A stretch of 64,000 nt of DNA from a virus. The notes under the pieces were generated by a model. It did no database searches. It worked only from the letters and a program-made list of their open reading frames with translations, and was not told the origin of the DNA. The stretch lies in IMG/VR virus record IMGVR_UViG_3300042691_041392; one strand, given 5' to 3'. The translations under genes were made by a program, and so were the position numbers. This document shows, piece after piece, positions 1-64,000 of this stretch (within the stretch, counting starts at the first letter, position 1; the number at the start of each line of letters is the position of its first letter).

Positions 1-1
1 C

Positions 2-1396
2 TTTTTAGAATATAAATATGATGGGTATGAGTTACCAGTTGATATGAATAAACACGGTAAAGGATATCCATTTCAATCTAGATTTCCATATGATAAAAAT
101 AATATCTTCGGGTTTCATTGTGTGAAGGATTTAAATGAAGTTGATAAAATTCATAATTTAATTAGTAATAGTAATTCAAATTTTGAGGAAAAACTTTTAA
201 ATTTCTATGATAATATAGAAAAATCTGATATCAATATCAATCCAAAATATGAGGATGTTAGTATTTTAAATCATTATATTGGAGGTGCTTATATTGAAGT
301 TAAGTCAAAATTGAATAAACAATTTAAAGTTGAATTCTGGAATTCAAAGGGGTTTTGTGAATATTCAACAACCATTGGTAGTAATATGTGGACAAAAACA
401 AATAAGAAGTATTTTGAAGAGTACACATGTAAAGTCTGGGATGGTGAAGAATTAATCTATGATAAAAAGTATGATGCTACGGGTAAGAGAGTTTTTATAA
501 CATTAGAATCGAGATCAATTGGCGATACATTGGCTTGGTTTCCATATGTTGATGAATTTAGAAAAAAATGGAATTGTGAGGTTATATGTTCAACTTTCTG
601 GAATCACCTATTTAAGGAAACTTATCCAGAAATTGAATTTGTTGAACCGGGATCAGTGGTGAATCACATCTATGCTATGTATAATATTGGTTGGTTTTAT
701 AATGAGGATAATACTGTACAGTTTGATAAAAATCCAACAGATTTTAAAGAAATTCCACTTGGAAAAACATCAGCTGATATACTAGGTTTGGATTTTGAAT
801 ATGTCAGAGCTAAAATTAACTTACCAAAAGTAGAAAAAAAGAAAAGAGTTGGTATAGCAATTCACTCAACTGCACAAACTAAATACTGGAATAATCCAAC
901 TGGATGGCAGGAAGTTGTTTATTTTTTGAAGGCTAGTGGATATGAAGTTATGATTCTTTCTAAAGAAGGTGATAATTATATGGGTAATAAACATCCAGAA
1001 GGATGTGTGAAATTACCAGAGGGATCAATGGAGAAACTAATGGAAACAATGTTATCTTGTGAGTTTTTTATAGGAGTTGGTTCTGGTTTGAGTTGGGTAT
1101 CTTGGACAATAGGAGTCCCAACATTCTTGATATCAGGATTTAGTAAACCAATCTCTGAATTTGAAGGTGAGAATGTATTTAGAATTTTCAATGATTCAGT
1201 TTGTAATGGTTGTTACAATAGATATAGATTAGATGCTGGTGATTGGAATTGGTGTCCGGATCATAAAGGTACTGAAAGACAGTTTGAATGTACTAAGTCA
1301 ATTACTGGTAAAATGGTTATTGACACAATAATGAATTCTGGTTTAATAAGAGTGCCAAACTTGGATGAAGATGTTTTACCACAATTTAATTTTTAA
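2..1396 (+). CDS. Glycosyltransferase, TibC/Aah (autotransporter O-heptosyltransferase)-like C-terminal domain; 5'-truncated by window edge
   Basis: Motifs SIGDTLAWFP, STAQTKYWNNPTGW, FFIGVGSGLSW, LISGFS and four Cys (CNGC...WCP...FEC) typical of the TibC/Aah GT-B family; frame is open from base 2, upstream of the ATG at 44. Confidence 0.8.
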   Translation, partial: FLEYKYDGYELPVDMNKHGKGYPFQSRFPYDKNNIFGFHCVKDLNEVDKIHNLISNSNSNFEEKLLNFYDNIEKSDININPKYEDVSILNHYIGGAYIEVKSKLNKQFKVEFWNSKGFCEYSTTIGSNMWTKTNKKYFEEYTCKVWDGEELIYDKKYDATGKRVFITLESRSIGDTLAWFPYVDEFRKKWNCEVICSTFWNHLFKETYPEIEFVEPGSVVNHIYAMYNIGWFYNEDNTVQFDKNPTDFKEIPLGKTSADILGLDFEYVRAKINLPKVEKKKRVGIAIHSTAQTKYWNNPTGWQEVVYFLKASGYEVMILSKEGDNYMGNKHPEGCVKLPEGSMEKLMETMLSCEFFIGVGSGLSWVSWTIGVPTFLISGFSKPISEFEGENVFRIFNDSVCNGCYNRYRLDAGDWNWCPDHKGTERQFECTKSITGKMVIDTIMNSGLIRVPNLDEDVLPQFNF

Positions 1397-1398
1397 AT

Positions 1399-1426
1399 AA
1401 AAAAGAGACCTTTATGGTCTCTTTTT
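1399..1426. terminator. Bidirectional intrinsic terminator
   Basis: AAAAAA-GAGACC-tttat-GGTCTC-TTTTT between convergent genes. Confidence 0.8.
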
Positions 1427-2098
1427 GTTTACTTTTACTTTTACACCAGTTTCTTTTTTAATTGGTCGTATTTTTTTATTTTCATTTAGATTAACTGTTA
1501 CCTTTTTAGATACTTTAACAATAAATTCATCTTTCCAAGGTGTGAATAAGTTACCATCAGCATTTACTTCTAGTTTTATATTACCTCTTTGTCCTTCATT
1601 AAAAAGGCTTAATTTCTTAATAGGAATGATACATTTACCGTTTTTAACCTCACCTTTAAACATAAGATTCCAATCAGCTGATTCAATTACTAATCTAACT
1701 TCTGTATCTTTTTGACTTACACCTTCAATTGCTATATCACAAATAAATTCTTCAGATTTATCTTTGTATAACACATATGAATCTTCATCATTATAACTTT
1801 CGTTATTTTCTTCCAAATCTTCCTCTTCTGAAGAATTATCAAATGAATAATCATCTTGTTCTTGTTCTTCCTCACTATTGTAGTTATTATAAGGATTTAA
1901 GCTTTGATCAATTTCATCTTCATCATCGGCGGCGTCGTTGATATTTGTAAATATTTCTTTATCTTCATCAACCTCATCATCTTCATATCTATCTGAAAAC
2001 AAACCTTCTTTTAATAGATTTGACTTCATCTTTTTAAGATCTTCCATTTTATTACCACCTAGAAAATCTTCAAATCTAAAAACATCATTATCTTCCAT
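1412..2098 (-). CDS. Hypothetical protein, acidic linker and beta-rich C-terminus; probable virion protein
   Basis: 228-aa ORF; late motif at 2103-2111; N-terminal FRFEDFL and LLKE. Confidence 0.6.
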   Translation of the reverse strand: MEDNDVFRFEDFLGGNKMEDLKKMKSNLLKEGLFSDRYEDDEVDEDKEIFTNINDAADDEDEIDQSLNPYNNYNSEEEQEQDDYSFDNSSEEEDLEENNESYNDEDSYVLYKDKSEEFICDIAIEGVSQKDTEVRLVIESADWNLMFKGEVKNGKCIIPIKKLSLFNEGQRGNIKLEVNADGNLFTPWKDEFIVKVSKKVTVNLNENKKIRPIKKETGVKVKVNKKRP

Positions 2099-2108
2099 AA
2101 TTTATATA

Positions 2109-2519
2109 TTATTTTTGAAAATCAACTTTTATATTAATTGAATCGTTTAAAAAACGATCAAACTCGTTTATTGTTACTTTTATATCTTCTCTCGGATTTT
2201 TTATTTTTTCATATTCAATACCTCTAACTCTACAATATAATTTTATTATTTTATCGGTATTTTCTCTACCTAAATCCTTATTTAGTTGCCTCCATGGATT
2301 ATTTTTTTCATATTCTCCTTTATGTGGATATCCACTTCCACCACCACTCACTCGGCGTGATACCACTTCTAATAAAATAAAAACTTCATCCCAAGTTAAT
2401 TCAACATTTTCCCATTTTAAATTTACCTCTTCCCATTTTAAATACTTTTTACCAACTGAATATTCCAAATCACTCCAGTTTACATCTTGGTTTAATAAAG
2501 GTGAGTAAATTAAAGGCAT
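2109..2519 (-). CDS. Hypothetical protein
   Basis: 136-aa ORF preceded by late motif 2538-2546. Confidence 0.6.
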   Translation of the reverse strand: MPLIYSPLLNQDVNWSDLEYSVGKKYLKWEEVNLKWENVELTWDEVFILLEVVSRRVSGGGSGYPHKGEYEKNNPWRQLNKDLGRENTDKIIKLYCRVRGIEYEKIKNPREDIKVTINEFDRFLNDSINIKVDFQK

Positions 2520-2588
2520 ATAAAATTTTATTTCTGTTATATATTAAATAATTCATGTTTGGACACATGTTACTTAATATATACTACT

Positions 2589-5500
2589 ATGAGTTATGAT
2601 TTTACTGGTGCAACCGTCTCCGGAACATATGGTAGATTGGTTCAAGTAGTACATGGTACACCGGATTTATATTATGATGGTTTTGGAAATCTTTTAGATT
2701 TAGGAAGTGGTACATCTTCTGTTGGTCCACAAGGTCCGACAGGACCACAAGGAACATCTATGTTATTCCAAGGAGAATGGGATTCGATGATGATGTATTT
2801 CTACTATGATTTTGTTACATATAATGGAAATGCTTACTTATGTATTTCTGATTTAACTGGTTCAGCTCCTTGGTCATCACCTGATATAGATACATCTCAT
2901 TGGCAACAAATGTTAATTGGTTTATCAGGAACTTCCGGAACATCAGGGATAAATGGAACATCAGGTACAAATGGAACTTCAGGTACAAATGGAACTTCAG
3001 GGACTTCTGGATCTAATGGCACTTCAGGAACATCAGGTACAAGTGTTTCTACTAATTATGCTTATATAACATCAACCTACTCGGTATCCAATACAGATCA
3101 CTATATTGAGGCTAATGGAACTTTTGATATTACTTTACCGACAGCAATAGGTTTTTCAGGGAAAGGATTCATTATAAAAAATACCGGAACTGGTATAATA
3201 ACAATAAAAACAACTTCTTCTCAGCTAATTGATAATCTATCGTCATATAATTTAGCATTCTATGATACTCTTACTGTTGAAAGTAATGGATTAAATTGGT
3301 TAGTTAATCACCCACAAACTAAACAATTTATCCGAGTTTATAATAATACTGGTTCAATTATACCTAAGGGATCTGCTCTTAAAATACAGTCATCATATAG
3401 TGGTATTCCCAGTGTCTCTTTGTCAATTGCTAATGGTGTTGGAAATCAACAAGTAATTGGTCTGGCTTATATTGATATTCCAATTGCGTCTGAGGGTATT
3501 GCCATATCATCTGGTATCTTATCGGGACTTGATTTATCAGCTTATTCGATTGGTGATATTCTTTATTTATCTGATACAACACCAGGTAGTTTTATAAACT
3601 CATCAAGTACATTAGATTTTTCATCAAGAACTAACCAAATTGGTTATATTACAAATAATAGTTCAACAATTGGAACTCTACAAGTTGAAATTAATAATGA
3701 GGATATCAATTTATCTCTTACTGATATACAGAGAAATATATTAGAAGGTAATGTCATATCAACAGGTGTTTATAATTATTCGGGACTTGTTAAAACTAGT
3801 AGTACAACATTTACAGTGGGTAGTGCTTCTGGTTGGATTATAACTAATACAGGTACATATTCTATTAAACCAACAGTTTTACAAATTACTTATGGTGGAA
3901 CTACAAGTATAACAACACCTTACTTAAACACATTTGATAGTACTTATGTTTTATTAACAGCTAGTTCTTCATTACATTTACAAGGTACATTTCCAACAGC
4001 ACAAGAAAGAAGACAAAATATCTTCTTAGGTAAAGTTGTACACCCTGATAGACAAACCATTTTAAATGTAAATAATACTGTTGATTATGATGTATCACCA
4101 ATGTCCGCATTGAGAGATTTATGGTCACCAATCAAATTAATAAATCAAGGAATTATACCATCCGCTCATAGTACAACTTTAGAGTTTAATACATCAACTG
4201 GTATTCTTTGGGGTAATGGTATAAATTGGACTAATAATGAATTAAATCCAAATAGTATTAATATTAGTGGTCAATCTCCGGTAACTTTTCAATATAGAAC
4301 TCAAATAGGTGGTACATTTTCTAATACAACATTTATAGATCCTACTCATTATGATAATGGTGGTGTTATTAGTGTAGTAGGTGGTGGTAATGGTTCGTCA
4401 ACAAATCAAAGAATATATTTATTCCCAACTGGATTGGTAAGAGTTCAATATGGTCAAACAGTATATGGATCTTTATCTGAAGCGATTTCAGCAGCACAAG
4501 AAGAATTATATGTTGAGTATCCAAATAATAGAGATAATGGTATTCTTATAGGTATTTTATCTGTTAATAAAAATGCTTCAAACTTATCAGATCCCACACA
4601 GGCAAGATTTAATTTTGTTTCTAAGTTTGGTGAGATCTTAGGTGGATCTGGTGGTATATCAACAACTACATTACAACAAGCTTATGATAACTCATCTACA
4701 CCAGAAATAGTAACTAACTCTACTTTAGGAGCTGTTACAATCAAAAGAGGAAGTTCATTAGAAACCGATAATGTATTTGAAGTTCAAAGTGGTGTTGATG
4801 GTGTTACATTTAGTGTAACTGGTCAAGGTAGAACAAATACACATAACTTAACGATAACAGGAATTGGATCAACATCAAGTTTAACTAAATATATGGTTGT
4901 TGATGATAGTGGAAATACATATTATCAAACAACTAATCCAGGTGGTGGTAGTGGTACTTCAGGAACTTCGGGGGTGGGTACTTCAGGAACATCCGGTACA
5001 TCAGGTTTGAATGGAACAAGTGGTGTAAATGGTGTTGGTGGTGCACTAGGTTATTATGGTAACTTTCTTGATCTTACGACTCAGCCATTTATTACTCCTG
5101 GTGTTGCTCAAATAGTGGGTATTAACACTAATTCAGGATCAGTTGGATTTTCCTTATCAGGTACAGGTAGTGTGGTGATTGAAAATCCAGGAACATACAC
5201 TATGATATATTCTATCCAACTACAAAATACAGATGCTGATATCCACTATGCTGATATATGGTTAAAATATAATGGATTAGATTATCCAGATAGCACAACT
5301 AGATTTTATATACCGGCTAGAAAAAATTCAAATGAGTATGGTTATACAGTAGCAACTGTAAATTATGTTGGAACTTCAATAAACCCAAATGATACTGTCG
5401 AATTGTGGTGGCATTCTGATAGTAGTTTAGTATCAATTCAATATTTACCATCAAGTATATCACCTATAATTCCTGCTATACCTAGTGTGATTTCTACATT

Positions 5501-6140
5501 TACTCAGGTTATGTACACACAGATAGGACCAACTGGATCTAATGGAACATCTGGTACGAGTGGGAGTCAAGGCACTTCTGGAACTTCTGGAATAAATGGA
5601 AATGATGGAACATCTGGTACTTCCGGAATTTCTGGATTAAATGGAAATGATGGAACATCTGGTACAAGTGGGAGTCAAGGTACTTCCGGAACTTCTGGTG
5701 TTAATGGTGTTGATGGTACTTCCGGAATTTCTGGATTAAATGGAAATGATGGAACATCTGGTACGAGTGGAAATCAAGGAACATCCGGAACAAGCGGTTC
5801 ATCAGGAACTTCTGGTTCATCAGGTACATCCGGATCATTCGGAACTTCTGGTTCATCAGGTACATCCGGATCATTCGGAACTTCTGGTTCATCAGGTACA
5901 TCCGGATCATCAGGAACTTCTGGTTTATTACTATTGAGTGGTTCAACTGACAATGGACTAATAACTTTAAATGGAACTATACCAAATGGCACGGTTGAAA
6001 ATAATCTAACATTTGATGGTACAAATTTAAATGTAACTGGTAATACTGAAATAAGCGGAACATTTAGTAGTAATTCAAATTCAATTTTAACTCAAAATTT
6101 AATACAAGCTGGACTATTATATCTATCAAATAATTTATAA
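2589..6140 (+). CDS. Collagen-like (Gly-Thr-Ser repeat) fibre protein 1
   Basis: G-X-Y blocks of GTS/GSS/GxN separated by globular beta-rich domains (one CBM5/12-like GEW...VTYNG...W); ATG at 2589 just after TAATATATA 2575-2583 preferred over TTG 2559. Confidence 0.75.
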   Translation: MSYDFTGATVSGTYGRLVQVVHGTPDLYYDGFGNLLDLGSGTSSVGPQGPTGPQGTSMLFQGEWDSMMMYFYYDFVTYNGNAYLCISDLTGSAPWSSPDIDTSHWQQMLIGLSGTSGTSGINGTSGTNGTSGTNGTSGTSGSNGTSGTSGTSVSTNYAYITSTYSVSNTDHYIEANGTFDITLPTAIGFSGKGFIIKNTGTGIITIKTTSSQLIDNLSSYNLAFYDTLTVESNGLNWLVNHPQTKQFIRVYNNTGSIIPKGSALKIQSSYSGIPSVSLSIANGVGNQQVIGLAYIDIPIASEGIAISSGILSGLDLSAYSIGDILYLSDTTPGSFINSSSTLDFSSRTNQIGYITNNSSTIGTLQVEINNEDINLSLTDIQRNILEGNVISTGVYNYSGLVKTSSTTFTVGSASGWIITNTGTYSIKPTVLQITYGGTTSITTPYLNTFDSTYVLLTASSSLHLQGTFPTAQERRQNIFLGKVVHPDRQTILNVNNTVDYDVSPMSALRDLWSPIKLINQGIIPSAHSTTLEFNTSTGILWGNGINWTNNELNPNSINISGQSPVTFQYRTQIGGTFSNTTFIDPTHYDNGGVISVVGGGNGSSTNQRIYLFPTGLVRVQYGQTVYGSLSEAISAAQEELYVEYPNNRDNGILIGILSVNKNASNLSDPTQARFNFVSKFGEILGGSGGISTTTLQQAYDNSSTPEIVTNSTLGAVTIKRGSSLETDNVFEVQSGVDGVTFSVTGQGRTNTHNLTITGIGSTSSLTKYMVVDDSGNTYYQTTNPGGGSGTSGTSGVGTSGTSGTSGLNGTSGVNGVGGALGYYGNFLDLTTQPFITPGVAQIVGINTNSGSVGFSLSGTGSVVIENPGTYTMIYSIQLQNTDADIHYADIWLKYNGLDYPDSTTRFYIPARKNSNEYGYTVATVNYVGTSINPNDTVELWWHSDSSLVSIQYLPSSISPIIPAIPSVISTFTQVMYTQIGPTGSNGTSGTSGSQGTSGTSGINGNDGTSGTSGISGLNGNDGTSGTSGSQGTSGTSGVNGVDGTSGISGLNGNDGTSGTSGNQGTSGTSGSSGTSGSSGTSGSFGTSGSSGTSGSFGTSGSSGTSGSSGTSGLLLLSGSTDNGLITLNGTIPNGTVENNLTFDGTNLNVTGNTEISGTFSSNSNSILTQNLIQAGLLYLSNNL

Positions 6141-6183
6141 GAATAATATAAAAATTAATATATAAGAAAAATATATTATAGTT

Positions 6184-9100
6184 TTGGCAAGAAATCCTAG
6201 ATATCAAATACATAATTTAGATACAGATGGTTATGGTAAGTTGGTTCAAATTATTGATGGTATTCTTTATGATGGTTTTGGAAATCAATTAATTTTTCAA
6301 GGTGGTGGTGGAACAGGAACCTCAGGGACATCAGGTGTTAATGGTAATAATGGTTTAAATGGATCTTCTGGTTATGGAGTACCATCTGGTGGTTCTACCG
6401 GTCAAGTTCTTGTTAAAGTTGATTCAACAAACTATAATACACAATGGGTAACATTTTCTGGTGGTGGTAGCACATCCGGATCATCGGGAACAAGTGGTCC
6501 ATCTGGAGCTAGTGGTGCTAATGGATCTAATGGTACATCAGGAACCCGTGGATCTTCAGGAACTTCCGGTCCAGCAGGAGAAAATGGAACAAGCGGAACT
6601 TCTGGTATTGGATCTAATGGTACATCAGGAACATCGGCGATTGGTACATCTGGAACAAGTGGTGAAAAAGGAACTTCAGGAACAAGTGGTGAAAAGGGAA
6701 CATCCGGAACTAGCGGTGGTGGTTCTGCTGGAACGAGTGGAACATCTGGTATTGGATCTAATGGTACATCAGGAACATCAGCGATTGGTACATCAGGCAC
6801 GAGTGGTTTAAATGGATCTTCAGGAACAAGTGGCGAGAATGGAACATCAGGCACGAGTGGTACATCTGGTATTGGATCTAATGGTACATCAGGAACATCG
6901 GCGATTGGTACATCAGGAACAAGTGGTGAGAACGGAACTTCCGGAATAAATGGATCTAACGGGACAGCTGGAACTTCTGGAATAAATGGCGTTAATGGTA
7001 CATCTGGAACTTCCGGTGTAAATGGTTCATCAGGAACTTCCGGAATAAATGGCGTTAATGGTACATCTGGGACTTCCGGTGTAAATGGTTCATCAGGAAC
7101 TTCTGGATCTTCTGGAACTTCCGGAATAAATGGATCTAACGGGACATCTGGAACTTCCGGAATAAATGGCGTTAATGGTTCATCAGGAACTTCGGGTTTT
7201 AATGGCTCATCAGGGACATCAGGAACAAGTGGAGAAAATGGAACTTCGGGTTCATCAGGAACTTCGGGTTTTAATGGCTCATCAGGTACATCAGGTAGTC
7301 AAGGTACATCAGGTAGCGCAGGAACTTCTGGAATAAATGGTGGTGACGGATCTTCTGGAACATCCGGATCTTCTGGAACTAGTGGAATTACAGGAACAAG
7401 CGGTAGTGCAGGAACTTCCGGAACAAGTGCAACTAGTGGAAGCTCAGGAACATCAGGTAGTCAAGGAACAAGTGGAACATCTGGTATCGGATCTAATGGT
7501 ACATCCGGCACAAGTGGAACATCAATGAGTGTATCCGGATCTAATAATGAACTTTTGACATCAGATGGTTCTGGTGGTATTGTTTCAGAATCTTTGATAA
7601 CTTTTGATGGTGCTAAATTAAGTTTATTATATCAATCTGGTGATGAAGGAGGTGAAATATTATTAAATAAATCAGTTACTAATAATACACTTGATGGTGT
7701 GGGTATAACAATAGACTCTTATCGAAATAAAATAAGGTTTTTTGAACAAGGTGGTTCAGCAAGAGGAGCATATATTGATTTGACGGAGTGTTCTGCTGGT
7801 GTTGGAACAAATCTACTTAGTGGAGTTGGTGGATCCGGTACAAGTGGAACATCAGGTGTTAATGGTTCATCTGGAACTTCCGGTGTTAATGGCGCTAATG
7901 GTTCATCAGGAACTTCCGGCGTAAGTGGTGCTAACGGCTCATCTGGAACTTCCGGTGTAAGTGGTGCTAATGGTAATGATGGATCTTCTGGAACTTCCGG
8001 TGTTAATGGTGTTAACGGTTCATCTGGAACTTCCGGTGTAAGTGGTGCTAACGGCTCATCCGGAACTTCCGGTGTAAGTGGTGCTAACGGCTCATCTGGA
8101 ACTTCTGGTGTAAGTGGTGCTAACGGATCTTCTGGAACTTCCGGTGTAAATGGTGCTAACGGAAATGATGGATCTTCTGGGACTTCTGGTGTAAGTGGTG
8201 CTAACGGATCTTCTGGAACTTCAGGTGTTAATGGCTCATCAGGAACAAGTGGTGTATCTGGTTCAAATGGTATAGATTCTGCAAGTTTTGAATATTATTA
8301 TAGTACATCCACAACAGGATCAGATCCTGGTTCAGGCTATTTTAGGTTAAATAACCTAACTATGGGTAGCGCTACTCTACTATATATAGACCAGTTTGAT
8401 AAAGGAGGTAATAACAATTTACAAGGTTTCTTAAATTCTTTATCTAACTATGGATCTACATCTAGAAGAGGTTTTATTAAGATAACAAAACAAAATGACT
8501 TAACTTGGTTTCAAACATATGAATTTAGCACTACACAAGATAATACAGGGTGGTGGACAATAACACTGTCTAATGTTATATCAGATGCAAACTTTACAAA
8601 TAATGACTTATGCTTTGTAAGTTTCAATGTTTCTGGTCCAAATGGATCGAGTGGAACTTCAGGTATAAATGGTGCTAACGGATCTTCCGGAACTTCTGGT
8701 GTAAATGGTGCTAACGGATCTTCCGGAACTTCCGGTGTAAATGGTGCTAACGGATCTTCCGGAACTTCTGGTGTTAATGGTGCTAACGGATCTTCTGGAA
8801 CATCCGGTGTTAATGGTGGTAATGGTTCATCTGGAACATCCGGTGTTAATGGTGTTAATGGTGCTAACGGCTCATCTGGAACTTCAGGTGTAAGTGGTGC
8901 TAACGGTAACGATGGATCTTCTGGAACTTTTGGTTCATCTGGAACTTCCGGTGTAAGTGGTGCTAACGGTAATGATGGTTCATCTGGAACTTCCGGTGTT
9001 AATGGAACATCCGGAACAACAGGAACTTCTGGTTTACTAACATTAACTGGAACAACAGATAATGGAGTAATAACTCTAAATGGATCTCAGCCAAATGGAA

Positions 9101-9252
9101 ATGTTGAAACAAATTTAACATTTGATGGTAGTCAATTAAATGTAACAGGATCTACTAGAATAAGTGGAACATTCTCAGGAACAACTTCTAATTATGTCAC
9201 TGCTGATTTTATAACACAAACAGTTTTACTTTATCTTTCAAATAATACTTAA
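6184..9252 (+). CDS. Collagen-like (Gly-Thr-Ser repeat) fibre protein 2
   Basis: Long G-X-Y tracts; shares N-terminal YGxLVQ...YDGFGN and C-terminal TDNG.ITLNG..PNG.VE.NLTFDG...LLYLSNN with fibre 1; TTG start. Confidence 0.75.
6301..7525 (+). repeat. Coding tandem repeat (GTS/GSS/GxN triplets)
   Basis: Degenerate 9-bp unit repeats such as ggaacttct/ggtacatca; further tracts at about 2926-3042, 5530-5925, 7830-8270 and 8640-9035. Confidence 0.9.
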
Positions 9253-9297
9253 TAGAGAAGAGTATTTAAAATATATACTCTAAAAAAGTATATAAAA

Positions 9298-9732
9298 ATG
9301 GCAAATACTTTAACATTTACAAGTACACCTTTTCTACAAGGATTTATAGCATCAACTGCTAGTAACTCATCAAATAACACTAAATATGATGTTTTAGATT
9401 CGGATGCTAATGATAGAAGAATATATGGAATGGCTATAACATCAACTGATGCAGGTGCACAAACCGTTAAAATTCACTTGAATAATGGATCGACATCATA
9501 TCAAGCTTTTACATTAAACGTTCCTTTGAATTCTGGTAACTCTACTTCTGTCGCATCAGTTGATATTATGGGTAGTGTATATGGAGCTTCAATTTTTCAA
9601 AAACAAAGAGATGCTAATGGCGTTCCATATTTTAATCTACCAGCTAACTGGAAAGTTCAAATGGAATACAACACGACATTGGCGAGTGCTGAGGTTTTAA
9701 ATGTTTTTGTTTTTGGTGAAAGTTACGCATAA
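9298..9732 (+). CDS. Virion-associated protein, paralog domain copy 1
   Basis: RRIYG...NSGNST...DANGVPYFNLPANW...GESY shared with the next two ORFs. Confidence 0.65.
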   Translation: MANTLTFTSTPFLQGFIASTASNSSNNTKYDVLDSDANDRRIYGMAITSTDAGAQTVKIHLNNGSTSYQAFTLNVPLNSGNSTSVASVDIMGSVYGASIFQKQRDANGVPYFNLPANWKVQMEYNTTLASAEVLNVFVFGESYA

Positions 9733-10157
9733 TGGGAAATAAATTAACATACACATCTAGTAGTTTTATGGAATGTACAGTAGCGACAGCTTCTAGAACA
9801 GGAGGTACTATTTATGATATTTTGGGAGCAACTTCTTCAAATAGAAGAGTATATGGGATAAGTGTTGTCAATGCTGATAATGCAGCTAACCCGGTAAAAG
9901 TCTATTTAAACGATGGGATTAATAGATACCAAGTTAGTAATGTCAACTTAGCTGCCAACTCTGGTAATAGTACATCTGTTGGATTAACTAATGTCTTTAT
10001 TAGTACAATGGGTGAATCTGTTTTTTGTAAAACAAGAGATGCTAATGGTATACCATATTTTAATTTACCTGCAAATTGGAAGATACAATTGTCATTGACA
10101 AATACACCAGGTGCTGGTGAGTACGTACATACTTTTGTTTATGGAGAAAATTATTAA
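9732..10157 (+). CDS. Virion-associated protein, paralog domain copy 2
   Basis: RRVYG...NSGNST...DANGIPYFNLPANW...GENY; TAATG stop-start overlap. Confidence 0.65.
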   Translation: MGNKLTYTSSSFMECTVATASRTGGTIYDILGATSSNRRVYGISVVNADNAANPVKVYLNDGINRYQVSNVNLAANSGNSTSVGLTNVFISTMGESVFCKTRDANGIPYFNLPANWKIQLSLTNTPGAGEYVHTFVYGENY

Positions 10158-10162
10158 TTACT

Positions 10163-11017
10163 ATGGCTGATTCATTATTATTATCAAATTCAATGTACTT
10201 AGAATGTATATCATTAACAGCGTCAAGTTCATCTGGTACTGCCTATGCAATAATAACAGCTACTTCAAGTTATGATAGAAGAATTTATGGAATTAGTATA
10301 GCAAATACATCAGCGGTTAACCACTTAACTTGTACACTTTGGTTAAGTGATGGAACCACAAATTATCAAATGGGTAAATTAGATGTTCCGGCTAACTCAG
10401 GTAACACATCAACAATCTCAGCAGTTGATTTATTTACTAAATCGGTTTTTGGTGGTTTATTAACAAATTCTATGGCTGATAATATGGGGGTTTGGTATTT
10501 TAATTTACCAAAAACTTGGAGTATGAAGTTTACTTATACGAATACTTTATCAACTGGTAATGAGATGACATTTACATCATTTGGAGAAATATATGATAGT
10601 TATAATATAAGACATACATCAAGTGGATTTGAACAGTCCGCAACATTTTCAAGTGCAACTGGTACAAATACAATTGACTTGTTGAGTTCATCAATATATG
10701 ATAGAAGAATTTATGGACTTAGTTCTACTAGTACAGATGGTACCGCAAGAACAATGACTATTAAATTAAGTAATGGTGTAAATAGTTACTTGTTATATAC
10801 CGAATCTATATTAGCAAACTCTGGTAATGCGACTACCATAGCATCAGGTGATATATTTTATGATGCTTTGATACAGGGTTTATTTACAAGAACTGCTGAC
10901 TCGGAGGGTGCTTGTTATTATTTTAATTTACCGGCTGGTTGGAGTATAACTGGTAAATTATCAGGTTCAACTACTGGTGTTATAACAATAAAAACGATTG
11001 GAGAAGTTTATGGGTAG
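10163..11017 (+). CDS. Virion-associated protein, tandem duplication of the same domain (copies 3 and 4)
   Basis: Two RRIYG...NSGN...YFNLP..W...GE.Y units. Confidence 0.65.
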   Translation: MADSLLLSNSMYLECISLTASSSSGTAYAIITATSSYDRRIYGISIANTSAVNHLTCTLWLSDGTTNYQMGKLDVPANSGNTSTISAVDLFTKSVFGGLLTNSMADNMGVWYFNLPKTWSMKFTYTNTLSTGNEMTFTSFGEIYDSYNIRHTSSGFEQSATFSSATGTNTIDLLSSSIYDRRIYGLSSTSTDGTARTMTIKLSNGVNSYLLYTESILANSGNATTIASGDIFYDALIQGLFTRTADSEGACYYFNLPAGWSITGKLSGSTTGVITIKTIGEVYG

Positions 11018-11903
11018 AAATGGTAAAAATGATGGATTAAAACAAGGTAGACTACAAGGTGCTAAAACTGGTTTTGGTTTTTCTAGAATGGAAAGTGGTT
11101 TAAAGAAAGGTGTTGTAAGTGAATCTGGAATGCACAATAAAATACAAGATCCGACTTTACTTCAAGGTAGTAAAAAACCGAGTTCTTTTTGGTTGGCTGA
11201 TTACGCAACTGCCACCGGAGCAGGAGCTACAATAACCGCTTTATCAGAATTGATATCAGGAGCAACCGCCTTTACTATATTATCATCACCCGCATATCAA
11301 CCACCATATTCAGGTAACGGTGGAGTTTATAATAATAAAGCTTATATTGATTTTAACTCAGGAGCCGATTTAATATACACAAGTTTATCAACAATGGGCT
11401 CTGGTAAAAATGAATTAACTTTGATGATGGTTGTTAGATTAAGTACTACATCAACAACAACTTTATTTTATAGTGTTGACTCAACAATTTCAACAACAGT
11501 AGGAGATATAAGAGTTGAATCAATTGGTGGTAATAAAATAAGAGTAACATTTATAGGAAATCCAACTTCAACATCATCTGTTTATGAGACATATGATTCG
11601 ACATTAGAGGGTAATAACTGGCATTTATTAACAGTGAAGTTTAGGTTATATCAACCTGGTGGTCAAGGATCGGAAATGGAGCTATGGTTAAATGGTAATT
11701 TGAATATGGCGCCAGTTACTACAACCTTTGGTGGATCTACATCAACATTTGTTGGTAACTCATACAATATAGGTAATAACTCATCACAAACGGCTGGTGG
11801 TTCAAATATGGCGGCTTTTTTAACATTGGATTATTGGGTAAATTCATCTGAACAGATGAGATTAGAAAACTTTTTTAGATGGTATTATGGTAGGAGATTT
11901 TAG
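11010..11903 (+). CDS. LamG/concanavalin-A-like lectin domain protein, putative receptor-binding protein
   Basis: NNWHLLTV...LWLNGNL...IGN pattern; ATG at 11010 chosen as start. Confidence 0.55.
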   Translation: MGRNGKNDGLKQGRLQGAKTGFGFSRMESGLKKGVVSESGMHNKIQDPTLLQGSKKPSSFWLADYATATGAGATITALSELISGATAFTILSSPAYQPPYSGNGGVYNNKAYIDFNSGADLIYTSLSTMGSGKNELTLMMVVRLSTTSTTTLFYSVDSTISTTVGDIRVESIGGNKIRVTFIGNPTSTSSVYETYDSTLEGNNWHLLTVKFRLYQPGGQGSEMELWLNGNLNMAPVTTTFGGSTSTFVGNSYNIGNNSSQTAGGSNMAAFLTLDYWVNSSEQMRLENFFRWYYGRRF

Positions 11904-12102
11904 TGTTAATAGACCGAGTTTTGATCCAGAAACTCAAAAATTAGTTCTTAAGCAAGAATATATTGGAATTGGTGAAGTTCGTAGATTTTCAGGAACAATT
12001 CTTATAATATTTGATACGAACGTAGCAACTGAAGATATGTATCCGTATTATTTCTATAATGGTTTAGATTCAATATTTGATGTTGTTCCAATTAATCAAT
12101 AA
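11887..12102 (+). CDS. Hypothetical protein
   Basis: 71-aa ORF overlapping the end of the previous gene in the operon. Confidence 0.5.
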   Translation: MVGDFSVNRPSFDPETQKLVLKQEYIGIGEVRRFSGTILIIFDTNVATEDMYPYYFYNGLDSIFDVVPINQ

Positions 12103-12130
12103 ATAAGTTTTTATTTTTAATATATAATTT

Positions 12131-12901
12131 ATGAAGAAATATTTTGAATTTGTTCAAAGTGATTTTGAACCCATTAAATCTTTTTACATCAAAGATGAGT
12201 TAAATCCTAAAGTTTGGAGTGATAATAAAATTGATCCAGAAATCAGAGAAAACTTGTTGAAAATAGCTGAAGATTTTTATAATAGTACAGATTTAAATGT
12301 TGATGTTAAAGATATAATACTAACTGGTTCTTTAGCTAATTACAATTGGTCTGAAAAATATTCAGATTATGATTTACACATATTAATCGACTTCGATGAT
12401 GTTGATGATAATGTTGAATTAGTTAAAAAGTATGTTGATTCAGCAAAAAAGAATTGGAATGACGAACATGATATAAAAATAAAGGGATATGAAGTTGAGG
12501 TTTATATACAAGATATTGATGAACCACACAAATCAACAGGTGTATTCTCATTATTGAAAGATAAGTGGAATGTTAGACCGGAGAAAGTAAAATTTGAACC
12601 AGATGAGGAGTATCTAAGAGAAAAGTCTAAATCTATTATGATGATGGTTGATGATTTAGAATCTCAAATCAATGAAGATAAGTATGATAAATTCAATGAG
12701 AAGCTAACAAAGGTTTGGAATAAAGTTAAGAACCTAAGAAAAAGTGGATTAGAAGAAAGTGGTGAATTATCTTTAGGTAATTTATTGTTCAAATTGTTAA
12801 GAAGGAATGGATATATCGGAAAGATTATTGATATGAAGATCAAATCATATGATAAACAATTCGAGTCTATTAAAAATAATTATGGTGATGATGAATATTA
12901 A
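12131..12901 (+). CDS. Pol-beta superfamily nucleotidyltransferase
   Basis: TGSLANYNW...SDYDLHI (GS...DxD) and EVEVYIQD; late motif 12118-12126. Confidence 0.75.
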   Translation: MKKYFEFVQSDFEPIKSFYIKDELNPKVWSDNKIDPEIRENLLKIAEDFYNSTDLNVDVKDIILTGSLANYNWSEKYSDYDLHILIDFDDVDDNVELVKKYVDSAKKNWNDEHDIKIKGYEVEVYIQDIDEPHKSTGVFSLLKDKWNVRPEKVKFEPDEEYLREKSKSIMMMVDDLESQINEDKYDKFNEKLTKVWNKVKNLRKSGLEESGELSLGNLLFKLLRRNGYIGKIIDMKIKSYDKQFESIKNNYGDDEY

Positions 12902-13589
12902 GATATCTGAAATAGAAAATATGTTTAAAGAAATCTTCAGTGAAGAAGATGGTAAAGTTTCATCAGTTGAAACAGTTTATGAAACTCCAGATGATGGAGA
13001 TTTTCTTAAATTGATTATTTCTTTACATGGATTAAATACCGAAAACTCCACTATAATACACACTAAATTTATATTTAAAGTTGATGCTGGTAAAAGACAT
13101 TTAATTGATAATTCATTTATTTATCTTTATGATATAAACTGTATTTATCACAAAATTGATTTTGATAATGTTATAGATCTTCAAGAAAAAATAGAAGATG
13201 TTGTTGACTCAAATGACTTTGGTGAAGATATTCAGATTTTATCTGACTTTATTGAAGCACCTGCAATGTTCTTAAACTATTACATGAAAAGAGCAAAGAT
13301 AACAGATTATTCTATTTTTGATGTTGAATATAGTCCTAAGTTTAAAACAACTCCTTGTGATCAAACAAAATTTGATTTTAAAGTGAATATAAATAATAAC
13401 TACTTTATTGAAATGTCTATTTGGAAAATTGAGGCTAATGATAAAGAAGATGTTGATAAGTATAAAATGCAGTTTCGTTTTATGGATGAAATTAAAACTG
13501 TTGAAACTGATACCTTAAATAATATACACTATTTCATAGGTTCTAATATAGCTAAATTATTAGACAGAAAACTAAAAAATAAAGATTAA
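12888..13589 (+). CDS. Hypothetical protein
   Basis: Long ORF; start chosen among ATGs at 12882, 12888 and 12891. Confidence 0.6.
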   Translation: MMNIKISEIENMFKEIFSEEDGKVSSVETVYETPDDGDFLKLIISLHGLNTENSTIIHTKFIFKVDAGKRHLIDNSFIYLYDINCIYHKIDFDNVIDLQEKIEDVVDSNDFGEDIQILSDFIEAPAMFLNYYMKRAKITDYSIFDVEYSPKFKTTPCDQTKFDFKVNINNNYFIEMSIWKIEANDKEDVDKYKMQFRFMDEIKTVETDTLNNIHYFIGSNIAKLLDRKLKNKD

Positions 13590-13591
13590 TA

Positions 13592-13966
13592 ATGACTTAT
13601 AAAGATAATCAACCAGTATTTAACGTAAATAGAAAAGTTGCTAATTTTAAAGACTTTGCTCAAGATAAAGAAAAATTAGCTAAAGCTGATTTACAAAGAA
13701 AACCTAATTCAGAAGACCAACAACATATTGGTAATAAAAGAACTGAATATAATACAGTTACTCATAAATTAACTGATTATTCAGATGATGAAATTAAAGA
13801 TAGATTGGATTCAATGGATAATTTAGAAGAGTCATTATCTAGTGAATATAAAGATTTGGTTAAAAAGATTAAAAAACTTAAATGTATGGGAACTATCGCA
13901 GAGGGTGTTGGTTATGAATACGCAAAAAAAGATATAATAGAATTAATAAGAAAAGATTTTAAATAA
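13592..13966 (+). CDS. Hypothetical protein
   Basis: 124-aa ORF in operon. Confidence 0.6.
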   Translation: MTYKDNQPVFNVNRKVANFKDFAQDKEKLAKADLQRKPNSEDQQHIGNKRTEYNTVTHKLTDYSDDEIKDRLDSMDNLEESLSSEYKDLVKKIKKLKCMGTIAEGVGYEYAKKDIIELIRKDFK

Positions 13967-13969
13967 TCT

Positions 13970-14377
13970 ATGAAATATATTAAATTATTTGAAAGTTTTG
14001 GAAGTAGAGACTTTAAATCTGATATAGATCATATTAAAATGATCATGTCTGATATTGAAGATGATGGTATTGACTTTAGAGTTATACCAAATGAAAGAGC
14101 TTTTGATGATGAAAAAGATTATATCTATATAAAAATATACAATATACCATTTTATTTACCTAATAAATTAGATTATTTTGATAGAAAATATAAACAATTA
14201 ATTGGTGAAATAGGTGATTTATATCATCTTGATAAAATAAGAGCCAAATCTTCTCTTGGATTAATAAGATCATTTAATTCTCATGACGAATATTATAAAT
14301 GGTGTAGAGGTAAAAAACAGAGTATATCAGAATTAGACTTTGAATTCTCAAGTCATGATGGAAAAGAAGTTTTTTAA
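13970..14377 (+). CDS. Hypothetical protein with MKYIKLFESF N-terminus
   Basis: 135-aa ORF with the shared N-terminal motif. Confidence 0.6.
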   Translation: MKYIKLFESFGSRDFKSDIDHIKMIMSDIEDDGIDFRVIPNERAFDDEKDYIYIKIYNIPFYLPNKLDYFDRKYKQLIGEIGDLYHLDKIRAKSSLGLIRSFNSHDEYYKWCRGKKQSISELDFEFSSHDGKEVF

Positions 14378-14392
14378 AATAATATATACTAA

Positions 14393-14860
14393 ATGAAATA
14401 TTTAAAGTTATTTGAAGCATTTGAGTCTAATATAATGTCTAAGACTCTAAAGTATTTATCAAAAGATGGTAAGGAAAGATTTTTTCAACTAATGAAAGCA
14501 TTTAGTGAAAAATATGATTATCCTTTCTCAAAATTAAATGATGATTTTTTCGAGTATTTACCGTACGCATCAGCACTTAAAAAGTATATAAGTTCTGTAG
14601 CAAAAACAGTAGATTGTAAAGCTAAATCAGAAGAATTATTAGATAGTGACGTTGCTGTACCAGGTGACGTTTGTACTGGTGGTAAAATAAAAAGAAAATG
14701 GGGTGAAGGATCAAGAAGTGTTGAATGTACAAAATGTAATGGTACGGGAAAAATTACTGTTGATGAAGCTCCAGAATTACCAGATGGTTATGAACTAACT
14801 AAAATATGGTTAGATGATGAAGGTAATATTGTTGATATTACTTACACAGTCTTTTACTGA
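14393..14860 (+). CDS. Hypothetical protein with DnaJ-like Zn finger and MKYLKLFEAF N-terminus
   Basis: C...CTGGK...CTKCNGTG; late motif 14380-14388. Confidence 0.6.
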   Translation: MKYLKLFEAFESNIMSKTLKYLSKDGKERFFQLMKAFSEKYDYPFSKLNDDFFEYLPYASALKKYISSVAKTVDCKAKSEELLDSDVAVPGDVCTGGKIKRKWGEGSRSVECTKCNGTGKITVDEAPELPDGYELTKIWLDDEGNIVDITYTVFY

Positions 14861-14870
14861 AAATGAGACT

Positions 14871-15191
14871 ATGAATAAACAAATACAATCTTTTATTGAT
14901 AATGCTGAAATAAAATGGAATGATAAATTAGTATTGAAAAAAATGATTGAATTGAGTAATGAAGTTTATGAGAAAATTAAATCATTTGGTAAACTAAATG
15001 ACTTATCCGACGTTGAATTGGTCTTACAAAAAATTAAATCTATATTAAGTTTATTTAAGAATACAAGATGGGAGTTTTGTAGATTAGGTTACACTGATAT
15101 AGCTTCTTATAAAAAGAAATTAGATGACGCTCAAAAAGATAAAGTTCTACAAAGTTTAGAAGAATTAAAGAAAACATTAAATAGAATATAA
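14871..15191 (+). CDS. Hypothetical protein
   Basis: ATG at 14871 (MNKQIQSF...) avoids the overlap in the 14814 call. Confidence 0.5.
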   Translation: MNKQIQSFIDNAEIKWNDKLVLKKMIELSNEVYEKIKSFGKLNDLSDVELVLQKIKSILSLFKNTRWEFCRLGYTDIASYKKKLDDAQKDKVLQSLEELKKTLNRI

Positions 15192-15194
15192 AAT

Positions 15195-15225
15195 AAAAAC
15201 CTCTTATTAAATAAGAGGTTTTTTT
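15195..15225. terminator. Bidirectional intrinsic terminator
   Basis: AAAAACCTCTTAT-taa-ATAAGAGGTTTTT. Confidence 0.8.
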
Positions 15226-15553
15226 ATAATAGTTTGTTTAATTTTAAGTCTCTATAAACACGTTTGGTTATATTACCAAGTGATATATCAGAAAATCCAA
15301 TTGGGTCTACCATATCGTCTAAAATCGTCTTATATTTGTTATACCACTCATAAAATATATCACAACTCATTATAATTATTTCAGCGAAAGATATATTTGT
15401 GATAAAATCATCATATTGACAAACTAAGACATTACAATCATGACCAAAACTACTATTAGTGTGATAAAAAGGATAATTTATTGTAACACACATATTCCAA
15501 TCTAATGTTACAATAAAACCCATTTTATGTATTCTATCTAACTCATCAATCAT
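15224..15553 (-). CDS. Hypothetical protein with C-terminal RDxK tag
   Basis: Ends RDLKLNKLL. Confidence 0.6.
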   Translation of the reverse strand: MIDELDRIHKMGFIVTLDWNMCVTINYPFYHTNSSFGHDCNVLVCQYDDFITNISFAEIIIMSCDIFYEWYNKYKTILDDMVDPIGFSDISLGNITKRVYRDLKLNKLL

Positions 15554-15767
15554 TTAAAATCTTTTTAATTTTAAAATCTCTTTTATCAGATTTTTCAAGA
15601 GGTTCTAAGTAGATTTCACCATCTGAAATCCTAACCTCCCATTTACCTCCAGTTTTATCATCTAATAAAACTAGTTTCTTAACTATTACATTTCCATCTG
15701 GATCAACTAAAATTGATGAATCTCCATTTGGAGTGTTTATTTCAAATCTATTTGGTTTAATTGCCAT
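15546..15767 (-). CDS. Hypothetical protein with C-terminal RDxK tag
   Basis: Ends RDFKIKKILND. Confidence 0.6.
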   Translation of the reverse strand: MAIKPNRFEINTPNGDSSILVDPDGNVIVKKLVLLDDKTGGKWEVRISDGEIYLEPLEKSDKRDFKIKKILND

Positions 15768-16461
15768 TTAAAAGTTTATCTATTTTTTCGTCTCTCATTT
15801 GAGATAATAGAATTAGTGATGATTTTTGAAACTCATCATCTATAACATAAACTACTTCATTATCACTTATTTCAAAATAAAAATCATAACTAATAATTAT
15901 TTTTGGTTGAAAAGTTGCTTCACTACGAACTTCATATTGAAAATTATTTATGTTAAATCGTATATCATTAAATAAATAAATCATTTCATCATCCCACCTA
16001 AGATATGGATCAACATAAACTTCAAAATCTAAATACTTACCAACTGGATAAATATAACCATTTGTATTCAATGTGTTTTTAGATAATTTGAAATTAAAAA
16101 AATGAAAAGATGATGAGTCTTGTAACTCAGCTGACAATCTAGCACAACTAACTAAATTTTTATACTTATATTTTGATAAATATAAGCTAGTTATGTTTAA
16201 TTTTTCATAATAACCAATATTTCTCAAATCGATAAAACCTTTATTATATTTCATCTCTTTGAATATATACTTAATTAAAGTTCTTAAAATCTCATATTTA
16301 ATCTGACTAATAAATTTATCTATATATTCATCAGTCATTGGAACTGAAACTGAAATACTCACACTATTTTTATTAGACGTTATTTTATCATCTAAAATTA
16401 AAAAGTCTTTGTTTTCAAAACTTAAAGATTTGATTATATTTTCTATTAAATCACTATACAT
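15757..16461 (-). CDS. Truncated, divergent paralog of the major capsid protein with C-terminal RDxK tag
   Basis: LSAELQD...LNTNGYIYPVG...VYVDPYLRWDD...SEATFQP aligns with MCP LAAALQD...LNGQGQLYPVG...IYVDPYMKYND...SEATFAP; ends RDEKIDKLLNGN. Confidence 0.75.
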   Translation of the reverse strand: MYSDLIENIIKSLSFENKDFLILDDKITSNKNSVSISVSVPMTDEYIDKFISQIKYEILRTLIKYIFKEMKYNKGFIDLRNIGYYEKLNITSLYLSKYKYKNLVSCARLSAELQDSSSFHFFNFKLSKNTLNTNGYIYPVGKYLDFEVYVDPYLRWDDEMIYLFNDIRFNINNFQYEVRSEATFQPKIIISYDFYFEISDNEVVYVIDDEFQKSSLILLSQMRDEKIDKLLNGN

Positions 16462-16463
16462 AA

Positions 16464-17417
16464 TTAATTTATCTTTTCACCAGTTTCGGGATTATAATTA
16501 AGAATTAAAATCTCAACACCCTTTTCTTGTTCTTTTTTAGTATCAGAATTATTACCACCTTGTGCGGAACTTCTAAATACTTCTTTCTCAAACCACATAT
16601 ATTTATCTCTTGGTAACAATTCTTCTAATAAAGGGAAATAATAATATGATAAAGACCAACGAGACTTTGACTTTTTAATCAACTCTAATAATCTTCTATG
16701 AGAAGCTGGTCCAAATACACCATCACTATCAGCACCATACCAAAACAACCTTTTAGCATCATCATCACCTTTACCTTCATTAAATCTCGCATATGGTGGA
16801 TCTAAATAGATATAAGTATCATCTGAGTCATATTTTGTAATAAGATCTTCAAAATCAATGTTAGTAAACTCTTTAATAGATTGTAGTTTCTCTGTATATT
16901 TATTCTTCTTTAATTTATCAATAAGAACTTCTAACTTTAATTTATCTTTATCTTTTTTATAACCATTGAATCCAGCACCTCGTGGATAAACTGAATTGTG
17001 AGCTGATGTAATTAAGAATGCGTAAATAGCAGCTTTTTCAAAATCACCAATCTCAAAATTCATATTATCTAAGAATTCATTTTTTTGATATTCTTTATAA
17101 ATGCCTTTATAGAAGTCCCATTTCTTTAAAGCTTCTGTTTCGTTTGTTTTTAAGAGAGTATTTTTTAGATTTTCTAAATAAGGTAGAAACTCTTGAGGTT
17201 TTGAACAACAATAATATAAATTAACTTGATGTCTATTTTTATCATTGTAAATGACAGTATCAACTTTTAATGTATCATCATCTAAATAGGTTCCCATAGA
17301 TCCACTAAATGGTTCTAAATAAGTTTTTATACTACCATCTTTAGGTATTTTTTTATTTATAAATTCGTGGAAAACATTTGAACTCTTGCCACCGAAATAT
17401 GATATCATCGCACACAT
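16464..17417 (-). CDS. DNA adenine methyltransferase, Dam/D12 class
   Basis: ISYFGGK, YLEPFSG, IYND and YLDPPY motifs. Confidence 0.85.
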   Translation of the reverse strand: MCAMISYFGGKSSNVFHEFINKKIPKDGSIKTYLEPFSGSMGTYLDDDTLKVDTVIYNDKNRHQVNLYYCCSKPQEFLPYLENLKNTLLKTNETEALKKWDFYKGIYKEYQKNEFLDNMNFEIGDFEKAAIYAFLITSAHNSVYPRGAGFNGYKKDKDKLKLEVLIDKLKKNKYTEKLQSIKEFTNIDFEDLITKYDSDDTYIYLDPPYARFNEGKGDDDAKRLFWYGADSDGVFGPASHRRLLELIKKSKSRWSLSYYYFPLLEELLPRDKYMWFEKEVFRSSAQGGNNSDTKKEQEKGVEILILNYNPETGEKIN

Positions 17418-17445
17418 ATTACTTTTCTATTTTTTTAGTTATGAT

Positions 17446-17471
17446 TTATAATCATTTTTATTAAAAAGTTT
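17446..17471 (-). promoter_or_regulatory. Putative middle promoter AAACT-N16-TATAA
   Basis: Same spacing recurs before several non-structural genes (see findings). Confidence 0.5.
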
Positions 17472-17527
17472 AAGGTAATCACTGGGATGATAAGTTTATT
17501 TATATATAAATAAAAATAATAAAATAT

Positions 17528-18169
17528 ATGATTATATACAAAATATCTAATATAATAAATGATAAGATCTATATAGGTCAGACAATAGAGACATTGGATA
17601 AGAGGTGGAGAAGACACACATGGAAGTCAACTATAAAAAGAAATGTAATGGCTATAACCAATGCGATTATAAAATATGGTGTGGAAAATTTCATGATAGA
17701 GGAAATTGATAGTGCTGAAAATATAGAGGAGTTAAATATGAAAGAGGAATATTACATAAAATATTATGATTGTATATCACCAAAGGGTTATAATATAAAA
17801 AATGGTGGTGATAATAAAAAATTATCAGAGGAGACTAAACTAAAAATTAGCATTTCGAATAAAGGTAAAAAAAGAACAAAGGAAACTATAAAAAAACTAT
17901 CAGATTCACACAAAGGATGGGTTCCATCAGAGGAAACAAAACAAAAATGGAGAGATGCGTTTGGTGGTAAAAAACCATCTGACAACACTATAAATGCAGC
18001 TATAGAAGCAAATCAGAAGGAATACACACTTTTAAATCCGGATGGTGAACTTATAACATTTATAAATATGGCAAAGTTTTGTAAGGAAAACAATTTATCA
18101 AATTCTAAATTGTGCTTAGTTGCTAGTGGTAAGATAAAATCGCATAAAGGTTGGACAAAACCTATTTAA
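17528..18169 (+). mobile_element. Free-standing GIY-YIG homing endonuclease with NUMOD3 repeats
   Basis: IIYKI...IYIGQT, E in NMKEEYYI, GYN, and SEETK repeats; inserted antisense between NADAR and the methylase. Confidence 0.85.
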
Positions 18170-18668
18170 AAAATTGTTCTAAACCAGTTTTCTTTTCAAT
18201 TCCTCTTAGTTCATCACGAACTTTCATAAGTATTTTACCAAGATGATTTTTACCTTTATTTCCACACTTTTCACAATAACATGACCCATAAAAATTGTCG
18301 TGCCAATAATTACCTTCGATTAGCTGAAGATCTTCTGTGTTTAATAGAAGTTCTGATAAATTATCATTTTTGAATTTTTCTCTAACACCCCAATTCATGA
18401 ACTCTAATTTCTTTTCATCCCAATCACTACGAACTTTTAACTTTTGACCAAGTTTTTTAACGTGACCTGGACTTGGTGTTTTCGCAATCATTTCTTTAAA
18501 GTCAGCAGGTGTGTAATAAATACCATTTATCATTTGATCATTTTTACATTTTTGTGCTACATAGAAATGTTCTACACTTGGATATTTAATTCCTTGATGT
18601 TCTATTTCAACTGGATAGAAATTGGATAGAAAATTCCATCTACCATCAAATCTATTTATATAACTCAT
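18162..18668 (-). CDS. NADAR family (YbiA-like) hydrolase
   Basis: FLSNFYP...YPSVEHFY.AQK...KF...LIEGNYWHDNFYG...GKNHLGKILMKVR. Confidence 0.9.
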   Translation of the reverse strand: MSYINRFDGRWNFLSNFYPVEIEHQGIKYPSVEHFYVAQKCKNDQMINGIYYTPADFKEMIAKTPSPGHVKKLGQKLKVRSDWDEKKLEFMNWGVREKFKNDNLSELLLNTEDLQLIEGNYWHDNFYGSCYCEKCGNKGKNHLGKILMKVRDELRGIEKKTGLEQFFK

Positions 18669-18681
18669 AGTATTTTATATG

Positions 18682-18709
18682 AAAAAACCCCACAATGTTG
18701 TGGGGTTTT
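18682..18709. terminator. Intrinsic terminator downstream of the tmRNA
   Basis: AAAACCCCACAA-tg-TTGTGGGGTTTT. Confidence 0.8.
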
Positions 18710-18715
18710 AATTTG

Positions 18716-19080
18716 TGGAGAAGACCCGGTACCGCCCCGGGTGTACTACTCAGATGACAACAATTAATCTTCACAGGTTTAGTAGAGTTTTTCTAAACTT
18801 ACAAAATAGTTAGTTGAACTGACCCATCACTCTAACAATTCTGGTTTCACATTTGGTCTGTGTGATACAGTTGGAGAATTTTTTCGATTAGTTTCTCTTA
18901 AACTAACTCTGGAGTGTTAACTCCAATTGCTTTTAGGGTCGCTACTAAATCTTCACGAGATCCTACTTCATTTGTGTTGCCATTTACGACAGTTATCGAT
19001 TAATTTATAAATCGGACATTCGACAACCCGATACCTGCATAATCACCACCAATCTGCTAGGCGAATCTAATGACTTCCCC
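18716..19080 (-). ncRNA. ssrA: tmRNA (one-piece); tag reading frame 18981-18898 encodes GNTNEVGSREDLVATLKAIGVNTPELV*
   Basis: 365 nt; 5' GGGGAAG pairs with 3' CUUCUCC-A including G3:U; GAUUCG D-loop-like segment; P2 helices CAGAU/AUCUG and GCAGGU/ACCUGU; T-arm ACCCGG-GGCGGUA-CCGGGU; UAAAU-GGC resume context; CCA not encoded. Confidence 0.88.
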
Positions 19081-19102
19081 ATATTGTTTGTAATTATTTC
19101 TA

Positions 19103-19134
19103 CAAATGTATATATAATATTTTAAATATACAAA
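19103..19134 (-). promoter_or_regulatory. Bacteroidota-type housekeeping sigma promoter for the tmRNA
   Basis: TTTG(19134-19131)-N20-TACATTTG(19110-19103). Confidence 0.65.
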
Positions 19135-19157
19135 AAAGTTGAAAATTTTATTAAAAA

Positions 19158-19183
19158 AAATAACTCACCAAAGTGAGTTATTT
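19158..19183. terminator. Intrinsic terminator after the peptidase
   Basis: AAATAACTCAC-caaa-GTGAGTTATTT. Confidence 0.7.
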
Positions 19184-19189
19184 AATATT

Positions 19190-21034
19190 TTAGAATACAT
19201 CAGTATCATCTGGCATATCACCATCATCCATTGAGTAGAAGTTGAATATAAATAGTGGTTCTACTTTTCTTGTTTCCCATATATCACATTCCAAATCAAA
19301 ATCAATTAAGACATCTTTATCAATTTTCTTTATAACTTCATAGATATGAATAACTTCATCAAGTTTATAAAAATAATTAACCATTCCGTATGTTGTTGGT
19401 ATAATTTGAACTTTTAAATTCATACCAGTATTTGTTACTTCACAGTTTTTGATACCAGCTTGAGTAATCATTTTTCTCAAAAGATATTTAAGATTATCAA
19501 TATCATCAGTGTTATTATCGTCATCATCTTCATATTGATCATAATCCTCTTCCTCTTCATCATCCCATCTATCCCACTCTTCATTTAAGAATTGGTCATA
19601 TTTCTTCAATTTATTTGACTCATAAGGATCATTATAAGTTCTATTAGTCTTAGATGAACTATCTTTACCCAATATAATTTGTAAATATGTCTCATCAAAT
19701 AAACAAGAAGTTGGTCTTTTGTGAAGTTTCATAACATTTCTAAGTTCTTTTAAACTTTCTAAAATGGTATCAATATCTTCATTTTCTAAATCAAAGTTTA
19801 CATAAACATTACCGTGATCAGTTGAAATAGTTTTATCTAAATTAACTCCTTTTAAAGCATCGACAAATTCTTTATTTGATGTTTTAACATTAGATATCAT
19901 CTGTTTAATAGCCGCTCTATCTTGAATAGTTCTCACAACTGGTAAGTTAGCCCAATCTACATTAACAGAAGCTTTACATAAATCTATTAAGTAATCCATA
20001 TTTTGAATTTCTTTACCAGTATGCTCATTTAAATAACCAACTGAAACGTTTGTACATTCAGGAATATCATCTATAAATGAAGCTGAATCGGTGAATACAC
20101 CAGTAGGGTCAATTTTCAAATTCAATCCACTTGCGTTATATTGTTCACAAAGTGCGTTACCAAATTCATCAGAACAACATCTACCACCAGCTTGTGCGGT
20201 AATAACAGAAATTGTTTTTCTTCTATCAAAAGAAACACATCTTTTAATATTTTTCAAATAACTAACTTCATCATATTTATCAGCTAAAGCTCTAGAACCA
20301 ATACCACCTCTTTCTTCTCCGATAAAGAAGTAATAAAGACCTGGTACATTTTTAGCCATCATATATAACATAACAGTTGTTCCTGCTTTATCATCAGCAC
20401 CTAATACTGTTGTTCCATCAGTTACGATGTGTTCTTGTTCATCAATTTGAACAGAAAAAAGTCTTGTAACAGCTTGTTTTCTATCGGCTGTATCTAAGTG
20501 ACAAGTAAACATAGTTGTTGGATTGTCACCAATTATTTTATAATAGTTACCAACAATATCTTTACTTAATTCAGGTAGGAATTGAAGAACTTCATCTTCA
20601 TGTCCATGTGGATAAGTTTTAGTAACTAATGAAAGGAATGTAGATCTTGGATCTAATGGATTATATTCAAATGTAGGAACCTTAATTGGAATTTTTTCAT
20701 CTTCAACAGATTCTCCTTTTTTAACTTTATTATACAAAGTAACAAAGTTTTGAATATCTTCTGATGTAAAATAATTATGAAAATAATATCTAATAAAGTT
20801 ACCACATTTCATATCAACTGTTCCTTTATCTTTTGTTGTTACTTTAAAATGAAAATCTTTATCAGAAACATCAACATTTGTTATTTTCAATCCATTGAAA
20901 TATTCTGTATCTTCATCATCTAAACATAATATTTCAAAAGCAATATATTCATTCATATCATTAAGCTTTTCTAATACATCTATTAAAGCTTTTGATAATT
21001 TTATTTTTGGTAAGTTTGTTGGTTCTCCCGCCAT
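19190..21034 (-). CDS. M28/M20-type zinc metallopeptidase with N- and C-terminal extensions
   Basis: CHLDT, LGADDKAG, GEERG, FDR, FTDS and NEHT metal-binding motifs. Confidence 0.8.
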   Translation of the reverse strand: MAGEPTNLPKIKLSKALIDVLEKLNDMNEYIAFEILCLDDEDTEYFNGLKITNVDVSDKDFHFKVTTKDKGTVDMKCGNFIRYYFHNYFTSEDIQNFVTLYNKVKKGESVEDEKIPIKVPTFEYNPLDPRSTFLSLVTKTYPHGHEDEVLQFLPELSKDIVGNYYKIIGDNPTTMFTCHLDTADRKQAVTRLFSVQIDEQEHIVTDGTTVLGADDKAGTTVMLYMMAKNVPGLYYFFIGEERGGIGSRALADKYDEVSYLKNIKRCVSFDRRKTISVITAQAGGRCCSDEFGNALCEQYNASGLNLKIDPTGVFTDSASFIDDIPECTNVSVGYLNEHTGKEIQNMDYLIDLCKASVNVDWANLPVVRTIQDRAAIKQMISNVKTSNKEFVDALKGVNLDKTISTDHGNVYVNFDLENEDIDTILESLKELRNVMKLHKRPTSCLFDETYLQIILGKDSSSKTNRTYNDPYESNKLKKYDQFLNEEWDRWDDEEEEDYDQYEDDDDNNTDDIDNLKYLLRKMITQAGIKNCEVTNTGMNLKVQIIPTTYGMVNYFYKLDEVIHIYEVIKKIDKDVLIDFDLECDIWETRKVEPLFIFNFYSMDDGDMPDDTDVF

Positions 21035-21071
21035 CTTTTAAAATTTCTTTTTTTGTATATATTAAATTCAA

Positions 21072-21686
21072 TTAATGAGTTATTTCAACTCTACCTTTAG
21101 AATATCTAACATACCTACTATTTGTATGATCTACCTGCACTTGACCAGTTACAGATCCTTGTTTTTTACTAACATAATCTTTTGTACAAACAACTATATC
21201 ACAATTTGAAAGGTCATTTAAAGAATATTTCTTTTTTTCATTACTTTCCATCTTTTCTAAATGACTGTTTTTTTTAACTATGTCAGCAGCTTGTAGAATA
21301 ACATTCTCTGGTATAATATCATCTTTTAATGTTTTAATTATAAGATGAGTTCCAATAATTCTATCACCAGTAACTTCTTCACCATTAGTTTTATAATAGT
21401 GATCAGGATTTTTTATACTTGTAGCGTGCATCCAAATATCATTTTTACTAGGCTCTGAACCACCGATTGGGTTAGCAAATTTACCGGAATACATAGTGGT
21501 TAGAAAATCATTACTTTTAGCATTTCTACCCCAATAGACATCATATACATTTTCTGGATTATTCGAATCTGATATTTTTTTATGTTTTATATCATAACCA
21601 TCCAATTTGAATTGTTCTAAATCACTTTTTGGAGTGCTTGTAGATGTCTCATATACTTTAAACGTTTTAAATCTTTTAATTCTCAT
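21072..21686 (-). CDS. Stand-alone NFACT-R (DUF814, RqcH/Rqc2 RNA-binding) domain protein
   Basis: GRNAKSNDFLT...DIWMHA...GTHLII...ILQAADIV..NS...YVSK..G...GQV matches the NFACT-R pattern GRN..QND.LT...D.W.H...GSHV....AA.LA..YS..YV.K. Confidence 0.7.
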   Translation of the reverse strand: MRIKRFKTFKVYETSTSTPKSDLEQFKLDGYDIKHKKISDSNNPENVYDVYWGRNAKSNDFLTTMYSGKFANPIGGSEPSKNDIWMHATSIKNPDHYYKTNGEEVTGDRIIGTHLIIKTLKDDIIPENVILQAADIVKKNSHLEKMESNEKKKYSLNDLSNCDIVVCTKDYVSKKQGSVTGQVQVDHTNSRYVRYSKGRVEITH

Positions 21687-21720
21687 AGTTTATATATTAA
21701 AATTGAAAAATGTATAAACA

Positions 21721-21748
21721 AAAAAAACTCTCCATCAGGAGAGTTTTT
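21721..21748. terminator. Terminator after the major capsid gene
   Basis: AAAAAACTCTCC-atca-GGAGAGTTTTTT. Confidence 0.8.
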
Positions 21749-21765
21749 TATATCTTTATTAACTA

Positions 21766-23517
21766 TTAGTTAAGTAATTGATTTCTATCAGTTACAACGA
21801 TAGTCATAAATTGTTTTTGTGGGAACCAACCAACTTCAGCTACTGCGTATCTAGATCTTAGTAACATTCTTGGAGCGAAAGTCGCTTCAGAAATAACTGA
21901 GATAGATTGAGCCATTAAGTAAGGTACGAAGATGATACCTGGTTGATCAGGATTGTTTTTTCTACCTAAAACGATTCTGTTGTCGTTATATTTCATGTAT
22001 GGATCAACATAGATAGAAATATCACCAATTGAACCAACAGGATATAATTGACCTTGTCCGTTTAATTTAGATTTAACTGGGTTAATAGTGTAACCAGCGA
22101 TATCTTGTAAAGCTGCAGCTAATCCCCCGTTTGTGATTAAGTATTGAGCTGGACCTACACGACCTTCAGTTGCGATGTAGTTAGAAGCGTGAGCAATCTT
22201 AGTGATTAACTTTCTTTGAACAGCGTGTGTAGTTTCACCTGTTACAGCAGCACTAGCATAAGCTGTGTTTAAGTCAAAGATTGTTGAAGCAGAACCAGTA
22301 ATTAAAGTACTTGATAAAGAAGTATTTAATGGAGCTGATGTTCTGTTTAACGCACCCATCTCAAAGATTTTAGCAACGATTTGTTTAGAAATTGTTTGAG
22401 ATAACTCGTTAACAAGGATAGATTCCATTTTTTGAACGATATCCATACCTGTGTTAGCTTTAATATCTTCAATTTCTGTTCTTCTTAAAGCTGAAGATAC
22501 TTCAATAGTACCAACTGCGATAGTTTTAGAAGAAATTTTTGGTCCGATAACACCAGCGTAAGAGTCATCGTCAGCATCTCTACCCATTGGGTAAGAACCA
22601 GCAGCGTTAGAAGTAGCAACACCTGTCCAGTTTGCAGAGAAACCAGGGATATGATCTTCTAATGCAGATACTAATTCAACAGTTTTTGTACTTGCACCTG
22701 ATACAGAGTGAGTACCAACAAGAACGATTTGAGATGACATAGAAGCCGTAGCTGAGAATGTATTTCTTGTAGAGTCAAAAGCCCAAGCAGTTGTAAATTG
22801 GTTTACACCTGTGTGAGATGTGTTAGCTTGTCTGTAAGCTCTGAAGATTGGGTAACCATCGATACGAGAGAAACCTAAGAACTCAGCGTAAGCAGCTTTG
22901 TTTGAAGGCTCAGTTTGAGTAAACTCACCACCTACTGGTGCTTCAGATCCTGCTGTGTTAGATGCAGTACCTAAAGTAACCCATACTCTACCACCTTGAA
23001 GACCACCACTTGTTTGAGTAATGTTATATCCAGATAATTTAGTGTTTAATGTTGTAGTAACATTTCCTAATGTAGTAGAGTCTAAGTTTAATTTGAAAAC
23101 TTGTGGTCTCTCATCAGATGCGCCTAATCTTGTATCATCATATTGGAAATCAATATAAAGTAAATCAATTTTCGGACCTGGAGAAGGTTTAACAGCTACT
23201 AAATCTAAACCGATTGTTTGAGCAGCGATTTTCATAGCTACTGGTAAAAGGTTTTGACCAACGTCTCCTGAACCAGCAACACCACCCCAGTTTGCACCAA
23301 CTGTAACACCTGAAGGTGTATTTGAACCAATAACTGGATTTAAAACAGCACCCATACCTGCTACGTTAGAAGCATTTACATATGCATTTTCATTGATTGA
23401 GTGAAACTCAGCGTATTCCGCCATCCATTCAACTCTATCACCTGTAACTCCCATGTTCTCAAGAACCGGAGCCCATTTCTTAGTTGCTTTCGCTTTGTCT
23501 ATTCTAATGTGTGACAT
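21766..23517 (-). CDS. gp23: Major capsid protein (T4 gp23-like)
   Basis: KKWAPVLE, IGLDLVAVKP, IYVDPY, FVPY and RSRYAV gp23-family motifs; biased codon usage; probable maturation site SINE. Confidence 0.9.
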   Translation of the reverse strand: MSHIRIDKAKATKKWAPVLENMGVTGDRVEWMAEYAEFHSINENAYVNASNVAGMGAVLNPVIGSNTPSGVTVGANWGGVAGSGDVGQNLLPVAMKIAAQTIGLDLVAVKPSPGPKIDLLYIDFQYDDTRLGASDERPQVFKLNLDSTTLGNVTTTLNTKLSGYNITQTSGGLQGGRVWVTLGTASNTAGSEAPVGGEFTQTEPSNKAAYAEFLGFSRIDGYPIFRAYRQANTSHTGVNQFTTAWAFDSTRNTFSATASMSSQIVLVGTHSVSGASTKTVELVSALEDHIPGFSANWTGVATSNAAGSYPMGRDADDDSYAGVIGPKISSKTIAVGTIEVSSALRRTEIEDIKANTGMDIVQKMESILVNELSQTISKQIVAKIFEMGALNRTSAPLNTSLSSTLITGSASTIFDLNTAYASAAVTGETTHAVQRKLITKIAHASNYIATEGRVGPAQYLITNGGLAAALQDIAGYTINPVKSKLNGQGQLYPVGSIGDISIYVDPYMKYNDNRIVLGRKNNPDQPGIIFVPYLMAQSISVISEATFAPRMLLRSRYAVAEVGWFPQKQFMTIVVTDRNQLLN

Positions 23518-23551
23518 AATTAATTTATTTTTTTTTATTTTTTTTATAATC

Positions 23552-23597
23552 TATATATTACCTTAATTTTACTCGTTTTTTTCAAGTGTGGATTTTT
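23552..23597 (-). promoter_or_regulatory. Late promoter TAATATATA with upstream GAAAAAA..GAGT element
   Basis: AAAAATCCAcacttGAAAAAAACGAGT...TAATATATA before the MCP; similar at 25746-25790. Confidence 0.6.
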
Positions 23598-23603
23598 TAT
23601 AGA

Positions 23604-25712
23604 TTAGATGTTTTTGAATCTTTCCATAATAGCATTTACATCATTGTCAGATAATTTATCTTCTTGAATTAAAGCATCATGTGAAACTAATTTTTTAGTT
23701 ACAGATTCATTTGTTTTAAGATTTCTAGTTGCCCAGAAATGCTCAATTTGTGACTCAGTTGTTAACATTTCAGCTGGGTATAATCTAGCTTGTGATAACA
23801 TAGATTTTTTAGCTGATTCATTTAACTGATTCCAGATAGCCTTAGTGTTTTCAGGCATCATTCTGATAACTCTTTCTTCTAGAGTTTCATTTTTAGTTGA
23901 TAATGCTTCAGAAATTAATGAAAGAACTTCTTTTTGTGTGAAGTAACTTCTTTCGTTTATGTGAAGTTTAACAGTTTCTTGTTCTTCATTAGTTAAAGCA
24001 TAGTAACTATCAACTTGTGATTTAGATAAGAATTTTAAGAAATTCAAATCTGATGTCTCGGAAACTTTACGTTTTTTAGCCTCTTCGATTAATTTATTAA
24101 TAGATTCAGATAATTCAGAATCATTGTCACCAGAAACTTCATAGTCCATTGGTCCACATTCTTCATCATCTTCTTCATCTTCTTCGTGTGCATAAGCCTC
24201 TTCAGAACCTACGTGAGAAATACCATTGTATTCTTCTTCATCTTCGTTTTCTTCTTCAGAACCCCAAGCTTCTTCTTCATCCTCATCTTCTAAAGAAGAA
24301 AAACCAGCAGCGTTTAATGTTGGGAAAGCTTCTTCAGCAGATTCGAATAATTTACCACCGTTTAATTTCTCAGCAATCATCCCAGCGTAAGAGATTGATT
24401 TGTCTAAGTTCTCAGCGATATATTCAGAGTAAGCGATATTATCATCTAAGTGTTCAGCGATATATTCTGAATAAGCGATATTACCTTCTACGTGCTCAGC
24501 TAAATACTCAGAGTAAGCAATTGAATTATCAACGTGCTCAGCGATATATTCAGAGTAAGCGATGTTTTTATCTAAGTTTTCAGCGATGTATTCAGAGTAA
24601 GCGATATTCTTATCTAAATTCTCAGCGATATACTCAGAGTAAGCGATGTTTTTATCTAAGTTTTCAGCGATATACTCAGAATAAGAGATATTCTTATCTA
24701 AGTTTTCAGCGATATACTCAGAGTAAGCGATGTTTTTATCTAAGTTTTCAGCAACGTATTCAGAATAAGCGATATTCTTATCTAAATTCTCAGCTAAATA
24801 CTCAGAGTAATTAACAGCTTTTTCTAGATTTTCAGCTAAATAGTCATTGTGTTTAATAAGTTTGTCAGTTGTTTCTTTTAACGACTTGTTCTCATTAACC
24901 ATAATTTGAACTTTTTCAGCTAAATAATCTAAATACTTAACAACTTGAGAATTAGTAGTGTTTAATTCATCATAATACTCAAGTAGTTGTTCTAATTTCT
25001 TAGGGCTTAAGTTACCTTTAGAAATAGCATTCTTAACTTCTTTCTTTGTAGAAGCTAATTCATTAACTAAATACTTAGAGTAATCAGTTAATTGTTGCTT
25101 AGTAACAAACTCATTTTTGTTCATGTTAAATAGATCATTTATTTTTGACTCATCGGACATTTCATATATCCTAAAGTTGGATTGTGGATTATCATAACCT
25201 AGTGATTCATTAAGTGTTTTAACACTCATTTTAGCTGAAGCAAAACCTGGATCAGCAACTATATCATAAGTAAATAATTTCTTTAACGAAACTGATCCGT
25301 CAGACTCAGTAATACCTGCGGCTCTAGAAGAAACAAAAACAGGACATCCGTCATCGACCAATGCCTTAGCTTCTTTACCCCAATAAGTACTTAATAATCT
25401 GATTTCACCAGTGACATTATTAGCCTCTTTAACATAGTTAGCTTTAGTAATTATGTGTGAAGCCCTTGAAAGAGATGTGTCAAATACGTCTGGATGGTCA
25501 AATTCACCATACACAGCACCTAACCCATTCATCCTTTCGTTAAGTTCTTGTAGAGCTGGTAAGAATTTTTCAGCTGTATAAATTCTTTCATTACGGTTTT
25601 TAACACCGAATTCTGTAAATATACCACCTAATACATACTTATCTTTACTCACCGAATTATTCTCAACAATAAGAGAATTAGTTGAATTTTCTACAATTAA
25701 GACTGGTTTCAT
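23604..25712 (-). CDS. gp21: Prohead protease (gp21-like) fused to a coiled-coil scaffold
   Basis: KNRNERIY, GEFDHP, VSSRAAG and YDIVADPGF in the first ~170 aa, then 14-aa repeats and an acidic region. Confidence 0.85.
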   Translation of the reverse strand: MKPVLIVENSTNSLIVENNSVSKDKYVLGGIFTEFGVKNRNERIYTAEKFLPALQELNERMNGLGAVYGEFDHPDVFDTSLSRASHIITKANYVKEANNVTGEIRLLSTYWGKEAKALVDDGCPVFVSSRAAGITESDGSVSLKKLFTYDIVADPGFASAKMSVKTLNESLGYDNPQSNFRIYEMSDESKINDLFNMNKNEFVTKQQLTDYSKYLVNELASTKKEVKNAISKGNLSPKKLEQLLEYYDELNTTNSQVVKYLDYLAEKVQIMVNENKSLKETTDKLIKHNDYLAENLEKAVNYSEYLAENLDKNIAYSEYVAENLDKNIAYSEYIAENLDKNISYSEYIAENLDKNIAYSEYIAENLDKNIAYSEYIAENLDKNIAYSEYIAEHVDNSIAYSEYLAEHVEGNIAYSEYIAEHLDDNIAYSEYIAENLDKSISYAGMIAEKLNGGKLFESAEEAFPTLNAAGFSSLEDEDEEEAWGSEEENEDEEEYNGISHVGSEEAYAHEEDEEDDEECGPMDYEVSGDNDSELSESINKLIEEAKKRKVSETSDLNFLKFLSKSQVDSYYALTNEEQETVKLHINERSYFTQKEVLSLISEALSTKNETLEERVIRMMPENTKAIWNQLNESAKKSMLSQARLYPAEMLTTESQIEHFWATRNLKTNESVTKKLVSHDALIQEDKLSDNDVNAIMERFKNI
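24360..24850 (-). repeat. 42-bp coding tandem repeat (YSEYIAENLDKNIA x10 plus degenerate flanks)
   Basis: Read directly from the translation. Confidence 0.9.
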
Positions 25713-25889
25713 GTAAAATAGTTATTTTTTGTATAAATTATAGTGTATATATTGCCTTATCAAACTCCTCTTTTTTCTATATGGATTTTTTACAGTAACT
25801 AAATTTTATAAATACCAAAAGGCTTTTTAAATCATGATTTTTAAAACATTTTCAAAATGAAAAATAAAATACATGTATATTTATATAAA

Positions 25890-26288
25890 ATGATTCTAAC
25901 TAGAGAAATAGATGTAAAGATTAGTGAGTCCAATTTTCATTACTATGAAGACTTAGGATATGATATAGGATTGGGTGAGGTTATTACCATACCAGTAGAA
26001 TTACTTTCGAAAGGTTCCCATCATAAAATAAAGTGCCAATGTGATAGTTGTGGTATAGAAAAACAGGTTATATATAAAAACTATCTTAAATACGACAATA
26101 AGAATTGGGGAGACTATTTTTGTAGAAAATGTTCAGAAATAAAAAGAAAAGAAACACTAAGAAAAAACTTTGGTGTTGATTATCCTATACAAAATAAAAA
26201 AGTATTATCTAAAATGAAAAATACCTTAGTTGAAAAATACGGTGTAGATAATATATCAAAAAAGAATAAAATAAATAAAGATGGCTAA
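25890..26288 (+). CDS. Zn-finger protein resembling homing-endonuclease DNA-binding modules, no nuclease domain
   Basis: CDSC...CRKC and FGVDYP/YGVDNI repeats; start moved to ATG 25890. Confidence 0.55.
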   Translation: MILTREIDVKISESNFHYYEDLGYDIGLGEVITIPVELLSKGSHHKIKCQCDSCGIEKQVIYKNYLKYDNKNWGDYFCRKCSEIKRKETLRKNFGVDYPIQNKKVLSKMKNTLVEKYGVDNISKKNKINKDG

Positions 26289-28185
26289 ATACAATGAAGG
26301 AGATATTCTTGAATCTCAAATAGAATTCTCCGTTAGCGGAAATGCAACTGTCAAAGTTGATGGAAAAGAATTTTTCGTACATAAAAAGAGAACGTTAAAT
26401 TCACTACACTTAGATAAAGTAAGATTTGTTCTCTTTAAAGGAGAAAAAAAATTAGAAGCAAAAGTAATAGAGGTAGTTGAAAGATTTAAATTAGAATTTG
26501 TAGGAACTACTCAAGTTAAAAAAGATCACACATTTGTTATACCAGATAACTCAAAAATACACGTTGACTTTTATATAAAAGGTAAACACTCAGCAGAAGA
26601 TAATCAAAAAGTACTTGTTAAATTTGATAGTTGGGAAAACGGTCAAAAATCACCAAATGCTAAAATTGTTAAAATTTTAGGAACTGTTGGTGAGAATGAA
26701 ACCGAAATGAACGCTATTATGTATGAATATAACTTACCAGTGGATTTCCCACAAGAAGTTTTAAATGAATCAGAGTTAATATCAGAAGTTATTACTGAGA
26801 AAGAGATATCTAAAAGAAGAGATTTGAGAAATATAACTACAATCGGTATCGATCCGTTTGATTCAAAAGATGCTGATGATACAATCGGATTAGAATTTAA
26901 AGATGGTAAAAGATATGTTTCTATAAATATCGCAGATGTTACACACTATATAAAACCAGGAAGTGCCTTAGATGAAGAAGCTTATAAAAGATCATCTTCT
27001 GTTTATTTAGTTGATAGATGTGTGCCAATGATACCAAAAAGATTGAGTAATGGTATATGTTCTTTAAAATCAGGTAGTGATAAACTATGTTACTCTGTTA
27101 TAGTTGAATTAGATACAAATGGTAGAATTGAAAACACTTGGTTTGGTAGAACTATTGTAAACGTAAATAAAGACTATTCTTATGAAATGGCTCAAGAAGT
27201 TATCGACAGAGGAACAGCATCAGAAGAAAATAAAGATTGTGATGAGGTTATTTTAGAATTACACAGATTAGCTTTAAAAATGAGAAGAAGAAGAATGTTA
27301 GGAGGTTCCATGGAAATTGGTGGTGTTGAAGTTAAATTCAAATTAGCTGATGATAATAAAAAACCAATTGGACTTTATTTAAAAGAACAAAAAGAAGCTA
27401 ATCACTTAATAGAAGAATATATGTTATTAGCGAATAGAGAAGTTGCTAAGTTTATTAAGTCTAGAGGGTTACCTTGTGTTAATAGAATTCACGAAGAACC
27501 GGATGAAACTAAATTAGAACATATTAAAACATTCATATCAACTTTAGGATATGAAGTAAATTACGGTGATACACCTGAGAAGACTAAATTAGTTATAAAT
27601 GAACTAATGAAAAGTTGCAAAGGAACTAGTGAGGAAAACATCATTACAACTTTAATAGTTAGAGCTCAGCAAAAGGCTAAATATACAACTAGAAACATTG
27701 GTCATTATGGTTTGGGATTTGAACACTATTCACACTTCACAAGTCCGATTAGAAGATATAGTGATATGTTGACACATAGATTATTATCAATGGCATTGAA
27801 AAGTGAGGGATATAGTAAAGATGTTAAACCAAACGAATTAGAAAAACAATGTGAGTGGATATCTAAACAAGAAGTAGTATCAGCAAAAGCTCAAAGAGAT
27901 TCTATTAAGTATAAACAAGCTGAATACTTAGGAGACAGAATTGGTCAAGTTTTTGATGGAATTGTTTCAGGTGTATTAGATAGAGGAATCTATGTAGAAT
28001 TGTTTGAAAGTAAATGTGAAGGTTTAATAAAACTAAGTAGTTTAGAAGGAAAATGGATGGCTTATCCAGATAATTACTATGCTGTTAGTGATTTAGGTGA
28101 TAAAGTTAGATTAGGTGATCCAATAAAGGTTGTTGTTAAGTCAGTTGATTTAGAAAAGAAACAAATCGATTTTTTAAAATTTTAA
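26281..28185 (+). CDS. rnr: Ribonuclease R (RNB family)
   Basis: IDPFDSKDADD, IADVTHY, LIEEYMLLAN, HYGLGF..YSHFTSPIRRYSD and a C-terminal S1 domain. Confidence 0.92.
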   Translation: MAKYNEGDILESQIEFSVSGNATVKVDGKEFFVHKKRTLNSLHLDKVRFVLFKGEKKLEAKVIEVVERFKLEFVGTTQVKKDHTFVIPDNSKIHVDFYIKGKHSAEDNQKVLVKFDSWENGQKSPNAKIVKILGTVGENETEMNAIMYEYNLPVDFPQEVLNESELISEVITEKEISKRRDLRNITTIGIDPFDSKDADDTIGLEFKDGKRYVSINIADVTHYIKPGSALDEEAYKRSSSVYLVDRCVPMIPKRLSNGICSLKSGSDKLCYSVIVELDTNGRIENTWFGRTIVNVNKDYSYEMAQEVIDRGTASEENKDCDEVILELHRLALKMRRRRMLGGSMEIGGVEVKFKLADDNKKPIGLYLKEQKEANHLIEEYMLLANREVAKFIKSRGLPCVNRIHEEPDETKLEHIKTFISTLGYEVNYGDTPEKTKLVINELMKSCKGTSEENIITTLIVRAQQKAKYTTRNIGHYGLGFEHYSHFTSPIRRYSDMLTHRLLSMALKSEGYSKDVKPNELEKQCEWISKQEVVSAKAQRDSIKYKQAEYLGDRIGQVFDGIVSGVLDRGIYVELFESKCEGLIKLSSLEGKWMAYPDNYYAVSDLGDKVRLGDPIKVVVKSVDLEKKQIDFLKF

Positions 28186-28187
28186 TT

Positions 28188-28646
28188 ATGGGACAATTAT
28201 ATAGAGTAGATAATGAGGATTCTCATTTAAAAAATAGAATTAAAAAATTCTATTTAGAAGGAATTAAATTATCACAATTTGAAAATAAATTAGAAAAGTG
28301 GCCCAACTGGTTACAATTTAAAAGAGAAATTAAGTTGAACTCTTTACTAGAAGGTAAAAGAGTTCAATTTGATATTGAAGATATTAATGAATGGGGTAAA
28401 ATTGATAGTGTTAAATCAAATGATATGAGTTTATCTGATGTGGTTTTTTCGGTTAAAAGAATCACAATGATTATAAAAGATGATATTGTCGATGAGTTAG
28501 AAATTGAATGGAGACCATTACAAACAGAATTGGGTAGATCAATAATTGGATTATTAGATGCTGGAATTGATGTAGATATATCTATGAGTTTCTTTGAGGA
28601 TCAATTTAGTCATTTTTATATAAAAACAGAAAAGAATGTAGCATAA
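28188..28646 (+). CDS. Catalytically degenerate prohead-protease paralog with an internal RExK tag
   Basis: WGKIDSVKSNDMSLS aligns ungapped with protease YGEFDHPDVFDTSLS; LQTELGRSIIGLLDAG aligns with LSTYWGKEAKALVDDG; both His lost. Confidence 0.6.
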   Translation: MGQLYRVDNEDSHLKNRIKKFYLEGIKLSQFENKLEKWPNWLQFKREIKLNSLLEGKRVQFDIEDINEWGKIDSVKSNDMSLSDVVFSVKRITMIIKDDIVDELEIEWRPLQTELGRSIIGLLDAGIDVDISMSFFEDQFSHFYIKTEKNVA

Positions 28647-28677
28647 AAAAGTCTCAGTTTTCACTGAGACTTTTTTT
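28645..28677. terminator. Bidirectional terminator
   Basis: AAAAAAGTCTCAG-ttttca-CTGAGACTTTTTT. Confidence 0.8.
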
Positions 28678-28683
28678 ATATCA

Positions 28684-30435
28684 TTAAAATTCAAACTCAC
28701 TACCACCTTGAGCACCACCACCTTGAGCTGGAGGAGCTTCGGGAGCCGCTTGTCCACCACCTTGAGCAGGAGCCTCAGGAGCCGCTTGTCCACCGGCTTG
28801 AGCACCACCTTGAGCACCCATTTCACCACCGACTTGAGCACCACCTTGAGCACCCATTTCACCACCGACTTGAGCACCACCTTGAGCACCCGGAGCGGCT
28901 CCGGCGCCAGCAGCATCTTTAGCCCAATATTTCTGGTTTTCAGCTTTTTCTTCAGGTGTTAATTTAAATACGTGATCCATTATCCATTCAATATGGAAAT
29001 AAGGTTTTTCACCATTCATAATACCAGTAAGTGTACCAATTGCTTCAGCTCTTTTAGCTAAATTATTAATCTTTTTCCACTCTTCAAAAATTTGATTTGA
29101 GTTGAAATCAATATCTATCTCATTCATTATAATATCATCTTCTCTGAGTTCTGGAAATTCAACTAACATTTGTAGTTTAAGAGGTTTTACTATAATTTCT
29201 TTAAAATTTGCTCTTAATCTACCAATAAAATTATGAAACTTAACTTCATCATTTGTCATACCAGCTTGATCAGCAACAAAAGTACCACCACCACCTTCAG
29301 CTTCAAATCGATTAATTGGAATTTTAGAAGCTCTTTTAAGTGCCATGTGAAACCACTTCAACATACCATCTTCATTTATATCATGTCCTTGAGGAGCAAC
29401 TAATTCCATATTAGGAGTACCAGCATCACCATCAGGAAACCATACTTGTTTATTATACGGAATATGTTTAGCACCATTTATAGAAATTGTACCCAATGTA
29501 TCATCAAATTCAATTTCTTCTGAATAATCTTGTATCAATTGACCTATTTGTTCTTCCGCCTTTTGTCTAGATAAACCTTTGATCGGAATAGTAAATTTTT
29601 GATAGACAGTAGCATTCATTATATTAAACATAATTCTTGTTTGCTCAAGAATTTTTAACTGGTTATAAGGTTTAATTAAACCTTCAACATATGAAGTCTC
29701 AGAAAAATCATTTTGAGTTGAATATGAAATAAATGCTATTTGAGAATCTAAAAATATTCTTCTCAACTGCGGATCTTCAGGAAACTGAATCCATAAGTGA
29801 CCAACGTTTGGTTCATAAGCTGGTACAATACTTTCTGGTTTTAACCTATTAAATGCGATTATATTCTTCTTTTTATCATCCCAAACTAATTCAACTGCCA
29901 AATAACCATCTATAAGAAAGTCTCTCATCATGTTAAAAGCAGTAACACTATCTGAAAATCCAAACTTATTATATATTTTTTCAAAAAATTCTTGATATTT
30001 ATCTTTTATATCTTGTGAATAGTCAGAAGATAATGGTGATGGTGAACAAAAGTCTTTAGTATCATTATAAACAATGGACTCATCCGCGATAGCACTAATA
30101 AAATCTCTAATTTCATCTTTAATTGAATATTCTCTTAGTATTCTTCTTTTATCAGGATAAGACTTATCCAAATAAGGTATAGATTTTCTATTTAAAACCG
30201 AAGCAACCGCTCTTTGAGAAAAGAAGTCATACATTGAACTACCTCTCGCTGCATAAGGATCTTCGTTAATACCAACACCAACTTGATTTCTGATGATCAT
30301 ATCATCGTAGTTCATACCATAGTTAGATAAGTTTCTTAATATTCTACTAAAAAGACCTTTATTTTCTACAGCGGAATTCACAAAACCCATTCCACCTTGA
30401 GAGTTATTATTATTTGTATAATTATATGAAGCCAT
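28684..30435 (-). CDS. gp20: Portal protein (T4 gp20-like) with Gly/Ala/Gln-rich tail
   Basis: IDGYL, SYVEGLIKPYNQLKILE, KAEEQI, LKRASKIP.NR and DEVKFHNFIGRLR motifs. Confidence 0.88.
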   Translation of the reverse strand: MASYNYTNNNNSQGGMGFVNSAVENKGLFSRILRNLSNYGMNYDDMIIRNQVGVGINEDPYAARGSSMYDFFSQRAVASVLNRKSIPYLDKSYPDKRRILREYSIKDEIRDFISAIADESIVYNDTKDFCSPSPLSSDYSQDIKDKYQEFFEKIYNKFGFSDSVTAFNMMRDFLIDGYLAVELVWDDKKKNIIAFNRLKPESIVPAYEPNVGHLWIQFPEDPQLRRIFLDSQIAFISYSTQNDFSETSYVEGLIKPYNQLKILEQTRIMFNIMNATVYQKFTIPIKGLSRQKAEEQIGQLIQDYSEEIEFDDTLGTISINGAKHIPYNKQVWFPDGDAGTPNMELVAPQGHDINEDGMLKWFHMALKRASKIPINRFEAEGGGGTFVADQAGMTNDEVKFHNFIGRLRANFKEIIVKPLKLQMLVEFPELREDDIIMNEIDIDFNSNQIFEEWKKINNLAKRAEAIGTLTGIMNGEKPYFHIEWIMDHVFKLTPEEKAENQKYWAKDAAGAGAAPGAQGGAQVGGEMGAQGGAQVGGEMGAQGGAQAGGQAAPEAPAQGGGQAAPEAPPAQGGGAQGGSEFEF

Positions 30436-30487
30436 TAAAAATTATAAATTTTAATGGTATATATAAAAATATGAACTCCCTAAAATG

Positions 30488-30514
30488 AAAAAAGAGACCC
30501 AAAGGTCTCTTTTT
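30488..30514. terminator. Intrinsic terminator
   Basis: AAAAAGAGACC-caaa-GGTCTCTTTT. Confidence 0.75.
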
Positions 30515-30739
30515 CTATATTCCTAATTCATTCAGTTTATTATCTCTCAACTTTTCTTTTAGTCTAAGTTCGTAGTCTTCTAACTTTACACTAAAACTAT
30601 TAGACCAAATAAGTTCTCTATAAGGGGCCATTATCCACTCATTGTGTAAATAAACATTTTCAAAAATGATATTTTTTCTTTTTACAGTAGGATCTTTCTC
30701 AATAATAAAATCCTTAATTAATTCATAATCATACTTCAT
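30515..30739 (-). CDS. Hypothetical protein with C-terminal RDxK tag
   Basis: Ends LRDNKLNELGI. Confidence 0.6.
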   Translation of the reverse strand: MKYDYELIKDFIIEKDPTVKRKNIIFENVYLHNEWIMAPYRELIWSNSFSVKLEDYELRLKEKLRDNKLNELGI

Positions 30740-30743
30740 ACTC

Positions 30744-31190
30744 TTAGATATAAAAAGTTCTATTTACAACATTCAAACTATTCACTGATATCTCACTTTC
30801 TTTCAAGACGTTTCTAATGTCTTTATTATAATTAGTTAAGTGATAAAATAACTTAGTAAAGTTTTTAACAGATGATCTGTTTTTAAAAAGGTTACCATCA
30901 CACCAAACAATTTCACCATTTTGTTTTAAGGTACAATTAATTCTGTGAGTATTTTGACCTGAAGTGAAAATGAACATAACCGTAATTGCTTCTTTTTCTC
31001 TTAAAACCCTAACAGAATGAAAAATAGCATTATCAAAAGCTTTTACTTTACCAACTAAAATATCAAACTTTAGATCTTCAATTTTCTTTTGCTCAATTAA
31101 ATTAGCATGTTCAATAAGTCTTTTAGCTAAATCATTTTGACCAAATGCTGATACTTTTTCAGATGCTGATACGTAAGTAGAATATTTCAT
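30744..31190 (-). CDS. Hypothetical protein, probably early
   Basis: 148-aa ORF; TATCTTTG host-type -7 box at 31222-31215. Confidence 0.6.
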   Translation of the reverse strand: MKYSTYVSASEKVSAFGQNDLAKRLIEHANLIEQKKIEDLKFDILVGKVKAFDNAIFHSVRVLREKEAITVMFIFTSGQNTHRINCTLKQNGEIVWCDGNLFKNRSSVKNFTKLFYHLTNYNKDIRNVLKESEISVNSLNVVNRTFYI

Positions 31191-31240
31191 ATTTATAGAT
31201 TTTTAATAACTATACAAAGATAGTAATTTTTTAATCTAAT

Positions 31241-31927
31241 TTAAAATCTCCTTAAAGAATTTTTTATCCTTTGTATATGTCCTTTTAATGCTTCATATTG
31301 AGCTTTGATTTTACCATCAACATCATAAAAATCAGAAATAAGAGCTTGTACCATCTCATTATGTCGTTGATCTCTTGTCTCTAATTTAGCATTCCATATC
31401 TGCATTAGTTTTTGAGGATCATATACGGCCTTTGGGTGTTGTGAATATAAAAATCTTGGAATTTGACTCATGTGTATTTTATGACATCTATAAATCTGTA
31501 TAGCATTATACTCCATTAAAGAATACTCAAATTTCCATTTTAATAGTTCTTTATACATCCCATCATAAGTAACTTTCAGAAAGGTATCATTGTCAAAAAA
31601 CTCATCTTTGAAATAAGGATCAAAGATAGCACTTCTTATTTGTAGTGGTATAAAGTTTAAATTAACACCAAATATGATAACTTTATTATCAAATTTTTTA
31701 TAACTAACAACAAATACAGGTGAATACTCCATCCATTTAGAAGGGTCTTTATAATGAATAAAATAAAAACCACCTGGTTTTATATCAGAGACATTTATAG
31801 CTTTAAACATCTTATCACTCTTACTCCACTTATCTAAAAACTCAAGTGAATTGTTTTTAAAATTTTCTTCTAATCCGTTACCATGTACCAATAAACTTAA
31901 TTTAACTCTTTCTTCTAAAGCACCCAT
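31241..31927 (-). CDS. DNA end protector (T4 gp2-like)
   Basis: PGGFYFIHY...SPVFVV...GVNLNFIP..IR pattern; divergent from the gp4-like gene. Confidence 0.55.
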   Translation of the reverse strand: MGALEERVKLSLLVHGNGLEENFKNNSLEFLDKWSKSDKMFKAINVSDIKPGGFYFIHYKDPSKWMEYSPVFVVSYKKFDNKVIIFGVNLNFIPLQIRSAIFDPYFKDEFFDNDTFLKVTYDGMYKELLKWKFEYSLMEYNAIQIYRCHKIHMSQIPRFLYSQHPKAVYDPQKLMQIWNAKLETRDQRHNEMVQALISDFYDVDGKIKAQYEALKGHIQRIKNSLRRF

Positions 31928-31970
31928 AGAAAGTTTTTTCTTTTATATATAAATAAAATGAAATAAACTT

Positions 31971-32495
31971 ATGTTAAATTCCAAGCCAAATAATTCAAAA
32001 TATCACGGTGGTCTTTATATTCCAAAAAATAAAGACAAGGTAATAAAATTAAATACTCAAGGAGGTCTTTTTTATAGAAGTTCTTGGGAGAAAAAGATAA
32101 TGACATGGTTAGATTTAAAACCGGAAATAACTAAATGGGGTGCTGAGTGCTTACAGATACCATATCAAATGACACACTTTGAAAATGGAGATACAAGAGT
32201 TAAAAACCATGTATATCATGTTGATTTTTATTATGAAATGAGAATTAATGGTGTTTTGAAACAAGTTGTAGCTGAAGTTAAACCACAAAAAGAATACGCA
32301 TTTGTACAAGCATTAACTGAAGGTAGGCTTCAAGTACCTGAGGATAAAGGTAAGAAGTTAAAAAACTTCGAGTATGACCTAAAAATGGCGTATAAAAATA
32401 AACAAAAATGGGAAACAATGATAAACTGGTGTAACAAAAAGGGTTATGACTTTATAATCATAACAGAAGAACACCTAAAGAAATTTAATGTTTAA
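31971..32495 (+). CDS. gp4: Head completion nuclease (T4 gp4/TnsA-like)
   Basis: YRSSWE...W..E...IPY...YHVDF...EVKP...NKQKWE...F.IITE. Confidence 0.85.
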   Translation: MLNSKPNNSKYHGGLYIPKNKDKVIKLNTQGGLFYRSSWEKKIMTWLDLKPEITKWGAECLQIPYQMTHFENGDTRVKNHVYHVDFYYEMRINGVLKQVVAEVKPQKEYAFVQALTEGRLQVPEDKGKKLKNFEYDLKMAYKNKQKWETMINWCNKKGYDFIIITEEHLKKFNV

Positions 32496-32833
32496 GTAAA
32501 TCTATAAAATAATATAGTTAAATAAATTGATATTAGTAATATAGGATGTAGATCTACATAAACTTTATAAATTCTATTTGAGATATGATAAAGTAAAAAT
32601 TTTGTAAATCCTAATAATATTATCATAAGAAATAAAACACTAAAACTTGAAAATAAACCAATTATTGGCCAAATAATTGAAGTTGTTTTTATCAAGTAAT
32701 AAAGTATATCAATTTTTTTTATTTGACTTGAATCTTTTTTCTTAAAAAATATATCTAATCTTTTTCTATTGGAAAAATAAAAAATCTCATTTAATGTAAA
32801 TAAAATTAAGGCTAAATAGAACAATGTATTCAT
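32492..32833 (-). CDS. Membrane protein
   Basis: Three to four hydrophobic segments. Confidence 0.55.
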   Translation of the reverse strand: MNTLFYLALILFTLNEIFYFSNRKRLDIFFKKKDSSQIKKIDILYYLIKTTSIIWPIIGLFSSFSVLFLMIILLGFTKFLLYHISNRIYKVYVDLHPILLISIYLTILFYRFT

Positions 32834-33132
32834 ATCGTTTCTTTAATTATTAATTCAGACATATTCAACAAATTTTTAAACTGGTGTTGATATATTCTAA
32901 TTGATTTATCCTTTGTGAGTTTTTCAAAGAGTGAATCTTCTATAAAAGCAACTAGCTCATCACCAACCGTTCTTTCATATTCATCTGGTATATTATTTTC
33001 ATTTCTACCATCATAAATAGAATTTATATATTTAATTCTTTCTTGTGTGTCTAAATGTATTGAACAACCATCTTGTATTGGAGACTTACCTCGAATAGAT
33101 TCTTCCCAAAATTGTAATACGACTTTATTCAT
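32830..33132 (-). CDS. Hypothetical protein
   Basis: 100-aa ORF, QFWEES.RG...DGCSIH; AAACT-N16-TACAA upstream. Confidence 0.6.
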   Translation of the reverse strand: MNKVVLQFWEESIRGKSPIQDGCSIHLDTQERIKYINSIYDGRNENNIPDEYERTVGDELVAFIEDSLFEKLTKDKSIRIYQHQFKNLLNMSELIIKETI

Positions 33133-33174
33133 AATATAATATTTAAACTTTGTATTAAAATTAATAAAAAAGTT

Positions 33175-33309
33175 TTAATTAAACTTATCAATCTTTATAT
33201 CTCTATTTACTTTACTACATAATGGTTGTAAGTTAGTATAGTGATTTAACCTTATAACATCATTTTCACTATTTACAGAAGATATTGGTATGATATGATC
33301 AATATCCAT
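33175..33309 (-). pseudogene. C-terminal remnant of an HNH endonuclease
   Basis: MDIDHIIPISSVNSENDVIRLNHYTNLQPLCSKVNRDIKIDKFN closely matches the end of the HNH gene at 38733-39422. Confidence 0.8.
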
Positions 33310-33375
33310 ACTTAATTGTTGATAGAATGGTTACAACAATTTTAAAAGAAGAAGAAATTTTAGAAGAAAAATAGA

Positions 33376-33402
33376 AAAAACCCAGTTTAAAACTGGGTTT
33401 TT
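33376..33402. terminator. Bidirectional terminator
   Basis: AAAAACCCAGTTT-a-AAACTGGGTTTTT. Confidence 0.75.
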
Positions 33403-33557
33403 CCCTTCCATATACTTTTGATTTTTCTCTTTATTCTACCTATTCTACCTTCAAGTTCAAATTTAGCCCCGCTAAAACCCGGAGAACTGACTATATCAAA
33501 TGGAAATAAAACTTGAACAGTCACTTTATCCCAATCTTTTATGTCTTTATTTTTCAT
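33387..33557 (-). CDS. Small hypothetical protein (56 aa, not in ORF track)
   Basis: MKNKDIKDWDKVTVQVLFPFDIVSSPGFSGAKFELEGRIGRIKRKIKSIWKGKTQF, starting 3 nt after the sigma gene stop. Confidence 0.5.
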   Translation of the reverse strand: MKNKDIKDWDKVTVQVLFPFDIVSSPGFSGAKFELEGRIGRIKRKIKSIWKGKTQF

Positions 33558-33560
33558 ATT

Positions 33561-33926
33561 CTATAAAGAGTGTAATCCCATACCTTCGTTAGAACCTTCG
33601 ATAGAGATCAATCTAATTTGGTGTTCATTATCACCTTTCTTTTTATAAAGGTCATTATATCCTTTTGCTATTCCTCTTTTAAAGATCTCAGTGAAATATG
33701 CAAAAGCATTTACTGATTTTTCTTCATTAAAGTTATACCAGTTTTGGAATACATAAAGTAATCCACTTTGATAACAATCTAATTTATCATCATTAGACCA
33801 ATATCTCATTTTTTTTATTGTTTTCTTAGCAAGAAGCTCTAACATTTTTTGAGCATTTCTTGTTAATCTTCCTTGTGCTTTACTTACTACTAATTCAATA
33901 TATAATTCTCTGTTATTTAAATACAT
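33561..33926 (-). CDS. gp55: Late sigma factor (T4 gp55-like, region 2 only)
   Basis: YLNNREL...YNFNEEKSVNAFAYFTEI gp55 signature. Confidence 0.75.
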   Translation of the reverse strand: MYLNNRELYIELVVSKAQGRLTRNAQKMLELLAKKTIKKMRYWSNDDKLDCYQSGLLYVFQNWYNFNEEKSVNAFAYFTEIFKRGIAKGYNDLYKKKGDNEHQIRLISIEGSNEGMGLHSL

Positions 33927-34021
33927 CCATAATCATTTATTTTTTAAGCTTATAACATCATAAGCTTATGATTTTCGATGTCCTTCATGTTATATATTAA
34001 TTATAAAAAAAAGTTTAAATG

Positions 34022-34050
34022 AAAAAACCCTCTTGAATAAGAGGGTTTTT
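34022..34050. terminator. Intrinsic terminator
   Basis: AAAAAACCCTCTT-gaat-AAGAGGGTTTTT. Confidence 0.8.
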
Positions 34051-34067
34051 AAAATATTTATATTTAA

Positions 34068-35351
34068 TTAGAATTTAATTCTTTCTTTATATTGTAATTC
34101 TTTAACACCTTTTAACTCAGCATCTAAATTTTCTTTTCTTTTATTTAGATTATTTAAAGCTGTAGTTAAAACCTCAGATTCACCAATCATCTTGATAGAA
34201 CCTTTAAGTTTATCAATGTTAAAGTTAACATCTTCTAATTTTAAGGTAATTTCTCTTTCTTTATCTTCAAGTTTTCTTTTAACTATTAACTCTTTACCTA
34301 ATTTATTTTCGAAGAAATAAGTTAGATCATAGTTTAATTCATTTCTAACTTCATTAACCAATTCTATAGCTGATTCGTATTTAAAGAATGAATTACCATA
34401 TCTTTCATCACATCTGTATAAGAAAGTTGCGTTTTTATAGTTGAATGCGAAACACTCTAAATAAGGGTTAATTAAGTTATTAACTCTTTTAACAACATCT
34501 AATTCAACAAATTTATCTAAGTTTTTAGAAGTTTCTAATAAAATTGGATAAAAGTTTTTATTTACAATAGGAATAATTGGAGAATTAAATAAACTTTCTA
34601 ATGTAGTTTCTTCATTCATTTCATCATCATTAACAAATACCTTACCTTTTTTAGCAACTGATAAACCAATATTTAAATATTCAGAAATTCTAAAATTAAC
34701 TCTATCTTCTGTAATAGTAGCATATTTCATAGCCGTTTCTAACATTCTCAATGTTTTTAAATCCTCTTCGTTTTTAACATTGTTTTCTAAAAGAGTTTTC
34801 TCAACATTGTTATCAGTTAAAAGGAACCAAGAATCTTTAACTAAAGCAATATGTCCATCTTCAACAGATTCAACAATAGTAAAAATAGATTCTCCTTTAC
34901 CACCACTCAATAAGTTAGTTTTTTGTTCAGGTGATTTAGTTAAGTTATGTACAAATAATTTAACTTCAGGAACCCAGTCATAAACAGATAACTCATTAAG
35001 AACTTTAGACATTCTATCATTATCACTCTCTAAGTTAATAGTTTGTAAAAGTACATTAATTGGTTGTCTGTAAAGTTCACCTTGATTTTTCGAATTAAGA
35101 ACATTATATAAATTTTTCAATTCATATAATAATTCAAAATTTTTCATATCATCATTTAAATTCTCTAATAGAGACTTTACACTTTTATCATAAGTATATG
35201 GCTTAAGTCTTTCATTTAAAGAAAGAATAATAGTTTTCTCAGAAGCTTCGTTACAAGCATTCATGTGACCTTCAACTATTACAGATATCTCGTCTTGTTC
35301 AAGACTTAAATTCTTCTTAAAGTTAAATAATTCAAGTTTTAGATTCTTCAT
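34068..35351 (-). CDS. Late protein of unknown function, possible prohead core component
   Basis: 427 aa, coiled-coil C-terminus, extended late promoter at 35382-35414. Confidence 0.55.
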   Translation of the reverse strand: MKNLKLELFNFKKNLSLEQDEISVIVEGHMNACNEASEKTIILSLNERLKPYTYDKSVKSLLENLNDDMKNFELLYELKNLYNVLNSKNQGELYRQPINVLLQTINLESDNDRMSKVLNELSVYDWVPEVKLFVHNLTKSPEQKTNLLSGGKGESIFTIVESVEDGHIALVKDSWFLLTDNNVEKTLLENNVKNEEDLKTLRMLETAMKYATITEDRVNFRISEYLNIGLSVAKKGKVFVNDDEMNEETTLESLFNSPIIPIVNKNFYPILLETSKNLDKFVELDVVKRVNNLINPYLECFAFNYKNATFLYRCDERYGNSFFKYESAIELVNEVRNELNYDLTYFFENKLGKELIVKRKLEDKEREITLKLEDVNFNIDKLKGSIKMIGESEVLTTALNNLNKRKENLDAELKGVKELQYKERIKF

Positions 35352-35418
35352 ATTTGTGTAATATTTTTTTAATTTATAGAGTATATATTAAGTCAAAAAA
35401 ATCATTTTTTTCCATTTT

Positions 35419-36432
35419 TTATTGACCCGGATTACCTCTATTTGGATCATTGTAATTACCACTAGCTCTTTCTCTAGCTCGTAATATTGTATCGAACCAT
35501 CTTGTTCTTTTTGGTTGAATAGATCTAAAGTCTGCGTTGGCATACGATCCATAAAAATCAGAACCACCAACAGATCCGTAAGTATTGTAAAAACTACCAG
35601 TTACCCCATATGCAACATCTGGAACTCTAGCATTTATATTAACACCAGGTATAGAATATGGATCCGTACTAACAGGTTGACCCGTCAATGAATTAGGAAG
35701 AGGTGGAGAAACATAATCTCTAACCTTACTATTTATATCATAACCATTTAAATCTGATTCACCACTACCATAAGATCTTGGGTAACCAACATCATTTATT
35801 CTATCCGCTCTAAATGCTGGATAATATGTTTCAACCGTAAAAGAAACTTTCAAAGATATTTTATTATCAGATGTTAGGTTTTTCTCTCTAGACATCTGAA
35901 CTGTATTACTATCCGGCATAGTCAATACCGCATCAATGTTCATAAAATTATGTTCAAAGTACATAAATTTGTATATCCAAAGGGTATTCATTATAGATTG
36001 ACTACATTTGAATGTATCAATCTCAGATGATAGTAGTATTTCTAAGTCATAGTTAACAGAAATTGGAACAGCTCTAACCTTAGCTAACGTTTTTCTAATT
36101 TCAACCTCATTCTCAACAACCATTCTCAACCAAACATTTGGGTTAGCAAATTCATCAGACTTTATATTAAATCCTGTTAGTGTTAGATGTCCTCTTGGTA
36201 TAATATCAGTATTAAGTTCAACATATCTATTCTCAGAAACAATATCATCCGAAAATGAATCTAAAAGAAATCTTTCATCACCAGTCAATGAATAATAAAT
36301 AGGAACTTGTACAAAAACATCACCCGATGTAAATCTATTTAACCATTTAATTTGTCCTTCTAAAGTATCAAGTACACAAACAGTTAAATCTCTGAAAAAA
36401 ACATCTTCAAAATTAAATCTTTCACCAATCAT
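35419..36432 (-). CDS. Tail sheath stabiliser/terminator (T4 gp15-like)
   Basis: QVPIYY...ERFL...IPRG...AVPISVNYDLEI...FTVETY pattern. Confidence 0.6.
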   Translation of the reverse strand: MIGERFNFEDVFFRDLTVCVLDTLEGQIKWLNRFTSGDVFVQVPIYYSLTGDERFLLDSFSDDIVSENRYVELNTDIIPRGHLTLTGFNIKSDEFANPNVWLRMVVENEVEIRKTLAKVRAVPISVNYDLEILLSSEIDTFKCSQSIMNTLWIYKFMYFEHNFMNIDAVLTMPDSNTVQMSREKNLTSDNKISLKVSFTVETYYPAFRADRINDVGYPRSYGSGESDLNGYDINSKVRDYVSPPLPNSLTGQPVSTDPYSIPGVNINARVPDVAYGVTGSFYNTYGSVGGSDFYGSYANADFRSIQPKRTRWFDTILRARERASGNYNDPNRGNPGQ

Positions 36433-36500
36433 AATGATATATATTAAATAAACTTTCTTTCTATTATCACATATATTGAATACTAAAATTGAGGAATATT

Positions 36501-37463
36501 ATGGCAGTTAACTTATTATTATGGGAAAAATGGAGACCAAAAAAAATTGAGGATTTAATTCTTTTACCAAGAATTAGAAAACATTTCGAAAATGGTGTTA
36601 ATCAACACTACATATTTTATGGTCACTGGGGTACTGGTAAAACCAGTTTATCTAGAATATTAATCGGAAAATACTCAAAAGAAACTCCATTCATGGAAGT
36701 TAACTGCTCAGAAGAAACATCCATTGACTTTTTAAGAGAAGAAATATCAACATTTTGTAGAACAAAACCAATGTTTAGTGATTCCGATGTTAAATATGTT
36801 TTTTTAGATGAGTTTGAAAGAGTATCAGCTCAATTTCAAGATGCGTTTAAAGCTTTTATTGAAAAGTATAACGATAAAGGTGTTATTTTTATTCTAACAA
36901 CAAATCACATAGAAAAGATTGGAGGTGGATTAAAATCAAGAATAAAAATGTTAAACTTTGATTGCGAAAGTGTAGAAGAAGAAAGATATCTCAAAAAAGA
37001 ATTTTTTAACAGAATTAAAAGTGTTATTCTACCAGCCGAGGGAAAAGATGTTCCGAAAGAAGAATTAATAAGAATAGTGACAAAAAGGTTTCCAGATTTC
37101 AGAAATACATTAGTTGAATTACAAGATTATTTAGAAACTGGTACAAGTAGTATTAGCGGAAATATATCAAATAAGGTTAAACAAGAACTGTATGATGTTT
37201 TATTCAATACCGATACTAATTATGATAAAATTTATCACTTTTTAATGGGTACATTTGGAGCTGAAAAAATAGATCAAATGATCAAGATATTAGGTAGACC
37301 ATTAGTTGATTATGTTGTTAATAACTATCCAGATAAAGTTGATAAATTATTTGAATGTAATTATATCATAACAGACTATTCATCGAAATTAGATTCAAAT
37401 ACAACCGATCCATTAATATTAGGAATGACAATAATTGGAAAATTAAAGGAATTACTAAATTAA
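36501..37463 (+). CDS. gp44: Clamp loader AAA+ subunit (T4 gp44/RFC-like)
   Basis: WEKWRPK, G..GTGKTS, LDEFE, TTNH, SR and FPDFR; ATG at 36501. Confidence 0.88.
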   Translation: MAVNLLLWEKWRPKKIEDLILLPRIRKHFENGVNQHYIFYGHWGTGKTSLSRILIGKYSKETPFMEVNCSEETSIDFLREEISTFCRTKPMFSDSDVKYVFLDEFERVSAQFQDAFKAFIEKYNDKGVIFILTTNHIEKIGGGLKSRIKMLNFDCESVEEERYLKKEFFNRIKSVILPAEGKDVPKEELIRIVTKRFPDFRNTLVELQDYLETGTSSISGNISNKVKQELYDVLFNTDTNYDKIYHFLMGTFGAEKIDQMIKILGRPLVDYVVNNYPDKVDKLFECNYIITDYSSKLDSNTTDPLILGMTIIGKLKELLN

Positions 37464-37473
37464 TATATAGTTT

Positions 37474-37851
37474 ATGGCAAACTATAATTTCACTGACTTT
37501 TATTTAGGATACCCAGAACATCCAAGATTTAAAGATTTAACTCTAATAGAAGATGATGTTATAAGAGTAATTGTTCAAAAGTGGGAAATGATATTATTCA
37601 CTAATAAAGGTGAGGTTTTTGCTCAGCCGGATTTTGGTGGTAATTTAAATTACTATTTATATGAAACTAGACTTTCAGCAGAAACAATTAAAGATGAGTT
37701 AAATGCTCAAATATCAGCTTATATACCAGAAATAAATGGAATTCCATATACATTAGAAGTCAGCTTTTTTGAAGATCCAGAAAGGTATCAGGAGTTCATG
37801 GAAGTATATTTTCAAATAAGAGATTTGGATGTATTCTTGGTAGTTGCTTAA
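37474..37851 (+). CDS. gp25: Baseplate wedge protein (gp25-like)
   Basis: LFTNKGEV...PDFGGNL..YLYE...I..YIPE. Confidence 0.75.
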   Translation: MANYNFTDFYLGYPEHPRFKDLTLIEDDVIRVIVQKWEMILFTNKGEVFAQPDFGGNLNYYLYETRLSAETIKDELNAQISAYIPEINGIPYTLEVSFFEDPERYQEFMEVYFQIRDLDVFLVVA

Positions 37852-38054
37852 AATCTATAATGTTCATTTATAAATCTTAAAAAATCATGAATATAATTTT
37901 CTTTTATTTTTTTAGGTAAATCTTTAAATTTTATATTATCAGTCCAATCTTTATTAAAAACCCACTTCATATTTTTCGGAGCCTTCTTTTTAGACTTATA
38001 TTTACGACGCATCGCCCAAATATATCTAAACTGTTGTTTACTTTTCGATGGCAT
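37848..38054 (-). CDS. Small basic protein
   Basis: MPSKSKQQFRY...; C-terminal FLRFINE. Confidence 0.55.
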   Translation of the reverse strand: MPSKSKQQFRYIWAMRRKYKSKKKAPKNMKWVFNKDWTDNIKFKDLPKKIKENYIHDFLRFINEHYRF

Positions 38055-38065
38055 AATTTAATATT

Positions 38066-38722
38066 TTATTTTATTGGACAAAAAGTTGCTGAATAAATGA
38101 AGTTTTCATTTCTTTTTAACTTAACACCCATAACTCTAGCAGCCTCTTCAACATCTTCTAAACATTCTCTATCAGCACCACCAACTAGAATAACATCTCT
38201 AACTTCACCTAATTCTTCATTAACACTTTGAGCCTCTGTTATTTGAATAAATAAATCATGTAGTTTTTTAGGTAAGTGATACCATTTATGATTATTACCA
38301 ATATAAATAATCATAGTACCTTCTTTAGTTGGAAAACTATCACCTTTAACTAATTCATTTTTATCTTCTTTTTCCTTAACATCTTCATAAACATCCGTAT
38401 CCAAAACTGGTTTGAAAAAGTCAGCGTTAACGTCATAATTATACCTTTTCTCAATTAAATCCTTCTGATTTGGAAAGTGATAAAGGTCTTTGTGAACTGG
38501 AATTTCAGGATCTTTATCATATAAATAATCTTTATCAACATTTTTACCTAGATGATGATTATCCCATATTTGATAAACTCTATTGAAATTCTTACAATAT
38601 TTTTTTAACTCACTTAAATAGTTTTCTGTGAAAAATTTTTTAAATGATTTTTGAACATCAACTATTATAAGAATATCATTATTATCAATATTGTATTTTT
38701 CAAACCTTTTCAAATATCTCAT
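38066..38722 (-). CDS. Isochorismatase/nicotinamidase-like cysteine hydrolase
   Basis: LIIVDVQ, D.H, K, and VGGADRECL with the catalytic Cys. Confidence 0.6.
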   Translation of the reverse strand: MRYLKRFEKYNIDNNDILIIVDVQKSFKKFFTENYLSELKKYCKNFNRVYQIWDNHHLGKNVDKDYLYDKDPEIPVHKDLYHFPNQKDLIEKRYNYDVNADFFKPVLDTDVYEDVKEKEDKNELVKGDSFPTKEGTMIIYIGNNHKWYHLPKKLHDLFIQITEAQSVNEELGEVRDVILVGGADRECLEDVEEAARVMGVKLKRNENFIYSATFCPIK

Positions 38723-38732
38723 AATATATATA

Positions 38733-39422
38733 TTAAAAATTAAAATCTAATTTATCTCTTTTAATATCTCTATTGACTCTACTACAAAGAGGTTGTAAAT
38801 TAGTATAGTGATTTAAACTCATTAATTCTTCATCTGTTTTAGCAGAAGATAGTGGTATTATATGATCAATATCCCAACCATAATTTAATTCACCATTATA
38901 TAAACCATAGTTATTCCAATCCATCCAATATTCAAATTTCGACTCTAAATGTAATTTTAATTCTTCAAATGAACATCCAACTATTTCACTTGTTTTAGTT
39001 TTCTTAACTTTTAAAAACCTTTTAACCATAGACCTTGCGGAATTTTTGATGATTTTATTAGGATCTTTCATAACAACATTGTGATAATAATTCTTTTTAT
39101 ACTCTTTTATCTTTTCAAGATTATCAGATCTCCATTTTTTATAATTTTCACTTTTTTTATCTTTATTCAAAATAGCATAATTTCTATCATATTCCTTTTT
39201 AAATTCTAAATTATCTATATACCACTTTTTGCTTTTATCATTACATTTTTGTTTATTTGAAATATAATATTCTTTTTTATACTCTTTATTTTTATTTTTA
39301 TTTTTCTCAGAGTAAACTTTTCTACAATCTTTACAATCATGTCTATATCCATCTTTACTCGAGCTTAATTTCCCAAATAGTTCAAAGCTTTTTTCTTGTT
39401 TACAAGTACAACAAATCTTCAT
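38733..39422 (-). mobile_element. Free-standing HNH homing endonuclease
   Basis: N-terminal CxxC...CKDC; M.W.NYG...WDIDHIIP...NHYTNLQPL..N. Confidence 0.8.
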
Positions 39423-39431
39423 TTCTGTAAA

Positions 39432-39890
39432 TTATTTTTCCCAAGTATATCTATATTCAAAATAAATATGAGTATCCATGAAATCAGGATAAGCTGAATA
39501 ATAAGGAATTTCACATCTTTTAAGAAACTGATTTATCCCCAAGTAAAGTTCCTCAATATCATTACCATTTATATGTTCCCATCTATCAACCCACAATTCA
39601 ATTAATAGTTCATATCTTTCACTTTCTATTATACCTTCTAAATTATCAAACCAAGGTCCTACTTTGAGTTGATCACCATCAAAACTTATCATAGTACAAT
39701 GATCCATATTACTATCCGGATATGGATATAAAACTGAAAAATTTATATCTATTGGTGTTAAAATTTTAGCAGAATCACAGGATGATAAAATAACATCTTT
39801 AAACTCATATGGATCTAAAAACCAATATTTATTAATAATCTGTTCTAATTCAGACTGACTTTTGAAATTTTCAAATAATTTTATTATCAT
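39432..39890 (-). CDS. Hypothetical protein with MIIKLFENF N-terminus
   Basis: 152-aa ORF; late motif 39895-39903. Confidence 0.6.
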   Translation of the reverse strand: MIIKLFENFKSQSELEQIINKYWFLDPYEFKDVILSSCDSAKILTPIDINFSVLYPYPDSNMDHCTMISFDGDQLKVGPWFDNLEGIIESERYELLIELWVDRWEHINGNDIEELYLGINQFLKRCEIPYYSAYPDFMDTHIYFEYRYTWEK

Positions 39891-39942
39891 TATTTATATA
39901 TTAAAAACAAAAGTGTTATATTTGCTTAAATATATATACATT

Positions 39943-40185
39943 ATGTTATTAAGTAAGTGGGATGTAGTAGCTGAAACAGAACAATGTGTCTTAGTTACCA
40001 TCGATGAGGATGTTGATTTGACAAATTTAGAATTAACTATTATAGACGAGTTTAGAATACCCGTAATAAAATTAAAAGTAAATACAAGAGATATTTCAAT
40101 TTGTTTACAAACGGGAAAGCCAATGTTTGCACAATTAGGTAACTCAGTTAAATATATAACTGGATCTGGTAAAAATTCTTATTAA
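39943..40185 (+). CDS. Hypothetical protein
   Basis: ATG at 39943 (MLLSKW...), ends at a terminator. Confidence 0.45.
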   Translation: MLLSKWDVVAETEQCVLVTIDEDVDLTNLELTIIDEFRIPVIKLKVNTRDISICLQTGKPMFAQLGNSVKYITGSGKNSY

Positions 40186-40187
40186 AT

Positions 40188-40217
40188 AAAAAAGAGACTT
40201 AAAAGTCTCTTTTTTTT
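40188..40217. terminator. Bidirectional terminator
   Basis: AAAAAGAGACTT-aa-AAGTCTCTTTTT. Confidence 0.75.
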
Positions 40218-40830
40218 ATAATGGAAGTTCTTCTTCTCCTTCTTCTCCTTCTTCTTGAGCTTGTCCTTGACCCTGAGTTTGTCCTTGACCCTGACCCTGA
40301 GCTTGTCCTTGTCCTTGACCCTGAGCTTGTCCTTGTCCTTGACCCTGAGCTTGTCCTTGAGGTTCTTCAAATTGTCCTTGATCTTGTCCTTGTCCTTGAG
40401 TTTGTCCTTGACCTTCGGCTTGAGTATCTACTTGTACCTGTCCTTGTCCTTGACCCTGAGCCTGTCCTTGTCCTTGACCCTGAGCCTGTCCTTGTCCTTG
40501 ACCTTGAGTCTGTCCTTGAGCACCACCCATCAAAGCGTTTCCTGGAATTTTTTCCAAATCTAAACCACTAATAGTAATATATTTTAATAATTCTTCAGCG
40601 ATTTCAACATCTCCAAAAAATTGACGAAGATTTTTACCAGTAGAATCTTTAACCTTCTTAACGTAAGAGTTAATCAAAGATTGTGGAATATCAACCATAG
40701 ATCTAACTTTATAAATATCACCAACTTGTAAAACTGATTCTTTAATAGCTTCTACAAAAGCAGATTTATTAATTGATTTTAATTTAACCTTTTCTGTTTT
40801 ATAAGATTCAAAAGTTCTAATATGTTTCAT
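40216..40830 (-). CDS. Late protein with MKHIRTFESY N-terminus and Gln-Gly repeat tail
   Basis: (QG)n repeats at about 40255-40525; extended late promoter 40855-40887. Confidence 0.7.
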   Translation of the reverse strand: MKHIRTFESYKTEKVKLKSINKSAFVEAIKESVLQVGDIYKVRSMVDIPQSLINSYVKKVKDSTGKNLRQFFGDVEIAEELLKYITISGLDLEKIPGNALMGGAQGQTQGQGQGQAQGQGQGQAQGQGQGQVQVDTQAEGQGQTQGQGQDQGQFEEPQGQAQGQGQGQAQGQGQGQAQGQGQGQTQGQGQAQEEGEEGEEELPL

Positions 40831-40888
40831 ATTTTAGCATAATTTTTTATAGGTTATATATTAATAATAAAAACTCATTTTTTTCACT

Positions 40889-41374
40889 TTATAAAGCGAT
40901 AACTGTTAACAATGTAACTACCACACCAGCTAAAAAACCACCACCGAGTGACAACCACTTAACTTTTTTAATATCTTTTTTTAAACCTTCAATTTCTGTA
41001 TTTTTATTTGTATTTTGTTTTTCACAAAGATTTACATCGGTTGTTAAATTTTTATTTTGTTGATTTAAATTCTCAATTTGTTTATCTTTATCGGTTATTT
41101 GATTATTCAATTCACTATTTAACTTCTCCAGTTTAACTATTTGTTTACTTTGCTCATCTATTATCTTTATATAAGATATATTTAAACTATCACATTTTAT
41201 TCTTGCAACTTTCATCAACTCCAATACTTCTAGTTTATTGTCTATATTTTGTGCTTGCTCTAGTGTAAAAATAACAATCTTCTCACCCTTTTCATTCAAT
41301 TCAATTTTTGGATAATCTTGTGAGAACGAACAAAAAGATATCAACATTATAAATAATAATAATATTTTACTCAT
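40889..41374 (-). CDS. Exported coiled-coil protein with C-terminal TM helix, putative spanin component
   Basis: Signal peptide ending SFS|Q, heptad repeats, C-terminal hydrophobic helix. Confidence 0.5.
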   Translation of the reverse strand: MSKILLLFIMLISFCSFSQDYPKIELNEKGEKIVIFTLEQAQNIDNKLEVLELMKVARIKCDSLNISYIKIIDEQSKQIVKLEKLNSELNNQITDKDKQIENLNQQNKNLTTDVNLCEKQNTNKNTEIEGLKKDIKKVKWLSLGGGFLAGVVVTLLTVIAL

Positions 41375-41784
41375 GGTTTTAATTTATTTTTTAGTGATTC
41401 TATCAAATCATCATCATTTCTTCTAATTGGATTTTTGAGTAATTCATCTATTTTTCTATCAGCTTCTAATTTCTCTTTAGCTAATCTATTAGCTTTATCA
41501 GTTGCTTGTTTAACTTTTTCTTTCGAAATATCTAAATCATTTTTTAATTTATCAATAGTTTTTTCTCTTTCATCAATTCTATCTTGTATAGTTTTGTATT
41601 CCGATTTTAGTTTGGAATTAGCTTTCACTAAAGAATCTCTAATTTTTTGTAAATTAATATTATCCTGATGTAGTTTATCATACTTAGTATCGTCTATTTT
41701 TGTACAACTTCTTATATTTAAGAACAGAGAAAATAAAAACAAAGTTGTTAGAACATAAATAGAAATCATTTTAAAATCTTTCAT
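41371..41784 (-). CDS. Membrane-anchored coiled-coil protein, putative spanin component
   Basis: N-terminal TM helix followed by RSC and a coiled coil; 4-nt overlap with the next gene. Confidence 0.5.
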   Translation of the reverse strand: MKDFKMISIYVLTTLFLFSLFLNIRSCTKIDDTKYDKLHQDNINLQKIRDSLVKANSKLKSEYKTIQDRIDEREKTIDKLKNDLDISKEKVKQATDKANRLAKEKLEADRKIDELLKNPIRRNDDDLIESLKNKLKP

Positions 41785-41846
41785 AAACTTTATAATTTTT
41801 AGCAGTATATATAAAAAATATATTATCTTTGTAAAAAATATTTATT

Positions 41847-42374
41847 ATGAAACTTGTCTGCTTTGACTTTGACGATACTTTATTCCATACACCTAAGGCT
41901 GATATAGGTAAATCTATATGGGAAGAAAAAACTGGTACTATGTGGCCATATAATGGTTGGTGGGGTAAATCCGAAACTATTGATAGTAATATATTTCACA
42001 TACCTATGAATCAATGGGTTTTGAGGAAATACCAAGAACACCGTTCCGAAGACGGTACTAAAGTAATTGTTGCCACTGGTCGTTTAGCTAAAGTAAATGG
42101 AATGCTTGATAACATAAATAAATTGTTTGAAGAAAACAATTTAGAATTTGATGAAGTTCATTTAAATTGGGGCGGAGATACTCTACGATTTAAATTGAAA
42201 CTATTTGAACAAAAGTTAAAAGAACATAAAGTAAAAGAGTTTATTATGTTTGATGATAGACATGAACACCTACCACATTTTGAAGATTGGGCAACTGAAT
42301 TTTCCAAAGAAAATGGTGTTAAAATAACTGTTGTTGATGTTATTAATAAAACCGAAAAAACATTTGAAAGATAA
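41847..42374 (+). CDS. HAD-superfamily phosphatase
   Basis: FDFDDTLF, ATGR, K and FDDR motifs I-IV. Confidence 0.8.
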   Translation: MKLVCFDFDDTLFHTPKADIGKSIWEEKTGTMWPYNGWWGKSETIDSNIFHIPMNQWVLRKYQEHRSEDGTKVIVATGRLAKVNGMLDNINKLFEENNLEFDEVHLNWGGDTLRFKLKLFEQKLKEHKVKEFIMFDDRHEHLPHFEDWATEFSKENGVKITVVDVINKTEKTFER

Positions 42375-42412
42375 TTAATATAAATATATAATGCAAAAAT
42401 AATTTTTAAACT

Positions 42413-42691
42413 ATGGCAAAAACTAAAGAACAAGTAGAGTCAAAAGTAGAAGAGATTTTATCCAAACCATATCGTTTAGATCTTCACAATGACGATTTTA
42501 ATTCTTTTGATTGGGTAATCACTTGCCTAATGAAAGTATGTAAACATGAATATGAACAAGCTAACCAATGTGCTTTTATAGTTCATCATAATGGTGTTTG
42601 TGATGTTAAATATGGAGACTATGAGACTATCTCTGATATGAAAGATAAACTACAAAATGCTGGTTTATCAGTAACAATGGAAGCTAATTAA
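42413..42691 (+). CDS. clpS: Clp protease adaptor ClpS
   Basis: LHNDDFNSFDWVI..L...QA.QCA.IVH..G...VK.G. Confidence 0.88.
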   Translation: MAKTKEQVESKVEEILSKPYRLDLHNDDFNSFDWVITCLMKVCKHEYEQANQCAFIVHHNGVCDVKYGDYETISDMKDKLQNAGLSVTMEAN

Positions 42692-42692
42692 T

Positions 42693-42724
42693 AAAAAAGT
42701 CACTCAAATTGAGTGACTTTTTTT
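42693..42724. terminator. Bidirectional terminator
   Basis: AAAAAGTCACTCAA-a-TTGAGTGACTTTTT. Confidence 0.8.
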
Positions 42725-44855
42725 AGTTTCTACCAAACCAATTACTACCTTGTGAATAGTTCGATCTTCTATTTATAAACTGTCTTCTAGCTTTAAGAAC
42801 TTGACCATAATCAAGTCCTTCCATATAATCTCCTTCATTCATACATTTTTCAATGTAAGTCATGAATTGTTTATTGGTTTTATTACCCCACTCTTCAACC
42901 ATCTCTTTGAATTCATTTTTATTAAAGATAGAACTCATGTTAACCAAAGTCATAACGGTATCATCATGACCAACATCAGCCGCATATCTAACATTACCAG
43001 AAGTTGTTGTATGTTTAACAAAAGTTGTTATCTCTCTAATATTATCTTCATTGGTAATAACCAATCCTTTATTCTGCATTAATTCTTGATAATCTTTAAC
43101 CATCATATTTTTATTATCACCAACTTTTAATCCAACTTTCTCTTCTGTTGAATCAACTCTATGTTTATATCTAACAAAAATTGAAGATCCATATTGATTA
43201 TTACCATCAAAAACATGTGGCATCTCCGCCAATAATGTATTACCATAGTTATTTAGCTCCAATACTATTTTAACATTCTCCGGATTAAAATATTCAAAAG
43301 CAATGAGATATAAAAGTTCAGCCAATTGCTTAACTGAAATGAAATTATTTCTATAAATACCTATTTGTTCTAATCGGAAAAAATCAACAATTGATTTATA
43401 CTTAAATTTTTGTTCTTCTATTAAATCAGTTGATTTCTCACCAACTTTAAATATGTTAATAACAGAATAGTCTTGTCCTAAACCTTCTGATATATCTACC
43501 GATAGTACAATTTTATATTCCTTTCTTCGTATTGGTATAAAAGTATCATCATCTTCTATCCATTTTAAATCAGTATAACTAAATCTCAATCTTCTAAGTT
43601 CATCTAATTCAGTAAAAGCGAAATGTTTTTTACCTCTTAATAAATCTTCTATGATAGCCTCATTTAAAAGTGATTTACTACCATTAATAAATCTTAGTCC
43701 ATACTCTTGGTTGAAAGCATCTTCACCACCAATATCCTTAACAGCTTCATCTTTCCAAGTTGTTATTTCAGAAATTGCTAAAATTGAGGTATCCAATCCA
43801 TTTTTATCAACAAAACTCAATGATTTAACCATTTCATCAGTACACTTATCATTATTAAATATGTGTATCACATCCTTTTGAAGATCAATATTAAAGTTCA
43901 TTTCAACCTTTGTTAAATCACCCCAAGTTTCTTTACACAAATTATGTATATCATCAGCAGTAACACCATACTCATACATCTTATGTGGATTTAATCGTAT
44001 ATAAGTAACAAAACGACCAGGTACTTGATACCAATAAACTCTAAATGGTTTATAGTTATTTTTCTGTGGATCACCATCTGGTCTTTCAGCATCAGTTAAT
44101 AACTTATGGAATAAATTCATACCATTAGGAGTTGATGTGATGATAATCTTTGAGTTTTGCACGGCTGATACAGTTGGAAAAGCCGCTGTATAGTAAGGTT
44201 CAATGATATTTGATGGGATATGAGCGAACTCATCTAAGTAAAGTAAGTCAATGGTAAAACCAATTGCTGGTGTCTTTGTTCTTGCCGATGTTTTAATTCT
44301 ACAACCATTCTCAAATGTTAATGATTTTTGGTTCCAAGTTTTAACCCCAGGCTTTAGATAGAATGGTAATAGAGTATAAATAGATTTTACTTTATCAACA
44401 ATCTCAACCGCAGTATCACCTTTGTTCGCTACAATCATTACGTTTTTATCATTATTAAAGAGAATAGTGTGTAAAATAAAAATAGCTGATGATACAGTTT
44501 TACCAACCTGACGAGAAGCCATTAGAATATTGAATCTATTACTAACAAAATTATCCAATATCTCTTCCTGATAATCTCTAAGTTTTATAGAACCAATACT
44601 ACCATCTTCTCTTTTGGTTTTACAATATTGCTCTGTAAAGTAATGTATATCTAAAGCACATCTAATATATTCTTGTTGTTCCTCAGGAGTCATTCTAAAA
44701 GAAACACCTGATCGTTTAATACCAACTTCACCTTTTAGCCAAGGGTTTTGATACCTTTTAAGGACTATACCGTCGTTTATTTTATCAGTAGCATCATCAA
44801 CAAGTCTAGTGGTAAAGACCATCTGTCTTTCTTCTTCTACGTGTTTTTTTGCCAT
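42723..44855 (-). CDS. gp17: Terminase large subunit (T4 gp17-like)
   Basis: LRDYQ, SRQVGKT, LDEFAH, TSTPNG, VDISEGLGQDYS, ELNN and HDDTVM. Confidence 0.93.
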   Translation of the reverse strand: MAKKHVEEERQMVFTTRLVDDATDKINDGIVLKRYQNPWLKGEVGIKRSGVSFRMTPEEQQEYIRCALDIHYFTEQYCKTKREDGSIGSIKLRDYQEEILDNFVSNRFNILMASRQVGKTVSSAIFILHTILFNNDKNVMIVANKGDTAVEIVDKVKSIYTLLPFYLKPGVKTWNQKSLTFENGCRIKTSARTKTPAIGFTIDLLYLDEFAHIPSNIIEPYYTAAFPTVSAVQNSKIIITSTPNGMNLFHKLLTDAERPDGDPQKNNYKPFRVYWYQVPGRFVTYIRLNPHKMYEYGVTADDIHNLCKETWGDLTKVEMNFNIDLQKDVIHIFNNDKCTDEMVKSLSFVDKNGLDTSILAISEITTWKDEAVKDIGGEDAFNQEYGLRFINGSKSLLNEAIIEDLLRGKKHFAFTELDELRRLRFSYTDLKWIEDDDTFIPIRRKEYKIVLSVDISEGLGQDYSVINIFKVGEKSTDLIEEQKFKYKSIVDFFRLEQIGIYRNNFISVKQLAELLYLIAFEYFNPENVKIVLELNNYGNTLLAEMPHVFDGNNQYGSSIFVRYKHRVDSTEEKVGLKVGDNKNMMVKDYQELMQNKGLVITNEDNIREITTFVKHTTTSGNVRYAADVGHDDTVMTLVNMSSIFNKNEFKEMVEEWGNKTNKQFMTYIEKCMNEGDYMEGLDYGQVLKARRQFINRRSNYSQGSNWFGRN

Positions 44856-44945
44856 ATTTTTAATTATTTTTTATAGTGATAATTTTTTTATATATAAAGT
44901 AGAAAAAGTGGAAATTTTACACTTTTTTGAAATAATATATACATT

Positions 44946-45113
44946 ATGGGAAGAAAATCAGGTATTAGTAAATTGAAAGTTGGATTTTCAGTTGATATAG
45001 ATACTTATCAAGAGTTTGAAAAGTATTGTGAAGATAATTTTATAAACAAGTCAAAACTAATGGATAAGATATTGAAAGATTTTCTAAAAAAACAAAAAAG
45101 TAAAGTAGAATAA
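44946..45113 (+). CDS. Ribbon-helix-helix DNA-binding protein (55 aa, not in ORF track)
   Basis: KLKVGFSVDIDTYQEFEKYC....INKSKLMDKILKDFL. Confidence 0.6.
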   Translation: MGRKSGISKLKVGFSVDIDTYQEFEKYCEDNFINKSKLMDKILKDFLKKQKSKVE

Positions 45114-45114
45114 G

Positions 45115-45753
45115 ATGTCTAAAGCTGATAAAGAAAGAAATAGAATAAAAGATGAGTTTGAACAAATACAATCAGAGTCAATAGATTTTGATATATCAAC
45201 ACATTTAGCAAGACCAGAAGATTTACCAGATTTAGGTGAAATTGAAATATATGACTATGATTCAGATCTAACGGTGGCTTCTCAACAATCAATGGATGTA
45301 TTAGAATCATTAGTAGATCTTTATTTAGGAGATGTTCCTAAGTTAAAGGAACATCCTTATATCGCCAACAAAATGAAAGAAGATGCTACTGTTTACGCAG
45401 AAGCTATCTTTTTATCAAAAATGACTAGAAAAAATTTCTTAAATCAATTAAGACAGGTTGATAATGGTGATAACTCAGCTAGAATGCATGAAGTTGTCAA
45501 TCAAACAATTGGTCAAATTAGAGAAAATGCTAAGTTTCTAAGTGGACAAAGAACAGAACTTGAAAAATTCTATAAAACTCTTAGAAAAGATTTAGGTTAT
45601 GAAGAAATTGACAATTCAACTCCAAAAATTGAAGAAATTGGAACTGATGAAGAACCAACTACAAATGATGGAATGATTACTAGCAGTAGAGATTTAAATG
45701 ATTTAATCAAAAATGCCATGTTGAATATGGATGATAAAAAGAAAAAAGGTTAA
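45115..45753 (+). CDS. Terminase small subunit (gp16-like)
   Basis: SARMHEVVNQTI and ITSSRDLNDLIK resemble gp16 PR.YEV...and GST.EL..L; divergent from the large subunit. Confidence 0.55.
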   Translation: MSKADKERNRIKDEFEQIQSESIDFDISTHLARPEDLPDLGEIEIYDYDSDLTVASQQSMDVLESLVDLYLGDVPKLKEHPYIANKMKEDATVYAEAIFLSKMTRKNFLNQLRQVDNGDNSARMHEVVNQTIGQIRENAKFLSGQRTELEKFYKTLRKDLGYEEIDNSTPKIEEIGTDEEPTTNDGMITSSRDLNDLIKNAMLNMDDKKKKG

Positions 45754-46599
45754 TTACTTTCTATAATATTTAAAACTTTCAAATGTTCTTATAAGTTTAG
45801 AGTATTCTAATAAGGTCTTTTTACTTTGAATTCGATTAACTTTATTTGGACTAACCCAGTTTATATAAACAAATTTTTGAATTGAATTTATTTCAGATAT
45901 GATTGTCTTTTTAAGAAAATCCTCTGTATTATCCAGAATAGTTTTTAGAAAATCATTAACTTTTATATTAGTATTCTGCAAATCAGTATCATAATAGTGA
46001 ACCTCATCATATCTTTCAATCTCATTATCTATGAATTTATCACCTTCTGTTTTATAACCAACTAAGTGTTGTAATATAATTCTAATCTTTTTATATAAAA
46101 TTTCATCTAAATCTCTATTATAAAATGTCTCTGATATAAAATAATAATCTTTAATTTCTAAACCTAATTTATAAAGTTTATCTTCTATTTTATCAATTAT
46201 TATTTCATAGTTCTTTTTATTGTTTTTAGAACAAATAATATAAATATGATCTGTTGTATTTTTTATATTATGAAATAAATCCATATTTATCTCATAATCC
46301 AATTCTTTTATTATTTCAGAGTTTGAAAATTCCTGCATAGAAAATCCCAAATTACTCAAATCGAATTTTATTCTCTTACTTTTTATTTTTATTTGATTCA
46401 TCAAATCTTCTGGAAACCAATAATTGGTTCCGTTTAAAGATAATCTTTGATTTTGACTTCTATAAACACCATTTCTAATTAGATTAAAGTCTGATTGTGA
46501 AATCTTTATTATAGGATTATTTGGATTATTTTTATCAATAATCCAAACTTTATTATCAATATTAACTATTGTATCTAAATCAAAAAAATGTGCTTTCAT
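45754..46599 (-). CDS. Degenerate HAD-like protein
   Basis: FFDLDT...ICSK...K...YYD; C-terminal IRTFESF. Confidence 0.45.
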   Translation of the reverse strand: MKAHFFDLDTIVNIDNKVWIIDKNNPNNPIIKISQSDFNLIRNGVYRSQNQRLSLNGTNYWFPEDLMNQIKIKSKRIKFDLSNLGFSMQEFSNSEIIKELDYEINMDLFHNIKNTTDHIYIICSKNNKKNYEIIIDKIEDKLYKLGLEIKDYYFISETFYNRDLDEILYKKIRIILQHLVGYKTEGDKFIDNEIERYDEVHYYDTDLQNTNIKVNDFLKTILDNTEDFLKKTIISEINSIQKFVYINWVSPNKVNRIQSKKTLLEYSKLIRTFESFKYYRK

Positions 46600-46838
46600 T
46601 AATAATATTTATTAATTTTATATTTTATTTCATGTGGCATACCATCAAATCTAGAACCTTCATATTCTTTATCCTTCCATTCGATACCACCACTTAGTTC
46701 ATTCTCAAAACTTCTACACTTAGAACAATTTTTAGGTGGAACTAAATCACCGTTTTCATTTTTAACCATTTCATGTTCTTTATATTCAAATCTGGCTTTA
46801 CACCAAGGACTTTGACATATCTCATATTTTGTTTCCAT
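46599..46838 (-). CDS. Zinc-ribbon protein
   Basis: CQSPWC...PKNCSKC. Confidence 0.55.
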   Translation of the reverse strand: METKYEICQSPWCKARFEYKEHEMVKNENGDLVPPKNCSKCRSFENELSGGIEWKDKEYEGSRFDGMPHEIKYKINKYY

Positions 46839-46855
46839 ATTTTATATATTAAAAT

Positions 46856-46881
46856 AAAAAACCCATCTTGTGATGGGTTTA
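46856..46881. terminator. Intrinsic terminator
   Basis: AAACCCATC-ttgt-GATGGGTTT. Confidence 0.7.
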
Positions 46882-46884
46882 ATT

Positions 46885-47337
46885 TTATTTTATCATATTC
46901 TTACTTAAAGCAAAATCATACAAAATAGGAAGATTTAAATACTTTAAAAAATTTTCTTTTATATCGTTTAAGGTTTTAGACTTTTTAACTATATTTAAAA
47001 TTAGATAACCAAACTCCTCTTGAAAATCTAAATATAACTCAGACCAAGGTTTATTATAATTTTCCAATGTTCTCCATTCTAAGTATCCACCAGTTAACCA
47101 AAAAAGTGATTTACCAGGTGATAAGTTTTCATAAACTATATCATTAATTTCCAAGTCCCAAATTGCCTCATTAGAATCCACATTTCTCATTAAAATAGCC
47201 ACAGCTTCTGCCACATCACTTGTTAACTCTTTACCAATTTCAAAGAAGTATTCTTTTTCCTCTTTGGAAACACTAACAATTCCTTTATTGTAGATGTTTT
47301 TTCCAATTGGCTTTAAACCAACTTTTCTCTTTTTCAT
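46885..47337 (-). CDS. Hypothetical protein
   Basis: 150-aa ORF. Confidence 0.6.
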   Translation of the reverse strand: MKKRKVGLKPIGKNIYNKGIVSVSKEEKEYFFEIGKELTSDVAEAVAILMRNVDSNEAIWDLEINDIVYENLSPGKSLFWLTGGYLEWRTLENYNKPWSELYLDFQEEFGYLILNIVKKSKTLNDIKENFLKYLNLPILYDFALSKNMIK

Positions 47338-47353
47338 AATTGTTTCTTATTTT

Positions 47354-47653
47354 TTATGATTGATAAGTAAGTAAATTAATACCACTTAACCATTTACCAT
47401 AGAACATACCATTTTCAAAAATTCCATTTTCCCACACACCGTAGAATTTACCATTTTTGAATATTCCATAATGCCAATTTCCAGAAATATACTCACCATT
47501 TTTCCAAATAAGAGTATCTTTTTTAATTTCTATTTCAGCATTTTCTATTTCAGAATCTAAAAGCCAATAAAATTTATTATCTTTGAGTATTTTGATTATT
47601 TGAGACTCTGTTGTATAAGTCTTATTATCATATTTCAATTCACTATATCTCAT
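47354..47653 (-). CDS. G-x-W/F pentapeptide-like repeat protein
   Basis: WKNGEYISGNWHYGIFKNGKFYGVWENGIFENG. Confidence 0.6.
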   Translation of the reverse strand: MRYSELKYDNKTYTTESQIIKILKDNKFYWLLDSEIENAEIEIKKDTLIWKNGEYISGNWHYGIFKNGKFYGVWENGIFENGMFYGKWLSGINLLTYQS

Positions 47654-47760
47654 ATCTAAGATATTATTTTAACATATATATTTAGATTTTTTTCCATCAA
47701 TTTTTCAAGTCTTAAAAAATCCATAGTTTTTTCAAGTCTTAAAAAAAATTTTTTAAATAA

Positions 47761-47790
47761 AAAAAGAGAGACTTAAAAAAGTCTCTCTTT
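47761..47790. terminator. Intrinsic terminator
   Basis: AAAAGAGAGACTT-aa-AAAAGTCTCTCTTTT. Confidence 0.75.
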
Positions 47791-47812
47791 TATATTCATT
47801 TTCAATAACTTA

Positions 47813-48967
47813 CTAAACCATAATGGAATTCTTTTCGAGAATTTCTTTCAATCTTTTTAATTCCATATCTTTTTTGTGACTGTTCATTGAGTTTAATTCA
47901 TTCTCTATATTTGAGAATATAGTATTACAATTTGACTTAGATCCATAATATTGAGAGTCTAACTTTTTATCACCAGATTTAGCAATTTTCCAAACATTAT
48001 CCATAAATAATTTAAAGAATCCATATGATGAATCATTTGTAATATCTTTATATTGATTATAGTATCTTTTATAAGCTAATACTAAAACATTCTTAGCATA
48101 ACCAGGTCTTCCAGTATCATAAAAATTATTATCATGATAAGACTTATAATTAATATCAAACCAGTTATCAATTTCTTTAGATAACTCAAACACTGATATC
48201 ATATCACTTGGTGAAATAAAGTCAATAACATTACCTTCAAAGTTTTCAATTGCCTCACTTGCAGTTACCCAAGGAGTTTCATTAAAATAAGCATTAATAA
48301 TATTATAATAGTTTTGCGACCATAAATTTATAACATTATCACCAGCTATAGTGATATCCTTTTTATTATTTAAAATATAACCTAGTTTATCCAATTCATC
48401 TTTCATGTCATTCCAATCATTTGAAATTGTATCTTTGTTACCGATTTTATTAGAAGTGTTATGAGAACTACAAGAGTTATAAGAATCATCTTCATCATAA
48501 CCAACCATTATCTGTAATTGTATGTAAACATCATCACTAATAGGAAATTTGTTATCAACAAAACTTGAAATTGATATTGTTTGTTGACCATTCCCAAATC
48601 CATGATATCTTTCAGATAAAATAATCTCATACTCATTATTTTGAATTTCATTTATAGACCCACATATTAACAAACCACCACCATTTCTATTATAGAAGTT
48701 TATAGAATCTAATGAACCATTTGAAATACTAACTAAAGTATCATTTATACCAACATGTACTTTATTTTTTTTAGAATTTTTAGAATTTGTTAATAGTCCT
48801 CTTACATTAACATCATAAATCTGACCATTAAACATTTTATGTGTATCCACTAATTGTTTTAATTGAACAACAGCTGAATAACTTCTACCCTTTGTAGAAT
48901 TACTAGGAATTTCCACAATTGAGTGGAATTTTAATTTAAATTTTTTCATAAATTTTTTATATAACAT
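47813..48967 (-). CDS. AIPR-like protein
   Basis: NVRGLL...I.DTL...NFYNRNGG..I.C...NGQQT resembles AIPR NVR.FL...F...NNGI.I...I.NG.QT. Confidence 0.6.
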   Translation of the reverse strand: MLYKKFMKKFKLKFHSIVEIPSNSTKGRSYSAVVQLKQLVDTHKMFNGQIYDVNVRGLLTNSKNSKKNKVHVGINDTLVSISNGSLDSINFYNRNGGGLLICGSINEIQNNEYEIILSERYHGFGNGQQTISISSFVDNKFPISDDVYIQLQIMVGYDEDDSYNSCSSHNTSNKIGNKDTISNDWNDMKDELDKLGYILNNKKDITIAGDNVINLWSQNYYNIINAYFNETPWVTASEAIENFEGNVIDFISPSDMISVFELSKEIDNWFDINYKSYHDNNFYDTGRPGYAKNVLVLAYKRYYNQYKDITNDSSYGFFKLFMDNVWKIAKSGDKKLDSQYYGSKSNCNTIFSNIENELNSMNSHKKDMELKRLKEILEKNSIMV

Positions 48968-49113
48968 TATTTACTCTCATGGTGGTAATAAACCAGACAC
49001 TTTAACGATTAATGTCAAACGGTCATCGCGAATAACAATAGTTCTATTTTTAATGATTAAAAAGTTTAAATTTTAAAGCAAGAATTTAATATATAAAAAA
49101 AATATATTATAAT

Positions 49114-49830
49114 ATGAAATATTTAAAAAAATTTAATGAAGAGTTAGATCCAATGACTTATAGAAGAGCAGCTGCTAAAATCATAAAAAGAGCTGAAAAG
49201 GATCCTTTTTATGATATGGAAACTGCTAAAGCAAGTGCTGAAGAACTAAGAAATTGGGCTTCTAAAAGAGAAGATGATGAAACTATCGTAAAATGGCATA
49301 AAAATATTGAGGAGTTTAAAAAATATGGTAAAATAAAAGCTAATATAAATGGTAAAGTTGGAGATTTTTATCTAAACCTAACATTTGATAGAGATGCCAC
49401 TTTAGATCAATATGAAGATACAGAAGGTTCAGAACTTAATATTGGTTTCTTTATTGGTTTAATACCAGTTGATGAATCTACTAAAGATAAGTTTATGGAT
49501 GAATTTGATGATTTTGGAAATGGGTTCTTTTGGGCATCAATTTTAAATATTAAATTTTCTATTGAGTCTGGAACATATAAATTTGAAAAAATAGAATTCT
49601 TTGATTATGGTGATTCTGTATTTAAAATTGCTGATGCTCCTTCTTCAAAAAGAGTTAAGAAATTAATAATTGACTTATTCAATAACCCAACATTAAATTA
49701 TCCGTCTGGATATACAGATTATGAATATTTCTATGAGTTATTCGAAGAAGTTGTAATACCTGTTGTATCTGGTGATACAGGTATTACGATGGAAGCAATT
49801 GCTGAAGAAATTAAAAAAATTGGATCATAA
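49114..49830 (+). CDS. Hypothetical protein with MKYLKKFNEE N-terminus
   Basis: 238 aa; late motif 49087-49095. Confidence 0.6.
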   Translation: MKYLKKFNEELDPMTYRRAAAKIIKRAEKDPFYDMETAKASAEELRNWASKREDDETIVKWHKNIEEFKKYGKIKANINGKVGDFYLNLTFDRDATLDQYEDTEGSELNIGFFIGLIPVDESTKDKFMDEFDDFGNGFFWASILNIKFSIESGTYKFEKIEFFDYGDSVFKIADAPSSKRVKKLIIDLFNNPTLNYPSGYTDYEYFYELFEEVVIPVVSGDTGITMEAIAEEIKKIGS

Positions 49831-49856
49831 ATCCAAAATAAAAATAAACTATAACT

Positions 49857-50033
49857 ATGAACATTAAGAAATTTAGTGAAATCAACGAAGCTAAGAAGGA
49901 AGACAAAGTTGAGAAAATTGAATCTTATATCGAGAAGAATAAGAAAAACAAATCATCTTACGAGATGTATAAAGAATTGAGAAATGATTTTTCTGAGAAA
50001 GATTTGAAAAAATACTTCCATGATAACTATTAA
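49857..50033 (+). CDS. Small charged protein with MNIKKFSEINEA N-terminus (58 aa, not in ORF track)
   Basis: Fills the intergenic gap and carries the shared N-terminal motif. Confidence 0.6.
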   Translation: MNIKKFSEINEAKKEDKVEKIESYIEKNKKNKSSYEMYKELRNDFSEKDLKKYFHDNY

Positions 50034-50047
50034 AATAAATTAAAATT

Positions 50048-50644
50048 ATGATAAGTAAATCTAAAGAAATTGCTAAAATTAAATTACCAGAATATAAAGG
50101 AGATAGAGTTTATATGCATGAATTCCTTATTGAAGATCCTAAAATGCCAGCAGGATACGAAAGATGGAACGAAACATTAAAAAATATTGTAGCTCACTCA
50201 CCTAAGAAAACTGGTAAAGCTTATATCACTATTGATGAAAAATTAGTTAAAGCTGGTGAATCTCATAGAAGAGGTGGTGCACACGTTGATGGTAACTACC
50301 TATTTGGTTGGGGTGGCGGAGGCGGCTGGTTAACTGGTGAAGATGGTAGAGTTTTACCAAGAGAAAAACACATACAACAATATTGTTCTGATAAAGGAGG
50401 TATGTTAATCATTTCTTCTTATGAAGCTTGTAAAGCTTGGAATGGTGAGTTTGAAGGTGAACCAAACCAAGGTGGTGATTGCTCACATATTGATCTTTCT
50501 AAATTAGAAAGTTACAATCTTAAACCAAATACTTTATATTGGGGTAACAGTACTTTCATTCACGAGTCTCTTCCAATCGAAGAAGATATTGAAAGACAAT
50601 TAGTGAGAATTACTCTCCCAGCAGACGCTGAAGAACTTGTTTAA
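50048..50644 (+). CDS. 2OG-Fe(II) oxygenase-like protein
   Basis: HVDG...FIHES...RQLVR (HxD...H...R). Confidence 0.55.
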   Translation: MISKSKEIAKIKLPEYKGDRVYMHEFLIEDPKMPAGYERWNETLKNIVAHSPKKTGKAYITIDEKLVKAGESHRRGGAHVDGNYLFGWGGGGGWLTGEDGRVLPREKHIQQYCSDKGGMLIISSYEACKAWNGEFEGEPNQGGDCSHIDLSKLESYNLKPNTLYWGNSTFIHESLPIEEDIERQLVRITLPADAEELV

Positions 50645-50645
50645 T

Positions 50646-50673
50646 AAAAAAGACCTCATTTGAGGTCTTTTTT
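50646..50673. terminator. Bidirectional terminator
   Basis: AAAAAAGACCTC-attt-GAGGTCTTTTTT. Confidence 0.8.
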
Positions 50674-51205
50674 ATTTCAATTTATTTATTTTATCTCTTA
50701 AAATGGCAGCTTTTTCATAATCTTCATTTTCTAAACATAAAATCAATTCAGATTCCATTTGTTTTAACAGTTTAGATATTTTAGAATCTAATAATTGTTT
50801 TTCTTTGATAAGTGAATCAACATCAAATGTTTCATCTTTAGATTCTTTAGATTCTACTACTTTATCAGTTACTTTAACATCTGATCTATTTTTTGGTTTC
50901 TTAGTATCGAAAACAGTTGGTTTCATTTTCAACAAACTATCCTTTTCTTTTTTAGAAAGAATAATACCATCATTGATGACCAATCCTTTATAAGTAAACG
51001 CATTATTAACTCCCATATCAGATTTAAGCATATAACCAACATCAATACCATTTACATCATCTAACCACAATTTAGCAAATCCATCTTTTTTTAACTTTTG
51101 AAGACAACCATCAACTAGATTTAACTTCTCAGTTACAACTGATAATTGTTGATCATTATACATTCTCAAATCAATCAATTTAATATTTAAATCTTTTATG
51201 TTCAT
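50672..51205 (-). CDS. Early protein with C-terminal UVR (UvrB/C) motif
   Basis: LENEDYEKAAILRDKI. Confidence 0.7.
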   Translation of the reverse strand: MNIKDLNIKLIDLRMYNDQQLSVVTEKLNLVDGCLQKLKKDGFAKLWLDDVNGIDVGYMLKSDMGVNNAFTYKGLVINDGIILSKKEKDSLLKMKPTVFDTKKPKNRSDVKVTDKVVESKESKDETFDVDSLIKEKQLLDSKISKLLKQMESELILCLENEDYEKAAILRDKINKLK

Positions 51206-51222
51206 ATCATTAGTTATTTATA

Positions 51223-51253
51223 CAAATATAATAAAGTTTTTCTTTTTTACAAA
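51223..51253 (-). promoter_or_regulatory. Bacteroidota-type housekeeping promoter
   Basis: TTTG(51253-51250)-N19-TATATTTG(51230-51223). Confidence 0.65.
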
Positions 51254-51292
51254 ATTATTATTTAATATATATTCAAAAAATATTATTTTATA

Positions 51293-53956
51293 ATGAGATA
51301 CCTTAGTAACAGAGATCAATTTTTAAAGGAATCAAAATTTACTGGTTTACAAAAATACGAAAAAACTCCATATTCTGGTGAAGAATTTAAATTATATGAA
51401 AATGAAAATGCAGGTCCATTTGTAAATGATATCGGATGGAATGATTCACTATTAGGTAGATTTATTAATCATTTAGTAAGAAAAGCTAAGATCGCAATTG
51501 GTAAAATGAGATTAAAAGGTCTTATAAGACAGTTAAAATCTACTTTTGATGAAATAATAAGTAGAGGTAGAGTATCCGCTATGAGTAACGAAGATCGTTT
51601 ACAAATAATAAAACTTCAAGTTTATGCCTTCTTTCATGAATTAATACAAGGGGTTAATGATGGTGAAAATATAGTAGTTCTAAAAAAACTTACAAAATCA
51701 GCTATGTCTGCTTTAAAATCAACTGAAGATTTTGAAAAAAAAGATGATTTAATGAATGAATTAGAAGAATTCTTGAAATTCTTAGAACAATTTGGTGATA
51801 AAGAAGGAAGTACTGATAAAAGAGAAGGTCAAGAAGAAGGTCAAGAAGAAGGTGAAGGTTCCGAATCCGAAGCTTCTTATGGAACTATGGTCAAAAACTT
51901 AAAATCTCTATCTTTAATTTTATTAAATTATAAAAAAGTTACTTTTAAAAGTAAAGAAGCATATACAACACAAAAAGGTGACACTTTTCAAAAAATACAA
52001 TCTAATCCACAAGTAAATAAAAGAAAATTGGATATAAAAACTTTAAGAAGTAGAAATCTAAAAATATCTCAAAAATATCCAAAAGATAATCAAGAGTTAC
52101 AACCTGGATTACAATTAGTAATGGAAAACTTTTTGTTTGAAAATACTATTGGTGATGGATCTGGTGTTGAAAGAGGTGTTATTAAATCAGGAGAAGATCA
52201 CTTAACACAAGCTTATAACAAACTTAAAAAGGATATAGAAGTTTTAATTTCAGCCAAAGAAAAAGGTATAGGAGTTGATTATAATTCACTTAGTGATTTA
52301 TTGAAAAATGCTAATGATTCCAAGACTAAAAATAATATAAAATCTTTATACTCAGAGATTAAAAGATATTTAGTCGGAGACAAAAAAGGAACTCTACAAG
52401 ACAAAGATGCTCTTTATAAAGAAAGTTTAAATATTTCTGTTCCAAAAGAAAGAGTTATTATTGCTGAAAAAATTGCTAGATTTGCTAAGAGAGCTTTACA
52501 GTTCAAAGGAACCAATCTTGAAGGTGGTTTAGGTGATTTAAAAGTTCCTCTTAAAGACTTCATATCATCATTAGATGAAATATTAAAATCTAAAATTAAA
52601 ATTGAAGAAAATAGATTATTTAAATATGATACGTTTACAACGTTATTAAAAGAAGCTGATGGTGATAATGATGATAACCAAGATGATGATAACGAAGTAG
52701 AAAGTCAATCTAATCAAAATGAAGGAGGATCTGGTGTATCACAAAGAGTAAGAGAATGGTTTAATAAAAATTGTAAAGGTGTTATTTCGTTCACAATTGA
52801 AGAAGCTGAGGCAAAAAGACTAAGAGTTGAATTTGATAAGGTTAAATCAACTGATTTTGTTATTGATGGATTTGATCCAATTATTGAAATAATAAGAATA
52901 TTCAACAGAGCTTATAAAATCTACACAACTAGAATAATATCAAAAAGAAGTCAAAAAGTGACGGGAGGTACCTCTGGTCCAAGTGCTGGAACAGCGATGG
53001 AATATATGCCACTAGGTAATGGTGGTGGAGAACCATACAGACACATAAAAACATTTAATATTTGGGAAGATGCTGTTTTTGATATTTTAGGAAATAGAGA
53101 ATATCAAGAGATATTTGATAAGAAAACTGGTCTTCGTGTTGGTGATGAAATTAGACCAGAAAAAGGAGTTGCTTTAAGAAGATTTATATTTGATCTTCTA
53201 GATGGTAGTAAACTATATGGTAGAGAAGATGGTGGAACAAGTACAGGTATTCAATCTAAATTTTTAGAAGAATATTTTGGTGAAGTTGATGATAAAGCTA
53301 AAAATTCGGTAACCGAAATCAACGAAGGTGAAGACGGTGCTGGTGAAGCAGCGGCAATGCAAAGTGATATAAACGATGCAGCTGTTGAAGTTTCAATGTC
53401 AAGAGATAATATGCGTATTTTAACACCAGGAGTTGGTTATGTATTCACGATAACATCCGAAACAATAAATGAAGAAGCTTCTGATAACAGTACACAATAT
53501 ACTTTCATTGTAACTGGAGTAAAAGATGGTTATATAAGATTACTTTATTTTAGTAGTATTGGTGGTCTTTTCCCAATGTTCCAAAATGCTGGTAATATCA
53601 AAAGAACAAATATTAAAGGTGACTTCCAAGGACTTAATGTTTATATAGCATCTAATAACGGAAACAAGCTATTGAAACACTACACAAAAATTAAAAAAGA
53701 AGATTTTGTTAATTTGTTCAAAAAAGATTCACAAATTTCTTTAAATCATGTAGTAAGTCCTAATTATAACACATTGAAAAAAGATAACATAAAAATAAGT
53801 AGTATTTATTGGTTATCTAAAACAGTTGATGGTAAAAAGAAACCTTTTAATTTAGAAGGGGATAGTTTAACAAGAGCTCAACAATCATTTGATAGAGGTT
53901 CTACTTGGATGCCAAATATTGATAATAGTGCAATAGTAAAAAGATATACTAAATAA
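51293..53956 (+). CDS. Large late protein with LysM-like segment, probable internal/ejected virion protein
   Basis: YTTQKGDTFQKI...LQPGLQL; N-terminal MRYL...FLKES; late motif 51263-51271. Confidence 0.55.
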   Translation: MRYLSNRDQFLKESKFTGLQKYEKTPYSGEEFKLYENENAGPFVNDIGWNDSLLGRFINHLVRKAKIAIGKMRLKGLIRQLKSTFDEIISRGRVSAMSNEDRLQIIKLQVYAFFHELIQGVNDGENIVVLKKLTKSAMSALKSTEDFEKKDDLMNELEEFLKFLEQFGDKEGSTDKREGQEEGQEEGEGSESEASYGTMVKNLKSLSLILLNYKKVTFKSKEAYTTQKGDTFQKIQSNPQVNKRKLDIKTLRSRNLKISQKYPKDNQELQPGLQLVMENFLFENTIGDGSGVERGVIKSGEDHLTQAYNKLKKDIEVLISAKEKGIGVDYNSLSDLLKNANDSKTKNNIKSLYSEIKRYLVGDKKGTLQDKDALYKESLNISVPKERVIIAEKIARFAKRALQFKGTNLEGGLGDLKVPLKDFISSLDEILKSKIKIEENRLFKYDTFTTLLKEADGDNDDNQDDDNEVESQSNQNEGGSGVSQRVREWFNKNCKGVISFTIEEAEAKRLRVEFDKVKSTDFVIDGFDPIIEIIRIFNRAYKIYTTRIISKRSQKVTGGTSGPSAGTAMEYMPLGNGGGEPYRHIKTFNIWEDAVFDILGNREYQEIFDKKTGLRVGDEIRPEKGVALRRFIFDLLDGSKLYGREDGGTSTGIQSKFLEEYFGEVDDKAKNSVTEINEGEDGAGEAAAMQSDINDAAVEVSMSRDNMRILTPGVGYVFTITSETINEEASDNSTQYTFIVTGVKDGYIRLLYFSSIGGLFPMFQNAGNIKRTNIKGDFQGLNVYIASNNGNKLLKHYTKIKKEDFVNLFKKDSQISLNHVVSPNYNTLKKDNIKISSIYWLSKTVDGKKKPFNLEGDSLTRAQQSFDRGSTWMPNIDNSAIVKRYTK

Positions 53957-54516
53957 TGAAATATTTAAAGAATTGGTCTTTATATCTTGAAGACTTTGAA
54001 GTAAATGTTACTGACACATCGGATATTAAGAAGGCTAAAGAGAAATTAAACACTCTTAGAAGTCAGATTGATGAGTTCAATAATAAGTACAAAACTATTG
54101 ATGCTGCTTATAAAACTAATGATCAGAAAAAAATTGATGATATGGAAAAAGCTCTCTTTGGTAATACCGATGTAAAAAATGGACCAGATAGAAATGAATT
54201 TTTAGTTAGATATCTAAATATAGCTAAAAAAAGAAGAGAGATTGAAAACAACACAAATAATATAGCATCAAGCAATGCTGATTTAATAAGATCTAAAGAT
54301 ATTTTAACAGCAACAACTGATAATGAAATAAAAAACAGATATACAAAAGACGTTATACCATCTATTCAAAAAAAGATAAATACGTCAAAAGAAAAAATAA
54401 AAAATAACGAAAAGGATATTAATCTACAAATAACTCAAATTCAAAAAGAGATGAGTAAAAGAGAAAAAGATTTAATGGAATTTATCAAGAAAATTGAAAT
54501 TAAAGAAAAAAAATAG
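53956..54516 (+). CDS. Coiled-coil protein with MKYLKNW..YLE N-terminus
   Basis: 186 aa; TAATG coupling to the upstream gene. Confidence 0.6.
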   Translation: MKYLKNWSLYLEDFEVNVTDTSDIKKAKEKLNTLRSQIDEFNNKYKTIDAAYKTNDQKKIDDMEKALFGNTDVKNGPDRNEFLVRYLNIAKKRREIENNTNNIASSNADLIRSKDILTATTDNEIKNRYTKDVIPSIQKKINTSKEKIKNNEKDINLQITQIQKEMSKREKDLMEFIKKIEIKEKK

Positions 54517-54575
54517 AAAAATATCGTTTTTTACATTTTATATATACACTAAGTATAAAAAATTAAAATAAAAAT

Positions 54576-57500
54576 ATGGCAATTCAAATTGGAAAATACA
54601 AAAGACCAGGAATCTTTTTAGAAGAATTTGATAACTCGGTTATCGCCACTCCTTTAGTGGAGGGAATAACTAATATGGTTATGGGTGTGTCCAAAAAAGG
54701 ACCAGTTAATACTCCTATTAGAATAACTAATGTTACGGATTTCGAAAATATTTTTGGTACATTAGACAGAAGTCTAGAAAGAAAAGGATCTTTCTTCCAC
54801 AGAACTGTTGCAAAAATGTTGGAAACTGCTCCAGTTTTCGCAATGAATTTGTTATTAACTGATGATAATTTAGATAAAATTGAATATCAATCTTTATCAG
54901 TATCATCTGATTATGCAAATGATATCGAAAGAGAAGGAGCATATAGAAGATTTTTTGACACAACTGGTTTCTGGAAAAGAGATACAGAGTCTTTTATTAA
55001 TTTAACAAAATCAAATACTGGTTATGCTGATAGATTATTAAACATAACTAACTTATCTGATAGATTCGCAACCGTTTTCATATTCAAATCTTCTTTAACT
55101 GGATTTGATAGAACATTAGTAGAATGGTATGGATCTATTGATAAAATACCTGCTTATGTGAATTCTAACGATTGGGCATCAGACTACATGGTTGATGTGG
55201 TAGTAGTAGCAGGTGATTGGTCTGATTACAAAACATTAGCGGTAGACTCTAGATGGAGTGCTTACTTCAACGCAAGTGGTCTTAGAAAATCTCAAATTAG
55301 AAACTTTGCCAATGATAGAAATGTTACCTTATTAGGTTACTATGAAGGTCTTTCTTTAATTCCATATTTTAGAGATGCTAATGGTAGAAATATATTTATT
55401 GAAACTACATTAAATAGAGATACTGATAGAACTGGTATATTCTGTTCTTTTAATGCTGATTTAGCAGAAGCTGATTTCTTTAATGGTAAAATCGACTTAA
55501 TTGGTCACACAATAGCAGGTAAGAATGAAACAACTATTAACTTCTTATCCTATAACGAAACAATAGCAGAAGAAGTTGAATTTGTAGCAACTCCACTTGA
55601 TTTACCAGGTAACGTAACTGCTTTAATGGGTACTTATTCAAATGGTACTCACTTCTTTGGTGGTGTTAGTTCATATGATAATGTATCAACTTTTCCAGTT
55701 GAACCAAGTGGAGTTCAAGGTGGTAGAAGTAATACAGGATTCAATAATAGAACCGCATGGTTCTCAGAAGGATATGTTTATGATGTTATGTCAACAGGAA
55801 CTGCTTCAGTTGGAACATCTTCTATATCAATTACTTATAGTATTACCGATAGTTCATATTTAGTTGTTGGTAATAACTACGTACCGGTTACTGCTACTGG
55901 ATCACTTGTTGTTAATTCTACTGATTACACATATTCAACAGTAACAGCTTCTTACTACGCAACTTATGTACTAGATTCATCAGGAGCTTTTAAAGTTTAC
56001 AAAACAACTGCTCAAAATACTAAACCAACAGTTGCTGCTACTGATACAGTTCTTTCATACGTTTTCTTTAAAACAAGATATGGTTCTATTTTAACAAGTG
56101 GTTATACACAATCAAATGTTACATTAAATAACACCGGAGCTGGTGGTGATGATTCATACTTAGATTTAGTACACGGAACAGCATCTGGAAAAGATTACTA
56201 CATCTCAGATTTAGGATCAGGATCAATAAAAGTAAGCTTTAATAATACTAATTCTTCACCAAGTACATCAAACTACGAGGTTTATAGAAGAATTAAATTA
56301 TTTAATAAATTGGTTTCTATATTAGATAGTGCTAATAAAGATAAAGTTGTTATGGTTTTAAAACCATCAAGTATATCAATAGATCCAGTAACCGGTGTTG
56401 GAAATGATAAATATAGTTTATCAGGAATGACTATTACTGATATTGTAACTAGTTCAACTCAAAACAAATCATTCGTTTTAAACACTGGTTTAACTACAGC
56501 TGATTTATCATATGTATTAAATGGTTTCTTATGTTTTTATACAGTAGATAATGAGTTTATCTTAGGAACAGAAGGTTTCAATACAAGAATGACTTCAGCA
56601 ACTCAATCATTTGGTATTGTATCACCTTACACCAAATTCTATACTCAATACTTTAATGGTAATATCAATACATCTGATTATTTCTATAACAACAGAATGA
56701 CTGAAGATATTCTTGTTGCGGGTGGTACAGTGAGTGTTACTTTCTTCGACGGTGAAACTTTATCATCTATCACTGGATTTAACACTGGTGTAACTTCATC
56801 ATTCGCTGGATATGATTATATCTTAATTGATACATCAGCTATATCTACATCTTTAGGAAGTAATCAAGATTTAGGATTAGAAATTGGTAAAGTTATATCA
56901 ATCAGAGGAGCTGAGACAAACACAGGAACATTTACAATTGATTCTGATAACTTAGGAGCTCCTAACACTGGAAATGGAACTGGTGATTTTAAATTATCAA
57001 GTGGAAGTAATTTACCAGATAACTATTATGTATATAGAGTTGTTGAAGAAACTTCTTATGAAGTAGTTAACAATGTTACATTTATAAACGACCACTCCGA
57101 TTACGTACATTACTTAAAAATGTATTTAACTGGTTCTAATCTTACTGTTGACTTTAAAGATTCTTCTCTAACATCTGATGAGAGACTACATTTATATAAT
57201 AACTCAACTCCATCAGAAGACTTTAGAGTAGCATCTACTTTCTATGTAAATAGTCAAGATTCTAACTATAAACAAACTTTAGAAATTGAAAGTGCTAATG
57301 GTTATACACCAGTACCTAACAAAATACTTGTTAAAGGTGAAAGATATACCGAAGTTATGATTGGTGACTTCTTAGAAGCTGAATATGACTCTTCTTTATT
57401 AAAGATCGGTGAATATCCAAGAAAACTTACAAGAGTTTTAAGTAAAAGAGCTTACGCTGGTGATACTTCTTTAGTAGAAATTACTTGTGATGCAGCTATC

Positions 57501-58610
57501 AAGAAAGTAAACTTCGAAGGTGACTACCAAACAACAAGATATAAATCTGTTGATGTTTACGCTTCAACTTATAAAGCAATCTCGTTAAAAGGATTTAGAG
57601 TAAGAGAAGCTTCACTTCCTGATGGAACTGAAACTAGACAAAATGCTATTCTTAACTTAGTTGGTAGAGGAACTCCTTTATTCAAAGCGTTAACTAACAA
57701 AGAGGCATTAGATTTTAGATACTTAATTGACTCATTTGGATTAGGATTAACAGAAAGATCTAAACAACAATATGTTGATATCTGTGGAGATAGAAAAGAC
57801 GCATTTGGTTTCTTAAATATGCCTTCAATGAAGTCATTTAAAAACTCATCATCTCCAACATTCGTTAACTCTGAAGGTGTTTTACAAACAGAATTCATCG
57901 CTAAAGGTGGTGATCCTGAAAGTGGACCAGCATTCCTTTACTCATTCGGTGACGGAGCAGGAACAACTTGTGTAGGTTATTTCTTACCTTACTTAACAGT
58001 AAATGATAATGGTAGACCATTAGATATGCCACCAGCATCTCACGTAGCTACTACTTATATGAGAAAACATATCTCTAACTTAGGTGGAATAACTCCTTGG
58101 ACTATCGCTGCTGGTGTTACAAATGGTAGAATTACTAACATCGCTGGATTAGAACAAGATTTCACACTTGAAGATATCGAATTCTTAAACCAAGCTCAAA
58201 TGAACCCTATCGTATTTAAGAGAAATAGAGGTAATATCATCGAGACTGAGAATACAGCTCAAACTCTTTATAGATCAGCTCTTTCTTACATTCACGTTAG
58301 AGAGGTATTAATTGAGTTAGAAAGAGAATTATCTAGAATGTTATTAGACTTCCAATGGCAGTTTAACACTCCAGATATCAGAGCTGAGATTAAACTTAGA
58401 GCTGACTTAATCTGTGAAACTTATGTTAGTAGAAATGGTTTATACAACTACTTCAATAAAATGGATGAGGAAAACAACACTCCTGAAATCATTGACAACC
58501 AAATTGGTGTTCTTGATACATATGTTGAACCAATCAAAGGTATGGGTATCATTGTTAACAATGTTACAATTCTTAGAACTGGAGCAATTGACGCAGGTGG
58601 TTTCCTATAA
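54576..58610 (+). CDS. gp18: Tail sheath protein (gp18-like) with large insertion
   Basis: RPGIFLEEFD, KGPVNTP, FG; C-terminal PW..AAG...G, NPI, ALSYIHVR.VLI, N.PEIID. Confidence 0.9.
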   Translation: MAIQIGKYKRPGIFLEEFDNSVIATPLVEGITNMVMGVSKKGPVNTPIRITNVTDFENIFGTLDRSLERKGSFFHRTVAKMLETAPVFAMNLLLTDDNLDKIEYQSLSVSSDYANDIEREGAYRRFFDTTGFWKRDTESFINLTKSNTGYADRLLNITNLSDRFATVFIFKSSLTGFDRTLVEWYGSIDKIPAYVNSNDWASDYMVDVVVVAGDWSDYKTLAVDSRWSAYFNASGLRKSQIRNFANDRNVTLLGYYEGLSLIPYFRDANGRNIFIETTLNRDTDRTGIFCSFNADLAEADFFNGKIDLIGHTIAGKNETTINFLSYNETIAEEVEFVATPLDLPGNVTALMGTYSNGTHFFGGVSSYDNVSTFPVEPSGVQGGRSNTGFNNRTAWFSEGYVYDVMSTGTASVGTSSISITYSITDSSYLVVGNNYVPVTATGSLVVNSTDYTYSTVTASYYATYVLDSSGAFKVYKTTAQNTKPTVAATDTVLSYVFFKTRYGSILTSGYTQSNVTLNNTGAGGDDSYLDLVHGTASGKDYYISDLGSGSIKVSFNNTNSSPSTSNYEVYRRIKLFNKLVSILDSANKDKVVMVLKPSSISIDPVTGVGNDKYSLSGMTITDIVTSSTQNKSFVLNTGLTTADLSYVLNGFLCFYTVDNEFILGTEGFNTRMTSATQSFGIVSPYTKFYTQYFNGNINTSDYFYNNRMTEDILVAGGTVSVTFFDGETLSSITGFNTGVTSSFAGYDYILIDTSAISTSLGSNQDLGLEIGKVISIRGAETNTGTFTIDSDNLGAPNTGNGTGDFKLSSGSNLPDNYYVYRVVEETSYEVVNNVTFINDHSDYVHYLKMYLTGSNLTVDFKDSSLTSDERLHLYNNSTPSEDFRVASTFYVNSQDSNYKQTLEIESANGYTPVPNKILVKGERYTEVMIGDFLEAEYDSSLLKIGEYPRKLTRVLSKRAYAGDTSLVEITCDAAIKKVNFEGDYQTTRYKSVDVYASTYKAISLKGFRVREASLPDGTETRQNAILNLVGRGTPLFKALTNKEALDFRYLIDSFGLGLTERSKQQYVDICGDRKDAFGFLNMPSMKSFKNSSSPTFVNSEGVLQTEFIAKGGDPESGPAFLYSFGDGAGTTCVGYFLPYLTVNDNGRPLDMPPASHVATTYMRKHISNLGGITPWTIAAGVTNGRITNIAGLEQDFTLEDIEFLNQAQMNPIVFKRNRGNIIETENTAQTLYRSALSYIHVREVLIELERELSRMLLDFQWQFNTPDIRAEIKLRADLICETYVSRNGLYNYFNKMDEENNTPEIIDNQIGVLDTYVEPIKGMGIIVNNVTILRTGAIDAGGFL

Positions 58611-58622
58611 AAATAAAAACTT

Positions 58623-58654
58623 AAAAAAACCTCAGAGAAATCTGAGGTTTTTTT
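58623..58654. terminator. Terminator after the sheath gene
   Basis: AAAAAAACCTCAGA-gaaa-TCTGAGGTTTTTTT. Confidence 0.8.
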
Positions 58655-58742
58655 ATTTTATAACGTATAAACTTAATTATTATCAAATTATATAATAGAG
58701 GAGATAAATTCTCAAATATATATCAAAAAATAATTAATTTAT

Positions 58743-59690
58743 ATGTCACAAAACGAAGGAATGAGTGAAGAAGACTACTTAAAAAGACATCTTCAAGATT
58801 TAGATGAAGGTAAAAAAGTAGTTGAACAAAAACAAATGAATAGTGATATACCATTTCAAGCAGTTGATAATGCTAGAGTATCAGATTTACAATACTTTAA
58901 CTTTGATATTAGAGAATTACCTTGTGGGCAATTCTATCCAGCAGGAACTCTTTTTATGGTTAGACCAGCTCAAGTAAAAGAAATACAAGCATACTCTATG
59001 GTGGACGATCAAAACTTCTATGATATTGTAGAAAAAATGAACGATATGTTACAAGCTTGTGTTAGAATTAAATATCCAGATGGTAAAATTGCATCATATT
59101 TAGATATCAAAGACCAAGATAGATTGTTCTTAATATTTTTAATCAGAGAATTAACTTTCCAACAAGGAAATGGTTTATCTGTAAATAATGTTAGATGTTC
59201 ATGTGGTCAAGAGAATTCAATTGAATTAAAAAGAGGTAACTTTGTTTACTATGATATCGATGAAAAATTAATGAAGTTTTATAACAAAGGAACTGGATCT
59301 TATAATTTCTCAACTATACACGGTAAACATTTTGATTTAACACCACCAAATATTGGTTTACAAAAAGCTTTCAGTGATTATATACTCAAAGAAAATAACG
59401 AAAAAAGAAGTCCTAATTTAGCTTTCTTAAAAATCATCCCATTCATGTTAAATGGTAGAAGTCATATTACATACGAAGGAATTAAATCAAAATTAACAGA
59501 GTTTGAAGGTATGGATGATATTTCATTCCAATTCTTAAACGCAGCTGTTGGTAAAATGACTTTCGGAATTAAAGAATTAAAAAAGACTTGTTCGTGTGGT
59601 GAGGAGGTCCACACAGATATGCAGTTTCCCAACGGAGCCTCAGGTATTTTCGTTATTCATGATGCCTTTGAAGCATATATTAAAGAATAA
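58743..59690 (+). CDS. Baseplate hub assembly protein (gp26-like)
   Basis: LPCG.FYP...VRP..VKE...DRLFL...IRE...CSCG...CSCG. Confidence 0.6.
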   Translation: MSQNEGMSEEDYLKRHLQDLDEGKKVVEQKQMNSDIPFQAVDNARVSDLQYFNFDIRELPCGQFYPAGTLFMVRPAQVKEIQAYSMVDDQNFYDIVEKMNDMLQACVRIKYPDGKIASYLDIKDQDRLFLIFLIRELTFQQGNGLSVNNVRCSCGQENSIELKRGNFVYYDIDEKLMKFYNKGTGSYNFSTIHGKHFDLTPPNIGLQKAFSDYILKENNEKRSPNLAFLKIIPFMLNGRSHITYEGIKSKLTEFEGMDDISFQFLNAAVGKMTFGIKELKKTCSCGEEVHTDMQFPNGASGIFVIHDAFEAYIKE

Positions 59691-59898
59691 GTTATTACTT
59701 CAAAAGCACTTTCACACACAAGAGTGGGCTATGGATAATTGGCCCTTCTGGATGTTTGAAGAAAATATTAAATTAGTCAATGAAATTATTGAAGATGAAG
59801 AAAAACAAAGAAAAGATCAAGAGGGTGGACAAAATGCGAACCTTCCAGATACAGGATCAATAATGAGAAATATGACAAGTAATATGCCAAAATTCTAA
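59659..59898 (+). CDS. Baseplate hub assembly chaperone (gp51-like)
   Basis: KHF...MDNWPFW.FE..I.L......EE, directly after the gp26-like gene. Confidence 0.55.
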   Translation: MMPLKHILKNKLLLQKHFHTQEWAMDNWPFWMFEENIKLVNEIIEDEEKQRKDQEGGQNANLPDTGSIMRNMTSNMPKF

Positions 59899-59904
59899 AA
59901 TAAA

Positions 59905-59935
59905 AAAAAACCACTCTTTTGAGTGGTTTTTTTTT
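59905..59935. terminator. Bidirectional terminator
   Basis: AAAAAACCACTC-tttt-GAGTGGTTTTTT. Confidence 0.8.
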
Positions 59936-59948
59936 ATTATCATAAGTA

Positions 59949-60569
59949 TTAATATCCAGTGATAAGTGGAGGAGTAATTGAGAAGTTTTGATCAATGTAC
60001 TCATCAACAAAGTAATCATAAATAAAGTCAGCTTGAACTGTTTCAATTGTGTTGTTACCATTCCAATCTAAAGAGTAACCAGCTATTTGTTTAATTTGAA
60101 CGTTTTGGAAAGTTACACGTCTTAAAACAACACCTTTTTTATCATGTTGGTTAACAATAACAGTACCAATACAATCTGATTTATAGTGCATAGAACCATT
60201 TTGAGAGTTAAATACTAAATCATACCAAGCTTTAAGTGTATTCCAAGTCTCCATTGAACCAGCTTGATTAACATTAACTTGAAATTTAATGTTAAAGTCA
60301 CCACTAGTCTTAGTAGGAGTTGTATTAAATACTCTTGTTGAATACTTAAATCTTTGTTCTTTTTGACCAACATCAAATTGTGTTAAGTTCATATCAATAT
60401 TAGTAGCATTCTCTAATAAAAGTAGAGTATTTCTACCTTGTGCTGTTAAGATGTTTGGTAATACAAATGTTATCTCAAACAAATTTAAGTAAACAATCTC
60501 ATCAGGAAGAGTACCTGGCCCCCCTGGTGAACCAACATTCGAGATTTGTGTGTAATGAGGAAGTGGCAT
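59949..60569 (-). CDS. gp19: Tail tube protein (gp19-like)
   Basis: NLFEI, L.AWYDLVFN...G...YK, Q.DK.G, LDW and F.YDYF motifs. Confidence 0.75.
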   Translation of the reverse strand: MPLPHYTQISNVGSPGGPGTLPDEIVYLNLFEITFVLPNILTAQGRNTLLLLENATNIDMNLTQFDVGQKEQRFKYSTRVFNTTPTKTSGDFNIKFQVNVNQAGSMETWNTLKAWYDLVFNSQNGSMHYKSDCIGTVIVNQHDKKGVVLRRVTFQNVQIKQIAGYSLDWNGNNTIETVQADFIYDYFVDEYIDQNFSITPPLITGY

Positions 60570-60693
60570 ATTTTTTAATTATTTTTTCTAATTGTATCCA
60601 ATTATAAAGTATATATTTTTATTTTTTTTTCTCTTGTTTTTTCTATACTTTTCTTAGTATATATTAATTATAAAAACTAATTTTTTTCCATTT

Positions 60694-61503
60694 TCACACA
60701 ATACCGGAGAAGAATCCTTTTGGATAAGAGACATCATTTTTTTTACATAAATTGTATATTTTTCTCCAATTACAATCATATATTTTAGATAATTCAACAA
60801 TATTTAAATTCTCATTAATTTTAAGAATTAATTCATTTAAATCAATTTTGGCTTTATTGGAACTACGTATAGGTGGGTTATTAATAATCTCTAAACACTT
60901 ATTATACTTTCTTTTTAAACCCATCTCATATCCACACGGATATAAATAATTATATAAAGATTCTATTTCACTATACTTCTTAATTCTTATATAAGATGAC
61001 TTATTACCATTATTACTAATAACTCTTCTTATTTCATATTGAGATATATTTAATGATTTAAATAAACTCTCAATATGAGTCCAATCTTGTTCATATGATG
61101 ATGTTACATAAAATTGCCTATTTTTATTTTTCAAATTAAAATAAAAACAACCATCACCATCAATCAACCCAAGATAGAAATATCTAACCAAATCATTTGG
61201 TATATCATTTATTAAATCCAATGGTGATTTAGTACTTTTATTTAAAAAATATTTAGATATAAAAAAATCATAAAATTTAACATCACAGAAGTAAATAGTC
61301 ATCTGTGGTCTTCTATTCTCACGATGTCTATTCATAGTACATATCTTTAAAAAATCTATTTTTTTAATATCTTCTAATATTTCAATTGCATCATTTTCTA
61401 ATATTTCTACACCAACTCTTTTTCTTTCTATAAATCCATCAGACCATAAAAATCCCAAAAAATAGATAAAATATTTATTATAAACTATATTCACATATTC
61501 CAT
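60694..61503 (-). mobile_element. Free-standing double-motif LAGLIDADG endonuclease
   Basis: YFLGFLWSDG and FYLGLIDGDG; LKRK. Confidence 0.8.
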
Positions 61504-61569
61504 ATAATTATATATACAAAAGTGTTATGTCCCTATACATATTTGTAAAAAAAAAAAATAAAATTTATT

Positions 61570-62691
61570 ATGAAGGTTTATATGATAACTGATACTCATT
61601 TTGGTATCTATTTAAACAACTTAGATAAATGGTTAAATATGATGGAAAATACTATCTATAATTTTTTAATACCATTTTTAAAAAAAAATGTGAAAGATGG
61701 TGATATACTCATACATTTAGGAGATTTATTTGATAATAGAACATCAATACCAATTAACGTTTTAAATAAAGTTGAAAAAATATTAAAAGATATATCGAAT
61801 ATAATACCGATGCATATAATGGTTGGTAATCATGATTTATTCAACAAAGGATCCAATTCAATAAACTCGGTTAGGTTATATAGTTATATAAATGATAATA
61901 TAACCGTATATGAGGAACCAACAAATATAAAAGTAATGAATAAGAATTTAGTCTTAATACCATGGGTGGAAAAAAGAATTGATTTAATAAAGGTGATTAA
62001 GGATAACCAAGGTGATTACCTATTCTGCCATTCAGATTTAAATGGATGTGTAATGCATCTAAACTCCGTAGCTCACAGAAATGTTGATAAAATAGATGTT
62101 GAAGAGTTTGTTGGATATAAAGAAGTATTTAGCGGACACGTGCATATTTGTCAACGTAATAAGAATTTTAGATTTATTGGTAGTTTATGGCAAATGGATA
62201 GAAATGACACCGGTGACCAAAAAGGGATAACATCTCTTGATTTAGAGACTGGAGAAGTTGAATTTTACCCAAATAACTATTCACCTATCTTTAGAAAGTT
62301 TAGAGTTATCACAGAAGAGGATATTGATAGATTAGATGATTTAAGAGACACTAAAGACTATATTGATATATCTATATCAAATAACCTCCTAATCAACAAC
62401 AGAAAGCTTCGTAGAAAGTTAGAAGTGATGTTAGAAAGAGGTAACTTTGCTTCAGTTGAATATATTGATGATATTGTTCAAAAAAATGAAGATGGTGAAG
62501 AAATATCAGAAGCAGTTGAAATAAACGAAGAAACTATGGATATCTCTATTAAGTTAGAATATGAGAGTTATATAAAAGAATATATTCTTAAACAAAAGTA
62601 TGAGAATGAAGATTTCAAAAGTGGTATGTTAAATGAATACGACGAAATCATCAAAATATACGGAGAAAATTATAAATCAAATATAGATTAA
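61570..62691 (+). CDS. gp47: Mre11/SbcD-like recombination nuclease (T4 gp47-like)
   Basis: TDTHFG, LGDLFDNR, GNHD and SGHVH. Confidence 0.88.
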   Translation: MKVYMITDTHFGIYLNNLDKWLNMMENTIYNFLIPFLKKNVKDGDILIHLGDLFDNRTSIPINVLNKVEKILKDISNIIPMHIMVGNHDLFNKGSNSINSVRLYSYINDNITVYEEPTNIKVMNKNLVLIPWVEKRIDLIKVIKDNQGDYLFCHSDLNGCVMHLNSVAHRNVDKIDVEEFVGYKEVFSGHVHICQRNKNFRFIGSLWQMDRNDTGDQKGITSLDLETGEVEFYPNNYSPIFRKFRVITEEDIDRLDDLRDTKDYIDISISNNLLINNRKLRRKLEVMLERGNFASVEYIDDIVQKNEDGEEISEAVEINEETMDISIKLEYESYIKEYILKQKYENEDFKSGMLNEYDEIIKIYGENYKSNID

Positions 62692-62695
62692 AAAC

Positions 62696-62722
62696 AAAAC
62701 CCATCTTTAAGATGGGTTTTTT
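62696..62722. terminator. Bidirectional terminator
   Basis: AAAACCCATCTT-t-AAGATGGGTTTT. Confidence 0.75.
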
Positions 62723-62976
62723 ATTAGTTTTATTTTTAAATCACCAGTACCTTTTATAACACGATGATAAACACCCATTGGTATAAATACTTTACCTTCA
62801 ATTTTTTTAGGTAACTCATCATCCAATTGTATCAACCAATCAGTCTCTTCTAATGACTCTATAATACGATCTTCTCGGTCTCTATGCCAAGTAAATTCAC
62901 CAGAGTCAGTATCTTGTTTAAACTCTCTAATAAAAATGTTTTCTTCTAGCTCTATTTCTTTGAATGGTAGTTTCAT
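62707..62976 (-). CDS. Small cupin-fold protein
   Basis: WHRDREDR...FIPMGVYHRVIKG. Confidence 0.6.
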   Translation of the reverse strand: MKLPFKEIELEENIFIREFKQDTDSGEFTWHRDREDRIIESLEETDWLIQLDDELPKKIEGKVFIPMGVYHRVIKGTGDLKIKLIKNPS

Positions 62977-62979
62977 ATT

Positions 62980-63999
62980 CTATATATAAAAATATTCAGG
63001 ATAATTATTTGATTTTAATCTATATCTCATTATTTGTCTATCAATACCACTCTTCTCAACAGCCATTGATATAGATTCATATTCAACACCATTTATAGAA
63101 ACTGGTTTTAACTTCGGTACACCAGTTTCCTTTAGTTCAACTACTTTATCTAAGTAAAACCATTCTGGATATGATTTAGAATTAAGTCTCCAACTTATAT
63201 AATCATATTCTTTATTAAGAATCTTTGTAGCATCGGTTATAGAACCATATTCAACACCGTCTATTGACACTCTCTCTTTTTTTGATAAATGAGGATCAAC
63301 TTCAACAAATTTATTATACTTTATATTCAAATCATTATCAACAAAAAGATAGTTTTTAAAGCGTGGTGATCTAAGTCTAAATCGAATTAATGACCTATCA
63401 ATATCTATTTTACTCACAGCATCTGAAATTGAATCATATTCAACGCCATCTATTATTATTTTTATTTTAGTTTCTTGGTCAAATCGTTTTCTTTTTTCAT
63501 TAAGTCTAATCTTTATTTTTAATTTTAAATCTTGACCAAGATATTCATAGAATTTATATCTTCTTTTGAAAAACCTATTTGGAACACAATCGAGATAAGA
63601 AATTAGACCATCTATATTTTTTTCAAAAATTAACTTATCAATCTTATCAAATTCCAAATCTTCTCTAATTTTATATTTTCCAAAAAAATATTTTAATTCA
63701 TGTCCAAAAAAATCATAGAATCCATCAGTGTTTTTAAGAAAATTATTATAAACTCTTTTTTTAATCAATTTAATTTCATTCACATATTCATCAAACCTAC
63801 CTTGATTTATTTCATTCTTAATAAATTCACACCTTTCTTTGAATTTATCATTAAATTCCTCCCACCTCTGTTTATTTTTTAATATAGAATTAATTGATAA
63901 AATATTCTTATTAATATTTACTTTGAGTTTTTCTTTATATTCAGTAGCTCTTACTTCACCAAAAGACTCTTCATATGTTCTTCCTTTAGTTTTACTACT
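62980..63999 (-). mobile_element. Homing endonuclease C-terminal DNA-binding region (NUMOD-type repeats); 5'-truncated
   Basis: Three I.GVEY.SI..A.......I..RL.S..Y repeats; frame stays open to the window end (KGRTYEESFGE..A.EYKEKL). Confidence 0.65.
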
Positions 64000-64000
64000 T

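Follow-up and report, generated by a model that had tools for sequence, protein, structure and literature searches.

Does a phage encode an enzyme that attaches sugars to its own fibres? This question is raised by one end of a 64,000-nucleotide stretch of viral DNA (IMG/VR record IMGVR_UViG_3300042691_041392; here called the window), part of the genome of a huge myovirus-like phage. An earlier note proposed that a transferase related to TibC and Aah glycosylates two collagen-like fibres encoded nearby, and this interpretation is partly supported by the sequence analysis described here. With a probability of roughly 0.65, the enzyme puts heptose on the phage's own two Gly-Thr-Ser fibres and would thus form a glycosylation system of its own. 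To our knowledge, few examples of phage virion glycosylation have been described. The region contains the following features.

2..1396, plus strand: C-terminal 464 amino acids of a two-domain glycosyltransferase, in an ORF that is open at its 5' end and cut by the window edge
1400..1426, no strand assigned: terminator-like hairpin with an 11-bp stem (consensus scan), between the transferase stop codon and the end of the convergent ORF 1412-2098
1412..2098, minus strand: ORF for an acidic 228-amino-acid protein, found at the same position in relatives
2109..2519, minus strand: ORF of 136 amino acids, syntenic in the relatives L141 (70% identity) and L005 (65%)
2589..6140, plus strand: fibre 1 (PF01391, 84.6 bits; PHROG tail-fibre families)
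6184..9252, plus strand: fibre 2 (PF01391, 237.6 bits; PHROG tail-fibre families)

The two fibre genes are the only collagen-like ORFs within the 64-kb window. Fibre 1 starts at TTG 2559 (the listed start) or, more likely, at ATG 2589 (MSYDF...), the start also found in L141; the transferase stop codon at 1396 is thus 1.16-1.19 kb away, as the earlier note had estimated (about 1.2 kb). Fibre 1 consists of an N-terminal attachment-like module, a central tail-fibre/tailspike-like domain (residues 339-691 resemble tail fibre and tailspike proteins of isolated phages), and a C-terminal module common to fibre 2; over the last 59 residues of fibre 2, identity to the fibre 1 end is 64%. The Gly-X-Y tracts of fibre 1 span nucleotides 2919-3044, 4977-5066, and 5526-5930. 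Fibre 2 has eight such tracts (6307-6378, 6478-6612, 6643-6723, 6787-6876, 6907-7428, 7438-7491, 7828-8277, and 8635-9039), broken up by two globular segments, and its DNA forms tandem arrays in which the repeat period is a multiple of 9 nt. The syntenic relatives L005 and L141 lack a fibre 2 gene, and tblastn with fibre 2 as the query matched nothing in phages, for which the low-complexity filter is the probable cause.

The description of both fibres as almost proline-free and dominated by Thr and Ser held true. In runs of six or more, fibre 1 has 69 triplets, with Pro at 0.7% and Ser plus Thr at 67% of X/Y positions (54 Ser, 38 Thr); the corresponding values for the 201 triplets of fibre 2 are 0.7% and 60% (162 Ser, 79 Thr). 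In both proteins, GTS is the commonest triplet (35/69 and 72/201, respectively). Uninterrupted Gly-X-Y runs extend to as many as 45 (fibre 1) and 58 (fibre 2) triplets, vary in their X/Y residues, and conform to the PF01391 repeat. Proline, at 0.7% of X/Y positions, falls short of the imino-acid content that supports a collagen helix, and the trimer is a prediction.

The co-occurrence of such enzymes and fibres across phages, which the earlier note had named as a check, was found in both search directions. A collagen-like ORF lies within 10 kb on either side of 35 of 80 TibC-like viral loci vs 2 of 57 TerL control loci (Fisher p = 4e-8); a single phage clade supplied the controls, and the entries in this and all other counts are mutually related rather than independent. 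When the loci were dereplicated at 80% identity, 20 of the 33 resulting clusters contained a collagen-like ORF; the remaining 13 clusters (45 of the 80 loci) have none within the same distance. In three records of the latter type, giant GTS/GSS proteins are encoded 45-50 kb from the transferase, and one 62%-complete TibC-bearing record has no GTS/GSS giant anywhere in the record. GSS (33%) and GTS (31%) lead the pooled triplets (n = 3,511). Moreover, at the level of whole records, PF01391 matches are found in 8 of 9 TibC-bearing records vs 1 of 10 TerL-clade records without TibC. In the reverse search, a TibC-like gene was located within 10 kb of 9 of 76 loci with a (GTS)5 DNA pattern vs 0 of 57 controls. 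Whole viral records bearing (GTS)5 contain a TibC-like gene in 13 of 45 cases, and in 9 of 14 among records of at least 50 kb. The other 32 of 45, among them records of 58 kb (98% complete) and 148 kb (84% complete), have no TibC-like gene; thus, such fibres also exist without a TibC-like enzyme. A literature search yielded no paper describing the pairing of a TibC-like enzyme with a Gly-Thr-Ser fibre.

The pairing is also found in bacteria. Seven bacterial loci have a short TibC-like gene separated by 14-275 bp from a small ORF whose product begins with a signal-peptide-like segment and contains a (GTS)n tract; these pairs occur in Methylobacter, Methylomicrobium, a Methylococcales MAG, an uncultured Gammaproteobacteria MAG, and a Polaromonas MAG. 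The Methylobacter luteus pair is located amid housekeeping genes, and no phage genes were found near the pair in such methanotroph regions. The sister phage LR756502, with 74% identity in TerL, lacks a TibC-like gene, and the triplets of its homologous fibre are GAT, GSQ, and GIQ, not GTS. Taken as sequence evidence, enrichment in both directions, the bacterial gene pair, and the sister-phage contrast strongly support a link between the transferase and Ser/Thr-rich Gly-X-Y fibres.

The region between the transferase and the fibres bears on how this link should be understood. The consensus scan found 8 terminator-like sites in the window (5.1 expected), among which the hairpin at 1400..1426 has the longest stem; together with the convergent ORF, it suggests that the transferase and the fibres are probably separate transcription units. 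Promoter-like sites are no commoner than in shuffled sequences (60 vs 63.2). The ORF 1412..2098 is 66% identical to L141:2274-2891(-) and 58% identical to L005:11361-12026(-). An ORF upstream of the LR756502 fibre shares 62% identity with the C-terminal half of 1412..2098; since that phage lacks the transferase, the window ORF does not depend on it. Neither ORF 1412..2098 nor ORF 2109..2519 matches a Pfam, PHROG, or NCBIfam family.

With two convergent ORFs and a terminator-like hairpin parting the genes, the enzyme might act on protein and yet have a different acceptor: another virion protein (capsid, sheath, or non-collagen fibre parts) or a host surface protein, the fibres being neighbours only through a shared variable late or host-recognition region. 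The 13 clusters without a nearby collagen-like ORF are consistent with such an acceptor. Moreover, mycobacteriophage glycosylation targets the C-termini of both capsid and tail-tube subunits (Freeman et al. 2023, Cell Host Microbe, as cited in PMC12619734), and pelagimyophage glycosyltransferases cluster with tail-fibre genes in a variable region, according to the passages of PMC7029224 that concern them. This explanation is nevertheless unlikely, as the pairing with G-[TS]-S tracts recurs in unrelated contexts that include phage-free methanotroph housekeeping regions, the enrichment over controls holds both ways, and the sister phage without the transferase has a different repeat type.

The full transferase is a two-domain protein of approx. 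750-770 amino acids, of which the window ORF holds the C-terminal part; full-length relatives are encoded in L141 (748 amino acids, 72% identity) and L005 (772 amino acids, 62% in the alignment). The TibC/Aah-like (BAHT) domain covers approximately residues 80-450 of the ORF product. Residues 107-444 match positions 28-372 of the 374-position NCBIfam model TIGR04414 (hepto_Aah_TibC) with 295 bits, above the curated equivalog cut-off of 200 bits, and the Pfam GT9 match reaches 26.1 bits (cut-off 22). Sequence matches in the PDB are TibC 4rb4 (E = 4.8e-58) and 4rap (E = 1.9e-57). An AlphaFold2 model of the 464-residue part (mean pLDDT 72.4; below 50 for finger residues 401-427) is matched best by TibC 4rap in Foldseek (E = 1.6e-31, TM 0.80 by target), with 4rb4 also at the top. 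The model displays the predicted BAHT fold, i.e., an N-terminal β-barrel and an atypical GT-B catalytic domain with thumb and finger insertions. As judged from its sequence relationships and predicted fold, the product of ORF 2-1396 is a true TibC/Aah-family (BAHT) transferase, in line with the earlier note.

In a quick tree, four plasmid BAHTs are separated from the phage clade by a fully supported long branch (SH-aLRT 100), and a megablast search of window positions 1-12000 against phage records gave no match. The N-terminal domain was studied in the relatives. That of the L141, L005, L019, and L008 transferases has no Pfam match at E < 0.001; in full-length relatives, BLASTP did not relate it to the L006 GT4 domain, a PDB profile search gave a single chance-level match, and the AlphaFold2 model (pLDDT 37.7) was too poor for a structure search. 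An alignment of this domain contains an FLDADxQ motif, which hints at a DXD-type transferase.

An enzyme of this fold might instead act on the host envelope, with lipopolysaccharide or a different glycan as its substrate, and its gene might serve an auxiliary or superinfection-exclusion role. The fold and the Pfam family GT9 are common to the lipopolysaccharide heptosyltransferases WaaC and WaaF, the HldE-like genes of relatives (see below) could equally supply core synthesis, and this is the usual published view of phage glycosyltransferases near fibre genes, at least as put in the relevant passages of PMC7029224. It is a distinctly improbable reading here: the score of 295 bits was obtained with the model of protein-acting BAHTs vs 15.3 bits with the RfaC model, the Foldseek E-value for TibC compares with 6.5e-8 for WaaC, the next family in the predicted-structure search, and the BAHT-specific N-terminal β-barrel, thumb-tip residues, and four-Cys finger are retained. 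It also leaves the pairing with bacterial (GTS)n genes unexplained.

The residues important for TibC function are largely present. The catalytic base Asp-110 of TibC aligns with D175 of the window enzyme, the β-phosphate contacts Thr-226 and Lys-230 with T290 and K294, and the heptose O4 contact Trp-305 with W365. The four-Cys metal site noticed earlier was recovered as well: C401, C404, C418, and C430 align with Cys-339, -342, -358, and -370 of the TibC iron finger and form a predicted metal site. Each of these eight residues is preserved in 32-34 of 34 viral representatives. The thumb-tip residues F265, V266, and F368 of TibC correspond to Y326, M327, and F428, which are hydrophobic and conserved. 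In TibC, the N-terminal β-barrel, thumb tip, and four-Cys finger serve assembly of the ring dodecamer and protein-substrate binding, and Arg-286 contacts adenine N1, the basis of ADP specificity; its change to Ala abolishes or largely diminishes activity (PMC4358343, also for the other residue roles). Arg-286 is replaced by L346 in the window enzyme. It is R in 4/4 plasmid BAHTs, and in the viral representatives the column reads V18, L9, A3, T2, and R1 (hydrophobic in 30/34); this clade-wide loss may mark altered nucleotide recognition. That the adjacency is historical, or that the transferase has a non-catalytic, assembly-type role, would fit the loss of Arg-286 but is the least probable reading, because the retained catalytic, phosphate-, and sugar-binding residues argue for an active enzyme and the association is far above controls.

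Concerning the donor, the earlier note held that it need not be ADP-heptose. The replacement of Arg-286 agrees with this caution, whereas genes resembling HldE point to a nucleotide-heptose. Counted within 1.5 kb of the transferase in relatives, HldE domain II-like and domain I-like genes follow it in 36 and 37 of 80 loci, respectively (11 and 11 of 33 clusters). Since these kinase- and adenylyltransferase-like genes lie directly after the transferase, the donor is probably a nucleotide-heptose, and for the same reason the loss of Arg-286 was dropped as an argument against ADP-heptose. The 64-kb window has no heptose-pathway gene. Six phage HldE-II-like proteins were inspected, and all six lack the STTR5 nucleotide-promiscuity motif (PMC11573728), with H, Y, or F at the position of its Arg; CDP- or UDP-heptose is thus without support. 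Further candidate glycan enzymes accompany the transferase in relatives: in the syntenic L005, GT2, GT4+GT25, and FkbM methyltransferase genes lie just upstream, and in others GT4, GT32, or methyltransferase domains are fused to the TibC-like domain.

From these observations, we infer the acceptor, sugar, timing, and benefit of the proposed own-fibre glycosylation as follows. The enzyme would work in the cytoplasm of the infected cell and transfer heptose from a nucleotide-heptose to the hydroxyls of Ser (perhaps Thr) in the G-T-S and G-S-S triplets of both fibres. As donor, ADP-heptose or a close analogue would be provided by the host in this phage, and in relatives by HldE-like genes of the phages themselves. 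The fused N-terminal domain might extend or cap the sugar, as might the transferases and methyltransferase encoded near the gene in the syntenic relative. The outcome would be densely O-glycosylated, proline-free collagen-like fibres, and the benefit may be helix stabilization in place of proline/hydroxyproline, shielding against proteases or antibodies, or receptor binding.

The closest known systems are TibC-TibA and Aah-AIDA-I of E. coli (TIGR04414; PDB 4RAP/4RB4; PMC4358343). The phage enzyme resembles them in family (above the curated cut-off), predicted fold, catalytic Asp, Thr/Lys phosphate contacts, Trp sugar contact, four-Cys finger, and hydrophobic thumb tip. Moreover, in both cases the neighbour of the enzyme gene encodes a long, repetitive surface protein rich in Ser; 4/4 plasmid BAHT genes examined lie directly upstream of a large surface-protein partner gene (AIDA-I-type or other), and in many phage relatives heptose-activating genes adjoin the enzyme gene. 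The systems differ in the partner, which is a collagen-like fibre here and a small secreted (GTS)n protein in bacteria, not an autotransporter; the TibC substrate is a β-helix, not a Gly-X-Y tract (PMC4358343). No autotransporter gene lies beside the window transferase, whose neighbours are the collagen-like fibres. In addition, the enzyme is phage-encoded, has a second, N-terminal domain fused, and carries Leu, Val, or Ile for Arg-286 across the phage clade. In the mycobacteriophage system (Freeman et al. 2023, via PMC12619734), phage-encoded glycosyltransferases likewise decorate the phage's own virion proteins; its targets are those given above, and the account in PMC12619734, as far as it covers this system, mentions neither collagen-like repeats nor a BAHT enzyme. 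Monodomain heptose kinase- and nucleotidyltransferase-like genes have been described in viruses, where their role is unsolved (PMC11573728); their position directly after an O-heptosyltransferase-like gene in phage relatives, though not in the window, suggests a candidate use.

O-glycans on proline-poor Gly-X-Y tracts rich in hydroxy amino acids have precedents. BclA of Bacillus anthracis is an O-glycosylated collagen-like protein with GXT repeats, and the cuticle collagen of Riftia carries galactosylated Thr; in both, the glycans are thought to stabilize or functionalize the helix. These proteins differ from the phage case in organisms, sugars, and transferases, and we know of no BAHT-type enzyme or heptose in either.

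More tentatively, and with somewhat less than an even chance of being right, BAHT-like enzymes and proline-free (G-T/S-S)n tracts may represent a widespread, undescribed hyper-heptosylation system of phages and bacteria, in which dense O-heptose, extended and methylated by fused enzymes, replaces hydroxyproline in collagen-like helices; this may also be the sought use of viral NDP-heptose genes. Glycosylation of the phage's own fibres is directly testable in the cultured Microcystis phage Mel-JY01, whose genes are arranged in the same way, and in cultured Methylobacter strains. If this main reading is true, it would offer a testable answer to the question, open in PMC11573728, of why viruses carry heptose-activating enzymes, suggest how proline-free collagen-like helices are stabilized, and extend the BAHT family beyond enterobacterial adhesins to a new type of acceptor. 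It would also add a large, ecologically widespread class, that of huge and T4-like aquatic phages, to virion glycosylation, and glycan coats on their fibres would bear on host recognition, phage stability, and the annotation of fibre genes.

The two fibre genes near the start of the window begin 1.2 kb downstream of the transferase gene, and they are the only collagen-like ORFs in the window:

2..1396, + strand: TibC/Aah-type transferase, 464 aa, open at the 5' edge of the window
2589..6140, + strand: fibre 1, collagen-like Gly-X-Y ORF
6184..9252, + strand: fibre 2, collagen-like Gly-X-Y ORF

Counting runs of at least six triplets, fibre 1 has 69 Gly-X-Y triplets and fibre 2 has 201. Proline accounts for 0.7% of X and Y positions, Ser and Thr together for 67% (fibre 1) and 60% (fibre 2), and GTS is the most frequent triplet in both. 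Glycine recurs at every third residue in runs as long as 58 triplets, with varied X and Y, a regularity that argues for a structural constraint of triple-helix type rather than for a mere linker. The earlier note's description of two nearly proline-free, Ser/Thr-rich fibres close to a TibC/Aah-like transferase with a four-Cys site was borne out on both counts.

On the NCBIfam model TIGR04414, titled 'autotransporter strand-loop-strand O-heptosyltransferase', the transferase scores 295 bits against a cut-off of 200, and the sequences of TibC crystal structures match it at E ~1e-57. A fold model built from seven relatives (pLDDT 72.4) has TibC as its top match (E 1.6e-31, TM 0.80), with the LPS heptosyltransferase WaaC far lower (6.5e-8). 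Residue roles described for TibC in PMC4358343 were transferred by sequence alignment. Kept are the catalytic base Asp-110 (D175 in the window enzyme), the β-phosphate contacts Thr-226 and Lys-230 (T290 and K294), the heptose-O4 contact Trp-305 (W365), and the iron-finger cysteines Cys-339, Cys-342, Cys-358, and Cys-370 (C401, C404, C418, and C430); the adenine-N1 contact Arg-286 is lost (L346). Judged by score, predicted fold, and aligned catalytic residues, the enzyme belongs to the bacterial autotransporter heptosyltransferase (BAHT) family, from which it departs in two tested features, Arg-286 and the autotransporter partner. The system would thus work as TibC does on TibA, but on a different acceptor.

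The nearest relatives of the transferase are found at L141 (72% identity) and L005. In a quick, unrooted tree, the window enzyme pairs with L141 (support 96), L005 joins them next (support 95), and four plasmid BAHTs lie across a long branch (length 1.39, SH-aLRT 100). L005 is an IMG/VR contig that also bears a terminase 79% identical to that of the window (L111). L141 (JAIOYD010000068.1; 7.5 kb, 30% G+C) is labelled as a MAG of a Rickettsiaceae bacterium; it is syntenic with the window over the transferase, both small ORFs, the fibre, and a homologue of the 256-aa ORF, and most likely represents phage DNA that was binned with a bacterial MAG. The gene order of both loci is that of the window: transferase (748 or 772 aa), two small convergent ORFs, and fibre. 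Residues 1-80 of the window transferase align with the end of an N-terminal domain of approx. 330 aa in the L141 and L005 enzymes, for which no family match was found; on this alignment, the window gene codes for part of a two-domain enzyme. Compared with these two loci, the window has an extra block (6184-11903) between fibre 1 and the conserved 256-aa ORF at 12131, which comprises fibre 2, one 297-aa ORF, and three paralogous small ORFs with 33-45% mutual identity and no family match:

9298-9732: small paralogous ORF
9732-10157: small paralogous ORF
10163-11017: small paralogous ORF, tandem double

The L005 transferase gene is directly preceded by GT2, GT4+GT25, and FkbM-type methyltransferase genes. 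Other relatives join the TibC-like domain to a GT4, GT32, or methyltransferase domain, giving proteins 608-1303 aa long (of 20 scanned, 18 exceed 600 aa), and the cultured Microcystis phage Mel-JY01 encodes a 1226-aa GT4+TibC fusion. Such fusions and adjoining glycosyltransferase and methyltransferase genes are arranged as in an assembly line that builds a glycan in several steps. At the start of the Mel-JY01 record (PP395634.1; L001:2-3049, + strand) lies a 1016-aa open frame with 606 residues in Gly-X-Y (Pro 3%, Ser+Thr 79%), where the record has two hypothetical proteins annotated on the other strand. That annotation is probably on the wrong strand, hiding a collagen-like fibre gene, which may wrap around the record ends. 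Mel-JY01 shares the layout of the window, in that this frame is followed by a structural protein and then by the GT4+TibC fusion.

In a scan of IMG/VR, relatives of the transferase were found on 276 contigs, and 80 loci were kept. A collagen-like ORF, defined as one in which Gly-X-Y runs of six or more triplets add up to 36 residues or more, occurs within the fetched ±10 kb in 35 of these 80 loci versus 2 of 57 control loci around relatives of the window's terminase (Fisher p 4e-8, a value that overstates the case because the rows are related to each other). After dereplication at 80% identity, such an ORF is present in 20 of 33 clusters; the pooled triplets of the fibre-bearing clusters (n=3,511) are mainly GSS (33%) and GTS (31%). 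Short TibC-only loci mostly have no adjoining fibre; three whole records with this short form carry giant Pro-free GTS/GSS ORFs 45-50 kb from the transferase. Among the ten longest TibC-bearing whole records, nine were searched and eight have PF01391 matches; one 62%-complete TibC-bearing record has no collagen match anywhere. The contrast set was chosen from the terminase clade and consisted of ten records, each 90 kb or longer and with no TibC-like gene (0 of 10), including 483- and 508-kb records rated 97-98% complete; a collagen match was found in one, at a contig end.

The reverse search, with a DNA pattern of five GTS triplets, gave at least 76 loci on at least 67 contigs. Among the matches listed, a TibC-like gene lies within 10 kb of 9 of 76 such loci (7 contigs), compared with 0 of 57 controls; in the whole-record search, which covered 45 of these contigs, it is present in 13 of 45 records bearing the pattern and in 9 of 14 of those of at least 50 kb, again among the matches listed. 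The co-occurrence across phages that the earlier note had proposed to examine is therefore seen as an enrichment over controls in both directions, but not as an exclusive link: 32 of 45 pattern-bearing records among the matches listed, including one that is 98% complete, have no TibC-like gene, 13 of 33 clusters have no collagen-like ORF within 10 kb, and these counts, together with the 62%-complete record, speak against exclusivity.

Two lines of evidence independent of these counts bear on the link, one from bacterial genomes and one from a sister phage. A prokaryote genome scan gave 13 loci with a TibC-like gene, and in 7 of them a short TibC-like gene stands 14-275 bp from a small ORF whose product has a hydrophobic, signal-peptide-like N-terminus (by eye) followed by a Pro-free (GTS)n tract. 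The seven pairs come from Methylobacter luteus, another Methylobacter, two Methylomicrobium, a Methylococcales MAG, an uncultured Gammaproteobacteria MAG, and a Polaromonas MAG. The M. luteus pair lies outside a prophage, as its neighbours are queA/mfd on one side and DUF2845/CsiV/miaB/phoH/ybeY on the other; in Methylomicrobium, the partner protein, orientation, and surrounding genes are different. This two-gene module of methanotrophs and other proteobacteria occupies L144:8929-11116, L150:9914-11900, and five further loci, and its small protein contains Cys-containing globular repeats besides the (GTS)n tract. In all four plasmid BAHT genes examined, a large partner gene follows directly downstream, encoding an AIDA-I-type autotransporter, a Hint-domain protein, or a 1732-aa protein; therefore, placing the enzyme beside its substrate is a habit of the family. 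In the sister phage LR756502, no TibC-like gene was detected (tblastn, E 1e-5). Its fibre, in the corresponding place, is homologous to that of the window (N-terminus 57-59% identical) and is preceded by NAMPT and NUDIX genes, not transferases; its tracts consist of GAT, GSQ, and GIQ triplets, not GTS, with Thr at the Y position and 4% Pro.

With regard to the sugar donor, TibC contacts adenine N1 through a hydrogen bond from Arg-286, and mutants at this residue have little or no activity (PMC4358343). The corresponding column holds V in 18, L in 9, A in 3, T in 2, and R in 1 of 34 viral representatives; I, L, V, M, or F in 11 of the 13 prokaryote loci (2 gaps); and Arg in all four plasmid BAHTs. 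Loss of this residue was considered as a sign of a different donor, a reading that was dropped in view of HldE-like genes adjoining the transferase in relatives. TIGR02199 (HldE domain II) matches 12 of 29 TibC-bearing records (representative loci), and tblastn finds domain II-like genes in 36 and domain I-like genes in 37 of the 80 loci, all within 1.5 kb of the transferase. By cluster, the counts are 11 of 33 for each domain and 10 of 33 for both. The best NCBIfam match of the domain II-like genes is HldE domain II, at 87-105 bits (cut-off 181.5), and that of the domain I-like genes is HldE domain I, at 97-123 bits (cut-off 345); both are therefore below equivalog level. Given such genes beside the transferase, nucleotide-heptose would be the likeliest donor for the clade. 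In four relatives, a split HldE follows the TibC-like gene as two small genes:

L012:11146-12277
L024:11186-12309
L032:11302-12424
L038:11585-12726

The order, domain II and then domain I, is opposite to that of the bifunctional bacterial enzyme. The next gene in L012, L032, and the further relative L063 is a 1000-1400-aa ORF in which one segment weakly resembles NMN adenylyltransferase. The L024 cassette comes from a member of the terminase clade to which the window belongs (L107, 77% identity). No HldE-like gene is present in the 64 kb of the window, so the donor would have to be supplied by the host or by genes beyond the window. NDP-heptose enzymes occur in viruses, where their role is stated to be unsolved (PMC11573728); the promiscuity motif of that commentary is absent in six of six phage proteins inspected.

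The window is AT-rich (24-41% G+C) and codes for a T4-type major capsid protein, portal, large terminase, prohead protease, clamp loader, and tail sheath. Its large terminase is 74% identical to that of LR756502 and 73% to that of LR745206, two uncultured phages with genomes of 642 kb and 635 kb, respectively. The window is thus a piece of a huge myovirus-like phage. Mobile-endonuclease-like genes (17528, 31971, and 62983 below) are dispersed amid the core genes:

17528-18166, + strand: GIY-YIG/NUMOD3 protein
18165-18668, - strand: NADAR-domain protein
26281-28182, + strand: RNase II/R-type exoribonuclease (RNB domain 330 bits, CSD and S1 domains)
31971-32492, + strand: TnsA-like endonuclease N-terminal domain protein
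42413-42688, + strand: ClpS adaptor homologue
54576-58607, + strand: tail sheath
62983-63999, - strand: I-TevI DNA-binding-domain protein, leaving the window at its 3' edge

The sheath is unusually long (1344 aa); similarity to sheath families is limited to approx. 350 residues at the C-terminus (PHROG 34521, 319 bits), with no family match for the N-terminal 990 residues.

On comparative evidence, the best-supported explanation is that the phage glycosylates its own fibres, to which we assign a probability of roughly 0.65. BclA is an O-glycosylated collagen-like protein, and the putative phage system resembles proteins of this type. As a phenomenon, it would also be similar to the virion glycosylation of mycobacteriophages, as cited in PMC12619734. 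In the tail-fibre region of pelagimyophages, glycosyltransferases and rfaE are present and are read as LPS genes in PMC7029224. Full-text searches, which left subscription journals mostly outside their coverage, found no paper on a phage TibC-like enzyme or its link to collagen-like fibres, and nothing on phage Mel-JY01; the pairing is thus undescribed in the literature that they reached. It matters in that it is widespread, bears on an openly stated question, and is testable in cultured systems.

Follow-up and report, generated by a model that had tools for sequence, protein, structure and literature searches.

Encapsulin cargo-loading peptides, reportedly described by Sutter and colleagues in 2008, are C-terminal stretches of ~10 residues that occur on unrelated cargo proteins and bind the inside of an HK97-fold shell. 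In phage T4, a capsid targeting sequence, which is said to go back to work of Mullaney and Black in 1996, is carried by the internal proteins IPI-III and Alt. The recognition peptides of the Clp machinery include the ssrA and MuA-type C-terminal degrons and the SspB 'XB' tethering tail, and several scaffolding proteins (P22 gp8, 80alpha gp46, SaPI1 CpmB, and the herpesvirus scaffold) bind the coat through C-terminal helices. The poxvirus ankyrin/PRANC (F-box-like) proteins belong to the viral substrate adaptors whose C-terminus holds a constant module for docking to a ligase; PRANC is a domain of ~40 residues that binds host Skp1. A search of the literature did not find a published description of a shared C-terminal tag like the one analysed here.

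In six-frame translation, the window (the whole stretch of viral DNA analysed, 64 kb) contains five strict matches to R[DE]xK[LI]xx[LI][LG] and no more, and at every site the reading frame of the motif is the coding frame. Four matches lie 0-3 residues before a stop codon on the minus strand: RDLKLNKLL (15227-15253), RDFKIKKIL (15555-15581), RDEKIDKLL (15769-15795), and RDNKLNELG (30521-30547), an L-G-I variant. They form the C-terminal tags of genes 15224..15553, 15546..15767, 15757..16461, and 30515..30739, respectively. The fifth, REIKLNSLL (28323-28349, plus strand), is internal to gene 28188..28646. The sequence-only reading had named these five proteins, with four terminal copies and one internal copy, and both statements hold. 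The same is true of the excess over shuffled proteins that it had set as a check: across 200 shuffles of the window proteins, 0.055 strict matches were expected, against the five seen, and none fell near the C-terminus, where 4 were observed versus 0-0.02 expected. The strict regular expression was drawn up post hoc, with the window data already known, and independent sequence is therefore the decisive test. A sixth, looser bearer had also been proposed, the product of gene 33387..33557 (minus strand), a 56-aa fragment copied from residues 141-165 of the prohead protease (BLAST E 2e-6). Its ending, RIKRKIKSIW, does not match the motif and it has no homologue in 80 related loci, so it was left out of the bearer count.

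The related complete phage LR756502.1 (642 kb, 949 ORFs) has a major capsid protein (MCP) 73% identical to that of the window. Here, 137 of the 949 ORFs end in the tag, about one protein in seven, and the five proteins of the sequence-only reading thus turn out to sample a proteome-wide feature (about 14% of ORFs). A looser regular expression gave 105 matches versus 3.6 expected, and 86 versus 0.17 when restricted to sites ≤7 residues from the protein end. When patterns enriched among the 14 C-terminal residues were sought blind, RD.K[LI]..[IL][LG] came out as the top motif. Once the tag is removed, the 137 ORFs fall into 129-132 mutually unrelated sequence clusters: the tag sits on otherwise unrelated proteins. 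The bearers are mostly small, many of them turn over rapidly among related loci, and nearly all are without a recognisable domain; only 5/137 have a Pfam match, and one bearer is a riboflavin kinase.

The consensus, h-R-[D/N/E]-x-[K/R]-[L/I]-x-x-[I/L/V]-[L/G/I]-x-stop, spans about ten residues, and the very end of the protein is not required, as 0-10 residues follow the tag. When one position was relaxed at a time, position 1 was Arg in 86/87 cases and never Lys, position 2 was D, N, or E in 110/125 (D62/N24/E24), and position 4 was K76/R10/I8; positions 5, 8, and 9 are aliphatic. On a helical wheel of our own geometry, positions 1, 2, 4, 5, 8, and 9 occupy an arc of about 160 degrees, with positions 3, 6, and 7 on the opposite side. 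AF2 models place the tag inside a confident helix (pLDDT 84-88) continuous with the upstream one, which leaves room for a purely structural role. In families of only 23-35% identity, the tag columns are the invariant columns; conservation in orthologues, another check set beforehand, is thus found, with the tag retained in proteins whose remaining sequence has drifted apart.

Tagged genes have a median upstream gap of 0 nt, and the end of one gene thus often serves also as the initiation region of the next. This would suit a signal that acts as nucleic acid at the 3' end of genes (a terminator, a translational coupling element, a recombination site, or a recoding signal) and is translated only by chance. 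Nevertheless, the motif is always in the coding frame, TAA, TAG, and TGA all occur after it, and the last gene of an operon (15224-15553) ends in it too. Arg codons inside the tag match genome usage (AGA 73%, AGG 16%, CGN 10%), other synonymous codons vary as elsewhere in the genome, and the x positions are free; since codon use follows the genome, selection acts on the protein, not on the DNA. Judging from these sequence features, a nucleic-acid signal is scarcely credible and comes close to being refuted.

DNA-pattern matches numbered 38 in LR756502.1 and 37 in LR745206.1, versus 1-3 elsewhere. LR756504.1 carries the variant R-K-x-[K/I]-I-x-E-L-L, LR756501.1 an unrelated tag, DPYGEExW, and no tag was found in LR756500.1, Lak-B1, or PTm1. 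The tag is specific to this megaphage clade; sister clades have other tags and more distant relatives none. This distribution bears on the idea that no reader exists, and that the motif is just a favourable ending for a small protein, a stabilising helix at the C-terminus, amphipathic and closed by a Schellman-type L-x-x-L-G-I cap; easily made from AT-rich codons, it would spread by 3'-end recombination or convergence. Indeed, every tag residue has AT-rich codons, the L-G-I ending fits, in our reading, the geometry of a Schellman cap, and the modelled tag is a confident helix continuous with the preceding one. We nonetheless consider this idea unlikely, given the strict clade specificity, the concerted change of the tag in the sister clade (LR756504.1), the absence of the tag from the equally AT-rich LR756500.1 and Lak-B1, its exclusion of late genes and of their N-terminal leader (see below), and an Arg at position 1 that is invariant, with Lys never found, over about 130 unrelated bodies. 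Moreover, in LR756500.1 the small HK97 paralogue is untagged, which shows that the HK97 fold can do without the tag.

Even less probable is a localisation helix with a non-protein or generic target, such as the membrane (MinD/FtsA-type) or the nucleoid. As a short amphipathic helix at the C-terminus that includes basic residues, the tag would be suited to this, and the LR756504.1 variant R-K-x-I-I-x-E-L-L shows the h-h-x-x-h-h pattern of MinD tails. On the other hand, position 2 conserves an acidic or amide residue, the net charge is close to zero, just three positions are hydrophobic, and Lys never takes the place of Arg. Binding to a specific pocket would explain these features better than contact with lipid. 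A MinD/FtsA-type membrane helix was rejected as a match on the same grounds, the Lys/Arg exchange being absent (R1 never K) and position 2 holding D/N/E in 110/125.

Three tagged genes of the window belong to the operon 15224-17417, and many relatives have three conserved tagged genes at a distance of about 5-7 kb from the MCP gene. The first gene of the operon (16464..17417, minus strand) encodes an untagged D12-class (Dam-type) adenine methyltransferase (Pfam PF02086, E 3e-14), with no late-type motif within 60 nt upstream. The last (15224..15553, minus strand) encodes a 109-aa protein of no assigned family, ending in ...RVYRDLKLNKLL-stop and without a match in Pfam or PHROG; in related loci it has 26 orthologues, which retain, at their end or close to it, the variant R-[DN]-x-N-[LI]-D-x-L-L. 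The 73-aa beta-rich product of 15546..15767 (minus strand) ends in ...KRDFKIKKILND-stop, its residue R63 is invariant in the family alignment, and 27/28 homologues match the C-terminal regular expression.

The third tagged gene of the operon (15757..16461, minus strand) encodes a 234-aa small HK97-fold paralogue of the MCP, identified by BLAST (E 4e-12 to MCP residues 460-553), AF2 (pLDDT 85, pTM 0.79), and Foldseek. In the latter, phage capsids, encapsulins, and T4 gp23 all matched with probability 1.0 over 200-280 columns, with E down to 2e-8 against whole capsid/encapsulin chains of 250-280 residues. An extra C-terminal helix spans residues 213-231, the tag being its second half, and the tag residues R223, I227, and L231 are three of the five invariant columns of the family. 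A dead capsid copy had been claimed here: the derivation from the MCP stands, but in the model the protein has a minimal HK97 fold that is complete, without truncation, and it is conserved throughout the clade.

Directly after an RNase II/R gene, 28188..28646 (plus strand) encodes a 152-aa paralogue with the gp21-protease fold, in which REIKLNSLL is the most conserved block of the family. In an alignment of 49 sequences, M1, R46, and G116 are the only invariant columns and L50 and L54 reach 90% or more; no Ser or His is invariant, as the catalysis of S77/gp21 proteases would need. The AF2 model (pLDDT 81) has the motif inside helix 41-53, and VIA-align against T4 gp21 (5jbl) gave Z 8.7 and rmsd 3.6 over 113/152 residues, with the next unrelated row at Z 4.7 and herpesvirus proteases at Z 3.3-4.6. 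Foldseek gave only probability 0.87 and TM 0.39 to the gp21/assemblin fold. The claimed relation to the protease is seen in the fold, and not in BLAST, which found no similarity to the phage prohead protease. Lying in a helix within a protease-like fold, the internal motif may be structural in this protein. Overall, derivation of two bearers from head proteins (HK97 fold and gp21-protease fold) is supported. The remaining bearer (30515..30739, minus strand) is a 74-aa accessory protein ending in ...KLRDNKLNELGI-stop, with a single homologue in 80 related loci, likewise ending in NDKLNELGI; the preceding gene, 30744-31190, has a TAnnTTTG-type element upstream.

These two head-protein relatives had led to the proposal that the bearers are baits or decoys for host defence sensors, for example as mimics of the capsid or protease, and that the constant helix brings in an unfoldase or protease to neutralise the sensor. 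The capsid-protein and protease paralogues are indeed real, conserved, and non-late, relatives encode ClpC and ClpP, and the rapid turnover of many bearers fits an arms race. We hold decoys to be improbable as an explanation of the tag, because about 130 different bodies, a riboflavin kinase among them, are unlikely all to be baits, and the protease-like copy has its motif inside the fold rather than on an exposed tail. A variable bait domain does not serve as a general description either, since almost all bearers lack a recognisable domain and one is a riboflavin kinase. The logic of the proposal is that of PRANC proteins, in which, likewise in a large virus, a single constant element for docking sits at the C-terminus of many variable bodies; here, the element has 10 residues and there is only a candidate partner.

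The motif [AT]ATATATA lies upstream of 239/949 genes in LR756502.1. This late-type motif precedes the MCP and other structural genes, and the genes for the protease, portal, and terminase have close variants of it upstream. Behind the late-type motif, tagged genes are far rarer than chance predicts (2/137 versus 34.5 expected in LR756502.1, P 3e-16), as expected from the earlier description of the bearers as non-late. A different label, the N-terminal leader MKHLKxFE, marks 63 ORFs, of which 40 follow the late motif (OR 6), and is found on none of the tagged ORFs (0 versus 9.1 expected). These counts show that the tag avoids genes that, judging their timing from a promoter-like motif, would be late.

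The same counts weigh on a head-loading signal, through which cargo would bind the scaffold core or the inside of the capsid shell. In its favour are the C-terminal helical peptide on unrelated proteins, the head-protein folds of two bearers, and the conserved tagged genes near the MCP gene. As with encapsulins, a short C-terminal peptide is common to unrelated proteins (137 ORFs, 129-132 clusters), and a small HK97-fold protein shares an operon with tagged genes. However, here the small HK97 protein itself carries the tag, it is untagged in the tagless LR756500.1 and missing from the tag-bearing LR756504.1, contrary to a dedicated shell, the bearers are about 100-fold more numerous, and the tag differs in sequence from the Gly/Ser/Leu-rich motif of the encapsulins. 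The capsid targeting sequence of T4 is also a portable terminal peptide of ~10 residues on unrelated phage proteins, which it sends to one destination, and the morphogenetic background is T4-like (gp23, gp20, and gp21 homologues). Nonetheless, the T4 sequence is N-terminal, is removed by the prohead protease at L/I-x-E, and marks proteins loaded during head assembly, whereas the tag is C-terminal, avoids genes of putatively late timing, and has no conserved L-x-E-type cleavage motif in the 12 residues preceding it (logo). The MKHLKxFE leader, never found together with the tag, would be the better analogue of the T4 sequence. The scaffolding helices share with the tag their C-terminal position, amphipathic character, essential basic residues, and presence on otherwise different proteins, but they occur on few late morphogenetic proteins, and the tag on >100 non-late ones. 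The scaffold of the phage itself has another conserved helix at its C-terminus (...DVNAIMERFKNI), unlike the tag, and its 14-residue repeat is nearly unchanged in LR756504.1 despite the altered tag. On balance, head loading appears quite unlikely.

We are somewhat inclined towards a portable C-terminal address tag with one common reader, for which ClpC is the leading candidate. Bearers that are small, mutually unrelated, and outside the late genes make the helix look like an address label, and its sequence conservation points to one common partner. The tag would make up the final two or three turns of an amphipathic helix whose conserved residues share one face, and the clade would have appended it to the ends of non-late, mostly small, fast-evolving accessory proteins. 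A single conserved reader protein would bind this face and give all bearers a common fate.

That the reader is the phage's own ClpC unfoldase, working with the phage ClpP, is a tentative proposal. The tag would then be a tether or a degron: it could give early proteins a short, timed life, or each bearer could deliver whatever it binds to the protease. The 707-aa phage ClpC scores 799 bits to residues 155-802 of B. subtilis ClpC, lacks the adaptor-binding N-domain, and conserves the ClpP-docking VGF loop; 2-3 ClpP genes accompany it in LR756502.1 and LR745206.1. This gives the unfoldase partner of the sequence-only reading a concrete candidate. Like the Clp peptides, the tag is C-terminal, short, portable, and both hydrophobic and basic, and relatives (LR756502.1, LR745206.1) encode a cognate unfoldase and protease. 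It differs in having no resemblance to LAA, RRKKAI, or LRVVK, or to any known Clp degron or tether, and in not needing the very end; furthermore, Clp adaptors normally bind the N-domain missing from this ClpC. Also against ClpC as the reader, LR756501.1 has ClpC, no ClpP, and a chemically different tag, and LR756504.1 has a similar tag, but its ClpC is without the acidic N-terminal extension of that of LR756502.1. A ClpC-type ATPase is present in 4/4 genomes with tags and 0/3 without, although these seven genomes are not independent and shared ancestry could explain the co-occurrence, the four positives being each other's closest relatives. Sixteen ClpC loci have a gene of 100-145 aa directly upstream, and 15/16 of its proteins end in a tag variant, typically E-R-R-D-E-I-I-D-E-L-L-N; with 14% of genes tagged, such a neighbour is weak evidence.

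The T4/RB69 sliding-clamp-binding peptide was also considered and set aside. Instead of the tag, the C-terminal piece of PolB in LR756502.1 has the ending ...VVMDIFGGSGF, which we take to be T4-like.

The sequence-only reading had described a nine-residue motif shared by otherwise unrelated proteins of the window, mostly at their C-termini. A six-frame scan found R[DE]xK[LI]xx[LI][LG] exactly five times in the 64 kb, always in the long ORFs that had been named, and four of the five sites lie zero to three residues before the stop codon. Shuffled window proteins gave 0.055 matches, none near an end. Since the regular expression had been fitted to these five cases, independent sequence was the real test, and all the genome-wide figures come from relatives: the complete genome of LR756502.1 (642 kb) and four further complete genomes, besides 160 related IMG/VR loci that were compared. 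The major capsid protein (MCP) of the window is 73% identical to those of LR756502.1 and LR745206.1 (635 kb), both complete uncultured phages. A slightly looser regular expression matched 105 ORFs of LR756502.1 where shuffles gave 3.6; for matches within seven residues of the end, the counts were 86 and 0.17. Allowing for natural variation (N at position 2; I, Q, or N at position 4), the tag ends 137 of 949 ORFs (14%). Furthermore, a blind search of LR756502.1 for five-residue patterns over-represented among the last 14 residues returned the tag as its top match. The core is followed by exactly one residue in 41 of the 86 cases, and the usual endings are ...IL[K/D]-stop and ...LGI-stop. The proteome-wide C-terminal tag is real, strongly supported, and apparently undescribed.

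The codons of the tag indicate that selection is acting on the protein and not on the DNA. Indeed, the Arg codons inside the tag (AGA 73%, AGG 16%, and CGN 10%) equal the genome-wide usage, every Leu and Ile codon is used, and all of TAA, TGA, and TAG occur as stops after it; this codon and stop-codon usage ruled out a DNA- or RNA-level signal or a recoding element. When one position at a time was relaxed, Arg-1 was found in 86 of 87 cases and was never replaced by Lys; position 2 takes D, N, or E, K predominates at position 4, and positions 5, 8, and 9 are strictly aliphatic or Gly. On a helical wheel (our own geometry), the six conserved positions fall on one face and the three free ones face away. 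The bodies that carry the tag are diverse: after its removal, the 137 proteins formed 129-132 clusters by BLAST and phmmer, which excludes one expanded paralogous family. Only five of the 137 have Pfam matches, including a riboflavin kinase, and none of the window bearers matched Pfam or PHROGs.

The tag is kept in orthologues. Among the homologues of the 73-aa protein (15546-15767, minus strand), 27 of 28 match the C-terminal regular expression, and the 109-aa protein (15224-15553, minus strand) has 26 orthologues with a tag variant carrying N at position 4. Most small homologues of the 234-aa protein (15757-16461, minus strand) match at the C-terminus, the rest ending in near-variants; in this family, whose members are only 23-35% identical, the tag supplies three of the five invariant columns.

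The tagged genes had also been described as non-late, and on this point LR756502.1 agrees. In the window, the MCP gene and many other structural-region genes have the motif [AT]ATATATA at 13-43 nt upstream, and close variants of it stand before the genes of the protease, the portal, and the terminase. Of the 949 genes of LR756502.1, 239 follow the motif, whereas among the 137 tagged ones only 2 do, against 34.5 expected (P = 3e-16); within three genes upstream, it is reached for 13% of tagged versus 49% of untagged genes. We infer that the tagged genes are early or middle. They stand in tight arrays (median upstream gap 0 nt) and are densest at both ends of the record, where about 40% of small genes are tagged. 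A k-mer search upstream of the arrays returned no strongly enriched promoter element; TAnnTTTG is present and not enriched.

A second label was found at the other end of the proteins. The N-terminal leader MK[H/Y][L/I]Kx[F/Y]xxFE begins 63 of 949 ORFs in LR756502.1 and 5 of 75 in the window (13970-14377, 14393-14860, 21072-21686, 38066-38722, and 40216-40830). The late motif precedes 40 of the 63 leader ORFs (odds ratio 6, P = 3e-11), and leader and C-terminal tag never occur on the same ORF, against 9.1 expected. The leader is a candidate head-targeting sequence. That two labels mark two temporal classes and exclude each other speaks for sorting, and against the C-terminal tag as a head-loading signal. 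The leader-bearing late gene at 21072-21686 (minus strand) has a match to the NFACT-R RNA-binding domain that is below the cut-off (E = 8e-4).

The head module of the window, which is AT-rich (GC about 29%), is T4-like: it encodes the gp23-type MCP (21766-23517, Pfam Gp23), a prohead protease of the gp21 type that is joined to a long scaffold (23604-25712, minus strand), and a gp20-type portal (28684-30435, minus strand). A T4-type large terminase (42723-44855) and a gp44-like clamp loader are present in the window as well. The scaffold contains about 11 tandem 14-residue repeats (AYSEYIAENLDKNI; about 24380-24860, minus strand), which hardly differ between LR756502.1 and LR756504.1, and a highly acidic stretch comes after them; the 221-aa opposite-strand ORF at 24149-24814 is probably an artefact of these repeats. 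Similarly, the C-terminus of the portal carries Gly/Ala/Gln-rich repeats (GAQGGAQVGGEM...; 28684-28950, minus strand), and the opposite-strand ORFs over them (28554-28916 and 28708-28962) resemble repeat artefacts.

Two of the five motif-carrying proteins had been taken for dead copies of the phage's own MCP and prohead protease. The 234-aa protein matches MCP residues 460-553 by BLAST (E = 4e-12). Its structural model (pLDDT 85) shows a minimal but complete HK97 fold, and so the protein is not a truncated dead copy; Foldseek matched the model to whole capsid and encapsulin chains with probability 1.0. An extra C-terminal helix (residues 213-231 of the model) ends in the tag. LR756500.1 has an HK97 paralogue without the tag, and in LR756504.1 the paralogue is missing; the tag was thus added to an older protein in this clade. 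For the 152-aa protein (28188-28646, plus strand), BLAST returned no similarity to the protease; nevertheless, the alignment of its model (pLDDT 81) with T4 gp21 covers 113 residues at Z 8.7, the next match scoring far lower. The protein looks like an inactive protease-fold paralogue, as no Ser or His is invariant across 49 homologues. Its internal motif is the most conserved block, sits in a helix within the fold, and may be structural rather than a tag. The looser motif noticed at 33387 did not hold, the 56-aa ORF being a stray protease fragment without a tag. A phage-encoded RNase II/R (26281-28185, plus strand; RNB, CSD2, and S1 domains, E = 2e-98) separates the protease gene from the portal gene, both on the other strand, with the protease-fold paralogue directly after it, and this arrangement is kept in more than 60 relatives.

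The distribution of the tag follows the clade. A back-translated DNA pattern gave 38 hits in LR756502.1, 37 in LR745206.1, one to three in three other megaphages, and zero to two in controls. Two sister-clade phages whose MCPs are about 50% identical to that of the window have tags of their own. LR756504.1 uses a recognisable variant, R-K-x-[K/I]-I-x-E-L-L-stop. In LR756501.1, 91 of 996 ORFs carry a portable label of quite another kind, [L/E]-D-P-Y-G-E-E-x-W; roughly half of its copies lie within six residues of the C-terminus, and many others just after an N-terminal leader. No tags were found in LR756500.1 (MCP identity 36%), Lak-B1, or the Tenacibaculum phage PTm1 (28-29% for PTm1 and the Lak phages). 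These sister-clade differences suggest co-evolving pairs of tag and reader, the reader being a common binding partner.

Several candidates for the reader were discarded. If the tag were a sliding-clamp peptide, the phage polymerase might be expected to end in it; the C-terminal piece of the family B polymerase of LR756502.1 ends in ...MDIFGGSGF, which we take to be a T4-like clamp-binding tail and which differs from the tag. The 14-residue scaffold repeat was considered as a docking platform but does not covary with the tag variant of LR756504.1, and the phyletic pattern of the small HK97 paralogue does not track the tags. ARAGORN detected no phage tmRNA with a possibly matching tag in LR756502.1 or in the window, and Rfam returned only a GOLLD RNA and tRNAs in the 30 kb around the gene of a ClpC-type ATPase.

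This ATPase is the best candidate for the reader, though with a low probability, considering its presence in all four tag-bearing genomes, its absence from the three tag-free ones, and its tagged upstream neighbours. By our arithmetic, such a pattern of presence and absence would arise by chance 1 time in 35, but the genomes are not independent. The ClpC of the relatives begins at the first AAA+ domain, scores 799 bits against residues 155-802 of Bacillus subtilis ClpC, and keeps the VGF loop. In this clade, its gene usually lies in an operon behind those of a ~195-aa protein and a ~125-aa beta-rich protein (LR756502.1 439547-442667; related loci L109-L143), and 15 of 16 proteins of 100-145 aa encoded directly upstream of ClpC end in the tag variant R-D-E-I-I-D-E-L-L-N. 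Relatives have two or three ClpP genes; LR756501.1 has a ClpC-type ATPase, no ClpP, and an unrelated tag.

A private phage proteolysis circuit is a further-reaching reading, which we judge unlikely. The C-terminal helix would be read directly by the N-domain-less ClpC working with ClpP, and the early accessory proteins as a whole, about 14% of the proteome, would be cleared on schedule. Alternatively, the bearers could be interchangeable adaptors that deliver the host proteins they bind to the protease. The paralogues with capsid and protease folds would serve as decoys for host sensors, and tag and reader pairs would have co-evolved separately in the sister clades.

The sorting of proteins by short terminal peptides is well known. 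The tag shares its logic with encapsulin cargo peptides, the T4 capsid targeting sequence, Clp degrons and tethers, and scaffold C-terminal helices, but differs from these four in position, timing, sequence, or partner. Full-text literature searches retrieved no description of the same or a similar tag, and we know of no virus reported to mark a seventh of its proteome with one label and its late proteins with another that never occurs together with the first. Should a reader exist, the tag would set apart, as one functional class, hundreds of orphan megaphage proteins beyond the reach of homology annotation, allow the reader and the targets of the bearers to be pulled down, and supply a portable degradation or localisation tag, ready for use, that should function in Bacteroidota. 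The sister-clade differences would be a tractable system for studying how tag and reader codes change.

Other features were observed in the same genomes. In LR756502.1, the GOLLD RNA is full length (434685-435091, 275 bits), lies about 5 kb upstream of the ClpC operon, and is directly followed by a tRNA-like gene; the genome has 46 tRNA genes in three clusters. The ~195-aa protein of the ClpC operon ends in ...FLRDFLKNFRLA and by eye resembles peptidyl-tRNA hydrolase 2, with no Pfam match. The family B polymerase gene (120483-121907) is split or interrupted, with two stop codons within the Pfam match. In the window, the region of 17528-18169 (plus strand) and 18162-18668 (minus strand) encodes a GIY-YIG/NUMOD3 homing endonuclease, which adjoins the Dam-type methylase operon and is probably mobile, since it has only three homologues in related loci, and a NADAR-domain protein beside it. 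Lastly, a 1183-aa protein (2589-6140, plus strand) contains collagen triple-helix repeats, and several ORFs rich in Gly-Thr-Ser repeats follow it (6521-9252, plus strand), probably encoding fibre proteins.

Follow-up and report, generated by a model that had tools for sequence, protein, structure and literature searches.

A tagged, compact paralogue of the major capsid protein encoded in a Dam methylase unit of megaphages

Introduction

Why would a large phage keep a small relative of its major capsid protein (MCP) inside a DNA methylase unit? The question is raised by a 234-amino acid (aa) open reading frame (ORF) in a stretch of viral DNA of 64,000 nucleotides (IMG/VR record IMGVR_UViG_3300042691_041392, hereafter the window). 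The original prediction, made from the sequence by eye, took its product for a truncated MCP copy that does not assemble and serves as a decoy for capsid-sensing defence or as a regulator of head assembly. The ORF (P0001) lies exactly where it had been placed, at 15757..16461 on the minus strand, and we call it the mini-capsid gene. MCP paralogues are known as vertex proteins or as satellite capsid redirectors; we found no earlier account of widespread MCP copies that are lattice-incompetent, fast-evolving, tagged and encoded outside the late head genes.

Results

The mini-capsid protein is a paralogue of the major capsid protein

The MCP of the window is a gp23-type protein of 583 aa (21766..23517, minus strand; Pfam PF07068, E=2e-27). 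Its gene carries the head-gene motif TAATATATA 43 nt upstream and lies in a T4-like head block, after a protease-scaffold fusion (23604-25712, minus strand) and on the same strand as the portal gene (28684-30435). Judged by MCP searches, in which the closest protein was 73% identical, the window belongs with uncultured megaphages of 634-735 kb. These phages form the Mahaphage clade, with predicted Bacteroidetes hosts (PMC7162821). Genome-wide counts were made in complete relatives of the window, such as the 642-kb LR756502.

Two neighbours of the MCP gene showed features of their own. The prohead protease has an S77-like N-terminus and a C-terminal extension of ~400 aa that is probably the scaffold, as in the PTm1 annotation. 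Downstream of the MCP, an M28-like peptidase is a single 614-aa ORF in the window (19190-21034, minus strand) and two ORFs (~455 and 136-172 aa) in L001 (4388-6282), L002 (4432-6301) and L029 (2347-4114). For the stretch 18600-19400 of the window, ARAGORN and Rfam (E<=0.01) gave neither a tmRNA nor a match to another RNA family.

We compared the mini-capsid protein with the MCP, using the pairwise and profile alignments that the original prediction had proposed as checks. BLASTP aligned mini-capsid residues 103-190 with MCP residues 460-553 (E=4e-12, 34% identity over 97 aa), a span that contains all of the ELQD/ALQD, YPVG, YVDPY and SEATF.P matches noted by eye. A profile of 143 family members matched the window MCP with E=1e-28, profile positions 35-199 corresponding to MCP residues 338-557. 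This longer alignment covers the spine-helix match that had also been seen by eye, as do the orthologous mini-capsid and MCP pairs of LR745206 (E=2e-17) and LR756502 (E=5e-7), which reach back through the spine helix. The outcome that had been named against the prediction, no significant alignment, did not occur. Since all of the by-eye matches lie inside computed alignments, the likeness to the C-terminal half of the MCP is real and far beyond chance.

Together, the profile-to-MCP alignment, BLASTP and the conservation of each element delimit an MCP-homologous core at about residues 31-198 (15868..16371, minus strand). It comprises the strand before the spine helix, the spine helix (residues 44-69) and the A/P-domain strands with the LQDS, YPVG and VDPY...LF motifs. 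The mini-capsid protein itself had no Pfam match at E<=1, staying below the gathering threshold of PF07068 (Gp23); this miss notwithstanding, the profile match makes it a homologue of a bona fide PF07068 member. A profile search of PDB sequences with the mini-capsid protein gave nothing relevant, and two single-protein scans of viral contigs gave no matches. An apparent match to the 5191-aa protein P0098 was rejected as spurious, because it adds up weak matches to the repeats of a protein rich in Thr.

The predicted fold is a compact HK97 core

Structure prediction, the other computational check proposed at the outset, depended on the depth of the alignment. AlphaFold reached a pLDDT of 37 with only 22 close homologues and a pLDDT of 93 (pTM 0.87) with a deep alignment, giving a confident HK97 fold that matches T4 gp23 and gp24. 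In order, the model has a helix (residues 2-12), a short hairpin (21-39), the 26-residue spine helix (44-69), the A/P-domain strands and an extra helix (213-231); the HK97 superfamily core of spine helix, P-domain sheet and A-domain is present.

Foldseek at E<=1e-3 returned 158 PDB and 172 viral matches, and all of those listed are capsid or encapsulin proteins. VIA-align gave Z scores of 9-10.4 over 175-195 aligned residues, with residues 1-210 of the model running end to end along T4 gp24 (3-422), gp23 (108-521), HK97 gp5 (120-383) and encapsulins. T4 gp24 was among the best matches (Z 10.4 and 9.7); encapsulins scored Z 8.5-9.4. In a comparison with the ESM Atlas, the protein's own model there was poor.

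What is absent lies at the N-terminal side. The MCP alignment starts at MCP residue 338, and the counterpart of residues 1-337 is missing; in the parent, about these first 337 residues supply the propeptide, the N-arm, the long E-loop and the insertion domain. The E-loop is reduced to a stub, the 19-residue hairpin 21-39 before the spine helix, without the long hairpin that overlaps a neighbouring subunit. The label "truncated" is therefore half right: the N-terminal half of the MCP is indeed missing, but the model is that of a complete compact HK97 core with an additional C-terminal helix. This helix (residues 213-231; 15769..15825, minus strand) is family-specific, as judged from the model and from conservation.

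The mini-capsid family is large and diverges fast

With a word-indexed search we recovered 22 homologues at full length (226-239 aa). An exhaustive profile search extended the family to at least 230 clusters at 50% identity, nearly all of 220-270 aa. In an alignment of 143 members the mean column identity was 18%, with G141, D151, R223 and I227 nearly invariant and R223 and I227 kept in at least 90% of the members. The mini-capsid protein is thus not a decayed fragment.

On the 132 columns shared with the MCP, the tagged mini-capsid family forms one clade with 97% support. Compared against the same relatives, the MCP is 77-80% identical, Dam 63-92% and the mini-capsid protein 28-36%. For the same genome pairs and the same columns, patristic distances between mini-capsid proteins are 8-33x those between MCPs. 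The columns most conserved with the MCP are A-domain motifs. The gene is absent from LR756504 and Lak-B5, which build their capsids with the same type of MCP. Neither LR756502 nor LR745206 has a full-length gp24-like paralogue, so the MCP probably forms its own pentons.

The mini-capsid gene belongs to a conserved Dam unit that lacks the head-gene motif

We looked at the context of the gene, which had been described as a methylase operon. Its upstream neighbour is a D12-class N6-adenine DNA methyltransferase (Dam; 16464..17417, minus strand; Pfam PF02086, E=3e-14) with an intact DPPY motif, whose stop codon lies 2 nt before the mini-capsid start. Dam is the first gene of a four-gene unit joined by this gap or by overlaps of 8-11 nt: a 73-aa ORF (15546..15767, minus strand), ending in RDFKIKKILND, overlaps the mini-capsid gene by 11 nt, and a 109-aa ORF (15224..15553, minus strand), ending in RDLKLNKLL, overlaps the 73-aa ORF by 8 nt. 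A terminator-like hairpin with a 13-bp stem followed by a T run (15195..15223, minus strand) closes the unit. In 10 of the 10 distinct contexts for which upstream sequence was available, the gene immediately before the mini-capsid gene was Dam; these contexts include members only ~25% identical and one locus with rearranged neighbours. The spacing varied between a gap of a few nt and an overlap of 11 nt. Four genomes without a tagged mini-capsid gene also lack the Dam orthologue. The methylase operon is thus a conserved unit.

The gene had further been said to have no late promoter. The motif [TA]AATATATA(G) occurs 39-43 nt upstream of the MCP start in 4 of the 5 genomes compared; in the fifth, LR756502, a near-variant falls outside the pattern. 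In the window, the protease, p204, M28 and portal genes also have this motif, or one close to it, upstream. None of 8 relatives has it before the Dam unit, and TAATATATA is likewise absent inside Dam. The sole occurrence near Dam in the window, at -92, arrived with the insertion of a GIY-YIG homing endonuclease. Judged by this motif, the claim of a missing late promoter stands.

The wider distribution of the candidate late or head-gene promoter TAATATATA (extended form [TA]AATATATAG) was also recorded. It occurs 22 times in the window, at 23552, 21691, 21056 and other positions, lies 8-45 nt upstream of head genes, and precedes ~160 genes in LR756502. The GIY-YIG/NUMOD3 endonuclease (17528-18169, plus strand) sits between NADAR and Dam in the window genome only, and with its insertion came a palindromic TATATATA element resembling the head-gene motif. 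An alternative promoter upstream of Dam, AACTTT..TATAA, was discarded because it does not form a general class.

A C-terminal tag marks the mini-capsid protein and a putatively non-late class of proteins

The extra helix of the mini-capsid protein carries the peptide RDEKIDKLL (residues 223-231; 15769-15795, minus strand), 3 residues from the end. We scanned for the pattern R-[DE]-x-K-[LIV]-x-x-[LIV]-[LIG] and a narrower form, R-[DE]-x-K-[LI]-x-x-[LI]-[LG]. The motif occurs 5 times in the ORFs of the window, where 0.085 occurrences are expected, and 4 of these are at the extreme C-terminus: in the mini-capsid protein, the two ORFs after it and the ORF 30515-30739. The ORF 28188-28646 is also listed among the tag-bearing ORFs.

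Orthologues in other genomes retain the tag. It is present on those of the 73-aa ORF in L001 and L028 (L002 and L068 are without a strict match) and on those of the 109-aa ORF in L003, L004 and L028 (L029 is without one). Within the mini-capsid family itself, the strict tag is found in 93 of 143 members, and 122 of 143 match a loose version.

Because the pattern had been defined post hoc in the window, we tested it on independent DNA. The complete genome LR756502 (642 kb) has 88 ORFs with the motif, and in 77 of them it lies within 20 residues of the end (0.23 expected). These 77 ORFs are mostly small and crowd near the genome ends (4-50 kb and 585-641 kb). Tags come in two flavours, ending in IL or in LGI. 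Codon usage at the motif mirrors that of the genome, which argues for selection on the peptide and rules out a nucleotide element. A tag variant ends 19 ORFs in the first 400 kb of LR756504 (0.4 expected), and the scan found no tag endings in PTm1.

Are the tagged proteins truncated copies of structural proteins in general? They are not: phmmer found such a relation only for the mini-capsid protein. The tagged bodies are mutually unrelated and mostly without Pfam matches. The mini-capsid protein is a client of the tag that, as a capsid-protein derivative, has a known fold and ancestry.

Tagged genes also differ from untagged ones in what precedes them. In LR756502 the head-gene motif stands before 1 of 73 tagged and 160 of 865 untagged genes (p=1.5e-5), and at the level of units before 3 of 46 tagged and 103 of 297 others. 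The mini-capsid protein shares both traits of this tagged accessory proteome of Bacteroidota megaphages, the C-terminal tag and the lack of the head-gene motif upstream. We infer from the absence of that one motif that the mini-capsid gene is non-late.

Discussion

What does a phage gain from such a protein? A soluble capsid mimic is more likely than a building block of the shell: the loss of the lattice-locking elements, the non-head promoter class, membership of the tagged class, the fast divergence and the absence from sister genomes together fit a mimic better than a shell subunit. We tentatively favour, at somewhat less than an even chance, a non-shell, non-late mimic of the MCP that acts as a decoy for capsid-sensing immunity or as an assembly interferer.

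On this reading the gene encodes a stable, compact protein that stems from an old duplication of the phage lineage's own gp23-type MCP gene. Spine helix, P-domain sheet and A-domain have been kept in the copy; the propeptide, long N-arm, long E-loop and insertion domain, by which subunits interlock, have gone, and the portable C-terminal tag of the clade has been added. Expressed together with Dam and not from the head-gene promoter, the protein would be soluble and presumably part of the tagged, non-late accessory proteome of the phage. Its most likely mechanism would then be to show an A/P-domain surface resembling that of the MCP to some factor whose usual ligand is the MCP itself. Such a factor would most plausibly be an immune receptor of the host that senses capsids; the mimic, as a decoy or competitive inhibitor, would engage this receptor but leave it untriggered. 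Less likely targets would be MCP capsomers, from the phage itself or from a competitor, to be capped or poisoned.

HK97-fold MCPs are recognised by Avs7/8/10, CapRel and Lit (PMC13581612). Among these, Avs7/8/10 are fold-recognising sensors that grip the HK97 fold mainly by its A-domain (PMC13581612), the domain that the mini-capsid protein retains. Because sensors that wrap around the HK97 fold are known, a decoy mechanism is conceivable; no phage MCP decoy is reported in that study (PMC13581612), and our literature search found no description of a phage-encoded capsid decoy. The sharpest version of the favoured reading is one we consider unlikely as it stands: an early-made, fold-faithful, lattice-incompetent decoy that occupies A-domain receptors (Avs7/8/10-like or similar), is delivered or timed by its tag, and shares an anti-defence unit with Dam in a protective role. 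Some points count against a mimic: by binding a sensor it might set it off instead of blocking it, relaxed constraint could likewise account for the fast evolution, and the invariant link to Dam is left unexplained.

A role in the virion is the structural alternative. The mini-capsid protein could be a minor component of the virion, assembling together with the MCP as gp24 does, either as a pared-down vertex (penton) subunit or in some other specialised capsomer, and we give this a small but real chance. T4 gp24 is a late head operon gene product that keeps its E-loop, its insertion domain and a cleaved propeptide. Like gp24, the mini-capsid protein is an HK97-fold paralogue of a gp23-type MCP; its gene lies on the MCP strand, 5 kb further downstream, an order reminiscent of gp23 and gp24, T4 gp24 is among its best fold matches (Z ~10), the relatives have no other gp24-like paralogue, and the motifs it best shares with the MCP sit in the A-domain. 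Unlike gp24, it is far from full-length (234 aa, against 583 for its MCP and 427 for gp24, so that it is indeed, as had been said, much smaller than gp24-type proteins) and lacks the three elements that gp24 retains. Its gene stands apart in a Dam unit without the head-gene motif, it evolves 8-33x faster than the lattice into which it would have to fit, LR756504 and Lak-B5 do without it, and its C-terminal helix is a proteome-wide tag common to dozens of unrelated non-late proteins. The tag could still be a head-loading signal. Rather less probable is that the protein acts on assembly, as a dominant-negative interferer or brake that caps MCP capsomers early, whether to prevent premature assembly or to sabotage satellites that hijack capsids or relatives that co-infect. 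The A/P-domain core is still there, the interlocking elements are gone and the protein belongs to the non-late class, and there is a precedent for an MCP homologue used other than as the main shell protein of its own genome: SaPIbov5 Ccm, an HK97-fold homologue by which a satellite redirects capsid size. Ccm, however, is a complete subunit able to form capsids, whereas the mini-capsid protein is the phage's own product, has lost its lattice elements and is tagged. Surfaces that contact a very conserved MCP should also be conserved, yet this protein diverges fast.

The constant company of Dam raises the question of a functional partnership, in which the mini-capsid protein would, for example, regulate or target Dam as its subunit and so link methylation with packaging or with the capsid. 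The order from Dam to mini-capsid gene holds in 10 of 10 contexts, even among ~25%-identical members and at the rearranged locus, and the Dam orthologue is absent from the four genomes without a tagged mini-capsid gene. The whole block is syntenic, however, so the adjacency may reflect shared descent; conservation of 63-92% for Dam against 28-36% for its neighbour is unusual for an obligate complex, the Dam unit holds two further, unrelated tagged ORFs, and we found no precedent for such a partnership. We therefore regard it as improbable, about as much so as an assembly brake. An encapsulin-like shell protein or tag reader that sequesters tagged proteins is far harder to credit. Encapsulins resemble the mini-capsid protein in their compact HK97 fold, their size and their N-terminal helix, and many phage proteins carry a C-terminal peptide as encapsulin cargo does. 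Encapsulins, however, have a functional E-loop and form shells that read C-terminal cargo peptides, whereas here the E-loop needed for shell contacts is a stub and the protein carries the tag itself. A reader is further disfavoured because LR756504 has no mini-capsid gene yet keeps its 19 tag-variant endings. Just as hard to sustain is a decaying duplicate without function: fast divergence would suit it, but length and motifs are preserved across 230 clusters, the coevolution signal is strong enough for a pLDDT of 93, and the position in the operon is conserved.

The choice between a soluble mimic and a shell component matters in either direction. A decoy would be the first structural-protein mimic in counter-defence and would define a new counter-defence class against the recently described capsid-sensing receptors; a structural role would give the largest known phage capsids a penton of unusually minimal form. 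As a megaphage tag client of known fold and ancestry, the mini-capsid protein could also help to find the reader of the tag.

Other MCP-derived ORFs were seen elsewhere. Small pieces lie in LR756502 (91143-91535, plus strand; 241135-241887, minus strand) and LR745206 (104995-105252, plus strand); such pieces, which have no counterpart in the window, include a tagged A-domain fragment of 130 aa and an untagged ORF of 250 aa with weak Gp23 similarity. Untagged truncated MCP paralogues that are not next to Dam occur in other lineages of megaphages or jumbo phages, namely in L018 (LR756500, 246221-249781), L023 (LR756501, 540796-544332) and L027 (6447-7022). The last is PTm1 ORF-116 and adjoins MazG and helicase genes. 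The LR756500 copy is 313 aa long; that of LR756501 has 188 aa, is ~45% like the MCP by eye and is probably a recent, separate duplication.

Follow-up and report, generated by a model that had tools for sequence, protein, structure and literature searches.

Introduction

What is encoded by the 365 nt that run from position 19080 to 18716 on the minus strand of this phage DNA and, if the product is a tmRNA, what would become of the proteins that receive its unusually long tag? The window, by which we mean the whole 64-kb stretch of DNA analysed, is phage DNA with a G+C content of 29% that codes for a T4-type major capsid protein, a portal protein and a large terminase. Among phages, tmRNAs have been documented in Bacillus phage G and in the Bxz1 group of mycobacteriophages (Hudson et al., 2014; PMC4131195), and huge phages have been reported to carry both tmRNA and SmpB (Al-Shayeb et al., 2020; PMC7162821). 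Those tmRNAs, like the one considered here, are phage-borne, with SmpB alongside in some cases, but they were found by ARAGORN, Rfam or related tools, whereas the family described here goes unseen by ARAGORN. The tag of phage G ends in VA rather than AA, and the tag encoded here is about twice as long. A full-text literature search brought up no account of a family of phage tmRNAs that has this T loop or tag, a word search being unable to prove absence.

The comparisons set out below leave us in little doubt that the RNA at 19080–18716 is a tmRNA, and they make it highly probable that it is a functional, phage-encoded, one-piece tmRNA serving a ribosome-rescue mechanism, an assessment that leaves the fate of the tail aside. 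The phage itself is a giant phage of the Mahaphage type, and its host probably a member of the Bacteroidota.

A gene that standard detectors miss

At its default setting ARAGORN finds no tRNA or tmRNA anywhere in the 64-kb window, nor does anything appear at thresholds of 95% and 80%; lowered to 60% (-ps60), it does call the gene, with an identical tag, beside three other low-threshold calls, and we give this call little weight because it comes among noise. No Rfam model, of all those run, matches the gene at gathering score, and the E-value mode returns terminator-like chance matches together with a fragment of the one-piece tmRNA model (RF00023) at the T arm, which scores 7 bits where the cut-off is 47 bits. 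Folding the tmRNA region as a single sequence is uninformative (z-score −0.84). The earlier note had named the absence of a covariance-model match as a point that would refute its reading, and Rfam indeed supplies none; we judge this test unsound here, the score being a mere 7 bits and the T arm and D loop being where the RNA departs most clearly from host tmRNAs. The fold is nevertheless evident from covariation across 28 sequences. Since detectors alone would miss the gene, the case for a tmRNA rests on comparison with its relatives.

A distant BLAST search showed that two huge phages, both uncultured, also carry this RNA, LR745206.1 (634,780 bp) and LR756502.1 (642,428 bp), and in both of them ARAGORN is blind to it; the two genomes come from a study that relied on ARAGORN to assign tmRNAs and that predicted Bacteroidetes hosts for its genomes larger than 634 kb (Al-Shayeb et al., 2020; PMC7162821). 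In IMG/VR, a 15-mer scan gave mostly chance hits among the matches listed, and a gapped-pattern scan of the same resource gave 53 loci, of which seven were chance matches inside protein genes and were removed. The window, the two GenBank genomes and 46 IMG/VR contigs together provide the 30 distinct full-length sequences on which the counts below are based. On the bacterial side, a pattern scan of bacterial genomes contained no true homologue among the matches listed (at least 120 loci), and in a BLAST comparison with 401 sampled Bacteroidota genomes the RNA had a single marginal match of 44 nt. The phage form of the tmRNA was thus not found in the bacteria searched, which is no proof of its absence. 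Nor did a scan of records with RF00023, including three genomes that bear SmpB, give a tmRNA match above the gathering score, the matches being tRNA genes.

Architecture of the RNA

The gene proved to have exactly the coordinates given in the earlier note, from G1 at 19080 to the discriminator A at 18716, and this mature one-piece RNA (18716–19080; all features below likewise lie on the minus strand) is represented by 30 distinct homologues whose helices show compensatory changes. The gene does not encode CCA, for past the discriminator A the genome reads CAA.

RNAalifold, run on 21 sequences, gave the acceptor stem, the T stem, a long helix that links the two ends with the interior, and a hairpin that is small and invariant. 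The full model in window coordinates was counted on an alignment of 28 sequences, from which two members (L011 and L050) were left out, MAFFT having misplaced their 5′ ends. Across these 28 sequences the model pairs are formed in 83.7% of cells, compared with 76.7% in shuffles, and 41 pairs show changes on both sides, compared with 26. The covariation score of 0.265 (0.139 when shuffled) was reached by none of 500 shuffles, and slid controls, in which the 3′ partners were moved by 1–3 columns, scored at most 0.107.

The acceptor stem joins GGGGAAG (19074–19080), which includes the G of the G3:U pair, to CUUCUCC (18717–18723), directly before the discriminator A. Its seven pairs are formed in 100% of cells, G3:U is present in 28 of the 28 aligned sequences, pairs 5 and 6 covary, and the discriminator A is invariant; the claim of a tRNA-like domain with alanine identity is upheld, with the rider that the domain is nonstandard in its T arm. 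That arm (18724–18742) has a stem of six pairs, the outermost an invariant A:U, closed by the 7-nt loop GGCGGUA at 18736–18730; the stem is paired in 95.7% of cells, with compensatory change in four of the six pairs. There is no anticodon arm, and the tRNA-like domain is connected to the remaining RNA by P2, whose 5′ strand (19033–19060) pairs with a 3′ strand (18746–18778) assigned in the covariation count. The 24 pairs of P2, counted as helices 2 and 3, are formed in 97.5% and 100% of cells, respectively, and seven of them change on both sides.

Beyond P2 lies the pseudoknot PK1 (18992–19032), with an invariant stem 1 (AUCGG/CCGAU, 100% paired) and a stem 2 (GUUGUCG/CGAUAAC) that is paired in 79% of cells and shows both-side change in five of seven pairs; from the end of PK1 to the resume codon GGC there are 10 nt. 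The stop codon of the tag lies in the loop of the helix 5 hairpin (UUAGUU/AACUAA, 18888–18906), and a local hairpin loop holds it in 29 of the 30 homologues, the stem sequences varying between lineages. The tag hairpin and helix 5 score poorly column by column because their sequences are lineage-specific, and helix 5 was checked sequence by sequence instead. Next comes PK2 (18847–18870), the stems of which (CUGU/ACAG and UCAC/GUGA) are paired in 82% and 94% of cells with compensatory changes in each. The position occupied by PK3 in standard tmRNAs is taken by a variable hairpin (18803–18842, helix 10 of the count), paired in only 63% of cells overall, its inner pairs covarying. The last pseudoknot, PK4 (18779–18802), combines a stem 1 (GUAAG/CU(C)UAC) that is 86% paired, with both-side change in four of five pairs, and a putative stem 2 (UUA/UAA) in which there is no compensatory change. 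At the level of sequence, then, comparison across the family establishes a full tmRNA architecture: alanine-type acceptor stem, T arm, P2, PK1, a start-less frame, a stop in the helix 5 loop, PK2 and PK4.

The tag reading frame

The tag frame (18981–18898) opens with the resume codon GGC (18981–18979), comprises 27 sense codons and closes with TAA (18900–18898); the peptide that follows the charged alanine is GNTNEVGSREDLVATLKAIGVNTPELV. The frame had been put forward in the earlier note, and it is both open in all 30 members (27, 28 or 29 codons, the stop always TAA) and the one picked by ARAGORN at 60%, while the remaining two frames contain one to eight stops each in the 30 sequences. Tag lengths vary by whole codons only, with indels of 1–2 nt found just upstream. 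In 19 of the 30 sequences the stretch from the closest in-frame stop upstream to the resume codon is free of ATG, GTG and TTG, so that ordinary initiation is no option. The pooled pN/pS of the frame is 0.55–0.67, and purifying selection on the tag peptide appears to be moderate.

The resume codon, proposed originally from its context, now has the support of homology to host tmRNAs and of its 10-nt distance from PK1. The context UAAAY followed by GGN, at nt 91–101, is common to the phage and Bacteroidota host tmRNAs, the hosts resuming at nt 91–98, and in an alignment made by eye the hosts have UUUAAAC before GGC, and the phages GUAAAU before GGC or UUUAAAC before GGN. This homology fixes the resume codon, and also points towards the Bacteroidota as both source and host phylum.

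The long tag without an Ala-Ala end, which with the T loop and the sixth T-stem pair makes up the three unusual features of the RNA, likewise holds: it is about three times as long as host tags, and none of the 30 sequences ends in Ala-Ala. The C-terminal residue is V in 20 of them and A in the other 10, and is thus hydrophobic throughout. In most members the first 15 residues look like a classical tag ending in LVAA, and are followed by an extension of 12–14 residues that repeats an EDL motif; the peptides hint that the tag has been extended past an ancestral stop.

Kinship with bacterial tmRNAs and the altered elbow

For comparison with hosts, we fetched tmRNAs from Bacteroidota genomes, among them the genes of Tenacibaculum, Maribacter, Dokdonia and Paludibacteraceae (L272–L275); four of the fetched tmRNAs were recognised by ARAGORN. 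The one-piece tmRNA of the Bacteroidota (SsrA, RF00023) has the same order of elements as the phage RNA, and shares with it G3:U, a Gly resume codon and the lack of an encoded CCA; the P2 and PK1 sequences of the two are recognisably similar. Their lengths, too, are similar (389–398 nt in the hosts, 365 nt in the phage). They differ in RF00023 score (72–165 bits for the host genes, 7 bits for the phage one) and in tags, which in the hosts have nine residues and end in LAA, as in GENNYALAA, whereas those of the phages have 27–29 residues and end in V or A. They differ too in what may be called the elbow: the T stem has five pairs in the hosts but six in the phage RNA, the extra pair being the invariant A:U, the T loop is of the UUCGAxU type in the hosts but GGCRGUR in the phages, and the D loop has GG in the hosts but AG in the phage. 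The canonical UUCRANY-type T loop on a five-pair stem is absent from the phage tmRNA, and the T arm and D loop are its clearest departures from the tmRNAs that detectors recognise.

The same T loop occurs in the two-piece tmRNAs of alphaproteobacteria. Five alphaproteobacterial genomes gave matches to alpha_tmRNA (RF01849) at 207–303 bits, and the four alphaproteobacterial tmRNAs that ARAGORN parsed all have the T loop GGCGGUA, identical to that of the phage, on a five-pair stem. The D-loop region of these two-piece tmRNAs, UAGGAUCGAC-like, is also similar to the phage one, but they are circularly permuted, consist of two pieces and encode tags of 11–13 residues ending in AA, whereas the phage gene is unpermuted. 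Because GGCGGUA is found in undoubted tmRNAs as well, the T loop of the phage RNA is a natural variant and no defect; it may be shared with alphaproteobacteria through convergence or through a mosaic origin. A point against the proposed function is that the 13-pair stack of acceptor and T stems is unusual for a ligand of EF-Tu, and its extra A:U pair is invariant and so gives no covariation signal. The altered elbow as a whole (GGCRGUR T loop, AG in the D loop, extra T-stem pair) may link the RNA to the SmpB of the phage itself.

Expression, neighbourhood and partner proteins

The promoter upstream of the gene (19103–19134) consists of TTTG at 19134–19131, a 20-nt spacer, and TACATTTG at 19110–19103, which ends 22 nt before G1. 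A TAnnTTTG box is present in 21 of the 30 homologues, mostly with TTTG 19–20 nt upstream, and we take these boxes to match the Bacteroidota-type promoter consensus, in line with the host phylum suggested by the resume context. Their position would imply a short leader, presumably removed by RNase P. On the other side of the gene lies an intrinsic terminator (18682–18709), a CCCCACA/UGUGGGG stem followed by a U6 tract, whose hairpin folds at −16.1 kcal/mol in the window; a strong hairpin occurs within about 45 nt past the 3′ end in all 30 homologues, nearly always with a T-run after it. The host-type promoter and the terminator that had been ascribed to the gene are accordingly both confirmed in the relatives, and comparison marks the tmRNA as one that the family keeps as a conserved gene with signals of its own.

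Its neighbourhood is conserved as well, the order on one strand being capsid gene, (NFACT-R-like gene), M28-like gene, tmRNA, NADAR and Dam. In the window, an RNase R gene lies 7 kb from the tmRNA; in bacteria, RNase R clears nonstop mRNA together with tmRNA-SmpB. ClpS is also encoded in the window. A 710-aa ORF next to ClpS was considered as a Clp ATPase and rejected, since it is the large terminase.

SmpB was not found within the 64-kb window, and for this reason the pairing of the tmRNA with SmpB rests on the relatives. Each of the five large relatives searched (385–642 kb) has one SmpB, at 167–181 bits, and that of LR745206.1 can be aligned over its whole length with SmpB proteins of solved structure, its GKK..DKR tail intact. 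The same five relatives yielded no orthologue of EF-Tu, and a search of them for an AlaRS orthologue gave one AlaRS-like fragment only; charging and delivery must hence use host factors, and the retained alanine identity elements would fit such a reliance. As to proteases, ClpP was found in four of the five relatives, the relatives also have a ClpC-like protein of 701 residues that combines a double AAA+ arrangement with a UVR motif, and no orthologue of Lon or ClpX was found in the five.

Proposed mechanism and fate of tagged proteins

Put together, these elements suggest the following course of events. Host RNase P and 3′ nucleases would trim the precursor, CCA would be added, and host AlaRS would charge the RNA by way of G3:U and A73. 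Host EF-Tu and the phage's own SmpB would then deliver it to ribosomes stalled on broken mRNA, the nascent chain would pass to the alanine, and translation would resume at GGC, adding 27 further residues before UAA frees the ribosome.

What happens next to the released protein is the least certain part. The most likely fate, to which we would give about an even chance, is that the 28-residue tail still acts as a C-terminal degradation signal. In that case an AAA+ protease would read the conserved aliphatic end of the tail and its acidic-hydrophobic core, and the candidate reader would be either a host enzyme or Clp parts, namely the ClpP and ClpC-like ATPase of the relatives and the ClpS of the window. 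As a rule, proteolysis tags end in an aliphatic or hydrophobic residue (Hudson et al., 2014; PMC4131195), and conservation of the acidic-hydrophobic core suggests that a second element is recognised. That a long tag can shift recognition to a different protease has a precedent in the tmRNA of Mycoplasma, the tag of which, like the phage one, has a hydrophobic end and an acidic-hydrophobic interior and is of similar length; in M. pneumoniae the 27-residue tag works as an efficient degron for Lon (Gur and Sauer, 2008; Burgos et al., 2021; PMC8403727). The two are likened by length and composition, not by sequence relationship, and the Mycoplasma case differs in being a bacterial gene, in organisms without ClpXP, with a tag that ends in an aromatic residue and Ala, whereas the phage relatives are without Lon.

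The degradation signal need not be one for host ClpXP. The lack of Ala-Ala in 30 of 30 sequences, the absence of Lon and ClpX from the relatives, and the conserved core would all count against a simple degron for that protease. Of the two fates envisaged in the earlier note for the tagged products, routing to a protease other than ClpXP seems plausible; the case for their escape from ClpXP is weakened by the degradation in E. coli of tags of the LVA and AAV types. A degron read by a non-ClpX AAA+ protease would come slightly ahead of products being spared.

Rescue might alternatively proceed without a degradation mark, the tail being no degron at all, so that the products are spared, or serving to mark or sort truncated proteins. 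This we regard as a possibility, though a minority one. The same absence of Ala-Ala speaks for it, as does the departure of the phage tags from a host consensus in which all the sampled tags end in LAA; the ...EDLV... core, moreover, is conserved beyond the need of a C-terminal degron alone, and the absence of Lon and ClpX orthologues from the relatives would be in keeping with such a role. Yet the tag end is always V or A, hydrophobic as in proteolysis tags generally, and in E. coli tags with the ends LVA, AAV or ASV are still broken down, at graded rates; given those ends and that degradation, loss of degradation is not implied. The Lon degron of M. pneumoniae shows that a tag of this length can be an efficient signal, and the lineage possesses ClpP, a ClpC-like ATPase and ClpS. 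Of a protective tail and a degron tail, the protective one is thus the less likely.

More ambitious, and to our mind unlikely, is a private, orthogonal form of trans-translation, in which the phage SmpB would prefer the altered elbow, and the tail would direct products to the phage ClpC-like ATPase, ClpP and ClpS instead of host ClpXP. Were it true, neither the host system nor mRNA- or tRNA-cleaving host defences would bear on ribosome rescue and clearance in the infected cell.

The RNA could also be a decoy, a tmRNA mimic that titrates host SmpB, EF-Tu or stalled ribosomes and so blocks host trans-translation with no productive tagging of its own. Such a role has been discussed for the tmRNA of mycobacteriophage DS6A, which has only the TLD and is a possible titrator of SmpB (Hudson et al., 2014; PMC4131195), and the altered elbow could in principle impair function. 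A decoy would, however, have no need of a conserved frame, a resume context, a stop codon in a loop, or length differences confined to whole codons; these phages also code for an intact SmpB of their own, and the T loop, found in alphaproteobacterial tmRNAs too, is a natural variant. We therefore consider a decoy improbable. Least credible of all is that the locus is no tmRNA, being instead either a conserved leader or small RNA, structured, whose small ORF is by chance framed by a tRNA-like hairpin, or what an attP site has retained of a host tmRNA gene: default ARAGORN and Rfam fail to recognise it and tmRNA genes are common phage integration sites, but its ends pair with G3:U in 28 of 28 sequences, every major tmRNA helix covaries, 19 of 30 frames have no start codon, homology to host tmRNAs is clear across the P2, PK1 and resume regions, and the gene is full-length, with its own promoter and terminator, and was not found in the 401 sampled Bacteroidota genomes.

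Implications

If the RNA is, as argued here, a functional phage tmRNA, surveys of phage translation genes are affected directly, for they use ARAGORN or Rfam, and a whole clade, including two published genomes of 630–640 kb, is unseen by both; phages that seem to have SmpB without tmRNA may carry a tmRNA after all. The family also amounts to a set of natural experiments: a T loop of the alphaproteobacterial type placed inside an unpermuted tmRNA, an acceptor/T stack that exceeds those of the compared host and alphaproteobacterial tmRNAs by one pair, and a tag three times the host length that has abandoned the Ala-Ala end and kept an aliphatic terminus. The altered elbow and tag make specific, testable predictions. 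If the tag is not read by a phage protease and the elbow is not specific for the phage SmpB, what is left is a well-supported, ordinary extension of the known phage tmRNAs; if either holds, the finding would represent a viral rewiring of bacterial protein quality control, and might provide orthogonal tagging parts for use in the Bacteroidota.

Gene neighborhood of the tmRNA

The tmRNA gene belongs to a conserved gene arrangement: in nearly all related loci the capsid gene is followed by the M28-like gene, the tmRNA, NADAR and Dam. The NADAR-domain protein (window 18162-18668, minus strand; 93.8 bits) is encoded immediately downstream, its gene starting only about 14 nt past the U-run of the tmRNA terminator. 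On the other side, two minus-strand ORFs whose assignments are putative separate the tmRNA from the capsid gene: one of 614 residues (19190-21034) with a Peptidase_M28 match at 18.1 bits, below the cut-off of 21.3, and one of 204 residues (21072-21686) with an NFACT-R match at 20.4 bits, likewise below its cut-off of 29.8. Both are kept beside the tmRNA in relatives. Between NADAR and Dam, and on the strand opposite to theirs, is a GIY-YIG/NUMOD3 homing-endonuclease-like ORF (17528-18169, plus strand), which looks like a mobile insertion because, among the related loci, only one (L051) has it.

Farther away, a 702-residue ORF (23604-25712, minus strand) has a near-threshold match to Peptidase_S77, the T4 prohead core protease family (25.6 bits; cut-off 27), confined to its first 140 residues; the rest of the protein is a long additional C-terminal region. 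Nonstop mRNA in bacteria is dealt with by RNase R acting together with tmRNA-SmpB, and an RNase R/II-type exoribonuclease of 634 residues, in which an RNB domain (330 bits) is accompanied by CSD2 and S1, is encoded at 26281-28185 (plus strand), 7 kb from the tmRNA with head genes in between.

Possible origin of the long tag; Clp components

In most family members, residues 1-15 of the tag (18898-18981 in the window, minus strand) resemble a classical tag with an LVAA end, and two similar motifs occur, EDLVAA in mid-tag and EDLATV or the like at the end. These repeated EDL-type motifs and the classical-looking first 15 residues suggest, at the sequence level, that the long tag arose via extension or duplication beyond an ancestral stop.

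The window also encodes a ClpS adaptor of 92 residues (42413-42691, plus strand; Pfam ClpS, 64.6 bits). The adjoining 710-residue ORF (42723-44855, minus strand), considered as a Clp ATPase, is instead a T4-type large terminase. No Lon or ClpX orthologues were found in the relatives, which carry one to three ClpP genes. Relatives also encode a ClpC-like double-AAA+ protein of 701 residues with AAA, AAA_lid_9, UVR motif, AAA_2 and ClpB_D2-small domains; in LR745206.1 it lies at about 423.2-425.3 kb (positions 225-2330 of locus L279). The ClpC-like ATPase and ClpP of these relatives may constitute a phage-borne Clp protease.
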